64,000 nt of DNA from positions 7,549,880 through 7,613,879 of the forward strand of contig NW_002060947.1 of assembly GCF_000150275.1 (NCBI RefSeq), given 5' to 3'. Positions within the stretch are counted from its first letter, which is position 1; each line of letters begins with the position of its first letter. The DNA comes from Trichoplax adhaerens. Lineage: Eukaryota; Animalia; Placozoa. Below the pieces are notes generated by a model, which saw nothing but the letters and a program-made list of their open reading frames with translations, searched no databases and had not been told where the DNA came from. The translations under genes and the position numbers were made by a program. Shown one piece after another: positions 1 through 64,000 of this stretch.

Positions 1-308
1 TAATGGGCGAAGTTGGAGTGCAATGGGGAAGATCAGCTTGCCTAGCTGATTCGGATGGCGATGGCTTATCCAATGGGGAAGAATTAGGTGATCCTAACTG
101 TGTCTGGTCAGTGGGCGGCAATCCACCTATTCGTACCACCAATATTACCCATCCTGGTATTTGTGAGCCAATTAATTCCAAGGCATGTTGTCAGAAGCAA
201 ACTTGGCTTTACTGCCATGATACCGTATGCAATGGTGCTATCGGCAGTACTACCATCAGTCTTGGACTCATTTTTGCTTCCATGGTCATAGCATTAATCC
301 AATATTAA
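1..308 (+). CDS. Temptin-like protein, 3' part (probably 5'-truncated by the window edge), with a C-terminal hydrophobic tail
   Basis: The ORF reads W...ACLADSDGDGLSNGEELGDPNCVW...THPGICEP...CC...W..C, which matches the temptin-family motif (DSDGDGxxNGxELGDPxCxW...HPG). It ends in GAIGSTTISLGLIFASMVIALIQY with stop TAA at 306-308. No signal peptide is visible, so the ATG at 3 is probably internal. Confidence 0.8.
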   Translation, partial: MGEVGVQWGRSACLADSDGDGLSNGEELGDPNCVWSVGGNPPIRTTNITHPGICEPINSKACCQKQTWLYCHDTVCNGAIGSTTISLGLIFASMVIALIQY

Positions 309-2856
309 ATTACAGATATTATCGTCGTTGTATTGATAACCTAATAGCAATGGACACTGTAAATGTTCCATTTCTTATTGATCGCGCTCTTACATCAACA
401 GCGGATACTATTTATGATTGTCTACGATTTAATCCACCAGTGGTTCTAGTGAAACTTTTTTGGGTGCACTTTTTAAATTAATCAATGTACTGCGCTAATG
501 ATTTCTCGTTCAACCTGCCCCCTCATTAGGGGTGGATGACTCTCGTTTTCTCTAGTCACGTATATTGCAACTTTCGAAGTATTATCTAGTCTACAAGTTG
601 TTTTACAATAGAGGAACTTTTGTTACCCTCCTAGATGAATGTTATTTGACTGACCTTTATCTATCTTTACTAATAGCTATAACCAATCATTTAAGCTAGT
701 CCGTTTATAGAATCTTATTTTTTAATTAACATGAGCATGTTTTATAGATCATAAGATGACTAAAGTTTTCGCTCTGTAACAATAGCTTCGTTGCCACACG
801 GGTCCATTGCTATTGACTCATATTGAACTGAAGCATTCTTGTGCTGTTTTAGCCTGCTTTGTCGATCATATTCACCGGCTGAGTAAGCGTATGTTATGAA
901 TAGATTAGATTAAAAGCGAATAGTAAGGATATATTTAAATAAAACATGAAGAAAAATATTTCTCTTGCGTTCTGTTTGATTAAATTTGAGGGAAGAATGC
1001 ATCGATTGACTCAATTTAGCCAGCGTATCTGTCTGTAATCGCTGTCTTTTCCGAAATAAGTTGCTGCTACTTGCAAACTCCTTCAATTTTATTTGACCAC
1101 CAAATTTTAGTCTGCTAGTGATTGCCTATAATTTAGCTAATATTTCATTCGATAGATCATGACGAGTCATAACGTAAATTCTCCTACTCCACTACTGTAA
1201 AACTTTAAATTTTAAATAAAAATTACAGTACTCCACATTTGTGTCAAGACTTTTTGAATTGAACCGTCCCTTTGCTAGAGATTGAAGTGTTTGCCTAGCA
1301 AACTTTTGTTGCCGTATTGAAATTAGTGCAACTCTTTTCTAGCAACGGCAATATAACATATATAAATAAACTGGTCGCACTTCGAGTTTTTGTTCTGAAA
1401 ATATTATTGGTTCATCCTTTCGTTCCTTAAAGTGAAAAATAATATTACATTTCTATATAAGGTAAAGGATAGAGATTTGATTTTATAAACTATCGAAACC
1501 TATACTTATCTCTTTTGTTCGAAGAAGCTTATTTTACTGTACTTAATGGCTAACTTGATTTGAAAATAGTCCTATCCTACTGCATCTTCATTGAATCGAT
1601 TGTAATTAAACCACCATTAAAGAGATAACTTTGAATAGCGTGATATATCGTTTATGAATAGTTCGTATCATTAGCAAATCGTTAGCTTTCCCTTTATTTT
1701 TAATAGGTGGTTACGGTGGTTACGAAAGGCTCAAAGTTATTACAAATTCAACGCTTGCATAATAAAGCTGTAAGGATTACAGAATAAATTTAAAGTATAG
1801 TTAACAAGAATGAATGATCTAAATTTGCGCAGACTGCTGTTTCATTTCTCTCAATTAAACTATCACAAGCGATATCATCGGTTTGGTCAAGACGATAATA
1901 TATAGGTACGAGTACACTATTTTCACATGTTCGCATTTTCAACTATTTAATTGAGAGCTTGGTAATTGTAATAGGATGGACAGAGGTGTGTGAAGATAAA
2001 TAGACAAGATAAAAATTTGAGTTGAAATCACCAAACTTTATTCATTTTGATACACTCAAACATGTAATTTACCAGAGAAACTTCAATACGCTTTAGTTCA
2101 AGTCGATAGGATATATATTAATCGGTTTATGAAATTCGACTGAACAGTTGAAAAATTATAATTACTATGACAACGATAAGTGTGTATATTAAGTGTTTCA
2201 TGTCGGAAAGTTTACCAGTAACGAAACACTAGTGTATATTCAATTTTTAAATGTTACAGAAATAACTAATAAAATCACGAAAATCTTGCAACAAATTCTC
2301 CTAAACCAATATTTCATAGTAAACGCTTTTTTCGTTAAATTCTACTCGATGCTTGCTTAATTACTGATGAAATACTTTCTTATAATAATATTGTATAGTA
2401 AACTAATAAGAATTACTTCGTTTGCACCGTAATGCAAGCGACAATAAATATCTATTAATCAAGTCAGTAATACTGTAGTCACAATGATGACCTTGTTAGA
2501 AGTAAATTTGTTAAAATATAGTCTGTAAAATCATACTAAGCAGGTTTTTAATGTACTGTATGCACGACTACCTATCTGTAACATTTAATTCTACAAATAA
2601 ATTCGATGAGATGAATTATAAACACTGCAGCCAAATAAACACTTATAAAATTATCATCGCGAACACAGGACACAGCCATTAGTAACATATTCAACAATGC
2701 AAAGAAGTAACTAAATATTGTAATGCTATAAAGACATTCATATACATCAAGTATCGTATTGATCACAAGTTTACATCAACAGGCAGACTACGTTATATTA
2801 ACTTATCGAGATATTGAAAACAGTGACAATAGTCCATGATTAGAAATTTGATACAT

Positions 2857-5800
2857 TTACGAAGTTTTTCCTTGATCCATTTCCATTTCTTCTGATATGA
2901 TTCGAAATGCAGGTTCATCAAGAACAGATTTTGTTCGTAAAGTAGTAGGATGTGTAGGACCAAAAATCTATTTAGATTTTATAATAAATGGAGCTTAATA
3001 AAATTTAGAAAAATTAAATGAAATGAAGAAAAATAAAATTATGATTCATTTCTAATTTCTTATATTATCAAGTACTTCGCAATCAATGTCATATGCTCTC
3101 TTATAGTATTTATAGGATTCTTTCTTATTTCGATATTCAATCACGATTCCCATATTGAATACAATTCGAGCGGTTAACTTATGATATTCGCCGTAGGCTT
3201 GCATGCAAACTTCAAGCGCTTTCTTGTACCACTATATTAGACAAGAACATGTATTAAAAGACTTAAAATCTAGCTTGTAGCATAAAGCATAATACACTAT
3301 GTAAAATCTATCGGCAAGACTTTCTCAATAAAATTTTAAAATTTATGAAAGATACGGCATTACATTCACTAATGGCTTTACGCCATTTGAAATAACAGCA
3401 GCATACGGTAATAATTTCATCATGTACTTGCAATTGCAAGAACAGTAATGGACTATCGAGTGTAATACCTCAGATTGTTGAGGATCAGTGTCATCATAAA
3501 CGAATGTAGCGATATTCTGATACGCTTCAGCCACATGACCGTTATCACCAAGCTTGGGAAAAGAAATTTAGGCATCTTATTAATCCCAACTACGTTATTT
3601 AAGTAAACAATTAATGTCGTAATATTCTTTGTAGTACCTCTTGAAATATTTGCAGCGCATTATGGCAATGCACTTCACACCTGACTCTACTTTCTTGGGA
3701 TAATAATTCCTTATAAGTTCTTCCAACTCGGAAAAAGGCTCCATAGTGGAATGACAACCGAAGTTCGAGTAAGCCTAATTGATACTAAAAAAATATGTCT
3801 ATGTTATCCAGTAGAACACTAAATAAATGTCCTTAATTTAAGTTAGGCGTTGATTTACTCTATTCTCGTTGCCCTTCAAGTTCTTGCGAAGAGAAATAGC
3901 TTTAAGTGCAGTTTGGATCACATTATAATGCTTCTTGGTATCATTCACACTGATAAACTCTGCAAGTTTGCTAACCTAGATCGAGCAAGATATAAAGTAA
4001 AGAATTCTGACATCAAGTTCAATATAAGTATACTTGTCTAGAACTACAGTATGTCCAACCTCGCTTTTAATATCTGTCAACAGCTGGAACAGACATGCCA
4101 TTCTATGTTTTCTTGCTCCAAGCTTGTTTTCTTCTAATTCGATTGCATCAGATAATAATGTCTCTGCATCTTTATATTGACCAGCACAACACCTATGAGT
4201 AGCATAAAAAATTATTATGTATATCAGAATTAACTACAATCGGATACGCGCATAGTTTTGCAAAGTTACTAGTTGGATTTAAAATACTAACAGGAAGCGA
4301 GCAACACGCCATTTCTTGTCAGCTAATTCTTCATCATCAGTATTTGATGTGAGTTGTTGCAGTGATTGAATGTATAGGTTTGAAGCAGTTGCATAACCTC
4401 CAGCCTAAAAAAGGACAAAAATGATTTAATATAAAGTTATGAAACTGACGCGACTTTCGAGAATTTGCCAGCATTAGTAAGTCCTTAACCTTTCGCCACG
4501 ATCGTAACAATTCGATGTTATGTTCATCTGAAGACAACTTTTCAAACACAGGCCATTCCAACAAGCATCTAGCTAGGCGACTATGATCAAGTAATTTTTC
4601 CAGATGATATGGTAATTCCTTTAGTAGTGAAATAAATTTAAAAAATGTTTATTCAATAGAAGTTCAGATATACATCATATAGTAGCTAGCTAGTATCTTC
4701 ACATTAAGAACTAACTATGTATTGATTAAAATAGTATATTTTGTTAAAGCTGTTAAAAAGTTGGGCAAGATCCTTAAGTTATGATCATATTTAGGCTATC
4801 ACTATATCACACTCATAATGGAGAAATAAATTTGCAAGTAGCTAGAAAGTTTGGTTTGTACGATCGCCATAAATTGAACTTACCTCAGCTTTGCGATCAT
4901 GATTCTCAATTTGTTCAAAGTACTCGGCCAATTTGCCATGCCACCATGTATATAAGAATTTCCTGTAGTCTTCCGAACCGGTTTTAAAATATCTACACAA
5001 TAAAATAGAATACACAGTGATAACACGAGTATATGTTAAGGCGAACACCGTGAATCTATTCTCAATTATGATTTGTTCAATAAAGTAAGTAAGGATGAAG
5101 CTGATACATACTTTCTTCTAACAGCTTTACTCATTGCTCGGTGGTAAAAGTCCAATCTTCCTTCACCAGTGTCACCGCACGGGCGGAGGAACGGCTTTAG
5201 TGAACGAAAAACAGCGGCCCATTTTGCAGCAGGGAGTGGTGGGGGTCGCTTTGATCGTGACGATTTTGCTTCATTTTTATCTTCAATATCTGTAATAAAG
5301 ATTATACACCCAGCATTAAGTAAATAACAATACGGAGTAAATCACAAAATTTATTCTATTTCAGATGCAAGAAATGAATCATAAGCAAACCATCTATATC
5401 AAATTCGTCATCAAATTTCTTGTCAAAGTCAGTTTTACGGTAAGTCTCTTCCACGGTAACATGCAGCTTTTTCGATAAATCATTCGCTAATGCAGTATCT
5501 TTATCACTATTTTCCCTTTTCGAAATCTCTTGTGCCGCGTCAGGACCTTTCTCAGTAAAATCTTTTTCACTAGGAGGTCTCAGCGTTTCATCTTCTCCAA
5601 GTAATTCAAGTAACTCTCTTTCTAGTAATCCATGACGCGAACATTCCAGAAAGCACAAGGTTGCAACCATTAAATGTCCACCACTTTCCTCTTCGAAGCG
5701 TGTTAAAACTTGCTCTAATAATCTGAAAGAAATAAAAATGATTATTATAAATACTTTCCATGGTAATAATTTTATTTCCAAGATCGAATTCATATACAAT

Positions 5801-8800
5801 ATTGAAATTAACATTAAATTGAAAATTAAAGAGCCAAATATACAGTATGATGTCCAGACTTACTCTAATAATCCGTCAGCTAGCCCTTTGATCATTTCTG
5901 TTACTTTACTAAATAAACCGAATACCCGCAGTTCTTCACAAGCAATTGACAGCCACAAAGGATTCGCTGACGCTTCTTTAGATAGTAGAGAATCCATTTG
6001 TACGGCGTCTAATCTTTTATTGAATTTCGTTAAAACTTCATCTACAATTTCCTATACATTTTTACATGAATGCAAAGCAATGTTTTATTGTAACCATTGC
6101 AACCATTAATAATTTTTTCAGTTATCTTGCAAATGAATTAGCGAAGCAATAAAAATGGAGGCATAGGAATTCAGTAGGATCAACATACCCTTCTACTATC
6201 TAGATCCAGTGGCCCACATAATACCTCTTTAGGAGGATTTAATCGCCCTGCTAGACTATGGTGACATGGTGTGCCGTTGATTACAGAACAAATGACTCTT
6301 ACATTAGGTGATAATTTAAATGGCATCCAGCTAACTTGCTCAGATTCCTTAGTTTTATCGAGCTATGTAGAAGCAATATTGGACAATTCATTACAGATTG
6401 TTAGTTATAGCATGTCTTGCAAGTACGGCAATCTTATAAAGCATAGACACTATTACATCTTAATATTGCACCTGATTCAAAGCATCGAAGAAAAGAATAG
6501 TAGGTTCAAGTTTAGGATTGCTGAGAGTGATATTTGAAAGGCGTACCAGCGATTCTGTATCAGCAGGAATTTCTCCCTACAAAATAAGTAAAAATTTAAA
6601 ACATAGACCACAACAGCCGGAGAGTGGGGGGTTATTACATGAACCCCTAGCTTCAATTCCAGTACTTTGCGATTACTAGTTCAACAGCGAGTAATGATCA
6701 ACTTACTACATATTTCAATTCCTTCAGCATTCGTTGTAATGTAAAACCGAGGTCAGTAGATCCTGGCGCAGCCCCAATAAAATGATAGAAGACATTCCAA
6801 CCCTTGTTACCACCGCTGTGCGTTAGCAAAGCAATCAAATCATCAATACGTAATAAACGTGCTAACATCGTGTATATCATCAATTGCTAGTATTAGAAAT
6901 GGAGCTAATAAATTAATTCAACGCAAAAGAAAACAATATCGAAGTACTGTGGCATACTAATGGACAGATACTGCATAAGCCTTCTAAGTTTTAAGTATAA
7001 GCTAGAGGAAAACAAACATTAATTAATATTATGCATTGATGGAGGAATCTATAGTACCCAGGTATATCGTAGTTTTGTGCTTTATTTACAGTTGTGGCAG
7101 CACTTCTAGCGATAATTGCACTTTTTCCAGCTCCTGCTACACCAACAACTACCATAGGGACACAAGTGCTTTCCGAACGAATAAAATCTTGGATCTATAT
7201 TGCAACAAGAATAAGATTTCAAAATACTGTAAATATTGACACTGTAAATATCCTTCATGTATTGAATCTCATATCCTAAAAATAAATGTAATCATTTACT
7301 GTATATGCTAATGTATGATACGTATATCCAACAAAGTAATTAATTGATAATGGTTATAGTGGCAAACGTGGTGCACTCAATTTTTTGGAATTATGCTGTT
7401 ACTACTGTCACGTACTTGATCTAAGATTTCATCTCGGCCCAAAACGCTGGAGGAACGAGAATTGAGGAAAGTCTATTAAAAACAAATGTAAGAACTTATA
7501 TTGGCTTGTAAATAGACACAGTATGTTGAAAAGTTATCCATAAAACACAATAATTTTATGGACTAGTACAATTCAATTCTACCGCTTTAGTAGAATATCA
7601 TACCACTTAGAATTCAATTTCTATCGTTGACTTATCAAAGAATTACCATATATAAGTATGATATGCATTAATTATTTAAAACTATTTTTAATTAAGTTAG
7701 AAGTTCAGATTAAATTAACTGAAAGTTAATTTATATGTTAACCCGTCAATTTTACTTTACTTAAAAAAACCAAAAGGACAAACACGCTCATAGCAATACT
7801 TTCTAATTTACAGCTGAAACACTGATCAAATTATGAGTGTTACAAGATACATGTATGAGTATTCGAAACTAATCGTTACCTCGTGTGCTTCACGTATTAC
7901 TTCTAACTGGTCCATAGATGAAGTATCTAGAGGATACTGATGACTTATTCGTGTTTTAAAAAATTCAAGTACCTGAATAAATAATAAACTTACAGTTATT
8001 TACATATACTTGAATAAAATGAATAACTTGGCATTAAGGCTAAACTCAGATCTGGAATGGCTATCATCCGTTGGAGTAATGTTTCCAATTTGATTTACTA
8101 GTATAATTAAGATTACGAGAGAATAATTATATTCCTTATTAGCTAAGATCCGTCTATTGAGTATTATTTTCTTGATAATGTCATTCTTTCTATTTATATT
8201 ATGTAATTCAGCTAATATAAATAAATAGTAATTGGTCCTTGTACGAAACACAGTTTGGAGGCACCTGTTAGTACCTCTTCGCATTCCTTGGTGCTAGGAA
8301 CTAAATCAAATGGGGGCGTTAGCACTAAATTAGTCGGTGTAACAGCTGTAACATCCTCTAAGTCATCAGCATCATTCCCTATTGAACGCCTATTCTGTTA
8401 CTGTTGTGAATATGATATATATAATTTACGATTAATTAACTGCGCAGATTCATGCGAGCATTGGCGAAAATTGAAGTTTTTTTTTTGCGTACTATCGATT
8501 CATTCCACTGCCTTGTACCCACAGAACACAAGGATATGATAATTAGGTCATTTACTAGTAAGCCCATTTGCCTTGAAGGCAGTCAAAATTGCTTTCAAGC
8601 TCTCTATATTTCGGCTGAAATGGTGGCTACCCAATGAAGGACATGGAGACTTTGTGAGAGTCATCATCGTCGACTTTTAGTTCATACTGTATTGCATATG
8701 GTACCGATACAGGGCTTTGAGTTTATACTAAACAAGGGTACTATCCATTACTTTCCATTTTGATAGTACGGCACAGCTATAGGCGTTGAGTACAAGGCCA

Positions 8801-11800
8801 TTTTATTCCATACGTGATAGAGCACAGTAGACTAGCGTATACTTTACAGCAGCATCTTGGCTGATCCTCCCTGATCTTAGCAACATAATAACCGACTCCA
8901 GCTAAGGTTGATCAGCTCCTTCCTTATTAATTATTTTTCCACAATGGAGAAATAAATTGGATAGACGAGAAATAAAAGATTCTCATATCGCAGTGGTGTT
9001 TACAAGTGAAAGTAGAAGTTCGTCTTTAATACTTTACCGTTAAGTATACCGTTCGTAATCGATAATACTAAATGAGACTAATAAATAAGTAATACAATCG
9101 AAGTAGGGCTCATTGGAATGACTATTCTGATCCAAAATTGATGATGATCACAATATGGATAAGTGTTAACCAAAAGCACTTCCAGCTTGTCAATATGGAC
9201 GTAATAGCTAATTGCTTGTGACGTGAAGTGAAGTGATTAAACTCATTTCTTGTACGAATTCTTTATTTAAATCAACTTGTCTAGTTTTTGTATGTTACAG
9301 CCTCAGATATAGTAGAGATTACTATTTATAACTCGTATAGTTAATAGCTATCGCGTACGAATAAAGAATGATAACAACTTGATCGACTTGACTGAAATGA
9401 ATTAAGAAGGAGATACTACGCAAAGTATAAAGAGCGAGGGATATACTAGTTATACTCAAATTAAGCTGTCGATTATTAGAAGATTGTAAGATCATATCGA
9501 CTGATGCTGCGCTATGAACGATAAAAAAGTTTGGAAATAAAGCGTAAAAGCTAATTGTAATAGGGTTTCAACATTATTGTACTATTAGATAAAATCGAAA
9601 TTGGATTGATCTGTAATGCTAATCAAATGAATCAAACTTGCTTGGCAGAATCATTGTTAAGAAAAGAAAACAAGCAATTACTCGATAGTTAGGTTAATGG
9701 TGTGATTATGATAACCAAACAAAAAAGGCTTTCGACTATTCTTGGCCTTGTAGTTCACATCCTGTTAAATGATTAAGTATTCTAATTTTGAACTCAGTAG
9801 CAATAATAACTTACAATGAGTTAGCGTAGACTTGGCGGTGAACAAGTAGCTATCTTAGAGAAATTTTCTACATTACGTGTCAATTGATGTTAAAACTTTT
9901 TTTTATGATTGTATCGCAACGATAGATCGATAAACCTCGTTATACGCCTAAATAAATTGTTCAAGTATTTGAATAGTTCGATGTCAAGTTCTAGCGAAGA
10001 CAGTAAAATCAGGACAACAACAGCGAGAGTTATTCAATGAAACTACTAAGGCATAATCTGGTGAAGCTAGCCGCAATGATATAAAGATAACCTATTAACA
10101 GAGTTTAATTATATATAATCATAGGAAATATTGAACAAAGTAGCGACTTATTTTCAGAGGTTGTACAATAATGACGTAACTGTTGGAACTTTCCGCAAGC
10201 GTATAGAAAAGCTTAGTGATGCATAACTACAGTAAAGTCAATCGGCCAAGATCGATCAATCATGGTGTAAAATGGCTCAATTGAAATGCTTGTAGTGTAA
10301 GTGTATGATTGCTTATAAAACTGTATTATGGGCAGTGGGAGACACTGGCTAGCTTTACAACACAGCTATAAAAGTGGATTCGATCGATTGAGATTCATCA
10401 ACAGTAAATCATATCCTTCCTTACAGTTATATACCAGGCAAAATGAAATAACAAGCTAGTTAAGGAAATATTACGAAATGAAATTATGATATAACTTACG
10501 CTTTTAACAAAGATAGAGTCTGCTCCTAGGCCTTTAACACGGACAGTATTTGATGCAGCATCAATACCATTGTATTGGCAGGTGTAAGTTACCACTCGCG
10601 ATTCCTATATTGAATTAAAATCCCATTGCAATTAAAACGTATGTTTGCCTAAATAGACGTAGAAAAATTTAGCAAATTTATGAAACACTGAATAAAAAAG
10701 AGAGTAAAATGGTTGTCTATGGACGATATTAAAGAGTTAAATGAGACACAAATTGATGAAATTAGTAGTATTTATATGTATTTGCTAAATGGAAGTAGCA
10801 TATAGGATAATAATTGATTCAACACTTGTTATAACCGCGTTTAGAGTAGAGAATATTGCAATCAATGTTGTGATTTTACGCCATAGGACAAATGGTTAAT
10901 CATTCTTGAAATGATAGCAATCATAAAAATGAATAAAAAGTATGAAGCAAAGGTTATGCTCGATGAGTCTAAGGAAATAGCCATACGAGCTATTGCCGAT
11001 GAAGTTTTCATTTGTGGTGGAGTAAAAGGCAGTAAGTACTGACTAAAAGTTTGGATGCAAGCAGGAATTGTTGATGATGATGGAAAGGATAAACAAGCAC
11101 CAAAATACTCAATAATTTCATGTTGTGACTTTTTATCTATAATTTCTTATAAGTGATTACACTTTGAATGGTTCAATTAACAGTCCAAGCACATTATTCG
11201 GCAACTTTCATCCACCTTACTCTTCTTTACTGCTCGTTAGGTAAGCAGATTTATTGATTTTTGTTTAATGTGACCGATCGGTAGTTCTACCAGCCCCCGC
11301 CCCCAACCATCTCCTGTATACTTTTAGCAAAACGATTCTTTCGTCGTCAAGGCAGTATGATTTGAGGAAGAGAATTGTTGCTATTACCAATGCATTTTCA
11401 AGCTAGCAGTAAAGTTGACGTTGTTTTCCTATTACAGTAGATGCTGTAAGATCCAGTGTTGAATTACTATTCCATCCATACCTCAAGATCGATCAATGTG
11501 ATAATACAACGCAAAGAATGTCAAAAGGGGAAGTGGCTTTGATTTGGAAAGTTGAATCAAAAAATGAGGACAACTACGATTGTCAGGCAAAAAATAAGCC
11601 AAAATGAACATCATAACAACAGCAGGACTATCAGATTAGTATTACTAGGACTACCAATAATCATAGCATAGAATTCATCATTTAAATCTACCGAGATGTG
11701 GATCGTATAAGCAGGAAGAAAGATGCGCTGAAGAATTCAAGTTTGTTGTTTTGAAAATGAACATGGGAATCCTGCACGAGTCAAGGACAGCAAAAGCATC

Positions 11801-14800
11801 GCCAGCAGACTCTACAGTAGTCAACAGTACGGTATCAAACACAACCCTAAAAGGCAGCGGCGACGGCTCTCCGGTCACCCACTACAACAAATGATTGAAA
11901 AGGGGCGGTCGGATCGTCAACCACGATCTCTACTACACTTCATCGCATCGAACAATGGATATCGATACCGTTATTAGTACCAGTATGGACCGTTATTAGT
12001 ACCGGTATGGACCGGTAGAGTGATTGGACAAGTCCAACGGTACAGTATCGTGGGTTTGGTTTTGACTCAGTACGTCACTCTGATACGGTCAATCGCCGGA
12101 ATCGGTCATTCCCCGCGTTGGACCCAAACAACGCTACCAGACCTCCTAACAGTTACGCAGTATCCAGCTCGATTTGATCCAGTTGGTCTGTTTTCACCTA
12201 CTCTCATCTACTCGACTAGCCCGTTATTTATCTAGAATTACAGCTAGCTAAAGTCTTGGCAGTTTGAAGTTCTCCTGACAGTTACGCAGTATCCAGCTCG
12301 ATTTGATCCAGTTGGTCTGTTTTCACCTACTCTCATCTACTCGACTAGCCCGTTATTTACCTAGAATTACAGCTAGCTAAAGTCTTGGCAGTTTGAAGTT
12401 CTCCTAACAGTTACGCAGTATCCAGCTCGATTTAATCCAGCTGGTCTGTTTTCACCTACTCTCATCTACTTTACTAGCCCCTTATATACCTAGAATTACA
12501 GCTAGCTAAAGTCTTGGCAGTTTGAAGTTCTCCTAACAGTTACGCAGTATCCAGCTCGATTTGATCCAGCTGGTCTATTTTCACCTACTCTCATCTATTT
12601 GACTAGCCCTTTATTTACCTAGAATTACAGTTAGATAAAGTCTTGGCAGTTTGAAGTTCTCCTAATAGTTACGCAGTATCCAGCTCGATTTGATCCAGCT
12701 GGTCTGTTTTCACCTACTCTCATCTACTTGACTAGCCCCTTATTTACCTAGAATTACAGTTAGATAAAGTCTTGGCAGTTTGAAGTTCTCCTAATAGTTA
12801 CGCAGTATCCAGCTCGATTTGATCCAGTTGGTCTGTTTTCACCTACTCTCATCTACTTGACTAGCCCCTTATTTACCTAGAATTACAGCTAGCTAAAGTC
12901 TTGGCAGTTTGAAGTTCTTTGATATGCGACGATAGAAGCAATCGTCAAAGATAGATCGATTATGCACTGTAGATAGATTGTATCATTGTGCTTAGATATG
13001 TCATCAATTAACATGAAAGATACTACAGGTAAAGACTACTGTCGTCAAGACAAAACGACGAGTATGAGAAAGTCGCGGCAATTTAGAGTTCTCCTTTTTC
13101 TTAGATATGTAACGATAGAAGCAATCATCAAAAATAGATCGATTATACATATATTGGTCATTCCCCAGCAAATGACCGATTCCCGGGATTGATCACAGAA
13201 TAATGAAGTGTAAAGAGCTCACTGACTATAAACGTATGATAGTAACGGTACATTTTCGTAAAGTATCTTAAGTGAGAAGGTTATGCTATCACAAAATAAT
13301 ACATTTCAAAGACAGGATAATGAAATCGATTTATGGCATCATGTAAATACATTACCGGTACTTGCTTACTAGATCAACTCTATATTGTTACTGTTTACTA
13401 AAATAATTATCACTATTTAGCAAGGAGTTGAGAAAAAAATTGAAAGAAATTGTTGTGTGTATCACATATCTCACATAAAAGTTACTGGGAAGTTTAGTAT
13501 AGCAAAGGAAAAGCATAGTATGAATAAGTATCAACTAATCTTCATTCCAAACCGTTATCCTCATCTGTCTTTAACTTTGGTAAAACGCTACTGTATACTA
13601 TGAGACTAGCTGTTAAATATATATAGATAATTTAGTAACTATATTGTAATAGGCCAAAAAAAATACAGCATGTTCAAGTTCTTAATAAATAGCTCGGAAA
13701 TACCTGCAGTTCACTATTTGCTGAAAGTATTACATCAATATAACATCAACTAGTCAGTCAAGAAAGTAATACATGCCAGCATATCTTTGGTTTTAGCGTA
13801 TACTACTCATGTCATCAGTAGTAACACAATTCGTCATAAATCTAAATCAGATTTTATCCCTGGTTTTGTCGTCAATCATAGTCTCATAGCACTAAATTGT
13901 CATAGCTTTAATTAATGACTCATTATTCTACTGATTTACTGAGCACTCTTAATTAGATATCTTGCAAGAATTACTACTATCTAAATATGAAACTCTGTCA
14001 GATGCTATTGATTGGGTCGTAGAAAAAGATGAAATTATTCACTCTAAGTAAAATCCATAACGCAAGGATATGTATGTACTGTATATAGCATGAAGAATAT
14101 ATCCTATTTTCAATTTTTCGTACCGGAAATCTTCCTAGTATACACTGTTTCAACATATCCATTTTTTCTGCTGCTTCAGTGGTCGTTTCAGAGAAGTTTT
14201 CCTTAACTTCATCGGGTAACGTTGATAGAAAAGTCTGATCACGAACTAAAAATAACGCTGAAAGAATAATTCGAGGATAAATTGAGAACTTGAATTTGGA
14301 TATTTATGATAGTAATTACCTATCAGTTTAAGCAATTCTATTACGCAAAGTAGGATGAATACTCCGTATGGATCAAAAATAAAAATCGACGAAAATCAAT
14401 AATTAAATAATACAAGTAATTCATAAATAATAATGTTTGCGATACCATTTGGGTTAGCGTTACGGAATGCGCCATGAATAATTTCCATCTCAGTGATAGA
14501 GGTACCAAAAATCCAACCATATTCTTGTGCTAAGTACTGAGGAACCTCTGATATTTGGGGAATCCAACCGGTACGATGACTACATATTAACGTATAAAGC
14601 ATATAGTTGCGTTATAAAGTTAGCTGCCTCTGTTAAATGAATACGATAATGGAGTAAGTATAGTAGGCCGAATTAACAGTTTGCGTTACATTAAATTAAA
14701 CTTTAATGTAAGTATAAATCATAGCATTTCATGAACCAAACTTTAAATTTTCTAGACTAGATCACTTAAGCCAAACTTAATATAGCCATAAATTAATTTA

Positions 14801-16132
14801 TGGATAATCTCAACATAGTCTAAAATTTCACGGCAATAAAAACTATTTCATAAATTTGTGTATGTGCATGCTAACCTGGAAAGATTTATAAAGAATGGCC
14901 ATTGATTATCTTCATAACATCGATCAATTTCTCCAAGACATATTTTCAGTGTTTCTTCTGAAGTAGCTTCTTTAGGCACGCCCTAATCAAGCATTAGTTT
15001 ATTTACTTGCGGTTAAGAAATAACTCAATTTATAGCCTCAATACGCTATTTTATTTCATTAAGATAACTACTATCCTTTCTATAAGATAAATTGCCGGTT
15101 ACTTATTCATTAATCAGGTGTAAAATTATCAATAGCTTCAGCGAAAATTAGGAAATATTATTTTCGGAGTTAGCTAAATTACTTTAGTACGGTAATAATG
15201 GTACTCGTAAACTGAATTGAGTAACATTAATAAATAGTATATCATTCTCAATATAAGGCAATATTCTACCCATAGCTATGAGCTACTATCAGAATTATTC
15301 CTTCACAATGCTCACAGTAAAATTATGCACCGTATTATAGATGCTAGTTTCGTCTTTAGACGATATTTACTGTATTTCAAACTAATAATAAAATAATCTA
15401 AGCAGTTGATTATGCTTACAATCATGGTTTGCATTGGAATAAAAGTAAAATATTACCATTAATAATATTATTACACTTGGTGAGACATTCGATTAACTTA
15501 CCCAGCGTAAATCACATTCAATTAAGTGCAACTTTAGCTTTTCGCACCATATTCTTAATTCAGGGAAGACCTTGATCATAGATGACCGCCAAATAGCATC
15601 TAATTAGTACTCACATTCAATACATTCGAAAAAAATTTATCATTATTCTGATATGTTATCCTAAAATTCTCATTTAACTGCCTTTTCCCTATGAAAACTA
15701 TTCATAAATAGTAAGGGCTATTAAGTACAGTCTACATACTTGTTTGACCAAAATTTCTCTTTCAGCATGGAAATCTTTAAATGTTGAAGATACAAATAAG
15801 CGTATCGTCTTCCAGCCACGTCTTTTGATTACTGGCTTTATCTCAGTTTCATTACGAATTGATGTTGCTCGAACACAGTCCCAACATTCTCTCAGACTAG
15901 CTGGTTTACATTCGGATACCTCTTGTAGCGATAGTGAAGGCTTGGGTGGCAAATCTGACCACAATATAGTAAATGTCTCGATAGATCCCGATGCCTTCCT
16001 CACCTGAATCGATCTACGTCTAGACGATGCCGTCGAAACATCCGTTGCCGTGCTAGAAGGAGGAGGCTTATTCCTTGCTGTAGGTAGATTATCATCCACA
16101 ACCTTTAAACTCTTACTAGACGAACAACCCAT
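2857..16132 (-). CDS. Copy A: MGC-lipidation motif / DUF4062 / NACHT-STAND NTPase / TPR protein (NPHP3/TEP1-like), 24 exons, about 1137 aa
   Basis: Exons: 16132-15740, 15570-15502, 14982-14876, 14579-14446, 14257-14124, 10604-10500, 7972-7880, 7472-7416, 7194-7058, 6815-6707, 6576-6472, 6362-6189, 6051-5864, 5722-5391, 5289-5112, 4992-4884, 4618-4490, 4404-4292, 4192-4060, 3975-3859, 3784-3638, 3552-3469, 3231-3076, 2967-2857. All introns are GT-AG and the total is 3414 nt in frame. Motifs: IRLFVSSTFKDFHAERE..VFPEL..CDLRWGV (DUF4062), SITEMEI, Walker A GVAGAGKS (exon 9), Walker B ILFFDALNQ (exon 11), NPLWL, ELPYHL, TPR-type YGEYH and FGPTHP. Confidence 0.92.
12087..13194. mobile_element. Putative non-autonomous element bounded by 24-bp inverted repeats and containing the 129-bp satellite
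   Basis: 12087-12110 (ggtcaatcgccggaatcggtcatt) matches the reverse complement of 13171-13194 (gatcaatcccgggaatcggtcatt) at 21/24 positions. No TSD was found, so the true ends may lie further out. Confidence 0.45.
12143..12918. repeat. Tandem satellite, 6 x 129 bp, in intron 5 of copy A
   Basis: Unit ctcctaacagttacgcagtatccagctcg...gtcttggcagtttgaagtt starts at 12143, 12272, 12401, 12530, 12659 and 12788. Units differ by only a few substitutions. Confidence 0.97.
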
Positions 16133-16508
16133 GATGCAGGATTACTCTAAACTTGGAATTATATACGAATTTATCGTATCTATACTATCAAAATAAAGGA
16201 TTGGCTTGCTAAATATGTATAAAATATAAATCGTGAACCAGAAATTTAGAATCGGGTTGATCTCGTTACTTTTTGAAATAAAACAACACCAAAATTGGGG
16301 TTACTAATGATTAACGAGCGAAATAATAATTAGTACTCATGTACTGCATTATTAATAAACTATGAAGTTATATGAAACATTCTTTTCTAAATCGAAGAAT
16401 TAACAATAAAGTAATCGATGCCATAAACAAAAGTTATTGAGAAACAGTTTTATTTCTACTCATTAAATGATATTGGAAAGTAAAAATGAAGTTCAAAAAA
16501 TTAAAAAC

Positions 16509-16572
16509 AGGTGAGATCGTGGAATTCAGAACCCCTGACGGGAATTTGAGATGCTCACCATTGAGTTGTGCC
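16509..16572 (-). other. Degenerate tRNA-like / SINE-head remnant
   Basis: The minus strand reads ggcacAACTCAATGGTGAGCAtctc...GGTTCTGAATTCC followed by T-runs, resembling Pol III A and B boxes. It does not form a full cloverleaf. Confidence 0.3.
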
Positions 16573-17879
16573 TTTCATGTAATTATTACTAATGGTCTCA
16601 AATATATAGTTAAAATTGACAGCTTGAAATAGTATTCGTATTCGATACCTTGTAACAATTTTTCAATTAACTAAGAAACCTTCAGTATTTCTTAAATCAT
16701 CTAATGGTGTATACTGTATATATCATAACCAACGTATTTACAGCATGTAGGTAGGCATGCTAGTAAATCTGAGTGTATTACAAAAATGATAGGATTTTAA
16801 AACCATCTTTCATCGTCATCATCATTATATAAGACTATAGTACGTCATATCCAAGTACAACTGTTTATAAAAATCGTGATTGGAAATTTTTGTAGTTTTT
16901 AAACGTATATTATAGTATTTACATCACTTACGGATGTCACTGTAACCTTACAATTATAGCACGACTGCATTTATTAATTAATTTAGAATGTTGATGACTG
17001 ATTTTTGGCTTATACCATTGATAATCACTTCATGAAATGTGGTATCATTCGTTACAGGAAAAATATTTTACATATTTCAGATAAACTAGCTTGCTGGCTT
17101 ATAGTATTACGAGCTAAGTCATGTATTATTAATGCTAGCTATATTTAATAATAGTATGCTGTTGATAGTGGCATATAAAGTTTACTTACCAGAAAGACTA
17201 AATAGATTACCAGATGTGATTTCTAGAAAGACGATACTCCAATATTTCTGATTTATTAATAGTAAAATAAGTTATTAGATTGAACAATCATCAATTTGCG
17301 TCTAAGGTAAAGTAATTCTTTACTAAACGCATTTCCATACGGAGATGTTATATCTAGGTTAAGAATAATATAATTGATTGTGTCCCGTCACTAATCCTGT
17401 ATGCGGTGGCAATGTTAAAATTAGACAAAATAGGATTGACCACTGTCGCTATGGCTACTTAATTCAGTCCAAGAAGGCAGTAATGTAAGCATGCGTATAA
17501 TAAGTTATAGCTCTTTCATCAAACAAATAACTGGTTAAAATTTTATAATTTAATTGTTTGGTGTTATTATTTGCGAGCGAGAATAATAATAAAGTCGATT
17601 GTTACGATAGATCGTGCTTTAATGAATAGTTCATGGCTGATAGAAAAGAGAACGATATTAACTTTTGATTTTTAAATATGCTATTATTATTTAAATATAA
17701 TTAGATGATTACCTTGGATCTTACTTAAATTATGTAAATTAGAATTAGGTATAATTATGAAGCATAAGTATTTTACAATATCATAATATTTTCACGAGAA
17801 TTTTATAATATTATTTTTTTATGTCATTAATATTTTGAGTTATTCTATTATAGGTATAAATTCTCCAAATTCATACCTT

Positions 17880-18280
17880 TCCGTAGTAGCCAATGATATA
17901 ATTTTGATCTCATGTTGTCCGCTTATAACAGAACTATTTTTGCAGTAATAATTAAGCATAAGTCCTCTAAATTTATACTTTTACTTTATAGCTAATGGCA
18001 CAACTTCAATCTCAAATTATCGGCTATAAATGCTTGCAGCTATATTATTTTTATAAAATAATGAAGCGTGAATTCACAGGACTTCCTTTATAGCTAGTGA
18101 CATAACTTTGATCTTATACTATCCTTGTTACAACTGCTTGCAGCTATATTAAATTTGTATAAATAGTTAAGCTTAAATCATCCAAATTAAGATATTTACT
18201 TTATAGCTAATGAGCTTACTTTGATCTCATATTATTAATCGCTAGTAACTATACTATTTTTGTAAAAATTGTAGCATATA
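17880..18280. repeat. Degenerate tandem repeat, about 4 x 100-115 bp, intergenic between copies A and B
   Basis: The blocks tttatagcta(a/g)tg, actttgatct and tgcttgcagctatatt recur near 17885, 17985, 18087 and 18200. Confidence 0.65.
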
Positions 18281-19246
18281 CTTATAAATATAGTACAGTC
18301 TATTCTTAGCTAAAGTTATTTTTCACTGCACTATAGCATAACTCACTCACTTTAATTATCTTGCTCAATTAAAATAAAAAGCATCAGACTCAAAATCGTT
18401 TTGTTCAGTAATATCATTATAAACTTTCTGCATGCCTTAAATTGGATACGTTGATCGAGATGTTTGAATTATTCTGATGTTTAAGTTCATACGATGTAAA
18501 CGAATCGGAAGCACGTACAGTTTAGGGAAAATCTTAATTGCTGTAGTAATAACAACTATATATAACCTTTTGATATCTCCAATATTTTATATTGTCAAAT
18601 ATTTAAAATTTTAGGCTGTACGGCTAAATTAAAAAGTATTACAGAAATTTAGAAAAATTAAGAAAAATTAATCTAACGAAATTTATTTCATTTTTAGTAT
18701 CATAATAAGGATTAATACTAGCATAAATGTCGATCATGTTAATACAGCACAATATTATGCTTCCATAAGAATGAGTAGATATGCATGGATGTATGTAATA
18801 AAACAATCTTAGTTCCATAAAGATTTGACGGAATAGAGTATTCTTTAGCAAACGTATAACGTATAACCATTAAAACGATCGATTGCAAAGCAACTCAGTT
18901 ATTTCGTCAGTTTAAAAGATCTTAGCATCTTCGATAACAGATATTCTTTAGATTATATATTTTATACTACATTATGAATTTAATCTCAATAAATAATTTA
19001 ATTCGCCTAGAGAATGGTAACTAAACCAATTAAAAGTATTTAAAGATGATAAATATCGTTCAAGAAGAAAATACTACATACAGGTAAATTATCTCAATAC
19101 GATACGGATACCTGAATGCTAGTAATGCACGAATTGATGATATCAAGTGCTTAATTGGACCTAATTGAACGCAAGTTTGGTAACGTAAATATTACTCGCT
19201 AGTGCGGTAATCAATTGATAATAAAAGAATCGCTTCGAAAATTATA

Positions 19247-22200
19247 TTATTTCTCAGCTTCGATTTGTGATGCAATAAGTTTGAAACCTGGTTCGTCAAG
19301 CACTGATTTATATCGAAGTGTTGAAGGATGTGAAGGCCCGAAAACCTATTCAAGTAATAAATACACAATTATATATAGTTATCACTACTCGCAATACGGC
19401 ATTATAGCTATAAATGGAAGTATTTTCATATAAACATTCAAGAATATATTAAAAATTTTACTCAAAAGTTATTAAGCCACGGTTTAACAAAGTATACCTC
19501 TGCTTTGATATCATACGCTCTCTTAAAGTACTTGTAGGCCTGCCGTTTATCACGAGATTCCAAGCTAATAGCCATATTAAAGATTATTCTTGCTGTCAGT
19601 TTATGATATTCTCCATAGGCTTGCAAACATAGATCTAGAGCTTCGTTGAATATCTAATGTATAAAATAAATTTACTTAGATAAGACAGGAACAATTTTTA
19701 TTATTACTTTAAAATTAAGGTAACAATTTGTGACTGTTAAAAGTTATATTTAATTTTAAGTATCTACTATAATCTAAATCTGCTGCACTGAACACTACAT
19801 AATTATATCAATTTTAATCGACAAGTTCCGCTGTACTTGTTGGTTTAACATAATTTACGGTAAATGTCTACATAGAAGAAAACAGGTGTAACGATATGAC
19901 ATACACATATCAATTTATAATACAAAATATTATTAAGCAATACTAGAAAATCATAGTAAGTGTTAAAGTATGCAAAATCGCCGTTGTATAGCATCGGTAA
20001 CAAGAAGTTGAAATTTACAAAATCTTCTATATCATCGAAAAGTGTTCATCTTAAAATACCTTCATTTGCTTATTATATTCACGATCGAAAAGATACGTCG
20101 CTATATTTTGTAGAGTTTCAGCTTTATGCCCAACATCTTTTAACTATAATGAATACAGTTGTCAAAACGTCAAGAATAATATATTACGCTATAAATTCGG
20201 TATTAGTAGATATTAACGTTTTAGCAATCAAAATTTTTTAAAGAATATTATTAAAATGCAGCTAATTACCTCATCGAAGATTTGCACACAATTATTACAG
20301 TGATCTGAGCATCTCGATAAAGCATCTTTAACGGTTAAATCTTGGTAAGGTCTACCGGTTCTCGCAAATGCACCATAATGAAAAGATACACGAAGTTCTA
20401 GCAATCCTAAATGATACTGAAAATAATATATTATGATGCCGTTAGTAGTACTGAACAATCTATACGCGGTATATCATCGTTAACATAATTAGGCAAAATC
20501 TAATTTATATTCTATATGAGTGTTAGGCATTAATTAGCTCACTTTATTATCATCGCCGGCCAAGTTTTTACGGTAGGAAATTGCCTTTAATCCGGTTTGG
20601 ACAATATCGTAGTCTTTTTTGGTATCTTCTGCACTAATGAAATCCGATAGTTTGCTAGCCTTTAACGAAATATGTAATTGCTTATTAAATGATCTAATTA
20701 AACAACTTTTCTCTATTGATGTAATAAGACTATAGTCGTCGAATGAAGTTATTAAATTATGTTTTATTCCAAACTTTTACATACGTCACTTTTGATATCG
20801 GTTAAGAGCTCATAAAAACTGGCCAATTTTTCTCTTCTTGCACCAAGTTTTTCGTTTTCTATTTTAATAGCTTCAGTTACCAGTTGTTCAGCCTCATTAA
20901 ATTGCCCAGCACAGCAACTTTTAATAAAATGAGAATTAATTTAAAGTATTCCATGGAATCATGAGAATGATTTCACCATTGTAACCTTTGTCATTAACTT
21001 ATATTGCTATTAATTTGAAGACATACAAGAAATGAGCCACTTTCCACTTCTTATCCGCCATTTCCTCATCCGATGCACTATTGCTAAGTTGTTCTAATGA
21101 TTGTATATACAACGTTGCAGCAGCTGCATAACCTCCAGCCTAGGATAAATTCGATTAATATATTTTAGAAAGGATTATTAGGATATCAATAAGCGCCATT
21201 GCTTACTTTTCGCCAAGATCTCAAGAGTTCGACGTTGTGTTCGTCAGCAGAAAGTTTTTCGAATACAGGCCATTCTAGCAAGCATCTGGCTAAGCGACTG
21301 TGGTCCAATAGTTTTTCTAAATGATACGGAAGTTCCTAAGTGATTCAAGACAATTTAAATTATCATAATTTTAATTTTAATGGTTTTAAAACATGATACT
21401 GTTTTGTATTCGCATAACTTTATGGAACTATTTAAATATCATAGTAGCACCCAACTTATTGCATCCAACTCCTCTGATTTTATAAAGAGTACATGTGTTA
21501 AATACCGTATGCTATCTCTAAATAAATATTGATGTAAATAATATCATGCTAGGCTGTAGTACTGTATTTAAATGCAATGGTGGGACTATATATTTAATAT
21601 TGACGGGTAGGTATAGATATATGTCCAATAAGTTATCACATGGCTACATACTTATACATTAATTACATGTATGTAGATTTTGATAACACTATTCATTGCA
21701 AATTATTGATAGAAAGAAGATAAGAAAATTCTTAACGCACTGTTAATTATACCTATATTAATAAATAGCCTTGCAACTTGAATATTTTCAAATTGTTGAT
21801 TTCATTCATGTAACCAATTAATTGGCTTACCTCAGCTTTGCGATCATGATTATCTACTTGTTCAAAATATTCTGCTAATTTTCCATGCCACCACGTGTAT
21901 AAGAATGTTCGATAATCTTCTGAATCTTTCTTAAAGTACCTTTTAAACGATATTTGTTATAAGACATAAAATTAAACAACAATGTAAAGACTACTGTAAC
22001 AACTCCAGGATCAAAATAGAAATTAGCATCATACAATCTGAGGATGCAATTCAAGAAACTAAAAGCACTCTTATAACGAATAAAATTAATTTGATTTCTA
22101 ACTTTTTTCTGACAGCTTTACTCATTGCTCGATGATAGAAATCCAATCTGCCTTCGCCACTATCACCGCAAGGTCGCAGGAAAGGTTTTAACGCACGATA

Positions 22201-25200
22201 AACCACTGCCCATTTCGCTGCTGGCAAAGGTGGAGATCTTTTCTTTTTGGAAATCCTGCTATCCTTATCATCATCTATATCATTTATAATAGAATACCGA
22301 AAGTTCAATTTTAAAGGTTTAATTCCATATTTCGTATAGATGCCATTTTAGGCATGGATATCGTATACCTGCATCATTATCATCCGGTTGTTCTTCGTCT
22401 TGTACGTTATTTTTGCGGTAAGTTTCCTCCACCGTAACATGAAGCTTTTTAGATAAATCATTAGCTAAACTTTCGGTTGCTTCAGAAGTTTTAGGCGATG
22501 ATTCACTATTTTTTTTCATAAATTCTTCTAAAGACGGCGGCTTCAGCAATTCATCATCCCCAAGCAGTTCAAGTAGTTCTCGCTCTAACAGTCCATGACG
22601 GGAACATTCAAGAAAGCAAAGTGTTGCAACCATTAAGTGACCACCACTTTCTTCTTCGAAACGCGTTAACACTTGCTCTAGTAGTCTATGAAAAATGTTT
22701 AGAAATCAGAATTTAGGTTGATATCAAATAAAATAATTAGTTAAGTTTAGGGTTAGAGTTAAAAAATTGATTTATTGTGGGTGAAGTTTTAAAATTTCAT
22801 TAATTTGGGTTCACCATATTAATAAGTATTCAAAATAAAATTAAGATGGATTATTTCTGATTAGATGGCTATGCTTGTAAAGAATTAGAGGAAACTTACT
22901 CTAGTAGCCCATCAGCTAATCCTTTTATCATCTCAGTTACTTTACTAAATAAACCAAAGACTCTTAATTCTTCACAAGCTATCGATAACCAAAGAGGATT
23001 CGCAGAAGCTTCTTTCGATAGTAGCAAGTCCATTTGTGTAGGGTCTAATCTCTTATTGAATTTCGTTAAAACTTGATCGACAATTTCCTATATGTACATA
23101 GTCAGTTCCAAAAGGAACATTAGCTCTACAGCAATATCTTCATTTCATTTAAAAATCGTTTATTTCATTGAATGGTTAGGTCATAGCAGCTATAAATTGC
23201 AATTGTAATAAGAAAGGCCCCTGACATACCCGTCTACTTGATAAATCTAATGGGCCACATAAAATATCTTTAGGACGATTGGTTCGACTAGACAGGCTGC
23301 GATGGCAAGGCGTATCGTTGATGACAGAGCATATAATTCGCACATTAGGCGATAAAGCAAGAGGTAACCAGCTAACTTGTTCAGCATCCTTACTTTTATC
23401 GAGCTGGTGATGTGATAGTTTAAATGGGCAATGGCGTTATTACTGTATGATCATGCATTCAGTGCAGCTTATGAAATACCAATATATCAAACGCTATACT
23501 CTAACTTACTTGGTTTAGGGCATCGAAAAATAAAATTGTTGGTTCCAGGTTAGGATTTCCTAAGGTAGTGTTTGATAGTCTAACAAGTGACTCTGTATCC
23601 GCCGGCATTTCTCCCTTTACGTGCAAAGTACGAAGGGTATATTGTATTGGTAAACTCATTAAATTCGAAAATTTTTTATTTATCTTGTTCGCCTAATCTA
23701 ATCATCTTACGAGTATTGCAGAATTTAGTTAAATAAAAAAACTTTACTTACAATATATTTTATTTCTTTTAGCATTCTTTGTAACATGAATCCAAGATCA
23801 GTGGAACCAGGCGCTGCTCCAATAAAATGATAGAAGACATTCCAACCTTTATTGCTGCCTCTAATAGCATTAAAGCAAGAAGAAAATTGTGTATACGAAT
23901 ACATTAATATAGACTTTCAGGGTTGAATGTATTCTGATAATAAGGTGAAATTGTATCGATGAATATCCAGTGGCTGAGAAAAATATGCAGTACACTGTAA
24001 CATAAGCATGAATATAAAACACGATTGCTTAAATAAGCAACTAATGACCTAAGAATTATACGTCTCATTTTTAGCAACTAGTAAGTATATTACAATTCAA
24101 TGAAATTTCGAACTATATTGTAATTTAAACGTTCGTTTAAAAACGCTCCCTATACATAAAATTCATGTTTAGTTACTCTTACCCTGGTATATCATTGTTA
24201 AGAGCTTTAGCAACAGTTGTGGCAGCACTTCTTGCCATCACTGCACTCTTGCCAGCCCCTGCAACACCAATGATAACCATCGGTAAGCCGGACGCTGGGG
24301 CCATGATATATTCTTGAATCTATTAAGATAAAATATTATAGCTGAATAGGAATATTTATTAATTCTTTTGAGAATCTATGTTAAGTATAATTAACCATTT
24401 CTCAAGGTAGGCAAAAAAAAATCGTTAATGTCAAAAATAGAAGGCAGAACAGCTACAAATAATAGCAAACTATTATCTTATCATACTGATTTACCTTTTC
24501 TAAAATGGTGTCACGGCCTAAAACTGTTGATGATCGAGTATTGAGGAAGGACTAAAATTATCAAAATCAATCAAGACGATATAGTGCTCTATTTTATTAA
24601 CGTTTTACTATGTTTAATACGTTAATTCCAGTACATATATGCAAAATTATTAAAATTAACACATAATAAAATTATATTTATTAGTTGATAATTATTTTTT
24701 GGGGAATAGAAACAATTGGTAAGATTTACCTCATGGGCTTCTCGAATAGTTTCTAATGGATCCATTTTAGACTTATCCAGAGGATATTGATAACTAATTC
24801 TAGCCTTAAAAAATTCAATGACCTAATCGACAATAAATTTTACGATGTTACGAATCGTGTGTTAGCTTTCATGTTGCACGGGAGGGCTACGGTATTTTAT
24901 GTACCGGTTTACGCGTATATGATAAGGTCTCAGCGTCTTCAGCTAATAACTATATTATAATTATCGCAAATCAAGATCTGCTGCTAAAATTTACTAACCG
25001 ATTTTACGAAGATGGAATCGGCCTCTAATCCTTTAACACGGATAGTGTTGGTAACTTTATTAGTCCCTTCGTATTGGCAGCTGTATGCTACAACTCTTGA
25101 TTCCTGTTATCAAGTAGACCAAAATTGCTAATAAATGAATTGATTCCTTATTTGTAGTTCGTAGTGAAAGATGCTGATCATTGAGATTTAAATACTGGTC

Positions 25201-28200
25201 AGCGAAGCGTCAGTGTAATCTATGTATTTTATAATATTTAGGAATTGTCATTGTTGTTTACAAAATGATTAATGAAACCTTAAGACCAAATTATTACTAA
25301 ATTATGAAAATACATAGCTAGTTGTATCATTTTTAGAAGTCACTAACGCAAAGCTGTCTCAATATTATGTTTCAATAGCGTTATATCCTTATTTAGCACT
25401 AATTTCAATACAATTTAGTGCTACTTAATATTATACTCGTCGTAAGGTAAACTCGATAAAGTCAAGTATACATCCATCTCATAGCTTCATACTACTTTTG
25501 GCGATATTTCCTTCGGAAGATTTCTTTTAGGCAGCTTAAAATTATATTGATAAAAGCTGCTGTCAACATAATTTTAAAACTTCATTATTCTACATTCTAT
25601 TGGTCTAGGTATTCTAGCATCATAACACATTTTGAGAATTAAGGGTTACTTGCCATAAATCTAGTCCTGTTAATATGAATAATAGTGGTGATTCATTTCC
25701 TTACAAATTTATAGTTTGATAGCATTATATATCCATCAGAATATTAGATATATATGCTAACTTGCTTAAGTGTAAAATTTTCGATAGTTAATAGCTTTAT
25801 CAGTCAAAAGACATTCAAAGTTAACTAATTCAACCGCTAACAACAAATGAATTGATAATTGATAATTTATCAATCAGAAGATACATAAAGTTAACTAATT
25901 TAACTATCTACAACGAATATAACAATAATTGATAGTTTTATGGATCAGAATTGTATAAAGTAGACTACTACTTCAACTTTATGCAGCAAATATATCGATT
26001 ATTGATTTGTAGTTTCATCAATCTGAAGATATTTAAAGTTAACTAGTTTAACTTTCCACAAAAAAAATTTATCAGTAATTTGTAGTTCTATCAATCATAA
26101 CACGCGTATATAACATATATAAAATTAACTAGTTCAACTGTCTACAAATATATCGCTAATAAAATTGGCTTATCCTTGGGCAAGTTAGCTTACATCACTT
26201 GCATACCAGCAAAGGATTATCATTTTTAAGTTGTAAGTTAGTAATGTGAAGCTTAGAAATCATTAGTGCAATATCAAGACTATGCCAGAATCCAACATTC
26301 CACAAATTAATGAAGGGTAAGTACAAACACTAGAATTTCATTTCTAGACTGAAAATTAAGATATTCGTTTTATTCATTGTCTTGGAAGGCGTTAAACTAT
26401 ATTATATATTGCGCTCTCCATTTTGTTGATAAAATTTTTTGTCGTTATCATTCATTAACTTATTAGGGAATCGTACCCGACTGATCATCACTTAAGGTGT
26501 TCTACTATAAAAAGGCATCAGGTGAGATAAAGAAATCAATTAATGCCTAATCATTGATGCATGATCGTAAAGGCGTATGTATTTAGTTATGAGGGATCCT
26601 GTAAAGAGCAAATGAAGCCTAGGTATAACGATAGCTACTGATAAATCTCTTCATTTAAACGTTTCTATCTCACTAAGTGCTGTACTTAATTCCTTTAAAC
26701 TTTGTTAATGTTTATTTATATCGTGAGTGAGAAATTCAACATGGTAACCAAATAGAAAGTAATCAACTGTGCTAGCTCTAGTCGCGCATTAAATTGGCTT
26801 AAATTATCAGACATAAGCACTCAATGATAATAGGATTATTCAGATAGAATAACAACAACAAGAAAATGATAAATTAACTTGATATTACTGACATGATTGA
26901 CTATCGATGACTGCAAAGTGATCGGTTCCAGCCATTTTGATTTGATTGGCTCGATGCTGAAAGTCTATGGTATGAATCATCATGACTTTCATATAGTCTC
27001 TGCAACTTTATTGACTGATATGTTACATAGTCGATTAGGAGTTGTGATCGTATTGAATGCTGGAAATACAAAGTTTTCCTTATGTTTTAGTCATACAGTA
27101 GCACTTAGAATGTCTTATTTAAGCCTTATGATAGCAATAGCCACATAACAAAAGCGCATGCGTAATTACCCTGTTAAATGCAATCGGGTCATTAGCTCGC
27201 TGATCTGCAATTAGGGTTAGGCAAAATGAAGGAGGGGTGAACAGCAAGCCGGTACTCGGCTTCATAGATCGATAGAATATCGATAGCAAGTAGAAAAGTT
27301 GATGTTGATGGAAAGGGCTCATTTAAATAATTTACTCTATTCATTGCAAAGTACTGAGGTTACAACGGATGGAATGATGATGATAGATTGAGCATGGATA
27401 TATAGGAGAAGATAAGCGAAATTTGCATGCTAAATTAAGCATTCTAAATCATGATTATGATGTTACCGGAAATCTTCCTTTAATGCAATCTTTTAATAAT
27501 TTCATTTTTTCCTCTGCTTGCTCGGAAGATTCAGTAAAATCGTCTTTCAGTTCTGATGGCAAAGTCGTAATAAAATCCGGATCACGAATGAGGAATAGAG
27601 CTAAATAATTAACATCGATATGGATAGAAAGGTCAATAGGTGGACTAAAAATCCAATCAACAGCATACTTGTATTGAATTAATAGCAACGTAATTAAAAA
27701 ATGAAGTTTAGAAGAAATATTTGCTGTATTCTAAGCTTTTCATTGCATGCATAACACCGACCATTTGGGTTAGCTCTACGGAAAGCACCATGGATAATTT
27801 CCATTTCGGTAATAGATGTACCAAATATCCATCCATATTCTTCAGCTAAATATTTTGGTACATCAGATTCACTTGGTATCCAGCCTGAGCGATGACTACC
27901 AATATCGAACAAAAATAATTATTGTCATTTGTTAATGCTAGAGTCTATAAATTTACAAGTACCATTATCATTATCATGTTTCTATAATATCATTTCTGCC
28001 TGCTGGACTTATATACAGCAATTTACTTATTTACTGTACGGTCATAATCACTACCATCTCTTGTCATAAATCGCATAAAAAACTAGTTATATTACTTATT
28101 TTAAAATCAGTATTCTAAAATAATATCGAACCTGGACAGGTTTAAGAAAAATGGCCACATATTATCTTCATAACATCGATCTATTTCTCCAAGACATATT

Positions 28201-29230
28201 CGTAGCGTTTCCTCTGACGTAGCTTCTTTAGGAACTCCCTGAGATAGAATAGAAAAATTAAGCCTGGAATTGTATTAAATTTTCAGGACGATTTATTGCA
28301 ATCACTATCAAAGAATTCTTCTTCTAAGGGAATTAAGGATCAAAGTATTGTAAATTTCTTTTTAACATAAGATTGCATATTGAATAGGACTCAAATGCAG
28401 CTTTTATTTTTACGATCTTATTCTCAAAATATCTCTATATAAAAGCAATAATTTAATCTTACAATCAAATTATAAATAATCTTCAGATTAACCATATCTA
28501 AACACAAATTTATAAAATATGGTGCAGCCTCATGTACTAATGAGACTTTCTAAAGTTATTTCTATATAGTATAGACAGTCTTAAAGGCTATTAAAATCAA
28601 ACGGATCTAATTCATAAGCAGACTAACCCATCGTAAGTCACATTCAATTAAATGTAATTTTAATTTTTCACACCATAGCCTGAGTTCCGGAAAGACCTAT
28701 AAGTAATCAATCAATACTATTAACACTTGGCCGAGTTACTTTAATAACATTAGCATACGCAAAGTAGAAAGTTATACCATCAAATCAATAGCTACTTTAA
28801 TGCCCATTACCTGTTTAACAAGTACTTCTCGTTCAGCATGAAAATCTTTAAATGTCGAGGATACAAATAATCGTATAGTTTTCCATCCTCGTCTTTTTGT
28901 AGATGGTACAACTGCACTGGTTTCGGGCGTTGAAGTAGCTCTAACGCAATCCCAACACTCCATTGCATTAGCTGGTTTTATTTCGCAAACTTCATTCAAA
29001 GATAATTCTGGTTTAGGTGGTAACTCTGACCATAATATGGTAAAAGTGTCAATTGGACCAGAACGCTTAGTAACTTTAAATTCTCTTTTAGTTGTCGGCG
29101 CATTATCAATGTTACTAGTAATGCTATTGCTATTATCGTTGGAAGTAGCATTGCAAGGAGCAGCATTTGGCGGTTCAGGTGGATCCGTTTGAGCAACCAC
29201 TTGTAAATTTTTACTAGATGCGCAGCCCAT
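19247..29230 (-). CDS. Copy B: DUF4062-NACHT-TPR paralog, 24 exons, about 1135 aa
   Basis: Exons: 29230-28811, 28696-28628, 28238-28132, 27895-27762, 27600-27467, 25103-24999, 24822-24730, 24551-24495, 24319-24183, 23860-23752, 23614-23510, 23403-23230, 23087-22900, 22685-22369, 22274-22103, 21939-21831, 21335-21207, 21139-21027, 20917-20785, 20659-20543, 20416-20270, 20143-20060, 19653-19498, 19345-19247. It starts MGCASSK and has the same motifs and intron phases as copy A. Confidence 0.92.
25785..26160. repeat. Degenerate tandem repeat, about 5 x 70-85 bp, in intron 5 of copy B
   Basis: The blocks aaagttaacta(a/g)tt(c/t)aac and tatcaatc recur near 25817, 25887, 25957, 26036 and 26121. Confidence 0.7.
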
Positions 29231-31997
29231 ATTTGCGTTAGTTTATAATTAAGCTTTTCTAGGAAATGGGAAGCCTTTCTATTGAGTAGTAGGCGTAGAA
29301 ATATTGTTTCATTAATGCTTATATTTAGTAAATTTACAAACAATTTAGATTCTATTCTAAATTATTTAAGAAAATCTTAAACGATATGAAACTGCTGTAT
29401 GCTATGCCATTATTATAACAGTTAAAATGAAGATTAAATCATTTCTCTGGCTTTTTACTTTCGATTATAAAATTTAAAGTTAGATTTTGCTTTCTAAATT
29501 TTTTAAATTTAAACCACCAGAATTTTAATACCAATTTATAGTTGAAAATCTACTAATTTACGAATGATTGGGTCAAGCAAAATAGATCTTCTCTATTTTG
29601 AGCAAACTCATCTACAAGTTCTTTCTGTAATTTAAAATCAATCTAAATGATTCGTTACAATGAGCTCTGTAAGATTATAAATACAGTTGTTTTCATTTCT
29701 ACGATAGGACCGGTAGCTATTTTATACTATGTTTTCCACTTAAAACGTTATCTGTAAGAATTACTTTTATTCTTGATTGTAATATTCAATAATGATGTGA
29801 TATCATCGATGATATATGTGAACTCTACGTGACTGCAAGTTTTAATTTATGTGAAAATAAGAGTCCTATTATCTTTTAAAAGTAAATTACTATATGGTTT
29901 TTAATCTTTACGTAACGCTTCTTCTATCACTAATTTCGTTAATAATAGCTTTAAGATGTTACTTTAATATTTATATTATTTTAAAATATTTACAGCAATG
30001 TACTGGTAGTGGTCTTATGCCTCTAGAGGTGACATAATACTAAAGTCGTAAACTTTAAAATCCTAAACGCTAGCTTTACTTTTGGTTTCATGCAATACAG
30101 CATTAGATACCGGTACTAATTTAGCTTCATGCTACTATAATACGTAATAATTGTCAAGTAGAAGCTATTACAAGCTAAAGCTTGGGTAGTTACAACTCTA
30201 TGTCCTCAATCATATATATTTATCAAAAATCAGCTCTGGTCGATATTTTTATAGGATGTTAGATATCAGTGATAATTTATCCTTATTCTACCGCAATACA
30301 AATAATTGTTAATTAGTAATTACAAGCAAAAATTTCAGTATTTACAATTCCATATCCTCAAGGATCTGGAATACCAGTACTGATCGATATTTTTAGAGGT
30401 AAAGTAAGTATACTTAGGTCTTTTGGGAACTTCTTCGTCATTGTTACTTGTTACGGTAGTTATAAATGAGTAGTGTTGTTAGAAAACTACGAAATTTATT
30501 CCTGTATTTTATCCATTCACATACAATACGATCAATAACTACTGTACCACACATTTCGACAAGTTTCAGTCAATAAAATCCACAAGGCGATGGATGATTA
30601 ATTTCTTATTTATTTATTTATAAATCCATTTACTTTAAACTAGTTTATTCACTACTCCTTACTTTATTTACTTGCAATATTGTTCTTTGCTTAATTTGTC
30701 TAATAATTTCTTGCAGTCGCAACACCAAGTTTCTTCTATTGGCTAGAAACGAAGGCTAAAGTAAGTCACTTATTTGATAACACTGACCAATATCGCTAAT
30801 CTATAGTTTGCTTTGGCAGTTCAATGTTTCACTACTCGTATTCGACATAATTTTGACGTAAATTAGCAACCTATTCGGCGTATTCCTATGGTTACGAATG
30901 AAAAAGGGAGTGGCCATATCGCTATGACTACCATTCTTTTTAAACAATCGGTTGCGCTGCTATAACTGGCAATGAAAATGATCAGATAATGTACGAACTC
31001 AACAACACTATTTTCTTGTAGTCATCAAGTAATGCGATGCTATTTTCCAATTGATTAATAAGAAGAGACATAATTATATAAATTTATTGTAACTTTTGCT
31101 AAAGCAGATTACCTTAACTCTCAATTAGGTGTCATTATTTTCCTTAATTAATATTTTTACTTCCAGACAGACAAAATTATCTAAATTTATCTGAAATGTA
31201 TTGTTCATATATAACATTTGCCAACATGATCGATCTCTATTCTGCTTACATTGCATGATGTAACGTATCTTATAGTACAGTCCACATTTGTTGCCTTCTA
31301 AATTACGTAGTATTGAAGTATGATTCCAGTTTGAGATTTTAATGTGCCGTAAGCCTTACTGCTACCAGATGCAAAGCATTTTATTGTTAAGGTTATTCAT
31401 ACCTTGAAATACATGTATTATGAAATGCAGTTAATTCATAAGAAATAAAAATTATTTATATAAGTATTATCAAGGCTATAAAATGAAAGAAATTATGATA
31501 GAATATAGAATGATGTTTAGCTGCATTGTACTGTATAATATGAAATTGAAATGTCCACAAGTCTACTCTACACAGATAGTTCAGTATATAGATCAACTTT
31601 AAAGCAGTAAGAGTAAGGTAATATTTCCATTCATACGTACCAATTTTACATAAAGTTGTCTTAAAATTTACCGACACGAAAAATAATATGATAAGAATAT
31701 AATTATTTGTAAAAAAATGATAATTACCCGATCTAAGAGCCATGATTCTTATCGTTTTTAGACGAATTATATTAAAGAACGTTTAAACAATTACAATTAT
31801 TTATAGTTAAAATGCACGTGCAAATGAAGATTAGATTATGCAGTTATTACTTTTGTTAATTAGATTAAGTAAATTCATAAATTATATAAGCGATCTTCTT
31901 ATAAAAATAAATGAGATGTAATAAATAAATAAATCTAGATCTAGATCAAAGATGATCAGTGCATAGGCAATAGGTATTGCTATGGTATTGGTGTCCT

Positions 31998-34900
31998 TCA
32001 ACTCATTTGAGCTATTCTGAGAAATTCCGGTTCATCAAGAACAGATTTGATTCTCAAAGCAGATGGATGTGTAGGTCCTAATACCTACGAAATAATCCAA
32101 AAATATGATATTATTGATTTAAAATTAATTATATACCTAGAAAGAAGTAGTAAAATATCATTTTACCTCGCAAGAAATGTCAAATGCTCTTTTATAATAA
32201 GTATATGATTTTCTCTTGTCTTCGTATTCAATCAAAATACCAGTATTAAAGACGATTCTTGCGGTTAGTTTGTGAAATTCGCCGTAAGCTAGTGTGCACA
32301 ACTCGAGCGCCTTCTCATATTTCTAATAAATAAAAGGAGAGAAAATTGAAAATTTTTTTAAATTATTCCATTTTCAAAAGGAAATCTTTAAAGCAATGTT
32401 TAAATCGTATTAATCATCAGCAAATGAATAGTATGTTGCATGATTAGCCATAACAATCATATAACAAAAATGCAAAGATTATAAGTTAATAAGTTTATCT
32501 ATATGCTAGAAACAAAAGCTTAATTTCTTCAAGATGGGCTTATTCTACTATGCTTATTCTTTAGTAAGACTGAATATACTGACCATGGTGTCACAACCCT
32601 CACTTGTGGCAAAGGAAAGTAAAGAACTCTAGTGTAGTTAATTAAAACTTGGGCTATTTCTCCCAGTACTTTCAGTTTCTGTGAGAGAAGTATTTGAGAA
32701 CTCGATTTCTCGGCTGATCTCGACAGACAACTGACTAATTATTACACTATTCTTCACGATATGAGTCTTGCCGTTTCTTGAGCAATTACTAACTTTATTC
32801 TACAAACACACGCGCTTAAATAGGTTTCTACAGTGAATTCCAACATTAACGAGTGAGAATCCATACTTTACAAGTTACATTAATTAGTATAATACCATTA
32901 CTAAATATACATATCGATATTCTCAGACTTAGATAGCTACAAGCTATCAGGTGTTAGACGCTTAACCTTCGTCTATATACGGTTTAATTTTTAGAGATTA
33001 AGACACCTTATAAATCTACAGTAAATCAACTGTTAACAACTTCTATTTCTATCTCATTTCTACCATCCTATTATCAGCTACAAGCGCATTAAACATAGCA
33101 CATAACCTTATCTTATTTATTCATAAGCATTCATTAATCAACAGTTACTTAATTAGTAACGGCGTACCGCGACACATGGATTATGTGGTATAGTGCACAT
33201 TTATTCTCGATATACTTATGATATCCTGCAATTTGTACTGTAATTTATCTTAAAAAGCAATTTTTTCTTTCGATATCACATTTCTTCACAAGAAAAACTG
33301 CTAATAGCAATTGCATACCCTTATTTGTTCTTTCGATCTTTCTTTAAAGGTATACATTCCTAAGTTCAAGTTGGCTTCGGCTAAATGACCAATGTCACCA
33401 AGCTGAGTAGAAATAATAATTGAAAATGTTTAATTTCAAATTACTATTCGTTACTAAATAAGCACAACATTAAAAATTAATAATAAATTTATTACGGTAC
33501 TAGCTGAATCAAGCTTAAAGTAACCAGCTGTAAGCTATAATCTAGGAGCATAGTTATTATACAAGTGCCAATAATAGGCAAGAACAATATAATGTCACTT
33601 GGAAGCATTTGTTTCTAGCTACCCCTTTAACTATGCCCAATCGTACCGCACATTACTACATGTGAATTACCAAGTTCTTAAAATTCTTGAAAGTTACAAA
33701 CAAAAATTTAACAAGATTTAACAAACAGCAATTGAAGCTATTTCAAAATTTCTATAAATAGGTCGGCGTACTGTTATATTAGGTGAGAAGTTTGGGATAT
33801 GCTGAATGAATCTGATGTACCTCTTGAAATATTCCTAGCGCATTGTTAGCGTGAGTTCCGCTATTTCTTTTAGCTTTTTCAGGAGTTAAATCCTTGTAAG
33901 TTCTTCGAAATTTCTGGAAAGTTCCATAGTGGAAAGATACACGAAGTTCTACTAATCCTAAATGATACTATATAATGTTAAAACAACTTATTTTAGTAAT
34001 TTTGCCACTACACCCTAACAAGATTCCACCTCCTCACTGCAACAGGACCTTATTATCATCGCCTTGTAGATTTTTACGCAATGAAATTGCCTTCAGTCCT
34101 GTCTGTATTACATCATAATGCTTATATGCATCACTTGGCCGGACAAATTCTGCTAACTTGCTGACCTATATCAGTTATGTCATAAATGAGGAGCAATCAG
34201 TTGGATGATATATTAAAGTCATTAGTCAACATTTTTTGCATCTAATGAAGAAAAAGTATAGCTATTAAGTATTGACATAGTTGATATTATTCAATAGGTA
34301 TCTGAAGGCTAAAGTAGAGCTATTATATAAAAGATATATGAAGAATAAAATAGAACTATTAATTATTAGAATAGCCAATACTATTAAAAAGGCATTTGAA
34401 GGCACAGTAGTTGATTAATTATTATTATGGCATGGAAAATATCATCAGGTAAGCGTTAAGAATAAATCATCACAACTAGAATTTCATTAAATATCTAATT
34501 TCAGGCACATATCACGGCAATAATGCTTATATTTAGTTATGGTAATGAAATTTTATCTCCTCAAATTCAATTAGACTTACTTCGGATTTAATATCCGTTA
34601 GCAATTCATATAGATTGGCTAATTTTTCTTTTCGTCCACCTAATTCGTTAATTTCTAATGTAATAGCTTCATCGGATAGCCTTTCTGCTACATCGTATTG
34701 ACCAGCACAGCAACTGAAAGAAATTAATAATAAAAATAATTATAATTAATAAATTGTGTTAAAACACTGCTTCTTTACTCACTACAGTAACTCTATTAAG
34801 ATATATGATCAGATACTCCACTAACAGGAAACGAGCTACTCTCCATTTTTTGTCAACAAAGTCTGCAGCTTTAGTCTTCGATGAAGACAAAGTTTCCAGT

Positions 34901-37900
34901 GCTTGCGTATAGAGCGTTGCTGCTGTTCCATATCCACCAGCCTAAATTGGCAAGATTATGTAATTTATTTTATTCAAGTACTAAAAAGTTCGTTATGGCA
35001 TAGAGCAAAAAATTTAACTTAAGCACCTTGCGCCATGAACGTAATAATTCCACATTATATTCATCAGCAGCTAGTTTCTCAAAGACAGGCCATTCTAGCA
35101 GACATCTAGCTAATCTACTATGATCAAGTAATCTTTCCAAATGATACGGTAACTCCTGATATTATATGGGTAGTGTTTCATTATCGAAATTATATAAGAA
35201 TTAATATGATAGTAATTACTATCAAATAGACTGATTTAAAATGTCAAACTTATGATTTAATAATAAGATTGTCATTTAGATGCACTAGTTATTGCTAACG
35301 GTTGTTCTAGCTAAGTTAAACCTAGCTAGAGTTTATTTGAAGCTGTTTACGCAAAAAGGAAGAACATTACCTCTGCTTTGCGATCATGATTTTCTACTTG
35401 CTCGAAATAGCTAGCAAGCTTGCCATGCCACCAAGTGTATAAGAACTTTCTATAATCGTCAGAGCTAGACTTAAAATATCTTAGATGAAAGAAAGTATAC
35501 AGCAGAAAAATTAATAACCAAAGGATTGAAATACAAATATCCTTCAGTGATTTTTAAATTTGTTACAGACAACAATTCATTTGATGCCAGGTCGATTTTA
35601 AGAGCAATCTTAAAGGTGTATGTTAATCATCATTGTGTAAAGATCGTGAAAGAGTAATCTAAGTTACGTTCCAAGGTAAAAATATTTCGAAGTAATAAGT
35701 GGCTGTCTAATATTTCAATTTCAGTTGGAATAATTGTGAAGACTAGCACTGACTTATGCAATATCTGGAACAACTTTTAGACATGCAATATTTCTATTCT
35801 CACTTTTTTCGAACCGCTTTGCTCATTGCACGATGGTAAAAGTCTAATCTGCCTTCACCACTATCGCCACAAGGTCGTAGAAATGGTTTGAGTGCACGAA
35901 ATACAACAGCCCATTTAGCAGCTGGCAATGGCTGTCTAGTTGAGCGAGTTGATTTAGACTCTTCTACTTCTTCTTTAGCTTTAATGGGTTAATAATTGAA
36001 CTATTATTACTATTTATTGTAACAGCAGATTGAAACTATTAGTTGAATTTATCTATTATCGTAAAACGACAAAAATTGTTCAGTAAAGTATCCCCTCATT
36101 TAGCAACTTCTTTCTTAATATGGTACTTACTAAGGCTTTTCTTTTCTTCAAAATCGGTTTTTCTATATGTTTCTTCCACCGCTACATGTAACTGCTTTGA
36201 TAAATCATGTGCTAAGCTTTCATCTACATCTTTTTCGCCAAGATTGTTTTCTGTACGCATAGCTTGCATTTGATAAGGCCCTTTACCGAGATATTCCTTT
36301 TGAGAAGGCGGTTTTAGCGTTTCATCTTCTCCAAGTAATTCTAATAATTCTCGTTCCAGTAATCCGTGACGAGAACATTCTAGCAAGCAGAGTGTTGCTA
36401 CCATTAAATGGCCACCGCTTTCAGCTTCAAAACGAGTAAGAACTTGTTCTAACAATCTGCACATAGAAGCAAATTATGAATTATTTCTATAGGTTTTAAA
36501 CTTAATTTTGTCAGCAAATCAGAAAGGTATCATTAAGATCATACAAAACACACTGAATTAGACTTACTCTAACAAGCCATCAGCTAATCCTTTAATCATC
36601 TCTGTAACTTTACTAAATAAACCAAAAACTCGCAGTTCTTCACAAGCGATTGATAGCCAAAGTGGATTAGCAGATGCTTTCTTAGATAGTAAAAGTTCCA
36701 TTTGTGTATTATCTAATCGTTTATTAAATTTGGTCAAGACTTGATCTACAATTTCCTATAATTTAAAATGCAACTCTAGCTCAATATTTTTTTTCAAATA
36801 ACATGATCTATCGAAAATTTCTTGCATAGCACTAATATATTGATTTTTACCCTTCTGCTTGCCAAATCTAATGGTCCACAAAAAAGTTCCTTAGGTCGGT
36901 CTGAGCGTTTCGCAAGACTACGATGGCAAGGTGTGTCATTGATAACCGAACATATAATTCGCACCTTTTTGGATAATTTGAAGGGAAGCCAAGTAACTTG
37001 TTCAGCTTCTTTCGTTTTATCGAGCTAGTAATATTAATAATGTAATTATTGTTAGCTGTGTGATTAAAACACTCTAGATAACATTAAAGAATTTATTTTA
37101 TCCCAGATATATATTCTTTACAATTTTTCCGTACTTGGTACTATATCAAGATTTATAATTTTAAACTTTATGGTAGAAATAAGAACCTGATTTAAGGCAT
37201 CAAAAAATAAAATAGTAGGTGGCAAACTTGGATTACTTAATGTAATGTTGGATAGCCGAACCAACGATTCAGTATCTGCCGGAATTTCTCCCTGTATTAT
37301 TATAAACATATACCATCATATTTACTTTCTTATATTTCTTTTATACAGAATATTTTGAGTTTGAAAGAAATAAAGAATAATTCAGAAACCTAGAAGTTCC
37401 TAGATTTAAGTAATACTCACCACATACTTCAATTCTTTCAGCATACGTTGCAGCATAAAGCCAAGATCGGTCGAACCAGGTGCTGCTCCAATAAAGTGAT
37501 AAAAGATGTTCCAACCTTTATTGCTACCTCTGAAACATTAATTACCGCTATTATTAGTTCTAAAAATACTCAAGTCTAATAGATTACGGTAAAAAATTTC
37601 CATATATCTAAGTGTATCATGATAATCTTAAGAATATTTACCCCTTAATATCATTATTATTAGCCTTGTTAACTGTGGTGGCTGCACTTCGTGCTATGAT
37701 TGCACTTTTTCCAGCTCCAGCAACTCCAACTAAAACCATAGGAACTCCTGAATCCTTGGAACTAATATAATCTTGGATCTATGTTAATACAGATATAGGA
37801 TAAAATTACTAGATGTGTATATGTATGTGTCGTTTACTGTAATGGCTATCTATAAGTGATGATATTGCAGAGATTTTAATATACAGAAATAGAATAAAAT

Positions 37901-40900
37901 AATGAGAATAAGCGTATAGACAGTTTGTTATATCGGCCTAAAGATATCTCAAATTAGAAATAACTGTGACACAAACAGTTTATTATATTAACTTACAGGT
38001 ATCTTTAAATTTTGAATATATAATTTGTTATATCTACATACATTCGATTAGCAATATCTGATGGCTATCTACAGACAATAACAGTGCAAAATTTTGACTC
38101 TAACCTGGTCTAAAATTTCATCTCGACCTAATACAGTAGATGATCGCGTATTTAGAAATACCTGTGAAGAAATAACTTAATATTTAAGTTTAAAATTTCG
38201 TAGATATTTTGTCTTTTCTTTAGTTGCTATAGGGTAAGGAATGATAGTAATAAATCGAATGATAAATTTCTTTTAGCAGTTTTCGCTAAAAAGAAGAAAT
38301 TTATTCTAAGTCAGACTTCAACTAGTTTCGTTTTATATCATATTGTAACTGAAATATTGGCCAATTTGTAAACAGTCACGGTTTGTATTTATCCGAATGA
38401 TTAGATACAGTGAATTTCGATTGCGGTAAATAATAAGTATTAATGAATAATGTCCGATACTAGGATATATTCAAACAACATTACCTCATGTGCTTCACGT
38501 ATTACTTCTAACATATCCATTGAAGAATGATCCAGAGGGTATTGATGACTAATTTGGCGCTTAAAGAATTCAATTACCTGCGTATTTTATTAGAATCTAG
38601 TTAGTATTTTGGTTGGATTGAGTTATAATTAATGATTTGAAGGTATGGTCAAAACTTTTTTTGTATTGAATATCGCTTAAATCTGAATTTTTCATCGCAA
38701 TTATCATTAATTGAAGGATAAGATTACTCTATTTAAAACAATTGCTACATTTGCCTGATGTTAAATTTAGAGGTTAAGATCAACATGAAGATTAAATCAG
38801 CTCTTACTATTAAGGAATCACAGAAGACGTAAATATGGCAAGAAATTTTATCGCAGTGATCTCTTACAAAATCAATTTGCGTATAAAGTCTAGCAAATTC
38901 TACATAGACGCTTTAAGACATAAAATATTCTGTGGAAATTCGATTTATAAGTTGTGTAAATATCGGTGGAACAGTTTTGTGCATGCTAAACATTGGCTTT
39001 ATACAGAAATCTGAATAGTTGATTGCTTGCGATCCAAACCAAAGTTAATAAGCAAAGTAAGATATACATATCAGAACCTGATAACACCATGATGAAAAAT
39101 TTTGCAAAACTAGACATTTGTGAAAAATATTAAAATTAAAATAGAAGTAGTTACTTTTTAGAAGTTTTGTCTTCTGAATTGGCAAAATACTTTTAACATA
39201 ATATAGGATCAAATTTCGATCGAATTTCAAATAGCCGACTACTTACTGTTCATTTCGAAAGTGCTGTATGGAAATATATGAACTTCCTGAATACAAGAGG
39301 AGAAAATACTACATTGTTCCTCGTAGCAATTTTGGCAACATTTCTTTACGGATTATGAACCTTATGTCTTTCAATGTGCTGATGATTATTATCCAAAAAT
39401 AATTGAAAGCCCTCTAATACTATGCAGAATGCATCTACTAGGAATAAAGAATCGATTTAATTTTGAGGTGAAATCCGCACAACAGTAGTTCCACAACATT
39501 AGTTCTTAGTTTTATATGCCTATTATGACAAGAAGGTAACGGAGATCATTTGCTTATATTTATTTACTTATGCACAATGCAGTACTGCTTAGCGCTACCT
39601 TATGAAAATTTTCATCAGACTTACTGTGCATGCAATATACACTATCTATAGTTACACTAGCTCTAGTTTCTATATTGCTCAGTTAGGAATTTGCAGTTTT
39701 TAACAAACCTTCAGAGCATTACTGAATTTAAATGATAAGATGATAAAACGGAGCTTTTGATAGTTTGGAAAGAAAATTGCATTTGATTTACTTGTAATTA
39801 AGTTTATGGTTGTTCGATATTATAAAATCAGCGAAAGACAGACAGCTTTCTTTTAAAAGCTTACTTATATAACTTGCACTAACTGAGAGAGATTAAAAGA
39901 GAACAACTTCCATGATTAAATCGTGTGCAATGCTTTAGAGTGCATTAAGGGAAGGGTAACAAGCAACGCTAGTGATGCTACAGGATTTTAAAATTTAACT
40001 GAGGATTAAAGGGTAAATACGAGTAAGAACCAATTATTTGCCTTTTGCATCCAAAATATAATATATTTTGCCTTGGAAATTCCTATTAGCATCTGCTATA
40101 TGTGCTTAGATAATTTCAGCAATATAAATTAGATATCTTGTTGGACATGAATAGTATATTTACTGGTAGAAATTCTTTTTCTCATATTAATGACAAGAAA
40201 TTTTAAATGCAATACAATTAAAATATTATAAGGATATAAGATCTTTTCTATTAAAGATTTTCCTCTTTTATTACGGTATGTGTCACACTAGTTTTAATGA
40301 AACGCTACCAAGAAAGAATGACTCAAATTAGGTTTGATATCGAAGATCAAAGATCTTTTTTAAGTTTGAAAGTAGAATACTTGTGAGAAAGTAATTCAAT
40401 TTTTTATAATGATGCTTTTATCATAGTGCAAAGAACATTTCATTTTGACTATAAGATAGTTTACAGTCACTATATTTGAAGTAATGACTCAAATTTTATA
40501 CTAATTAGTAATATCATGATGTAGCGTAGAATATCAACTACAATAAGTAACAATCATTAAATAAATACTAAAACAGTATTGATTATAAAATGGCCTTAAG
40601 CTACAAGTATTTCTTAGCTCACCGTTTTAACGAAAATCGATTCTGATCCTAAGCCTCGAACTCGAACAATGTCATTAATGTCGTCAACTCCATCAAAGGA
40701 GCAAGTATAAGTTACCACACGCGATTCCTATAACAAAACATTAAGCATTATCCTATCATATCCTCTAAAATTAGATTCATCATGGATATTCAACGTATAA
40801 CCGATAATATCGTATCTAAACTGTTTCTTGGCAAAGTCGAAATAAGCAATAATGTTATTTCGTTACGGTAATTATGAAAAAATCAATGAATGGATTGTAA

Positions 40901-42976
40901 GTGTTTAAGTCAGGACTCTCATGTTTATGCCAAAATAAGCAAATTTATATTTAGAAATTTTGATTTTGCTTTGATACCACAAAACTTAAATCCGAGATTA
41001 TTTAGTATATTATGGCTAACCGGAAATCTTCCTTTAATACAATTCTTCAATAACTCCATTTTTTCCAACGCCTCCTCGGATGATTCTGAAAATGTTTCCT
41101 TGAAGTTACTAGGTAATGATTTTATAAACACTGGATCACGGATCAAAAAGAGTGCTGAAAATATTGAAAATGATGATTATAGCTAAGATTTGATGATACG
41201 TTGTGCTGATATACTTTATAAATAGACATTAGAAGATAGCTATACCGTTTGGATTGGCTTTACGAAATGCACCATGAATAATTTCCATTTCCGTTATTGA
41301 AGTACCAAACACCCATCCATACTCTTGAGCTAAATTTTGAGGTACATCGGATTGTCCTGGAATCCAACCTGACCGATGACTAGAAGAACATAAATAGAAT
41401 ATTATTCTTTTTGAAAGCATAGCATGAGGAATAGGGTTTAAGGTAAGAGTACAGGCAAATCGCGGAGCAAAGGAAAGACATGATCGCATAATATACTTGA
41501 GCGAATAGTTATACAGTACAGTCTATACATGGGTCTGCACCTAGATAAATTCAAGAAAAAAGGCCACTGGTTGTCTTCATAACATCGATCAATTTCTCCA
41601 AGACATATCCTAAGCGTTTCTTCTGAAGTTGCTTCTTTTGGCACACCCTAGACAAACATCAAGCTCTCAACGTCAGAATTTCAGATGCTCATTGAAAACT
41701 TAATTTGGCAAGATATATATTGATCAAGTTCAAATTTCATTCTAGTTTTATGCATTAAATGATTTTACTATAAAAGGTAAAATAATGTCTTGTAAAGTAA
41801 ATTTTAGACTTTATAAATCTGAGATTAATATTATTGTGCTAAAATCAAATTATAACGAATTAATATTTCATTTTAAAGGTGAAATTTTGCCATGCATCAT
41901 GCTAAAATCAAGTCTCAATGAATTAATAACTTATTTTAAAAGGTGACATAATGTCATTATAGTATATTTTAGACTTACATAAGATTAATATCATCATGCT
42001 AAAATCAAACTTTAATGAATGAATGATTTATGTTAAAAGGGGAATAATTTCTTGTATCGTAAGTATTAGACTTTAATGAAGATTAATTTATCATGCTAAA
42101 ACTGATTAAATAATTCAGTACCGTTGAAGTTAACTAGCACTTTAGATCTATTGCAAAATTCTTCTAGCAAGTATTACGTCTTACCCAACGTAAATCACAT
42201 TCAATTAAATGCAGTTTTAATTTTTCACACCATAATCTCAGTTCCGGAAATACCTACGATAATCCAATACTTTAAGTTACTTAAAACTTTGTTAGTCAAT
42301 TCCATTCTTCCAATATGCTTCAATGTATCACAAAAGTTTTTTATATTGGAAATACTTATAGGATTTAATAAAATATGAATTGTAAATTTTTATCAACTTT
42401 AATGATTATGGTTACAAAAGCTAACTGTTTAGAAAATAATAAATTGTTGTACTGCACCTGCTTGACTAAGACTTCACGTTCGGCATGGAAATCTTTAAAT
42501 GTCGAGGATACAAATAAACGAATAGTTTTCCATCCTCGCCTTTTAACAACTGGTTTAATATCATTTAGATACTTGATCGATGTTGCTCGAACAGCATTCC
42601 AACATTCTATTGGAGTCGATGGTTGCAACTCACAGACTTCTTGTAATGATAACTCAGGTTCAGGTGGTAATTCTGACCATAAAATTGTAAAAGTTTCAAT
42701 AGTTCCAGATATTTTGGACACATGCGTTACTTTGCGCGGATTTGCAGCTATAGTACGCTTATTTATATCAGTACTGCCGCTGGAATTATCAACACTGCTA
42801 GATGTATCATTATTAGATGCTTGATTGGAATTTGTTACTACTTGCTCTAATCTATTCGTTGAGCTCTTACGGGTTGAAGCTTGAGCTCTTTGATTCTTGG
42901 TGATAGTTGAAGGATTAGTCGTAGGTCGACTAATTCCATTAACGACTTGTAATGGCTTTCCTGAAGCACAACCCAT
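31998..42976 (-). CDS. Copy C: DUF4062-NACHT-TPR paralog, 24 exons, about 1169 aa
   Basis: Exons: 42976-42458, 42253-42185, 41647-41541, 41379-41246, 41154-41021, 40727-40623, 38577-38485, 38161-38105, 37778-37642, 37529-37421, 37291-37187, 37024-36851, 36755-36568, 36456-36131, 35978-35804, 35479-35371, 35155-35027, 34941-34826, 34713-34581, 34165-34049, 33967-33821, 33402-33319, 32322-32167, 32084-31998. It starts MGCASGK, and Walker A and Walker B match the other copies. Confidence 0.92.
32589..33174 (-). mobile_element. Solo LTR (586 bp) in intron 22 of copy C
   Basis: Termini are TGTCAC...GCGACA (TG...CA with a short inverted repeat), flanked by a perfect 5-bp direct repeat CATGG (32584-32588 and 33175-33179). 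On the minus strand a TATATA near 32975 is followed by AATAAA near 32795. This intron is about 1 kb, versus about 0.2-0.5 kb in the paralogs. Confidence 0.8.
41770..42110. repeat. Degenerate AT-rich tandem repeat in intron 2 of copy C
   Basis: The blocks (ca)tgctaaaatcaa, ttagactt..agattaat and taaaagg recur near 41837, 41897, 41995 and 42092. Confidence 0.6.
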
Positions 42977-43853
42977 AGTGATAGTTTAAACCGTTGAGTT
43001 TTCGATAATTTTTCTAGCGGATAATTCTCGAGTATAAATCTTTTACAAGTATAACGAGCAGCAAAAATCTATCAATCGGACGAATAAAAATAGATAAATT
43101 ACGGTGTTTTAATAGCCACCTTCCTGTTGGGCTTCCGCTAGCTAAGAAAGAAATCAAGAATAAAGCAATTAGCTAGCAGCATATTTGCGATCGAAACGAT
43201 CTAAAATCTCTATATAACATACTATAAAAATGGCTATTGATACTTGACGTAAAAACAATCATATCAGTAAATAAATTTTGATGAATTACTTCATAAGTGA
43301 TGTATGGAGTTAAAAGTATTGCAAAATTTTAATTACCTATGATCAATATTAGAAAATTAAAGAAATTAGTTAAAAAGTACTATTAGAATTGCTTAATCCA
43401 ATTAAGTCAAGGCACATAATCTCCAATCGTATTGTAAATGCAGGCTACTATAGATGAAGAATAATACGGCATTAGCCTATTAAGAAATAAAATAAAACAC
43501 GATATAATACGAGATGATGCTACAGCTTAAAACGAAATCAACGTAAGCCAAGCTTATATATGGACTGTTAAAAAATGCCTATATTTTTTAGTGGTCCATG
43601 GTTTGTACCACGTCACTTATAGCAAAGAAAAGATTACTTTCGATGTATCATAGAGAGTATCTTGCTCGACTAGACTGAATCAGTTATGATGGCTAATTTC
43701 GATCATGAGTACTTGACTAAAAATTAGAATAATTCTTCGTTTCAGTTATTGCAATGGTTTAATTAAAAAATGACCAATTCTTATTGGAATTGGCTAACTC
43801 AGCAATTTATACTCGTAGTTCTTTTAAATGCTTGATTTCAATGGAAAGAAATG

Positions 43854-44055
43854 ATACTTATGAACAGGATTAAAAATTAAAACTGATACTTCCTATGGCA
43901 AAACGATAATAAAATAAAATTAACTTAGTATTATCCTAGGGGCGATAGTTTGATCTGAATCGAAAGAAGTAGTACTTATGAACAAGATTAAAAGTAAGAA
44001 AGTGCTTATTTCTGTGGCGAAACGATAATAAAATAGAATTAACGTAGCATTATTA
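43854..44055. repeat. Two-copy tandem duplication, period about 118 bp
   Basis: tacttatgaaca(g/a)gattaaaa...ggc(a/g)aaacgataataaaata(a/g)aattaac occurs near 43855 and 43973. Confidence 0.75.
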
Positions 44056-45527
44056 ACCTTAAGATGATAAATTCTTATTCAGTAATAAATACTGTCCTGC
44101 TGACATTGTTCAAGTAACCAAAGGTGGACACTACTTCTATAACATTGATGAATTGCCCGAGTTTAAAGGACTTGACGCAATGATTAAAAGATGCAGTGAT
44201 TAAAGATTTCTTTATAAATGGCGGCAATTGTCAGGTAAATATTTGAATATCGATTCGTATAGTTTGCTGTGGTTAAGCAAACATTACGTAAAATGGACAG
44301 GAAACCCATAAAGTAATGCGAAAACTACATTTAATATTAGGCAATTTTGACATGACAACTTGTTACTTTGTACAATGGCATAAAAGATGTCAAAGAAGCA
44401 TTGTATTGTTTTATACTAAAGGGTTTGTATATCAACTACCCTCAGGGTAGAGTTTTCACTAACTAGAATTTTTAAGATGCACGATGGCTTTTCATAAATA
44501 GTCCCTATGAATTTTCCATACCATTCTAATATTGATTACGATGTGATATAGACTTTAATAGTAGCATAAATAAAATCATGGATTATCACACTTGGGTATC
44601 CGACTTACAAACATAAAATGTAACTAAGAAAAATCGAAGAAAGATTGTGTAGATATTAATCCTGACTATCCTTCAAATGTTGATATATACGGAAAAAAGA
44701 AATACAAACTACTCCTAGTATAGTTTACAATCTCATGTTATGCTTCAACATATGATTTAGTTTAGTGCTATTTGAACATTATAGTAAAGATAAAGAAATT
44801 TAAATTTGCCTTTGCTCTTGTCAAAGATAGGAACAAATTTCTAATGAAAGAGCGAATTTTCGTTAATAGCTATCATATCGAGATTATATATATATATACA
44901 TGTATACGTATATAAATATTTGCGAACCTTATGGCTTACTTTATCATTAAAGTAAGCAAAGTTTTTTTGGTACCAGTCATTCGAATTCGTCCTTAATGGC
45001 AAATATTCAAGGATTGGACTTGTTTCCACCGCTAATTTAATGAGGTACGACTAAGCTATCGTTTTATTTTAATAACTAATTCGAATGAAAGTTTGTTTTA
45101 ATTTCTGGTCTTAATTTAGAATTAAATTAGGCCAGTCACCCTATATAGCCCTAGATTTTAATATATTCACAATCTTTAATCAGGAGTGATCCGCCTATGT
45201 TGCCATGGAGACCGATAGTCGTTATCAAGTAATTTATTTCATCAGCTTTAACTCGTAAAATTTCTGTATCCGTAGCCATTTTGATATAGATGCTCGTTAT
45301 CGTCGGATAGTACTGCGTTATGATTAGCGAGTCTTTGGCTTTTGAGAAATGCTGAAAACTCATTTACAAACTCGGAAGATCTTTATATTTTTATTATACC
45401 TTTACGATATTTTATGATCTTAATCTGATTTGATAGTGATATAAAAGAATCGTTGATGCGATCATACTGTTACTTTATTAAGCATAATGTTACTGTGAAA
45501 GTAATCAATTATTTAGTATGTAGTGCT

Positions 45528-45637
45528 GATATGAATGAATAAAATGATTACATTCCAGTATTGAGCTCCTTTAAAATATATTTGAAATATGAATGAATAA
45601 AATCATTGCGTTCCAGTATCTATCACTTTTAAAATAT
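45528..45637. repeat. Two-copy tandem duplication, period about 58 bp
   Basis: atatgaatgaataaaat(g/c)att(a/g)c(a/g)ttccagtat...tttaaaatat occurs twice. Confidence 0.7.
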
Positions 45638-47312
45638 CGTAATGCTTTTTAAAAAAAAAACTTAATGCATAATTACAATTTCCAACTGCTTCGCTTGAAT
45701 TCCTAGATTATATTTGCTGGAAATAGATATAGAATTACTGAAAGATAATAATGTATGGTATCAAGATTATATATATATAAGTTTACTCTATGGGGCTTTA
45801 CAAGATTATTCAATATTTTAATAATTGTAGGTGTAATGTATTTAGATCGCTCTGTAAGCTCTTGAGTCAAATATTGCTTGTTATGTTTAGTTATTTATAC
45901 CATATATAGTCTACGCTAATTTCTACAATCGTTTGCTATTTCATAGTTTGATGTGGCATATCTCGTATCTAAATCTGCAATCCTGTTCTCTACGTACCGT
46001 ATGTTCTATCTCAAAAACTATAAATACTGATTTCTATCTCTGATTTGTTAGTTGAGTTTGTTAATGTTAGTACGGTATCTATACACGTTACTTCGCGACA
46101 GCTTACATGCTGATCTACTAGTAACTGCCGCACTGTACACGGTTTTATTCACAATAAAATATTCTTTTTTTAATATATCTCCTAATATAGCTTTGCGAAT
46201 GGCTACTTAGTCCGCATCCGTTAGCTCTTCGAGCCCTCCATGGCAAGAAGTATTAATAATAATACTTATTGAATTTAGTGGTTATAATGATGTTGAATAT
46301 AGCGTTAGTGAAGTGATTAAAGTCTTAGTTAATTTTCGCAAAAAGACTCATATAGTAATGCTCCATCTAATCTACTTAAAAACAAGATGCGATGCGTAAT
46401 TTGTGTCAGTACCATAGTATCGAGTTCTGCATTTTCAGTAGTTTCTTGCCTAATCAAACAGTCATTGTAATACAAAACTATCGGTACATTTACTAAATCC
46501 AACTCTGCGTCTTATCATCACTAATCTTTAATTGTATTTTACGGCTTAAACTTTTAGTAAAGAATTTTTTTAACAAGGTTATTGTTATATTATAAAATTA
46601 TAAATAACATTTAGGATTGTATGTACTATAGCATGGGGTAACTGAAAAAGCATAAATCATAAATGTACTTATCCTAATATCCAACCTATTTCATATTATA
46701 AGATCGAATTAACTCATGTTCGTACTGCATAATGTTGTCCTAGTCTTCGTTAGATGAAGATTTTTATTTCAATACATGAAATATTGCATTATGTATCTCG
46801 TCTTTTGAACGTACCATTCATCGGAATGATAATGGTAGTTTTCTTTATAATATCCATACTGTTGGCAAAATAGGAAATATGAGAAGCTCCAGATGCTAGA
46901 GTATAGCTTTAAAGTAAACAATCTACTGTAAGAATACTAGTTTCTAATTAGATACAAGTGTACAGATTCCTAAATTATGTAATCAGTATCGCAAAAAATA
47001 TTCATCATATTGTGCTACATCAATTACTTGTAAAGTATGTTAACAAAATTAGTCAACTATCCACAATATATAATTAGAACACTCGCATAACTGCAAATGC
47101 AGTTGATGTTCTTGGTTAGTGCTAATTCTATATTGACACTTGTAATATACTGTGGTTAGTTAGATCTTACATAACCTAAATTAAATAGGTACAGTACTGC
47201 TTAAATAATATAAATGGTAGTTTAACAATTCGTATAATGTCAAATTTGGCACATTTCTGTCTTGATTAAAAGCAAATAATAGATATTAGTGTTACTATGA
47301 CGTTAATGTTGC

Positions 47313-50300
47313 TCAAGGATTCTCAGCCATTGCGAGAAATTCTGGTTCGTCAAGGACAGATTTGACTCGCAATGTCGACGGATGGGTAGGTCCCAATATC
47401 TATAATATTAATTAAATGAATAATATTCATGATACAGCTGATAAATATACTGAAAATAGTAATATTTTAAGTTACATATCCTTATTTTACCTCGCAAGAA
47501 ATATCGTATGCTCTTTTGTAATATGTATAGGATTTTCCTTTATCAGTATATTCAATAATAATGGCTGTGTTAAAAACTATTCGCGTTGTTAGTTTGTGAA
47601 ACTCGCCATATGCCAGGATACACAATTCAAGTGCTTTCTCATAATTCTAGTCAAGAAAGAAATTTATTATTGATTTAAATTATCATCACTGGCATCTTTT
47701 CTTTAAAAAGTAGAAGAAGCTTTCCTTACAGTAATAATTACTGTGTACACGTAATATATGAGGCCTTAATAGCCGCTGTAAACATTATTAAGCTTAATGC
47801 AAGATACCCTCTATCGTTCTAATCACGTTTAATAAACATATTCTCTTCTATTAATAAATTTAGATGGGATAATAGCTGGATGAAATTTACATAAAAGCTG
47901 CGTATTTTATAGAAAGTATTCTTATTCAGTACAAGCGAATAACATATTAGAATATAATATTTATATGCGACTAGATTATATGAAATTTTGTTTAACAAAA
48001 CATTTCTTAAATGCTCTAGCCGACTTTATCGCCTTCGCTGTGATTTCCTATTATTTGATTTACTATATTAAGCGGCCGTATTTCAATATGTATGTGGTTA
48101 CACGAGTTTAATTTCATCTAGCATAAAGATCAAAAATTATTGTCTCTACCTTCATTTGAGCGTCTGATCCCTCATCAAGAGTATACATCCCTACATTCAA
48201 TTTTGCTTCTGCTAAATGTCCGATATCGCCGAGCTAAATTAGATGAAGTAAATATCGTCACTTCATTTCTGCTTAATAATAATCTGCACTTGATCTATGC
48301 AATATAACAACAGATTATTAGTAAATTTAATTCATTTAGGCCATAAAATAGTCACCTCTTGAAATATTTGTAAAGCATTATTTGCGTGAGTTCCACTAGC
48401 ATTTTTAGCTTTCCTCAAAGTCAAATCCTTGTAGCGTATTCCTGTTTTATAGACAGCTCCATAATGCCAAGATACTCGAAGTTCTACCAAACCTAAGTGG
48501 TACTGCAACATAATTAGCCGACTTACGTATAGTAATTAACCAATATCATCTATTTTAATCCTAAATCAAAATTTTTAAATTCTTATCAATTTTATAACAC
48601 CTTATTTTCATCTCCCTGTAAATTTTTACGTAACGAAATGGCCTTCAATCCAATCTGCACTATATCATAGTGTTTGCCTGCGTCACTTGCTCTAATAAAT
48701 TCTGCTAATTTGCTGACCTAAATACAGCATCAATCGTCAATTATAGAAATAACATGATCTAGAGTTTAATATGCTTATAATCAGTATAAATTTAACAATA
48801 AAAAAACTGTAATTTATAGAAATTAGATGTCGGTAATTATTCCAGAACAAAGATTACTATAAATTATGGAAATTAGATGATCAAGAATCGGATAGGCTAA
48901 AGATATGAACCACTAGAAATTTCTTAAAATTTCTAGTGGTCCGTGCTAAAATCATAATTTGCTTTGATCAAATAACAAAAATAACCATAGTTTTTTTAGT
49001 ATGTTAAAGTTAATATTTATTAATATTTTCTTTAAGTTTGCATTAATTCAAAAAATTAAATTAAATAGAATAGATTAAAGATCACAGTAGGAATTTATGA
49101 TATGTGTTGTATCTGAATCAAGTTGTTCTCAAATCATACCTGCAATAGTTTTATTTATTGACTTATTTTGATTGATTAGAAACTTATATATCATCCCATG
49201 AATGGATTAGATAGTTTATTATATCAAGTTAACTTACTTCAGCTTTAATATCAGTCAGCAATTCATACAGATTAGCTAGTTTTTCTGTTCGTGCTCCTAA
49301 CCGCTTCGTTTCTATGTCAATTGCTTCGTTCGATAACTTTTCCGCGATATCATATTGTCCTGCACAGCAGCTGCAATAATTTTATCAAAAATTATCGTAA
49401 AAAATTATAGATCGAAAGTGCTACATCAATTCAGTTCTTCATATTCTATTTATAATACGCGACTAACAGAAAGCGGGCCACTTTCCATTTTTTATCAGCT
49501 AATTCTCCCATGTTAGCATTCGATGAGGACATGAACTCTAAAGCTTGAGTATACAGTGTAGCTGCAGTAGCATATCCGCCAGCCTAAATTGAATTTAAAT
49601 CTGTCAGATTTCATGCAAGTTTAATACTTAAGTGTTACAATAAATAGACTTTAGTGGATTAACCTTGCGCCAAGAACGTAACAGTTCGATATTAAATTCA
49701 TCAGCAGCTAATTTTTCAAAGACTGGCCATTCTAGTAAACATCGAGCCAATCTGCTATGATCCAGCAATTTTTCTAGATGATAGGGCAACTCCTAGCGAT
49801 GACACATGTACCGTATATGAAGAGTTAGATAGTTATAATTCATATCAAAATAACGGAAATAATGATGGTAATGTTGAAAGCATGTAAACGACTTCTATGA
49901 TGTAATAACTAGTTCAAATGTTGATATATCAAAGTCCACCCAAAAGCTAATTGTAAGTGATATAAAACTATTGAGAATAAGTTCAATCAGTTAATCTAAC
50001 TACCTTAATCCAAGAAAATTACCTCTGCCTTACGATCATAGTGTTCTACTTGTTCGAAATAGCCGGCAAGTTTGCCATGCCACCAGGTATATAAAAACTT
50101 TCTATAATCCTCAGAACTGACTTTAAAGTATCTAACATTGAAAATATGAAAGAGTGCCTGGTAAGCTATAGAAATAATTAATTTTCTAAATTTAGAAATA
50201 AAGGTGTAAACTATCATAGAATTTGTATTGGCAAAACTAGAAGTAGATTGTGTTCTGCAGTACTTGCTAAAGTAATCATAACTATTATGAGGCTTTTTAC

Positions 50301-53300
50301 TGCTTTGCCTACAGTTTCACGATAGAATCTAGTCTTACAGGTAGAAATATTGCCATCCAATGGAACACTTTCCAAGTCAGAAATAGCAGACTGACTTGTT
50401 TTAATTTGTGAACTAATGATGCTAATAACTGAGATAGATTCTTTTCTATTCTTCAAATCGATTAGAATATGTAGCATTGCTGCACTAATTTGAGCTAAAA
50501 GCTTACTTTTTTCGAACGGCTTTGCTCATGGCGCGGTGATAGAAATCGAGTCTTCCTTCGCCACTATCGCCGCATGGTCGTAGAAATGGCTTTAGTGCTC
50601 GAAATACGACAGCCCATTTAGCAGCAGGCAATGGTTGTCTCTTAGAAGGAATCGATTGCGATTCCTCGACATAATCGCCTATAAAACATTGTAAATCATT
50701 TAGTGATTCATATCTAGTCACGTAAGCAACATACCTGGGCAGCTAATCAACCTAAGGTAGAAAAGAACTTCTAATCCAAAAGTCAATGCAGAAATACTCA
50801 CTAGAAGAATTTTTCTTTTCGCTAAAATCGGTTTTACGATATGTTTCTTCTACCGTGACATGGAGTTGCTTTGATAAATCCTTTGCTAAGGTCTCATCTA
50901 CATCTTTTTCTTCTATGTGCTTTTCTGGAGATATTTTTGTTACGGTAGGCAATCCTCCACTAAGATATTGCTCCGACGATGGTGGTTCCAGTGCTTCATC
51001 TTCTCCAAGTAATTCTAGCAATTCTCGCTCTAATAATCCATGGCGAGAACATTCCAACAAGCAAAGTGTTGCTACCATTAAATGTCCACCACTCTCAGCT
51101 TCAAAGCGTGTAAGGACTTGTTCTAATAATCTAAAAATAATACTAAATGAGATCATACTCTATCCTCATTCGGATCAACAAAGTTTATAGGATGTGACTT
51201 TTCAATCATGGTTAAATACTGTCATTAGACTTACTCCAACAAACCATCGGCTAATCCTTTAATCATTTCCGTAACTTTACTAAATAAACCAAAAACTCGC
51301 AGTTCTTCACAAGCAATCGATAACCAAAGTGGATTAGCCGATGCTTCCTTAGATAGTAAAAGCTCCATTTGCTTACTATCCAATCTTTTATTAAATTTGG
51401 TCAAAATTTGATCGGCAATTTCCTAAAATTTTAAATATTATTCTATTTAACCACTACCTAATACCTATAGATATAAAATAACTGATCCGATATTCTGTAT
51501 CCTATTTCAATCCAAGGCGTTAGCTTTTCGCTATTTAATTCTAATCTACTTAATCGCTGTCTCTAAATGTAAAATAAATAGCAAACATTCCGCATCCTAT
51601 TCCAATAGAAGAATTTAAATTTCTGTAGTTTAAATCTAACCTAGCTAATCACTACCTCTAGACGTAAAATAAGTGAGCAGACATCCTGCGTTTTACTCCA
51701 ATTCAAGAACTTAACTTTCTGCTATTTGAATCTAATATAGTTAGTAACTGAGCCGATAGATTCTGCATCCTACTCCAATCTAAGGACTTAACTTTGCGCG
51801 AATTAAAAGTAATTTAATTAATCGCTACCTCTTGACGCAAAATAATAAAACAGATATTCCACACGACCGCACACACTCTATTCCGTACCCTATTCCAACT
51901 CAAGGACTTAACTCTTCGCGATTTAAATCTAATCTAGTTAATCGCTGCCTCCAGATATAAAATAACTGAGCCCACATTCCGCATTCTATCCCTATCCAGC
52001 GACTTGACTTTCTGCTATTTAATCTCTTAAACTATAAGGTAGATTCTAGGGACTGTGCTTATGCTTTAATACTGTAGAAATTTTCGAAATGAAGATAAAC
52101 CGTTTGAATTTTATCAGTCATCGTAACTTAGCATCTTGCCAACGCTGCGTCTAGATGTACAATAGCTGAGCTGATATTCTATATCCTATCCCAAGGACTT
52201 ATCTTTCCGCTATTTAAATCTAATTTAATTAGTCGCTATCGCTATATGTAAAATAATAGAGCTGATATTCTGTATCCTATCCCAAGGACTTATCTTTCCG
52301 CTATTTATATCTAATTTAATTAATCATTACCTTTAGACGTGCAATAACTCAACAGGTATTCTGTATCCTATTCCACGGACTTACCTGTTCGCTATTTAAA
52401 TCTGATCTAATTCATCATTACCTCCAGATGTAAAATAACTCCGCAGTAATTCATGTATCCTACTTCAAGGACTTACCTTTCTGCTATTTAAATCTAATGG
52501 ACCACAAAAAACTTCCTTAGGAGGCTCGATCCGTTTGGCTAAGCTACGATGGCAAGGTGTATCGTTAATCACTGAACATATAATGCGAACCTTTTTCGAT
52601 AGTGTAAAGGGTAGCCAAGTAACTTGTTCAGCTTCTTTAGTTTTATCAAGCTAATAGGTCATTGAAACGGTGAATTAGCCATGCTGAATGAATATTGATG
52701 TAATAAGGAGAGAGACAAAGAATCTTAAGGGTATCTGACAAGAACCTGATTTAAGGCGTCGAAAAATAAAATGGTAGGTGGTAGGTTAGGGTTATTCAAT
52801 GTAATATTGGATAATCGCACTAATGATTCAATATCGGCAGGTATTTCTCCCTACATCATTTAAAAAATATATGAATTAATCTTCAAGTAATTGTTCCATA
52901 TTGCAGGCTATGATGAATTTCTTTTCACTATATCTAATTATGTTATCGTATAACCATTCTAATCCCTATATAGTCTCCAGTACTTACAACATATTTCAAC
53001 TCCTTTAGCATCCGTTGTAACATAAAGCCAAGATCAGTTGATCCTGGTGCAGCTCCAATAAAATGGTAAAAGACATTCCAGCCCTTGTTACTGCCACTAA
53101 GAAATGAATTGATAACGATTATTAATACAGGAGATATTTTCATTTCTAAAGGTTTTATGTGATCATGGTGGAGATCTTTTCAAGAAAGATATTCTTAGTC
53201 CTAATTAGATGCTCACTTTGGTATGTCATGATTGCGGGCCTTATTGACTGTAGTGGCCGCACTTCGTGCTAAAACTGCACTTTTTCCAGCTCCTGCAACG

Positions 53301-56300
53301 CCAACTAAAACTAAAGGTACACCGGAACCTTTGGAGCAGATATAATCTTGGATCTAAAGATTCCAAAGATTCATCAATAATTATAGAGATTGGCTAGATT
53401 AGTAATAAATTTTGCTAACTATCGCGACTAAATTAGTGTAATTCCAAATTTAATATTTTACGAAATTTCGAACCTGATCTAAAATATCATCTCGACCCAA
53501 TACGGTAGATGATCGCGTATTCAAGAATACCTAGGAATAAAAAGTTAATATTTGGTCATGAAGGAATGTAAACTGATCCAAATTCTTGGGAGAGTAATCA
53601 AAAAGGAAGTAAAACGGGATACATCTATATTTTATATAGTATATAGGCTACGAAGGCAGAAGAAAGACGATTACCAGTCTATGCGCTAGAAATTCGCAAA
53701 AAAAAGATCCATAACTACTAGATGATCATTTTGTCTATTGTAATATTTGGCGAATGTATCAGATCGAAGAATTTATCCGTTGATTTTCTATGAAGGATTT
53801 TCAACATATTTATACTCATATGCTGCATACAGATTCATTTACCTCATGTGCTTCACGTATAACCTCCAATTTATCCATCGGAGAATCGTCTAAAGGATAC
53901 TGATGACTAATTTGACGTTTAAAGAATTCAATCACCTGTAAAAGTTCATGCTTGAGAATCTGGTATAACTTAACCTGGCTAACTATTACTTTACCAAGAA
54001 TGTACCTCATTATCGTAAAATGGCTGATAATGAACTACGAGATATTTGATGTGTACTAAAATAGTTTAGCTGTTTCGTAACCTTACCGTTTTAACAAAAG
54101 TCGATTCTGGTCCTAAACCTTGAACTCGAATAGTACCGTTAATTTCATCGATTCCATTAAAGGAGCAGCTATAACTTACCACACGTGAATCCTAAAAATA
54201 TATCAATAGTGTAAAGCCCATTGATGGGGATCTGCAATTTGACTAAATTACGAAACTTAATGACAATTAAATGAAAAGAACTGTAAATTTGGAGATGCTA
54301 GCAATTGGATGCTTATATTAAGCCTCTCAAAAGACAATAAATGGAAGTAACTGTAGATTTAGAGATGCTAGCGGGAAGGTGTTAATGCTAAATGTTAAGC
54401 TAGTTCATAGAGGTCAATATAATTAATTACTTTATGATCATTTTGAGCACTTTATTACGTGACTGATGCAAAGTTCTATCATCGTGTTCATTATTGAACA
54501 GCAATTATGACAGAAATAAATCGAAGTAACTAAAGCAGAACCATTTTAAAAGATATAAATGATCTATTTACTGTATATTGATTTATTAACCTAATACTTT
54601 GTCAGATAAATGATAGATATTTGGCTCTATGCTGGTACAGAATAGTCATTATAGTTTCTTGAACAACGTCGAAGCTTTAGAAATAGGATGGATGAGAAAA
54701 ATTTGGAAAAGTTATAAGTATTTACAGCAATATCTGTGAAGGCTAAACCATGGACTACTAGAAGAACACCTTTAAATCTTCTTCAGGTCTTCTTCTAGTG
54801 GTCCATGGTTAAACTAAGAATATATGCTACACAATATGTAATAGAGGCGAGCAAGAGCTAGCTAGAAGTGGAGAAATACGCAAATGCTTGCACCGCGCGA
54901 ATTAATTACTTAGGAAAAGAATGAACGAACTTGCCATTAAAACAAATCGCCCAAGCCTTGGAGCAGGTAAGAAGCATTAATAAAATGTATGCTCGAAGGT
55001 ATCCATGCAGAATAGTGCCATGTTGTACGGTATTCAAAATATTAGGGATGCGAGGATGTGGGGAAAGTGGGGTTGTTACAATGTAAGGATAAAGTATAAA
55101 AAATATGAAGTATACCAGCAGAAACTCGGCTAAGAATAGATTGTATGTATTTCGCAAGTTTTACGCTCAAATTTTTACACCCATACATCGATGTTGCAAA
55201 TTTTCTTGTACTAGCTTACCACATATGAACTTATGACATTATAATGACTTAACTCACCGGAAATCTCCCTTTGATACATGTCTTTAGGAGCTTCATCTTT
55301 TGCAATGCTTCTTCAGATGATTCGGTAAAATCATTTTTAAAATTGTTCGGTATAGATGTTATGAATTCTGGATCACGAATAAGAAATAATGCTAGAAATA
55401 TTGAAAGTAGCAATCGTAAATAAGAACCAACGTAAAGGGATAATGCACTAAAACGAAATGAGCTAGATACTGGCTAGAAAGTCTTATTACAGTTAGGATT
55501 AGCTTTACGAAATGCTCCATGAATAATTTCCATTTCAGTTATAGAAGTTCCAAAAATCCATCCATACTCTTGAGCTAAATTTTGAGGTACATCGGATTGT
55601 TCAGGAATCCAACCTGAACGGTGGCTGATCAATATTTACAATAATTGATGTTTAAGGTAGAGGACGGTATAAACTATTATTACGGTACGCCCATAAATCA
55701 AAATTTTTAACATTTAAACTAAAAAAAATTTCATCATATCGCACCTGGACAGATTTAAAAAGAAAGGCCATTGATTATCTTCGTAGCATCGATCTATTTC
55801 TCCAAGGCAGATCCTTAACGTTTCTTCTGATGTAGCTTCTTTCGGCACTCCCTAGATAAATTTTAAGGAGAGAATACACGTTCCTTTGAGCTAATACCTT
55901 AAAGTCACAATGGATATTCAACCAATGGTAGACAAAATTAATCAAAAATGATAATAACGACTTGTATGAAAGGGATAATATACTGAAGAGATTTATACTA
56001 AAATATAGCAAATTTGTAGTATAATATCGCTTAAAGATTGTATGTCAATATTATTGGGGAAAAGATACCTGTAATGTAACTAGTATTGTGATTGTAGACT
56101 GTTAGCCATGTTTAGTATAATGTACGGTAGATATTTATCCTAAAAGATATTTGGTAGCTATAACTATAGACTGTAGTGGTAGAGACTCTATGCTAGAGTA
56201 CAGATCACTATATACAGTAAGGTGTTGAGTTACTAATAAGGCTATAGGTAAAAATAGAACTTTAAATCATATATTAGGATATGGTTAATTCATTGTACTT

Positions 56301-57762
56301 TGGCTGGTGTGAATAATGTCTACATAAGTACTGTAGTCGTATCGATATTGGATTAATGATGGTCCGCAGTAGAATAATCTGACTAAGAATAGTTTAACTA
56401 TGTGTAAAATAAGGTAAAAGGTTGCTATGCGGATTGTAGCTGCAAATGCTACGAAAAGTATAAAAGCATGCAACTTTAGATTATTCTGTTAGTTCGTTGT
56501 AGAAGTCTTTCGTAGTAGTATGCGGCTAGAGTAGAGCTGTGTGTAGTTAATCTTTGTATAAGATTCAATAAAGCCCTTATTTTTCTATAATATGGAATCT
56601 CGTGATTGATATATATCACAATACCATAGAGCATAGACAAGAACTGAGTAAATTTCAGAAACAATACCAAGAAGTGATTAAGGATATAATACTTTTCATG
56701 ATGAGTAGAATAAAATGTTCACTAGAATTTAATTAAATTCGTGCCTAATATCAATACATGGCAAATTATACAAGTGCCCTGTAGTCTACTTGAAAGATAG
56801 GATAACACATCCATAAGTACGCGATATCATGAATTCTGAGCATTAAACAAGTAAAGGATTCATTGCCGCCAATGTATATTAATAAATACAAGCAACGGTA
56901 GCTAGAACTAGAGAAAACGTACAGTTCCTACCCTTATATCAAGTTTTATATTTTACTTACCCAGCGTAAATCACATTCAATGAGATGCAGCTTTAATTTT
57001 TCACACCATAACCTCAGTTCTGGAAACACCTAAGACGAAAGTTTAAAGTTGTGTAAGTTATAGTAATAAAAATCAATTATAATTTTCACCGTGCTCAAAT
57101 TTTATCCCTAAAATTGAGATATTCAATATATACATAAGTAGTCCATTTATTATCCTTTGCTTTAGCTGAACAAACACTAAATCTAAACATTATTGAATAG
57201 CTTTGTTAGCATTGACAAGGCATTATACCTGCTTAACTAAAACTTCACGTTCTGCATGGAAATCTTTAAATGTTGAGGACACAAATAAACGAATAGTTTT
57301 CCAACCACGTCTTTTGAAAGCTGGTTTAATGTCTTCTTGATATTTAATCGATGTTGCTCGAACAGCATTCCAACATTCCATTGGAGTCGATGGCTGCAGT
57401 TCACAGACTTGTTGCAATGACATTTCTGGTACTTGTGGTAATTCTGACCATAAGATTGTAAAGGTTTCAATAGTTCCTGATGTTTTTGTCACATTTGTAA
57501 TTTTACGTAAATTTGTAGTTATGGAGTGCTTATTTTTGTCTGCACTACTCCTGCTATCATTATTCTTAGTGCTAGATTTCAATGCTTTAGTATTCGAGCC
57601 TTGGACTGCATCTCTCGTTGAATGATCAGATTCATTTGTCGAAACATTTGTACTTTGGATTTGCGGATTTGATGAATGATTATTTGCAGAAGCGGACGGA
57701 CGAGTAAGTGGTCGATTGGCTTCGTTGACAACTTGTAGTTGCTTTCCTGATGCACAACCCAT
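47313..57762 (-). CDS. Copy D: DUF4062-NACHT-TPR paralog, 24 exons, about 1174 aa
   Basis: Exons: 57762-57229, 57029-56961, 55851-55745, 55624-55491, 55391-55258, 54191-54087, 53935-53843, 53530-53474, 53353-53217, 53096-52988, 52850-52746, 52650-52477, 51422-51235, 51130-50802, 50678-50507, 50131-50023, 49792-49664, 49583-49468, 49370-49238, 48717-48601, 48502-48356, 48233-48150, 47646-47491, 47399-47313. The start is placed at MGCASGK by homology with copies A-C. Confidence 0.92.
48905..48945. repeat. Hairpin of the same ggaccactag...ctagtggtcc family, in intron 19 of copy D
   Basis: Sequence accactagaaattt-ctta-aaatttctagtggt forms a perfect 14-bp stem. Confidence 0.6.
51440..52498. repeat. 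About 10 degenerate 80-120 bp tandem units, each containing the exon-12 3' end and splice donor, in intron 12 of copy D
   Basis: The unit ggactta(c/t/a)ctttc(t/c)gctatttaaatctaat...agatgtaaaataa...attctgtatcctat..caa recurs near 51516, 51611, 51708, 51785, 51906, 52001, 52197, 52288, 52379 and 52471. The last one is the real exon/intron junction. Confidence 0.88.
54747..54809. mobile_element. Short hairpin / MITE-like element; relatives at 43560-43602 and 48905-48945
   Basis: Arms are accatggactactagaagaa and ttcttctagtggtccatggt (19/20 inverted match), with TAA on both flanks. Confidence 0.6.
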
Positions 57763-58399
57763 AATGGCAGTATATAGTACGCTAGTAATTGAATTTTTGT
57801 CGAACAATTTCACAGTTTACCAATTGCTAGCATGAATGGCGATAAACTCTAGCTGAAAAAGTGATAGAAATTAAGTAATAAGAACGATAGTGTTGGAAAT
57901 GAGTAGCTGGACTATAATATACGGTACGCGTATTGAGTGTAGATTATAAGATTACTTTAAATATGCGAAATCATGAACTTCTTGTGCTTTCGAAAGTACA
58001 CATTTTGAACCTGTAATTATTAAAATATACTGGTATATGTTATATATTTATTTTATTTTACCAGTAATAGTTTATACTTCAAAGACACGTAAATTAAACT
58101 ACTGTTTAGTACAATATCTTTCCATTGGTGAATTTTAAACTAAGTAGCCAGCCAGCAAGAAATAATAAAGAAATAGTTGGGGTATTGAATGGTTAAATTG
58201 TGTGCGATAACACCTTCAAAATTAGTAATTTATCATTTCTAACAAGGAAGCATTTACCTGTGATATAATTAGATTGTGATGTACGTATTAAATCATGCAT
58301 GTTAGAGGACCTATCCATTAAGGTAATCAAGTCTTAGATTTAGATGAACTTGTCTGGTTTATCTATTAGCAGTGCTCTGGAATATATCCTCGGCAAAAT

Positions 58400-59005
58400 T
58401 CAATACCAAATATAGTTATTATTAGACTATTGGCTAAAAGAGAGCTTGATCAGTTTTGACTTCTTATTTAGCAGCAAAAAATTCCGACTAGAACAAACGC
58501 AATATATTACTTGTATCTTCTAGGAATTGCTAAAGAAAAGTAAGAACATAATCCCTGTGTCACAATTAGAATAGCTGCATCAATTCTCACAAAATTTAAC
58601 TGGGTATCATCGTGTTAAGAACACACTTTAATACAAACATCTAGCTTGTACTTTTAGCAAGTCTGTCAATTTTCATTATTAAATTAATTGGAGTATATTT
58701 TATTCTAGGATTGATGAAGAATCTACTAGCTAAACAAAGAGCTTGATAAATTTTTTCTATCTAATTTTATAATAAAAAATTCAACTAAAGCGAACCTAAC
58801 ATCTTACTTGAGACTTAAAAAAGTGCTAAAAAATGAGAGAGTAGTTCCGGTATCATGATTGGAATAACTACTTGACTTTGAATGAAATTTAACTGGAATG
58901 AATACTTTAATAACGTCTTATAATACTAATATCTAGTTAGTACTTTATCAATTCTATTGGAATGTAAACTTTAAGTAAATATAGTATTTTTCATTCGATG
59001 GTTGG
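58400..59005. repeat. Old two-copy tandem duplication, period about 297 bp, upstream of copy D
   Basis: The colinear anchors agagcttgat, aaaaaattc, ttacttg, tgctaaa, aaatttaactgg, actttaata and atctag..gtacttt occur at about 58441-58655 and again at about 58738-58945. Confidence 0.6.
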
Positions 59006-59240
59006 AGAGAAAGTTATAAAGAGAGATAAAGTAGTACAAACTATCTGTAAATCTTCTTGCCAAATTAATACACAATTTCTGATGAAATCTTCTTTAATTA
59101 TTTTATTTTGAAGCTGATTAATATGTTGTTATGACTACTCCATAAATCTCTGAGGCATTAACTTGAGATTTGCTGCTCACCAGTAATAGTTTCATACTGA
59201 ATCCATTAGTCTCTACCATTATCCGAATATTGGGTAAGAT

Positions 59241-59311
59241 GAATTAGACTGGCGAATTAGACTGGCGAATTAGACTGCCGAACTAGACTGCCGAATTAGA
59301 CTGCCGAATTA
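59241..59311. repeat. 13-bp minisatellite, about 5.5 copies
   Basis: gaattagactg(g/c)c is repeated head to tail. Confidence 0.92.
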
Positions 59312-61891
59312 AACGACCGATATCGGTTGTCTACACGTCTACTTACATACCCGTAAGTATCTATAAAGTAGTTCTCTACTAAATAGCATTAGTGTCAGTT
59401 ATGCTTTAATACTGTAGTGGATATGAAACATCTTTACGAGGGACATGGTGAACGTCTACTTTGTCCACTACATATTCGAATATTTAACAATCCAAAATGA
59501 AAACATTCTAACGAAAATGATCATTTCATCTACACATTTTAATCATACCTATGTGTACCTTGAAAAATAAAAATTTTTCTATTACGGTTTGCTGGCAAAA
59601 TTGGCCTTAATGCTTTTCGAGAATTTAATTTTTCCAATTTCTTGCCAATTGCTATTTCAAGTAGCTATCAGTATTTAACTATAAGGATTAAAATAAGAAT
59701 AGATGCTACTAATTATCGATCTCGGTTCTGTTTCATTTACTCTCTCAAGTAAAATGTGATTTAATATATTCGTGATCTTTAGGAAGAACCACCTCCGTTA
59801 CCATGGGGACATATAGTCGTCATAAAGTGTATCAATGAATATACTTGCATTGTAACTAGCTCATTTACGGAACGTTTAATGGGTGGACAATTCTATTACA
59901 GAAAGTTAGCTAAAAGTTTATACTGATGTTTTGCCGGTGGTATTTTAAATTGCATATGTTTCAGTTATTGCTATGATAAAGAAAAATTCAATTACAAAAG
60001 TACACATTAAATGATATGCAGCAAGATGGGCAAACTATCGGGTAAGCATTAAGTATTTTATTCCTAATTATACTATAAATAATACTTTTGACTTGAGTAA
60101 TAGCTGGTATAATTAAAGATAAATAAAATTATCTTTAAAAATCGGATGTTAATGTACGCACAACAATTACTGTAAGATCTTACTCATACCATATAACAAA
60201 TAGAAAATATTCTTATCAACTATGCCGGTATTGTGCTAATTCCAAAAAGATCGGTGAATAAAATGATCGCATTTTGATGTTTCATTATTCCGCTATCTTC
60301 CTCACATAATATTTCATGTTTTGTATCTCAGGAATAATTTATTTTTAAGTTTACGAGCTGTAAGCTTAATATCGGTAGTATTATTTTTGCATCACTTTCA
60401 GCTCCAGAGCGGAGTTAAATAATAATGCTATCCGAAAGTTTATAAATAAGACGAAATGTTTCTTGGCATCTTTATCTACACCTTTAAGTGAATTTATGCT
60501 TACTGAATGGTTGCCTGTATTAGCATTATAATTAAAAATAGAATTAAGCAACGGTATCCTGCTATCAATGTTATACGAAGTTCTATCTAGATTATGAGAT
60601 TATATACGATTGTCATCAAGGAAAATCTTAAACTTTGAGTCTTGTTTTTCTTTTAACATTGTAAGCTAGCTTATATTAAATATACATGTGAAGCGTAATA
60701 ATAGAAGCAGAGATTAATTTATAAGATACCCTAAAGATAGATTTCTATTCTTAGTTAAGTCTGTCATTGTTTAAGAATTGATCATGATTGGAGGAGTAAA
60801 CAAGTTTTTATTCATTTATCAGCTAAGAAATCCAATTACGACTATCATACAATACAGCAATTACTACATGTTCAAAGTTAGTCTTAAACTGTACTATGGC
60901 TGTAAGGATATCATTATTGATTTATTAGTTGCTACAAGTGATTACTTTTATCTCTTATTCGCATATAATAATGCTCATTTGTTCATCCTGTAGTATTGAA
61001 TTTCCGCACATTTCGTTTCTTGATGACTAACTCTCAGAGTGTATAGAACAATTTATTTTATTTATTCATTGTATTACAGTAGGATGGCTACTATACGAGT
61101 ATGTATACTTACTATAATTTTTCGGTATAATCGATAAATTGATCACATTGATTGCTAGGAATAAGTAAAGTAATGAAAGGGGTATTCTTACTAATGATAA
61201 TTTCCCCTGTCGACTTTGGAACACAGAATTGTAATTAAAACTTAAAATTCCAACAAAGCTATAAATAACATTAGTCAGCTTGTCCGTTGTTTAAATATTT
61301 GGTTTAATTTTATTTATATTACTGTAGTGAAAAGTTATCATGGTTATATTGATCCTATCAATTAGTTATTAATTAAATATCTATATATGCATGCATTTTA
61401 TAATAAATGAAATGCAAACTTATCAGAGTATCTATACAAGTTCTGTCAATAATTAAGATAGGCGTCGACAGCTTGTAGTTTGCGGTTGGAAAATACAGTG
61501 ATAAAATAATGGCTATAAAATGCGTAATACACCACACGAATTGCATGATGGATAGTAGCCGCTTAGGACGTATAAAGATTTTAAGTTAACTTTACACAAG
61601 TGACATAACACTTCTATTTTAAAATAGATTACATTATTGTTAGTATAATGAATATCTTAGAGAATAAGTCGCTAAAGTTGTATTCCTCCAGCACGTAAAC
61701 TTATCAATATATTGTCGTAAGATTTACCTTAAACGCGTCACGTACTGATTACAGAGACAAATGGATTACAGTGCTTCATAAATTTGCTATAATTATAATT
61801 AGTTCATGGTAAAGGAGATCAGTGAGCAATAAATGGTAGAAGTATGCATTGAGGATATCTGTGTCAAGATAAATAAAGTGCTCAACAGAAT

Positions 61892-63768
61892 CTAGTCGTT
61901 TTCGCTATCCCTTTCCAAGCTTTCGGCAATAATTCGAAACCCGGGCTCATCAAGAACAGCTTTGGTTCGCAATGTAGATGGATGCGTTGGCCCAAGAATC
62001 TATAAAAGCAAAGGACCATTGTTACTATGCAAGTGATTATTCTGAAATAATAAAGCAGCTATCATGAGAAGAATTTGTAAGAAAATAATATAGCAGTTGC
62101 CACTACACCTATAAAAATATGCCTTATCAACATACTTCACATTTTATCTTGTATGCTCTCAGATAGTAATGATACGACTCATGCTTATTTTTGTATTCAA
62201 TGACAATTCCCATATTAAACACAATTCGTGAAGTTAATCTATGATTTTCACCATAGGCTTGGACACATAAATCAAGGGCTTTATGGTATTGCTAATATAT
62301 AAAGAAATAAGATTGGTTAAATCTTGTCAAAGTTCGGTACAAACAAGCAAACATTGGATCAAATCACATATTTTAAGTTATATTTTGACAAAGTATGACA
62401 ACAAAGAGTACACAGATCAGTTGACAACTAACATCAAAATTAACTACCGAAATAAGAAAATTTTAGTAAACTTACGACCTAGCCAATATTACCTGCATTT
62501 GCTCACTACTTCCTTCTTTCTTGACAAAGGTAGCAACATTTTGATAAGCTTCCGCTAAATGGCCAACGTCTCCCAACTATTGTTACGGTTTGAACTTTAG
62601 ATACATGCGTTCTAATAATCTACAATTTTTAAAGTATTCTTTTGCTATTTTAGATAGATTGAGTTTACGAACCTCCTGAAATATTTGTATCGCATTATTG
62701 CAATGTACTTCACATTTCGTAATTCCTTCTGCCGGGGTTAGATCTTTATATGCAAAATTTGATTGACTAAATGCGCCATAATGAAACGATACAAGTAGTT
62801 CCAATAAGCCCAAATGATACTGTATTGCAAAGAGAAATAAAGGCAAGAACATAAGCATAAAAAGTGGAATAGATCTGTTACAATATGCTAGAGGTATGCA
62901 ATTAGATATCTTAAGTCCTGTTCTATTTTAAATTATTACTAATTAATTTCACTTATTTTTACCCATAAAAGCTGTATCAATAACCTTATTATCATCACCG
63001 CTGAGATTTTTGCGATAAGAAATTGCCTTTAAACCAGTTTGCACTACTTCATAGTGATCTTTGGCTCCTTGAACCGTTATAAATTCTCGTAATTTACTAT
63101 CCTATAAACGTAGTAATGTTAATAAGCAAGTTTTGATTGTGAGAGGGTCAAAAGGGTATTTAATTAAGGCTTAATCGGCAAATTGTTCGTTTAAATACCT
63201 ATATTGCGAAATGAACGAATCATACCTCACTTAAAGTATCGGTCAGTAATTCGAATTGATTGGCAAGCTTTTCTTTCCTGCCACCAAGAGTATTTTGTTC
63301 CATATCAATTGCCTCATTAACTAATCTTTGACATTCGCTATGCTGTCCAGCATGACACCTACATTTACACTTAAATTTATCAACTATCCATGCCATTAAG
63401 AACTACATAATAAATATGAAATTTAATCTTTAGCCTTACAAGAAGCGCGCCACTCGCCATTTTTTGTCAGCAATTTCGTCATCTGTAGCTGTTGCAGCTA
63501 GTTGCTCTAGCGATTGAGAGTAAAGTGTTGCCGCAGTTACATACCCTCCAGCCTAATTAGAAATAATATTTTTGTTATTAATTGTTCGGTCTCTCCATTA
63601 TTTATTGTTTCATTAAAACTAAAACATAAGGCATCAAACCGAGCGCCATGATCGTAACAGTTCAATGTTGTATTCATCGGCAGATAATTTCTCGAATATG
63701 GGCCATTCTAGCAAACAACGAGCTAGACGACTATGATCCAGCAACTTCTCCAAGTGATAAGGTAATTC
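61892..63768 (-). CDS. Copy E (partial): exons 17-24 of a fifth paralog; its 5' part lies beyond the window end
   Basis: Exons: 63768-63640 (ELPYHLEKLLDHSRLARCLLEWP), 63552-63440, 63358-63226, 63101-62985, 62819-62673, 62576-62493, 62291-62136, 61999-61892 (ILGPTHPSTLRTKAVLDEPGFRII...TAG). Confidence 0.9.
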
Positions 63769-64000
63769 CTGTTGATAATCACTCATTTTATTAGCATAAC
63801 AATAGGATAGAGATAAAAAATTTAAATAACAAGTGCTAGGAACAAATTCTTTTGTAACTATCAAACTTGATAAAGTTTTGATAAGACCATAACTAGCAAT
63901 CCCAATTACAAATCATATCAAATTATCACGCTTCCATTACTACCGCAGAATAATTTCATTCCCTGAATGTACTTACAAAGATTTAAGGTAAGTCATAAAA

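Follow-up and report, generated by a model that had tools for sequence, protein, structure and literature searches.

A tandem array of six NIR-STAND-TPR genes in Trichoplax adhaerens, an apparent placozoan expansion of an old animal family with a putative NAD+-cleaving effector

Six paralogous genes (a to f) are arranged head to tail over ~87 kb in Trichoplax adhaerens, all on the minus strand. We consider it probable that they represent a placozoan-specific array that arose from an ancient pan-metazoan family, and that their products would function as membrane-anchored, ligand-gated NAD+-cleaving STAND switches. The family plan comprises an MGC acylation motif, a disordered tail, a NIR/TeTIR domain (DUF4062), a NACHT-type STAND NTPase followed by a winged helix, and a TPR solenoid. 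What the initial annotation of this DNA had observed was confirmed, while its interpretation was supported in part.

Gene models and transcription

The window, that is, the whole 64-kb stretch of DNA analyzed, contains four complete 24-exon paralogs (a to d), together with the 8 exons at the 3' end of a fifth one (e) (Table 1). Exon-by-exon models were made for genes a to d and for the in-window part of gene e, and the rest of e as well as f were mapped by extent. The initial annotation had announced five intact genes; the same-strand tandem array stands, with six members in all, but the window holds four complete genes and one third of the fifth. All introns are bounded by GT-AG splice sites, and no internal stop was found in genes a to d. 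The 23 coding introns occupy the same positions in these four genes and share the phase string 00210000200021200200000. Distances from start to start along the array are 13.1, 13.7, 14.8, and 15.3 kb. The proposed spacing of 13 to 15 kb, the identical intron positions and phases, and the absence of stops and frameshifts were hence all recovered, and position 2857, where the array had been said to start, is the exact end of the last exon of gene a.

The models agree well with the proteins of Trichoplax sp. H2. The product of gene c is the same as H2 protein P0174 (1169/1169 residues), gene b is 99.9% identical to P0173, gene d is 98% identical to P0175, with one 15-residue difference, and the in-window part of gene e corresponds to the last 328 aa of P0172 (328/328). 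The H2 ortholog of gene a, whose product has 1177 aa, is located downstream of the H2 ortholog of gene b.

Transcription was checked for genes a and b. RNA contigs from three studies have joints exactly at introns 1 to 4 of gene a, and joints were likewise found exactly at introns 22 and 23 of gene b, showing that both genes are transcribed and spliced as modeled. An RNA-based transcription start was obtained for gene a only, in which a leader intron of 981 nt, with its downstream edge at 16208, 76 nt before the ATG, separates a non-coding leader exon from the coding part.

The JGI 2008 models at the locus are fragments (P0003, 631 aa; P0176, 673 aa), and a stray exon-14 fragment is found at the end of scaffold C1351. 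These pieces could be taken as signs of decaying duplicates or of an annotation artefact, an explanation to which we give practically no credence in view of the intact 24-exon frames, omega values well below 1, models identical to H2 proteins, and spliced RNA. For genes a to d, it is refuted.

Table 1. Positions of genes, gene c domains, and promoter motifs (window coordinates unless marked as extended)
Feature	Position	Strand	Remarks
Gene a, CDS	16132..2857	-	24 exons, 1137 aa
Gene a, exons	16132-15740, 15570-15502, 14982-14876, 14579-14446, 14257-14124, 10604-10500, 7972-7880 ... 2967-2857	-	
Gene a, non-coding 5' leader exon	17190..17395	-	joint 16208->17190 in three runs
X-box-like palindrome GTCGCTATGGCTAC	17445..17458	.	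~50 nt upstream of 5' end of longest gene a RNA contig
Gene b, CDS	29230..19247	-	24 exons, 1135 aa; 3' UTR to about 18576-18734
Gene c, CDS	42976..31998	-	24 exons, 1169 aa
Gene c, N-terminal tail	42976-42533	-	
Gene c, NIR/TeTIR (DUF4062)	42532-38530	-	
Gene c, STAND NTPase	38152-36669	-	
Gene c, winged helix	36668-36288	-	
Gene c, variable insert	36287-35836	-	
Gene c, TPR	35835-32001	-	
Weaker X-box-like palindrome	44346-44359		upstream of gene c
X-box-like palindrome GTTGCCATGGAGAC	45199..45212	.	2.2 kb upstream of gene c ATG
Gene d, CDS	57762..47313	-	24 exons, 1174 aa
X-box-like palindrome GTTACCATGGGGAC	59797..59810	.	2.0 kb upstream of gene d ATG
Gene e, 3' part	61892..64000	-	exons 17-24 = 63768..61892; 328 aa
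Gene e, ATG	73016 (extended)	-	beyond window
Gene f	89887..~79611 (extended)	-	

Protein architecture

The domain spans of gene c were drawn from a Pfam scan and an AF2 model (pLDDT 82.5). In the scanned copies, TPR_12 scored above threshold, AAA_16 matched the NTPase at or near threshold (32.5 versus 32.6 bits in gene c), and HTH_NWD1 gave a weak match. The NACHT profile itself (PF05729, cut-off 26.7) did not match the array copies and reached 17.8 bits in the divergent paralog P0177, while orthologs from other phyla attain the cut-off. Every copy harbors a Walker A motif GxAGAGKS (GVAGAGKSA) and a Walker B motif ILFFDA (ILFFDALNQLD). When the AF2 model was submitted to Foldseek, the matches were STAND proteins, namely, SAMD9, the STAND-TPR structure 6mfv, Apaf-1, Avs3, NLRC4, NLRP9, and RPP1.

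The tripartite, NLR-like organization that had been proposed, in which an effector at the N terminus is followed by a STAND NTPase and by TPRs at the C terminus, is thus found in the proteins. Metazoan NLRs (NACHT-LRR) and plant TNLs (TIR-NB-ARC-LRR) share this logic of effector, STAND NTPase, and repeat sensor, and in TNLs the effector is an NAD-cleaving TIR, the NIR of the array belonging to a distinct TIR-like family. However, the Pfam scan of the array copies detected neither LRRs nor death-fold domains (CARD/PYD/DED), and the proteins instead carry a TPR sensor and a predicted membrane anchor. Their classification as strict metazoan NOD-like receptors was rejected because of the missing LRR and CARD/PYD/DED effector. 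A published table of placozoan NLRs does not include the array genes and lists IPR025139 once, for a NACHT-WD40 gene.

Genes a to d encode the N termini MGCASGK, MGCASSK, and MGCSSSK, and e and f encode MGCSSSR and MGCASSR. The motif M-G-C-x-x-[STAGCN] is satisfied in all six, which fits the N-myristoylation consensus with an adjacent cysteine. We therefore predict dual acylation, with a myristoylated Gly2 and a palmitoylated Cys3, in line with the lipid anchor of the initial annotation.

The NIR domain retains the functional residues of TEP1

Experiments described in the 2026 preprints by Osinski et al., Le Mouellic et al., and Hornebeck et al. (10.64898/2026.05.01.722283, 10.64898/2026.09.04.749371, 10.64898/2026.09.21.753143) identified DUF4062 as a TIR-like NADase (NIR/TeTIR), with human TEP1 as the characterized member. 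The earlier statement that the sequence does not reveal the function is therefore outdated as far as the effector is concerned. DUF4062 (PF13271, cut-off 24.7) scored 30.8 to 31.6 bits in P0174 (gene c), P0173 (gene b), P0175, and P0172. A profile of the family aligned with the solved NADase domain of TEP1 (11gz_A) along its entire length of 220 residues (E=8e-51; profile positions 44 to 263 versus chain residues 1 to 218). We then considered the functional residues of TEP1 known from mutagenesis and the papers on this protein. F902, R908, and R914 correspond to F155, K161, and R167 of gene c, and R942-W943-G944, C959, R976, and E1008 correspond to R195-W196-G197, C211, R234, and E264. All of them, including the catalytic glutamate, are present in genes a to f, with a conservative replacement of R908 by lysine. 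Across 67 family members, the equivalents of E1008, the RWG loop, F902, R914, C959, and R976 are invariant or nearly so.

Full-length human NWD1, NWD2, and NPHP3 displayed no NADase activity in vitro, and conserved residues are therefore no guarantee of activity. This published result also speaks for a non-enzymatic scaffold, in which the NIR domain would be retained for structure or binding and the proteins would be membrane-bound adaptors. We regard this as improbable, since the TEP1 residues defined by mutagenesis are invariant or conservatively replaced and omega is lower in the NIR domain than anywhere else in the protein (see below). In addition, purified TEP1 TeTIR is monomeric yet active, so that oligomerization-dependent activation is not established for the TeTIR domain.

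Among solved structures, the NIR module of TEP1 is the closest one, and in TEP1, as in the array proteins, it directly precedes a NACHT-type NTPase; the catalytic glutamate, the RWG loop, and the Arg/Cys/Phe substrate residues are common to both. Database entries bear the name "telomerase protein component 1," which would make the genes TEP1 orthologs or paralogs acting in vault or telomerase particles. This is highly improbable. The Pfam scan revealed no TROVE, vWA, or WD40 domain, TPRs taking the place of the latter, and the N-terminal acylation motif, foreign to TEP1 like the six-gene tandem arrangement, points to membranes. TEP1 orthology was rejected on the missing TROVE, vWA, and WD40 domains.

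Family distribution

Full-length homologs with 43 to 46% identity were found, among the matches listed, in corals, Nematostella, hydrozoans, echinoderms, hemichordates, amphioxus, a brachiopod, an annelid, and molluscs. Most of them start with MGC or MGS, the MGC motif being conserved in homologs from cnidarians, echinoderms, hemichordates, amphioxus, and a brachiopod. In the tree, genes a to f form one clade (SH-aLRT 100), and the family follows the species tree with 1 to 4 copies per species sampled. As judged from these sequences, the protein family is old and pan-metazoan, and only the tandem expansion is placozoan specific. Of the lineage-specific family that had been suggested, the expansion is thus upheld but the family is not. 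One-to-one orthologs of single array copies in distant animals, which had been named as evidence against that suggestion, were absent from the tree. Given the age of the family and its wide occurrence in animals, the array does not constitute a new kind of receptor but rather the local expansion of one recognized in 2026.

The same plan of N-terminal NIR, NACHT-type NTPase, and TPRs has been published for TTC41 (mouse; the pseudogene TTC41P in humans). A "TTC41-like" cluster was among the nearest language-model neighbors, and TTC41 was not among the best 120 sequence matches.

Age of the duplicates and selection

Not a single nucleotide of the introns could be aligned by blastn in the closest pair, c and d (0/7469 nt). 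The pairwise dS, which was 1.15 for c-d and either above 2 or undefined in the other pairs, indicates saturation at synonymous sites. Together with the intact frames, this bears out the view that the introns are too diverged to align and that the duplicates are old and all retained. In the c-d pair, omega was 0.02 to 0.11 in the folded domains, with 0.02 in the NIR domain and 0.06 to 0.11 in the TPRs, and rose to 0.25 to 0.31 in two disordered stretches. Comparison of T. adhaerens (H1) with H2 gave 13 coding differences in genes b and c, of which at most one is nonsynonymous, and a divergence of 0.22% in the CDS versus 0.85% in non-coding DNA. Selection is strongly purifying along the whole protein, and an arms-race signal is absent. 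Uniform purifying selection, cited beforehand as an argument against a sensor family, is therefore nearly what was found, except for the higher values in the disordered stretches. Genes a to f have diverged most in the two disordered stretches and in the TPR half at the C terminus, suggesting that the six copies probably differ in ligand or partner.

These data bear on the possibility that the proteins are innate immune (non-self) sensors, corresponding in animals to plant TNLs and bacterial Avs. Each TPR region would then recognize its own microbial or viral ligand and trigger NAD+ depletion or cell death. The architecture is that of the antiphage NIR-STAND-TPR protein Avs2, which depletes NAD+ upon sensing phage terminase, and eukaryotic NIR domains mostly occur in NLR-like proteins. 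PsAvs2, in which ligand-triggered NAD+ depletion was demonstrated, and related bacterial DUF4062-NACHT-TPR proteins share the three-part plan, and bacterial homologs align with the family at 25 to 29% identity. The bacterial proteins begin at the NIR domain, lack an acylated tail, and have phage proteins as ligands, whereas the array genes contain 23 coding introns. The placozoan-specific tandem expansion would also suit immune sensors, as would the dN of the C-terminal TPR half, the highest among the folded domains (0.16 versus 0.02 to 0.07, c-d). On the other hand, the low omega of the TPRs, the saturated dS of the old duplicates, the H1-H2 comparison, the agreement of the family tree with the species tree at low copy number, and the lack of presence/absence variation of genes a to c between H1 and H2 all argue against this role, which we hold to be possible but doubtful. 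A fast-evolving non-self receptor agrees poorly with purifying selection over the whole length.

X-box-like motifs and the relationship to nephrocystin-3

Ciliary sensing had been the other candidate role, and a lead in this direction came from promoter motifs. Six X-box-like sites (≤3 mismatches) were found in 27.9 kb of intergenic DNA where ~0.45 were expected, although the sites are paralogous and do not represent independent events. X-box-like palindromes are located upstream of five of the six genes (a, c, d, e, and f), and the intergenic scan revealed none for gene b. The flanks of the gene d palindrome resemble those of the gene c palindrome. These putative X-boxes hint that RFX may drive expression of the genes in ciliated cells.

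In ciliated epithelial cells, the proteins could reside at the ciliary or apical membrane and sense an endogenous signal rather than pathogens, which would make them relatives of nephrocystin-3 with catalytic activity. NPHP3 is N-myristoylated, of which the Gly2 acylation motif is reminiscent, and it shares with the array proteins a P-loop STAND domain, KLC-like TPRs, and a NIR domain, degenerate in NPHP3. Weak but repeated Pfam matches to NPHP3_N, NPHP3_hel, and TPR_NPHP3, the position of the gene a palindrome close to an RNA-supported 5' end, the slow evolution of the family, and its few copies per species across animals are in agreement with such a role. We nevertheless regard it as possible but doubtful, like the immune role. 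Palindromes of this type may occur in non-ciliary RFX targets, TPR_NPHP3 (PF24885) scored 29.9 to 48.6 bits in the array and 63.6 in P0177, far under the cut-off of 100, and the catalytic glutamate, invariant in the array proteins, is absent from the NIR domain of NPHP3 according to the published work. NPHP3 orthology was rejected on the latter two grounds.

Proposed mode of action and implications

For the array as a set of membrane-anchored NAD+-cleaving switches, the reading we prefer, the following sequence of events can be envisaged. The protein would be tethered to the cytosolic face of a membrane by two acyl groups, myristate at Gly2 and palmitate at Cys3, and the TPR solenoid would hold the NTPase closed before ligand binding. 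Nucleotide exchange would then drive oligomerization, and cleavage of NAD+ would be the output of the ligand-gated switch. Bacterial Avs2 provides a functional precedent for such a switch. The task of the proteins could be microbial surveillance or ciliary or membrane homeostasis.

A more far-reaching proposal, which we consider rather unlikely, is that the genes form a sister lineage of nephrocystin-3 that is pan-metazoan, dually acylated, and catalytically active. Under RFX control, its members would act at the ciliary or apical membrane as ligand-gated STAND switches that cleave NAD+. They would have diversified into six specificities in placozoans and been lost from ecdysozoans and mammals. 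If this were true, TIR-like NAD+ cleavage would be linked to cilium-associated signaling in animals.

Gene models and extent of the tandem array

The DNA of the window is AT-rich (~32% GC), and no long bacterial-style ORFs were found in it. An all-versus-all comparison of minus-strand open frames recovered 24 conserved blocks four times and the last eight of these blocks a fifth time, the homologous frames lying on the minus strand in every case. Exon borders were placed by retaining, for each block, AG/GT candidates that occupy a common aligned position in all copies and are phase-compatible. Ambiguous borders were decided by the query continuity of P0151, the Trichoplax sp. H2 protein matching gene f, and, where exons 14 and 15 meet in a variable stretch, by reading the sequence directly. 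In the four complete genes, a to d, every intron is GT-AG, there are no internal stops, and the intron phase string (00210000200021200200000) is identical; partial gene e agrees over the last seven phases. Genes e and f were followed into DNA fetched beyond the window. The initial annotation had described at least five intact genes from 2857 onward. The tandem paralog array is confirmed, and 2857 is indeed the end of gene a, but four genes are complete in the window, the fifth being present as one third, and the whole array comprises six genes.

The models find independent support in H2 proteins. Gene c agrees with P0174 throughout its 1169 residues, while identity is 99.9% between gene b and P0173 and 98% between gene d and P0175, the latter two being set apart by a single 15-residue difference. 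Where gene e lies in the window, its product agrees fully with the C-terminal 328 residues of P0172, and the exons of e and f match P0172 and P0151 at 90 to 100%. The gene order c-b-a is conserved in H2, where the ortholog of gene a is annotated with a 1177-aa product. Database proteins related to the array include TRIADDRAFT_25073 and Trichoplax sp. H2 RDD44589.1 (90% identity). From P0151, a micro-exon of 17 residues was suspected between exons 16 and 17; it is absent from a to d. The extra residues 818-834 of P0151 arise because exon 17 is longer in gene f only, by ~18 codons relative to a to e.

Searching the genome (105.6 Mb, 1414 contigs) with exon 14 returned six copies on the array scaffold, C1410. 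A further match on scaffold C1351 was rejected as a seventh gene, since it is an isolated fragment at the scaffold end, perhaps left over from assembly or from another haplotype. TRIADDRAFT_25733 (P0176), a model from 2008, matches this fragment at 99% and gene e exon 1 with its first 52 residues, and therefore looks chimeric.

Transcription was assessed with RNA contigs from three studies, covering one run registered as RNA-seq (X8) and two probable RNA runs (X6 and X7). The contigs show transcription of genes a and b, two of the array's six. All RNA joints read CT..AC on the plus strand, that is, GT..AG on the minus strand; in gene a they coincide with introns 4 to 1 and in gene b with introns 23 and 22.

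Several repeats were observed within introns. Gene a carries a 129-bp tandem repeat (six units, 96% matches), also found in Trichoplax sp. H2, in its intron 5, which is 3.5 kb long. In gene d, intron 12 measures 1054 nt, versus 95 to 142 nt for the same intron in a to c, and contains two arrays of 91- to 97-bp repeats, the second of which extends ~20 nt into exon 12.

Features of the array and of related loci (positions above 64000 are extended coordinates beyond the window)
Feature	Position	Strand	Remarks
Gene a CDS	16132..2857	-	1137 aa, 24 exons
Gene a RNA joints	14257/14446, 14579/14876, 14982/15502, 15570/15740	-	introns 4 to 1
Gene a non-coding leader exon	17190-17395	-	RNA contigs; 981-nt 5' UTR intron down to 16208
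Gene b CDS	29230..19247	-	1135 aa, 24 exons
Gene b RNA joints	19345/19498, 19653/20060	-	introns 23, 22
Gene b 3' UTR	out to ~18576-18734	-	RNA contigs
Gene c CDS	42976..31998	-	1169 aa, 24 exons
Gene d CDS	57762..47313	-	1174 aa, 24 exons
Gene e	73016..61892	-	one third in window
Gene f	89887..~79611	-	outside window
Gene f exon 17	81732-81550	-	outside window
X-box-like palindrome, gene a	17445		~50 nt upstream of the longest RNA contig's 5' end
X-box-like palindromes, gene c	45199 and 44346
X-box-like palindrome, gene d	59797
X-box-like palindrome, gene e	73919
X-box-like palindrome, gene f	90939
129-bp tandem repeat	12143-12918		gene a intron 5
91-97-bp tandem repeats	51526-51743 and 52150-52498		gene d intron 12
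Different gene	1-308		left flank of the array
Exon-14-like fragment	C1351:35310-35627		97% identical to gene a; very end of 35.8-kb scaffold
Other DUF4062 loci	C1414:8857223, C1406:1945311, C1396:1029995
TPR-match loci (examples)	C1339, C1402:577700-580700, C1413:903700-907100, C1410:8192600-8225700

Domain architecture and predicted activity

The joined gene models were used for translation, alignment, tree building and dN/dS, and the H2 proteins P0173 and P0174 stood in for the b and c models in Pfam, fold and atlas searches. Pfam searches of single exons gave sub-threshold matches only. With the identical or near-identical H2 proteins, DUF4062 and TPR_12 scored above the cut-off, AAA_16 at or near it, and HTH_NWD1, nSTAND1 and TPR_NPHP3 below it. 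The Pfam NACHT model, matched by most orthologs in other phyla, had no match in the array copies.

DUF4062, now called NIR or TeTIR, is a TIR-like NADase (10.64898/2026.05.01.722283, 10.64898/2026.09.04.749371, 10.64898/2026.09.21.753143). According to these 2026 preprints, it is the effector of the bacterial Avs2, Swarozyc, Vulcan and Vesta defence systems; eukaryotic NIR domains are mostly N-terminal in NLR-like proteins with WD40 or TPR repeats, and the mammalian NIR proteins are TEP1, NWD1, NWD2, TTC41 and a Glu-less NPHP3. TEP1 is the only animal NIR protein studied so far.

A family alignment of 67 members (A2) has invariant positions in the N-terminal domain (F155, E166, W196, G197, G236 and E264 in gene c numbering) and in Walker A (G427, G429 and K430). 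Its profile matches the solved human TEP1 domain 11gz_A with E=8e-51 over 220 residues, and its C-terminal part matches kinesin-light-chain TPRs. From the profile alignment, in which residue 1 of the 11gz_A chain is TEP1 894, we mapped TEP1 F902, R908, R914, R942-W943-G944, C959, R976 and E1008 to gene c F155, K161, R167, R195-W196-G197, C211, R234 and E264, respectively. All mapped mutagenesis-defined positions are kept in a to f, and every array copy contains the Walker A motif GVAGAGKSA and the Walker B motif ILFFDALNQLD. On the strength of these conserved NIR residues and Walker motifs, the copies are predicted to be competent NADases and NTPases. That they would instead be non-enzymatic scaffolds is in line with the reported inactivity of full-length NWD1, NWD2 and NPHP3 in vitro (2026 preprints), but retention of the TEP1 functional positions argues against this reading, and we consider it unlikely.

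The AlphaFold2 model of gene c (mean pLDDT 82.5, pTM 0.74; residues 1-88 and 714-763 disordered) predicts a STAND-like fold. Its best Foldseek matches are STAND proteins, namely SAMD9, the Pyrococcus STAND-TPR protein 6mfv, Apaf-1, Avs3, EfAvs5, RPP1, NLRC4, NLRP9 and CED-4, with the low global TM-scores expected for a multi-domain model.

A conserved N-terminal acylation motif

All six genes begin with MGC[AS]S[GS][KR], which satisfies the N-myristoylation consensus. Cys3 is palmitoylated in G-alpha-i and Src-family proteins. The MGC start is also present in cnidarian, echinoderm, hemichordate, amphioxus, brachiopod and annelid homologs, and mollusc, lamprey and Xenopus homologs start with MGS. 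Because this start is conserved across phyla, the predicted anchor is an old trait of the animal family. In bacterial homologs the first residues already belong to the NIR domain. None of the three 2026 preprints mentions the N-terminal myristoyl/palmitoyl motif.

Age of the duplications and selection

The paralogs are 69 to 81% identical at the protein level. By the Nei-Gojobori method, the closest pair, c-d, has a dS of 1.15, and all remaining pairs are saturated. When the introns of gene c were compared with gene d by blastn, none of 7469 intron bases aligned. For c-d, omega was 0.02 in the NIR (DUF4062) domain, 0.03 in the winged helix, 0.06 in both the NTPase and the first TPR half, 0.11 in the second TPR half, 0.25 in the partly disordered residues 701-800 and 0.31 in the mostly disordered N-terminal tail. 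Between T. adhaerens (H1) and H2, 0.85% of non-coding and 0.22% of coding positions differ at the locus, and the 13 coding differences in genes b and c change at most one amino acid. Coding differences are thus mostly silent, which, together with the low c-d omega, indicates purifying selection throughout. That the genes are decaying is therefore unlikely, their frames also being intact. Purifying selection is weaker on the C-terminal TPRs, and there is no arms-race signature, the power to detect episodic selection being limited by saturation and the few copies.

Distribution and phylogeny of the family

A search with P0151 found full-length homologs at 43 to 46% identity over 91 to 100% of the length. 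They occur in scleractinian and soft corals, Nematostella, hydrozoans and a scyphozoan; in echinoderms, hemichordates and amphioxus; and in Lingula, an annelid, a nemertean and molluscs. Shorter forms are present in amphibians and lamprey, and more distant relatives in other eukaryotes and bacteria. Homologs carry database names such as 'TPR repeat-containing protein DDB_G0287407-like' and 'telomerase protein component 1-like'.

Maximum-likelihood analysis (LG+G4, quick search; deep branches provisional) places the six array genes together with their H2 orthologs in a single clade (SH-aLRT 100), whose sister is the divergent Trichoplax paralog P0177 (SH-aLRT 99). The placozoan group adjoins Cnidaria (SH-aLRT 88), and other phyla show small duplications of their own. 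The array being one placozoan clade, its copies do not have one-to-one orthologs in distant animals. Homolog spread and tree together thus describe an ancient low-copy family, of which the tandem expansion alone is specific to placozoans. The initial reading of a lineage-specific, NLR-like sensor family therefore holds for the layout and the expansion, but not for the family itself, given its full-length homologs in many animal phyla.

Elsewhere in the genome, three other DUF4062 loci are probably TEP1, NWD-type and zinc-knot relatives, and the gene for P0177 is on a further scaffold. Screening the genome with TPR_NPHP3 for a separate NPHP3 ortholog gave > 250 KLC-like TPR matches and was uninformative on the ortholog. 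These KLC/NPHP3-type matches sit in stop-free frames of hundreds to > 1000 codons (7814 on C1339), which suggests that TPR genes have undergone a very large expansion with no relation to the array.

X-box-like palindromes upstream of the genes

We searched for X-boxes as palindromes with at most three mismatches from GTTGCCATGGCAAC. The window contains 9 of them versus 0.9 expected; over the extended 94 kb, six fall in 27.9 kb of intergenic DNA (~0.45 expected), upstream of five genes. No such palindrome is present upstream of gene b. The enrichment is confined to versions with a CCATGG core or at most three mismatches, a loose X-box pattern showing none (10 versus 9.6 by chance). A CRE-like TACGTCA adjacent to the site is common to e and f, and a TACGCATGC-like box upstream is common to a, e and f. 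The remaining upstream DNA is unalignable, and by blastn the gene a upstream region has no similarity elsewhere in the array. We regard these paralogous sites as a lead toward candidate RFX control, and hence possible expression in ciliated cells. X-box-like promoter modules are not mentioned in the three 2026 preprints.

Relationship to known systems and proposed mechanism

The closest known proteins are TeTIR/NIR-NACHT proteins, with TEP1 nearest in sequence, and the bacterial NIR-STAND-TPR Avs2 is also among the closest systems. The array is not a TEP1 ortholog; databases misname its genes 'telomerase protein component 1', and a vault or telomerase role is improbable. TTC41 is similar by architecture. 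NPHP3 shares architecture and myristoylation but is Glu-less, and the array is not its ortholog either. Unlike canonical NLRs, the array proteins have neither LRRs nor a death-fold domain. In the published census of placozoan NLRs, which counts 3 NACHT and 39 NB-ARC genes, IPR025139 (DUF4062) appears once, for a NACHT-WD40 gene, so that the array was overlooked there. A literature search on the array gene names found nothing on function.

The array genes are intact and under purifying selection, and they retain both the functional residues and the NTPase motifs. If the proteins work like Avs2, TNLs and TEP1, the acylated N terminus would tether them to a membrane, and the TPR solenoid would keep the NTPase autoinhibited as long as no ligand is bound. 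Ligand binding would be followed by nucleotide exchange and oligomerisation, activating the NIR domains, which would cleave NAD+ locally. Such proteins might serve microbial surveillance or a homeostatic function at cilia or the apical membrane, and we give these two roles roughly equal weight.

Overall, the array is a lineage-specific expansion within a kind that was recognised in 2026, rather than a new kind of system. It provides, in one of the simplest animals, a compact and intact NIR-NACHT-TPR family that has expanded in tandem, and makes testable whether animals use STAND-gated NAD+ cleavage at membranes, as plants and bacteria do.
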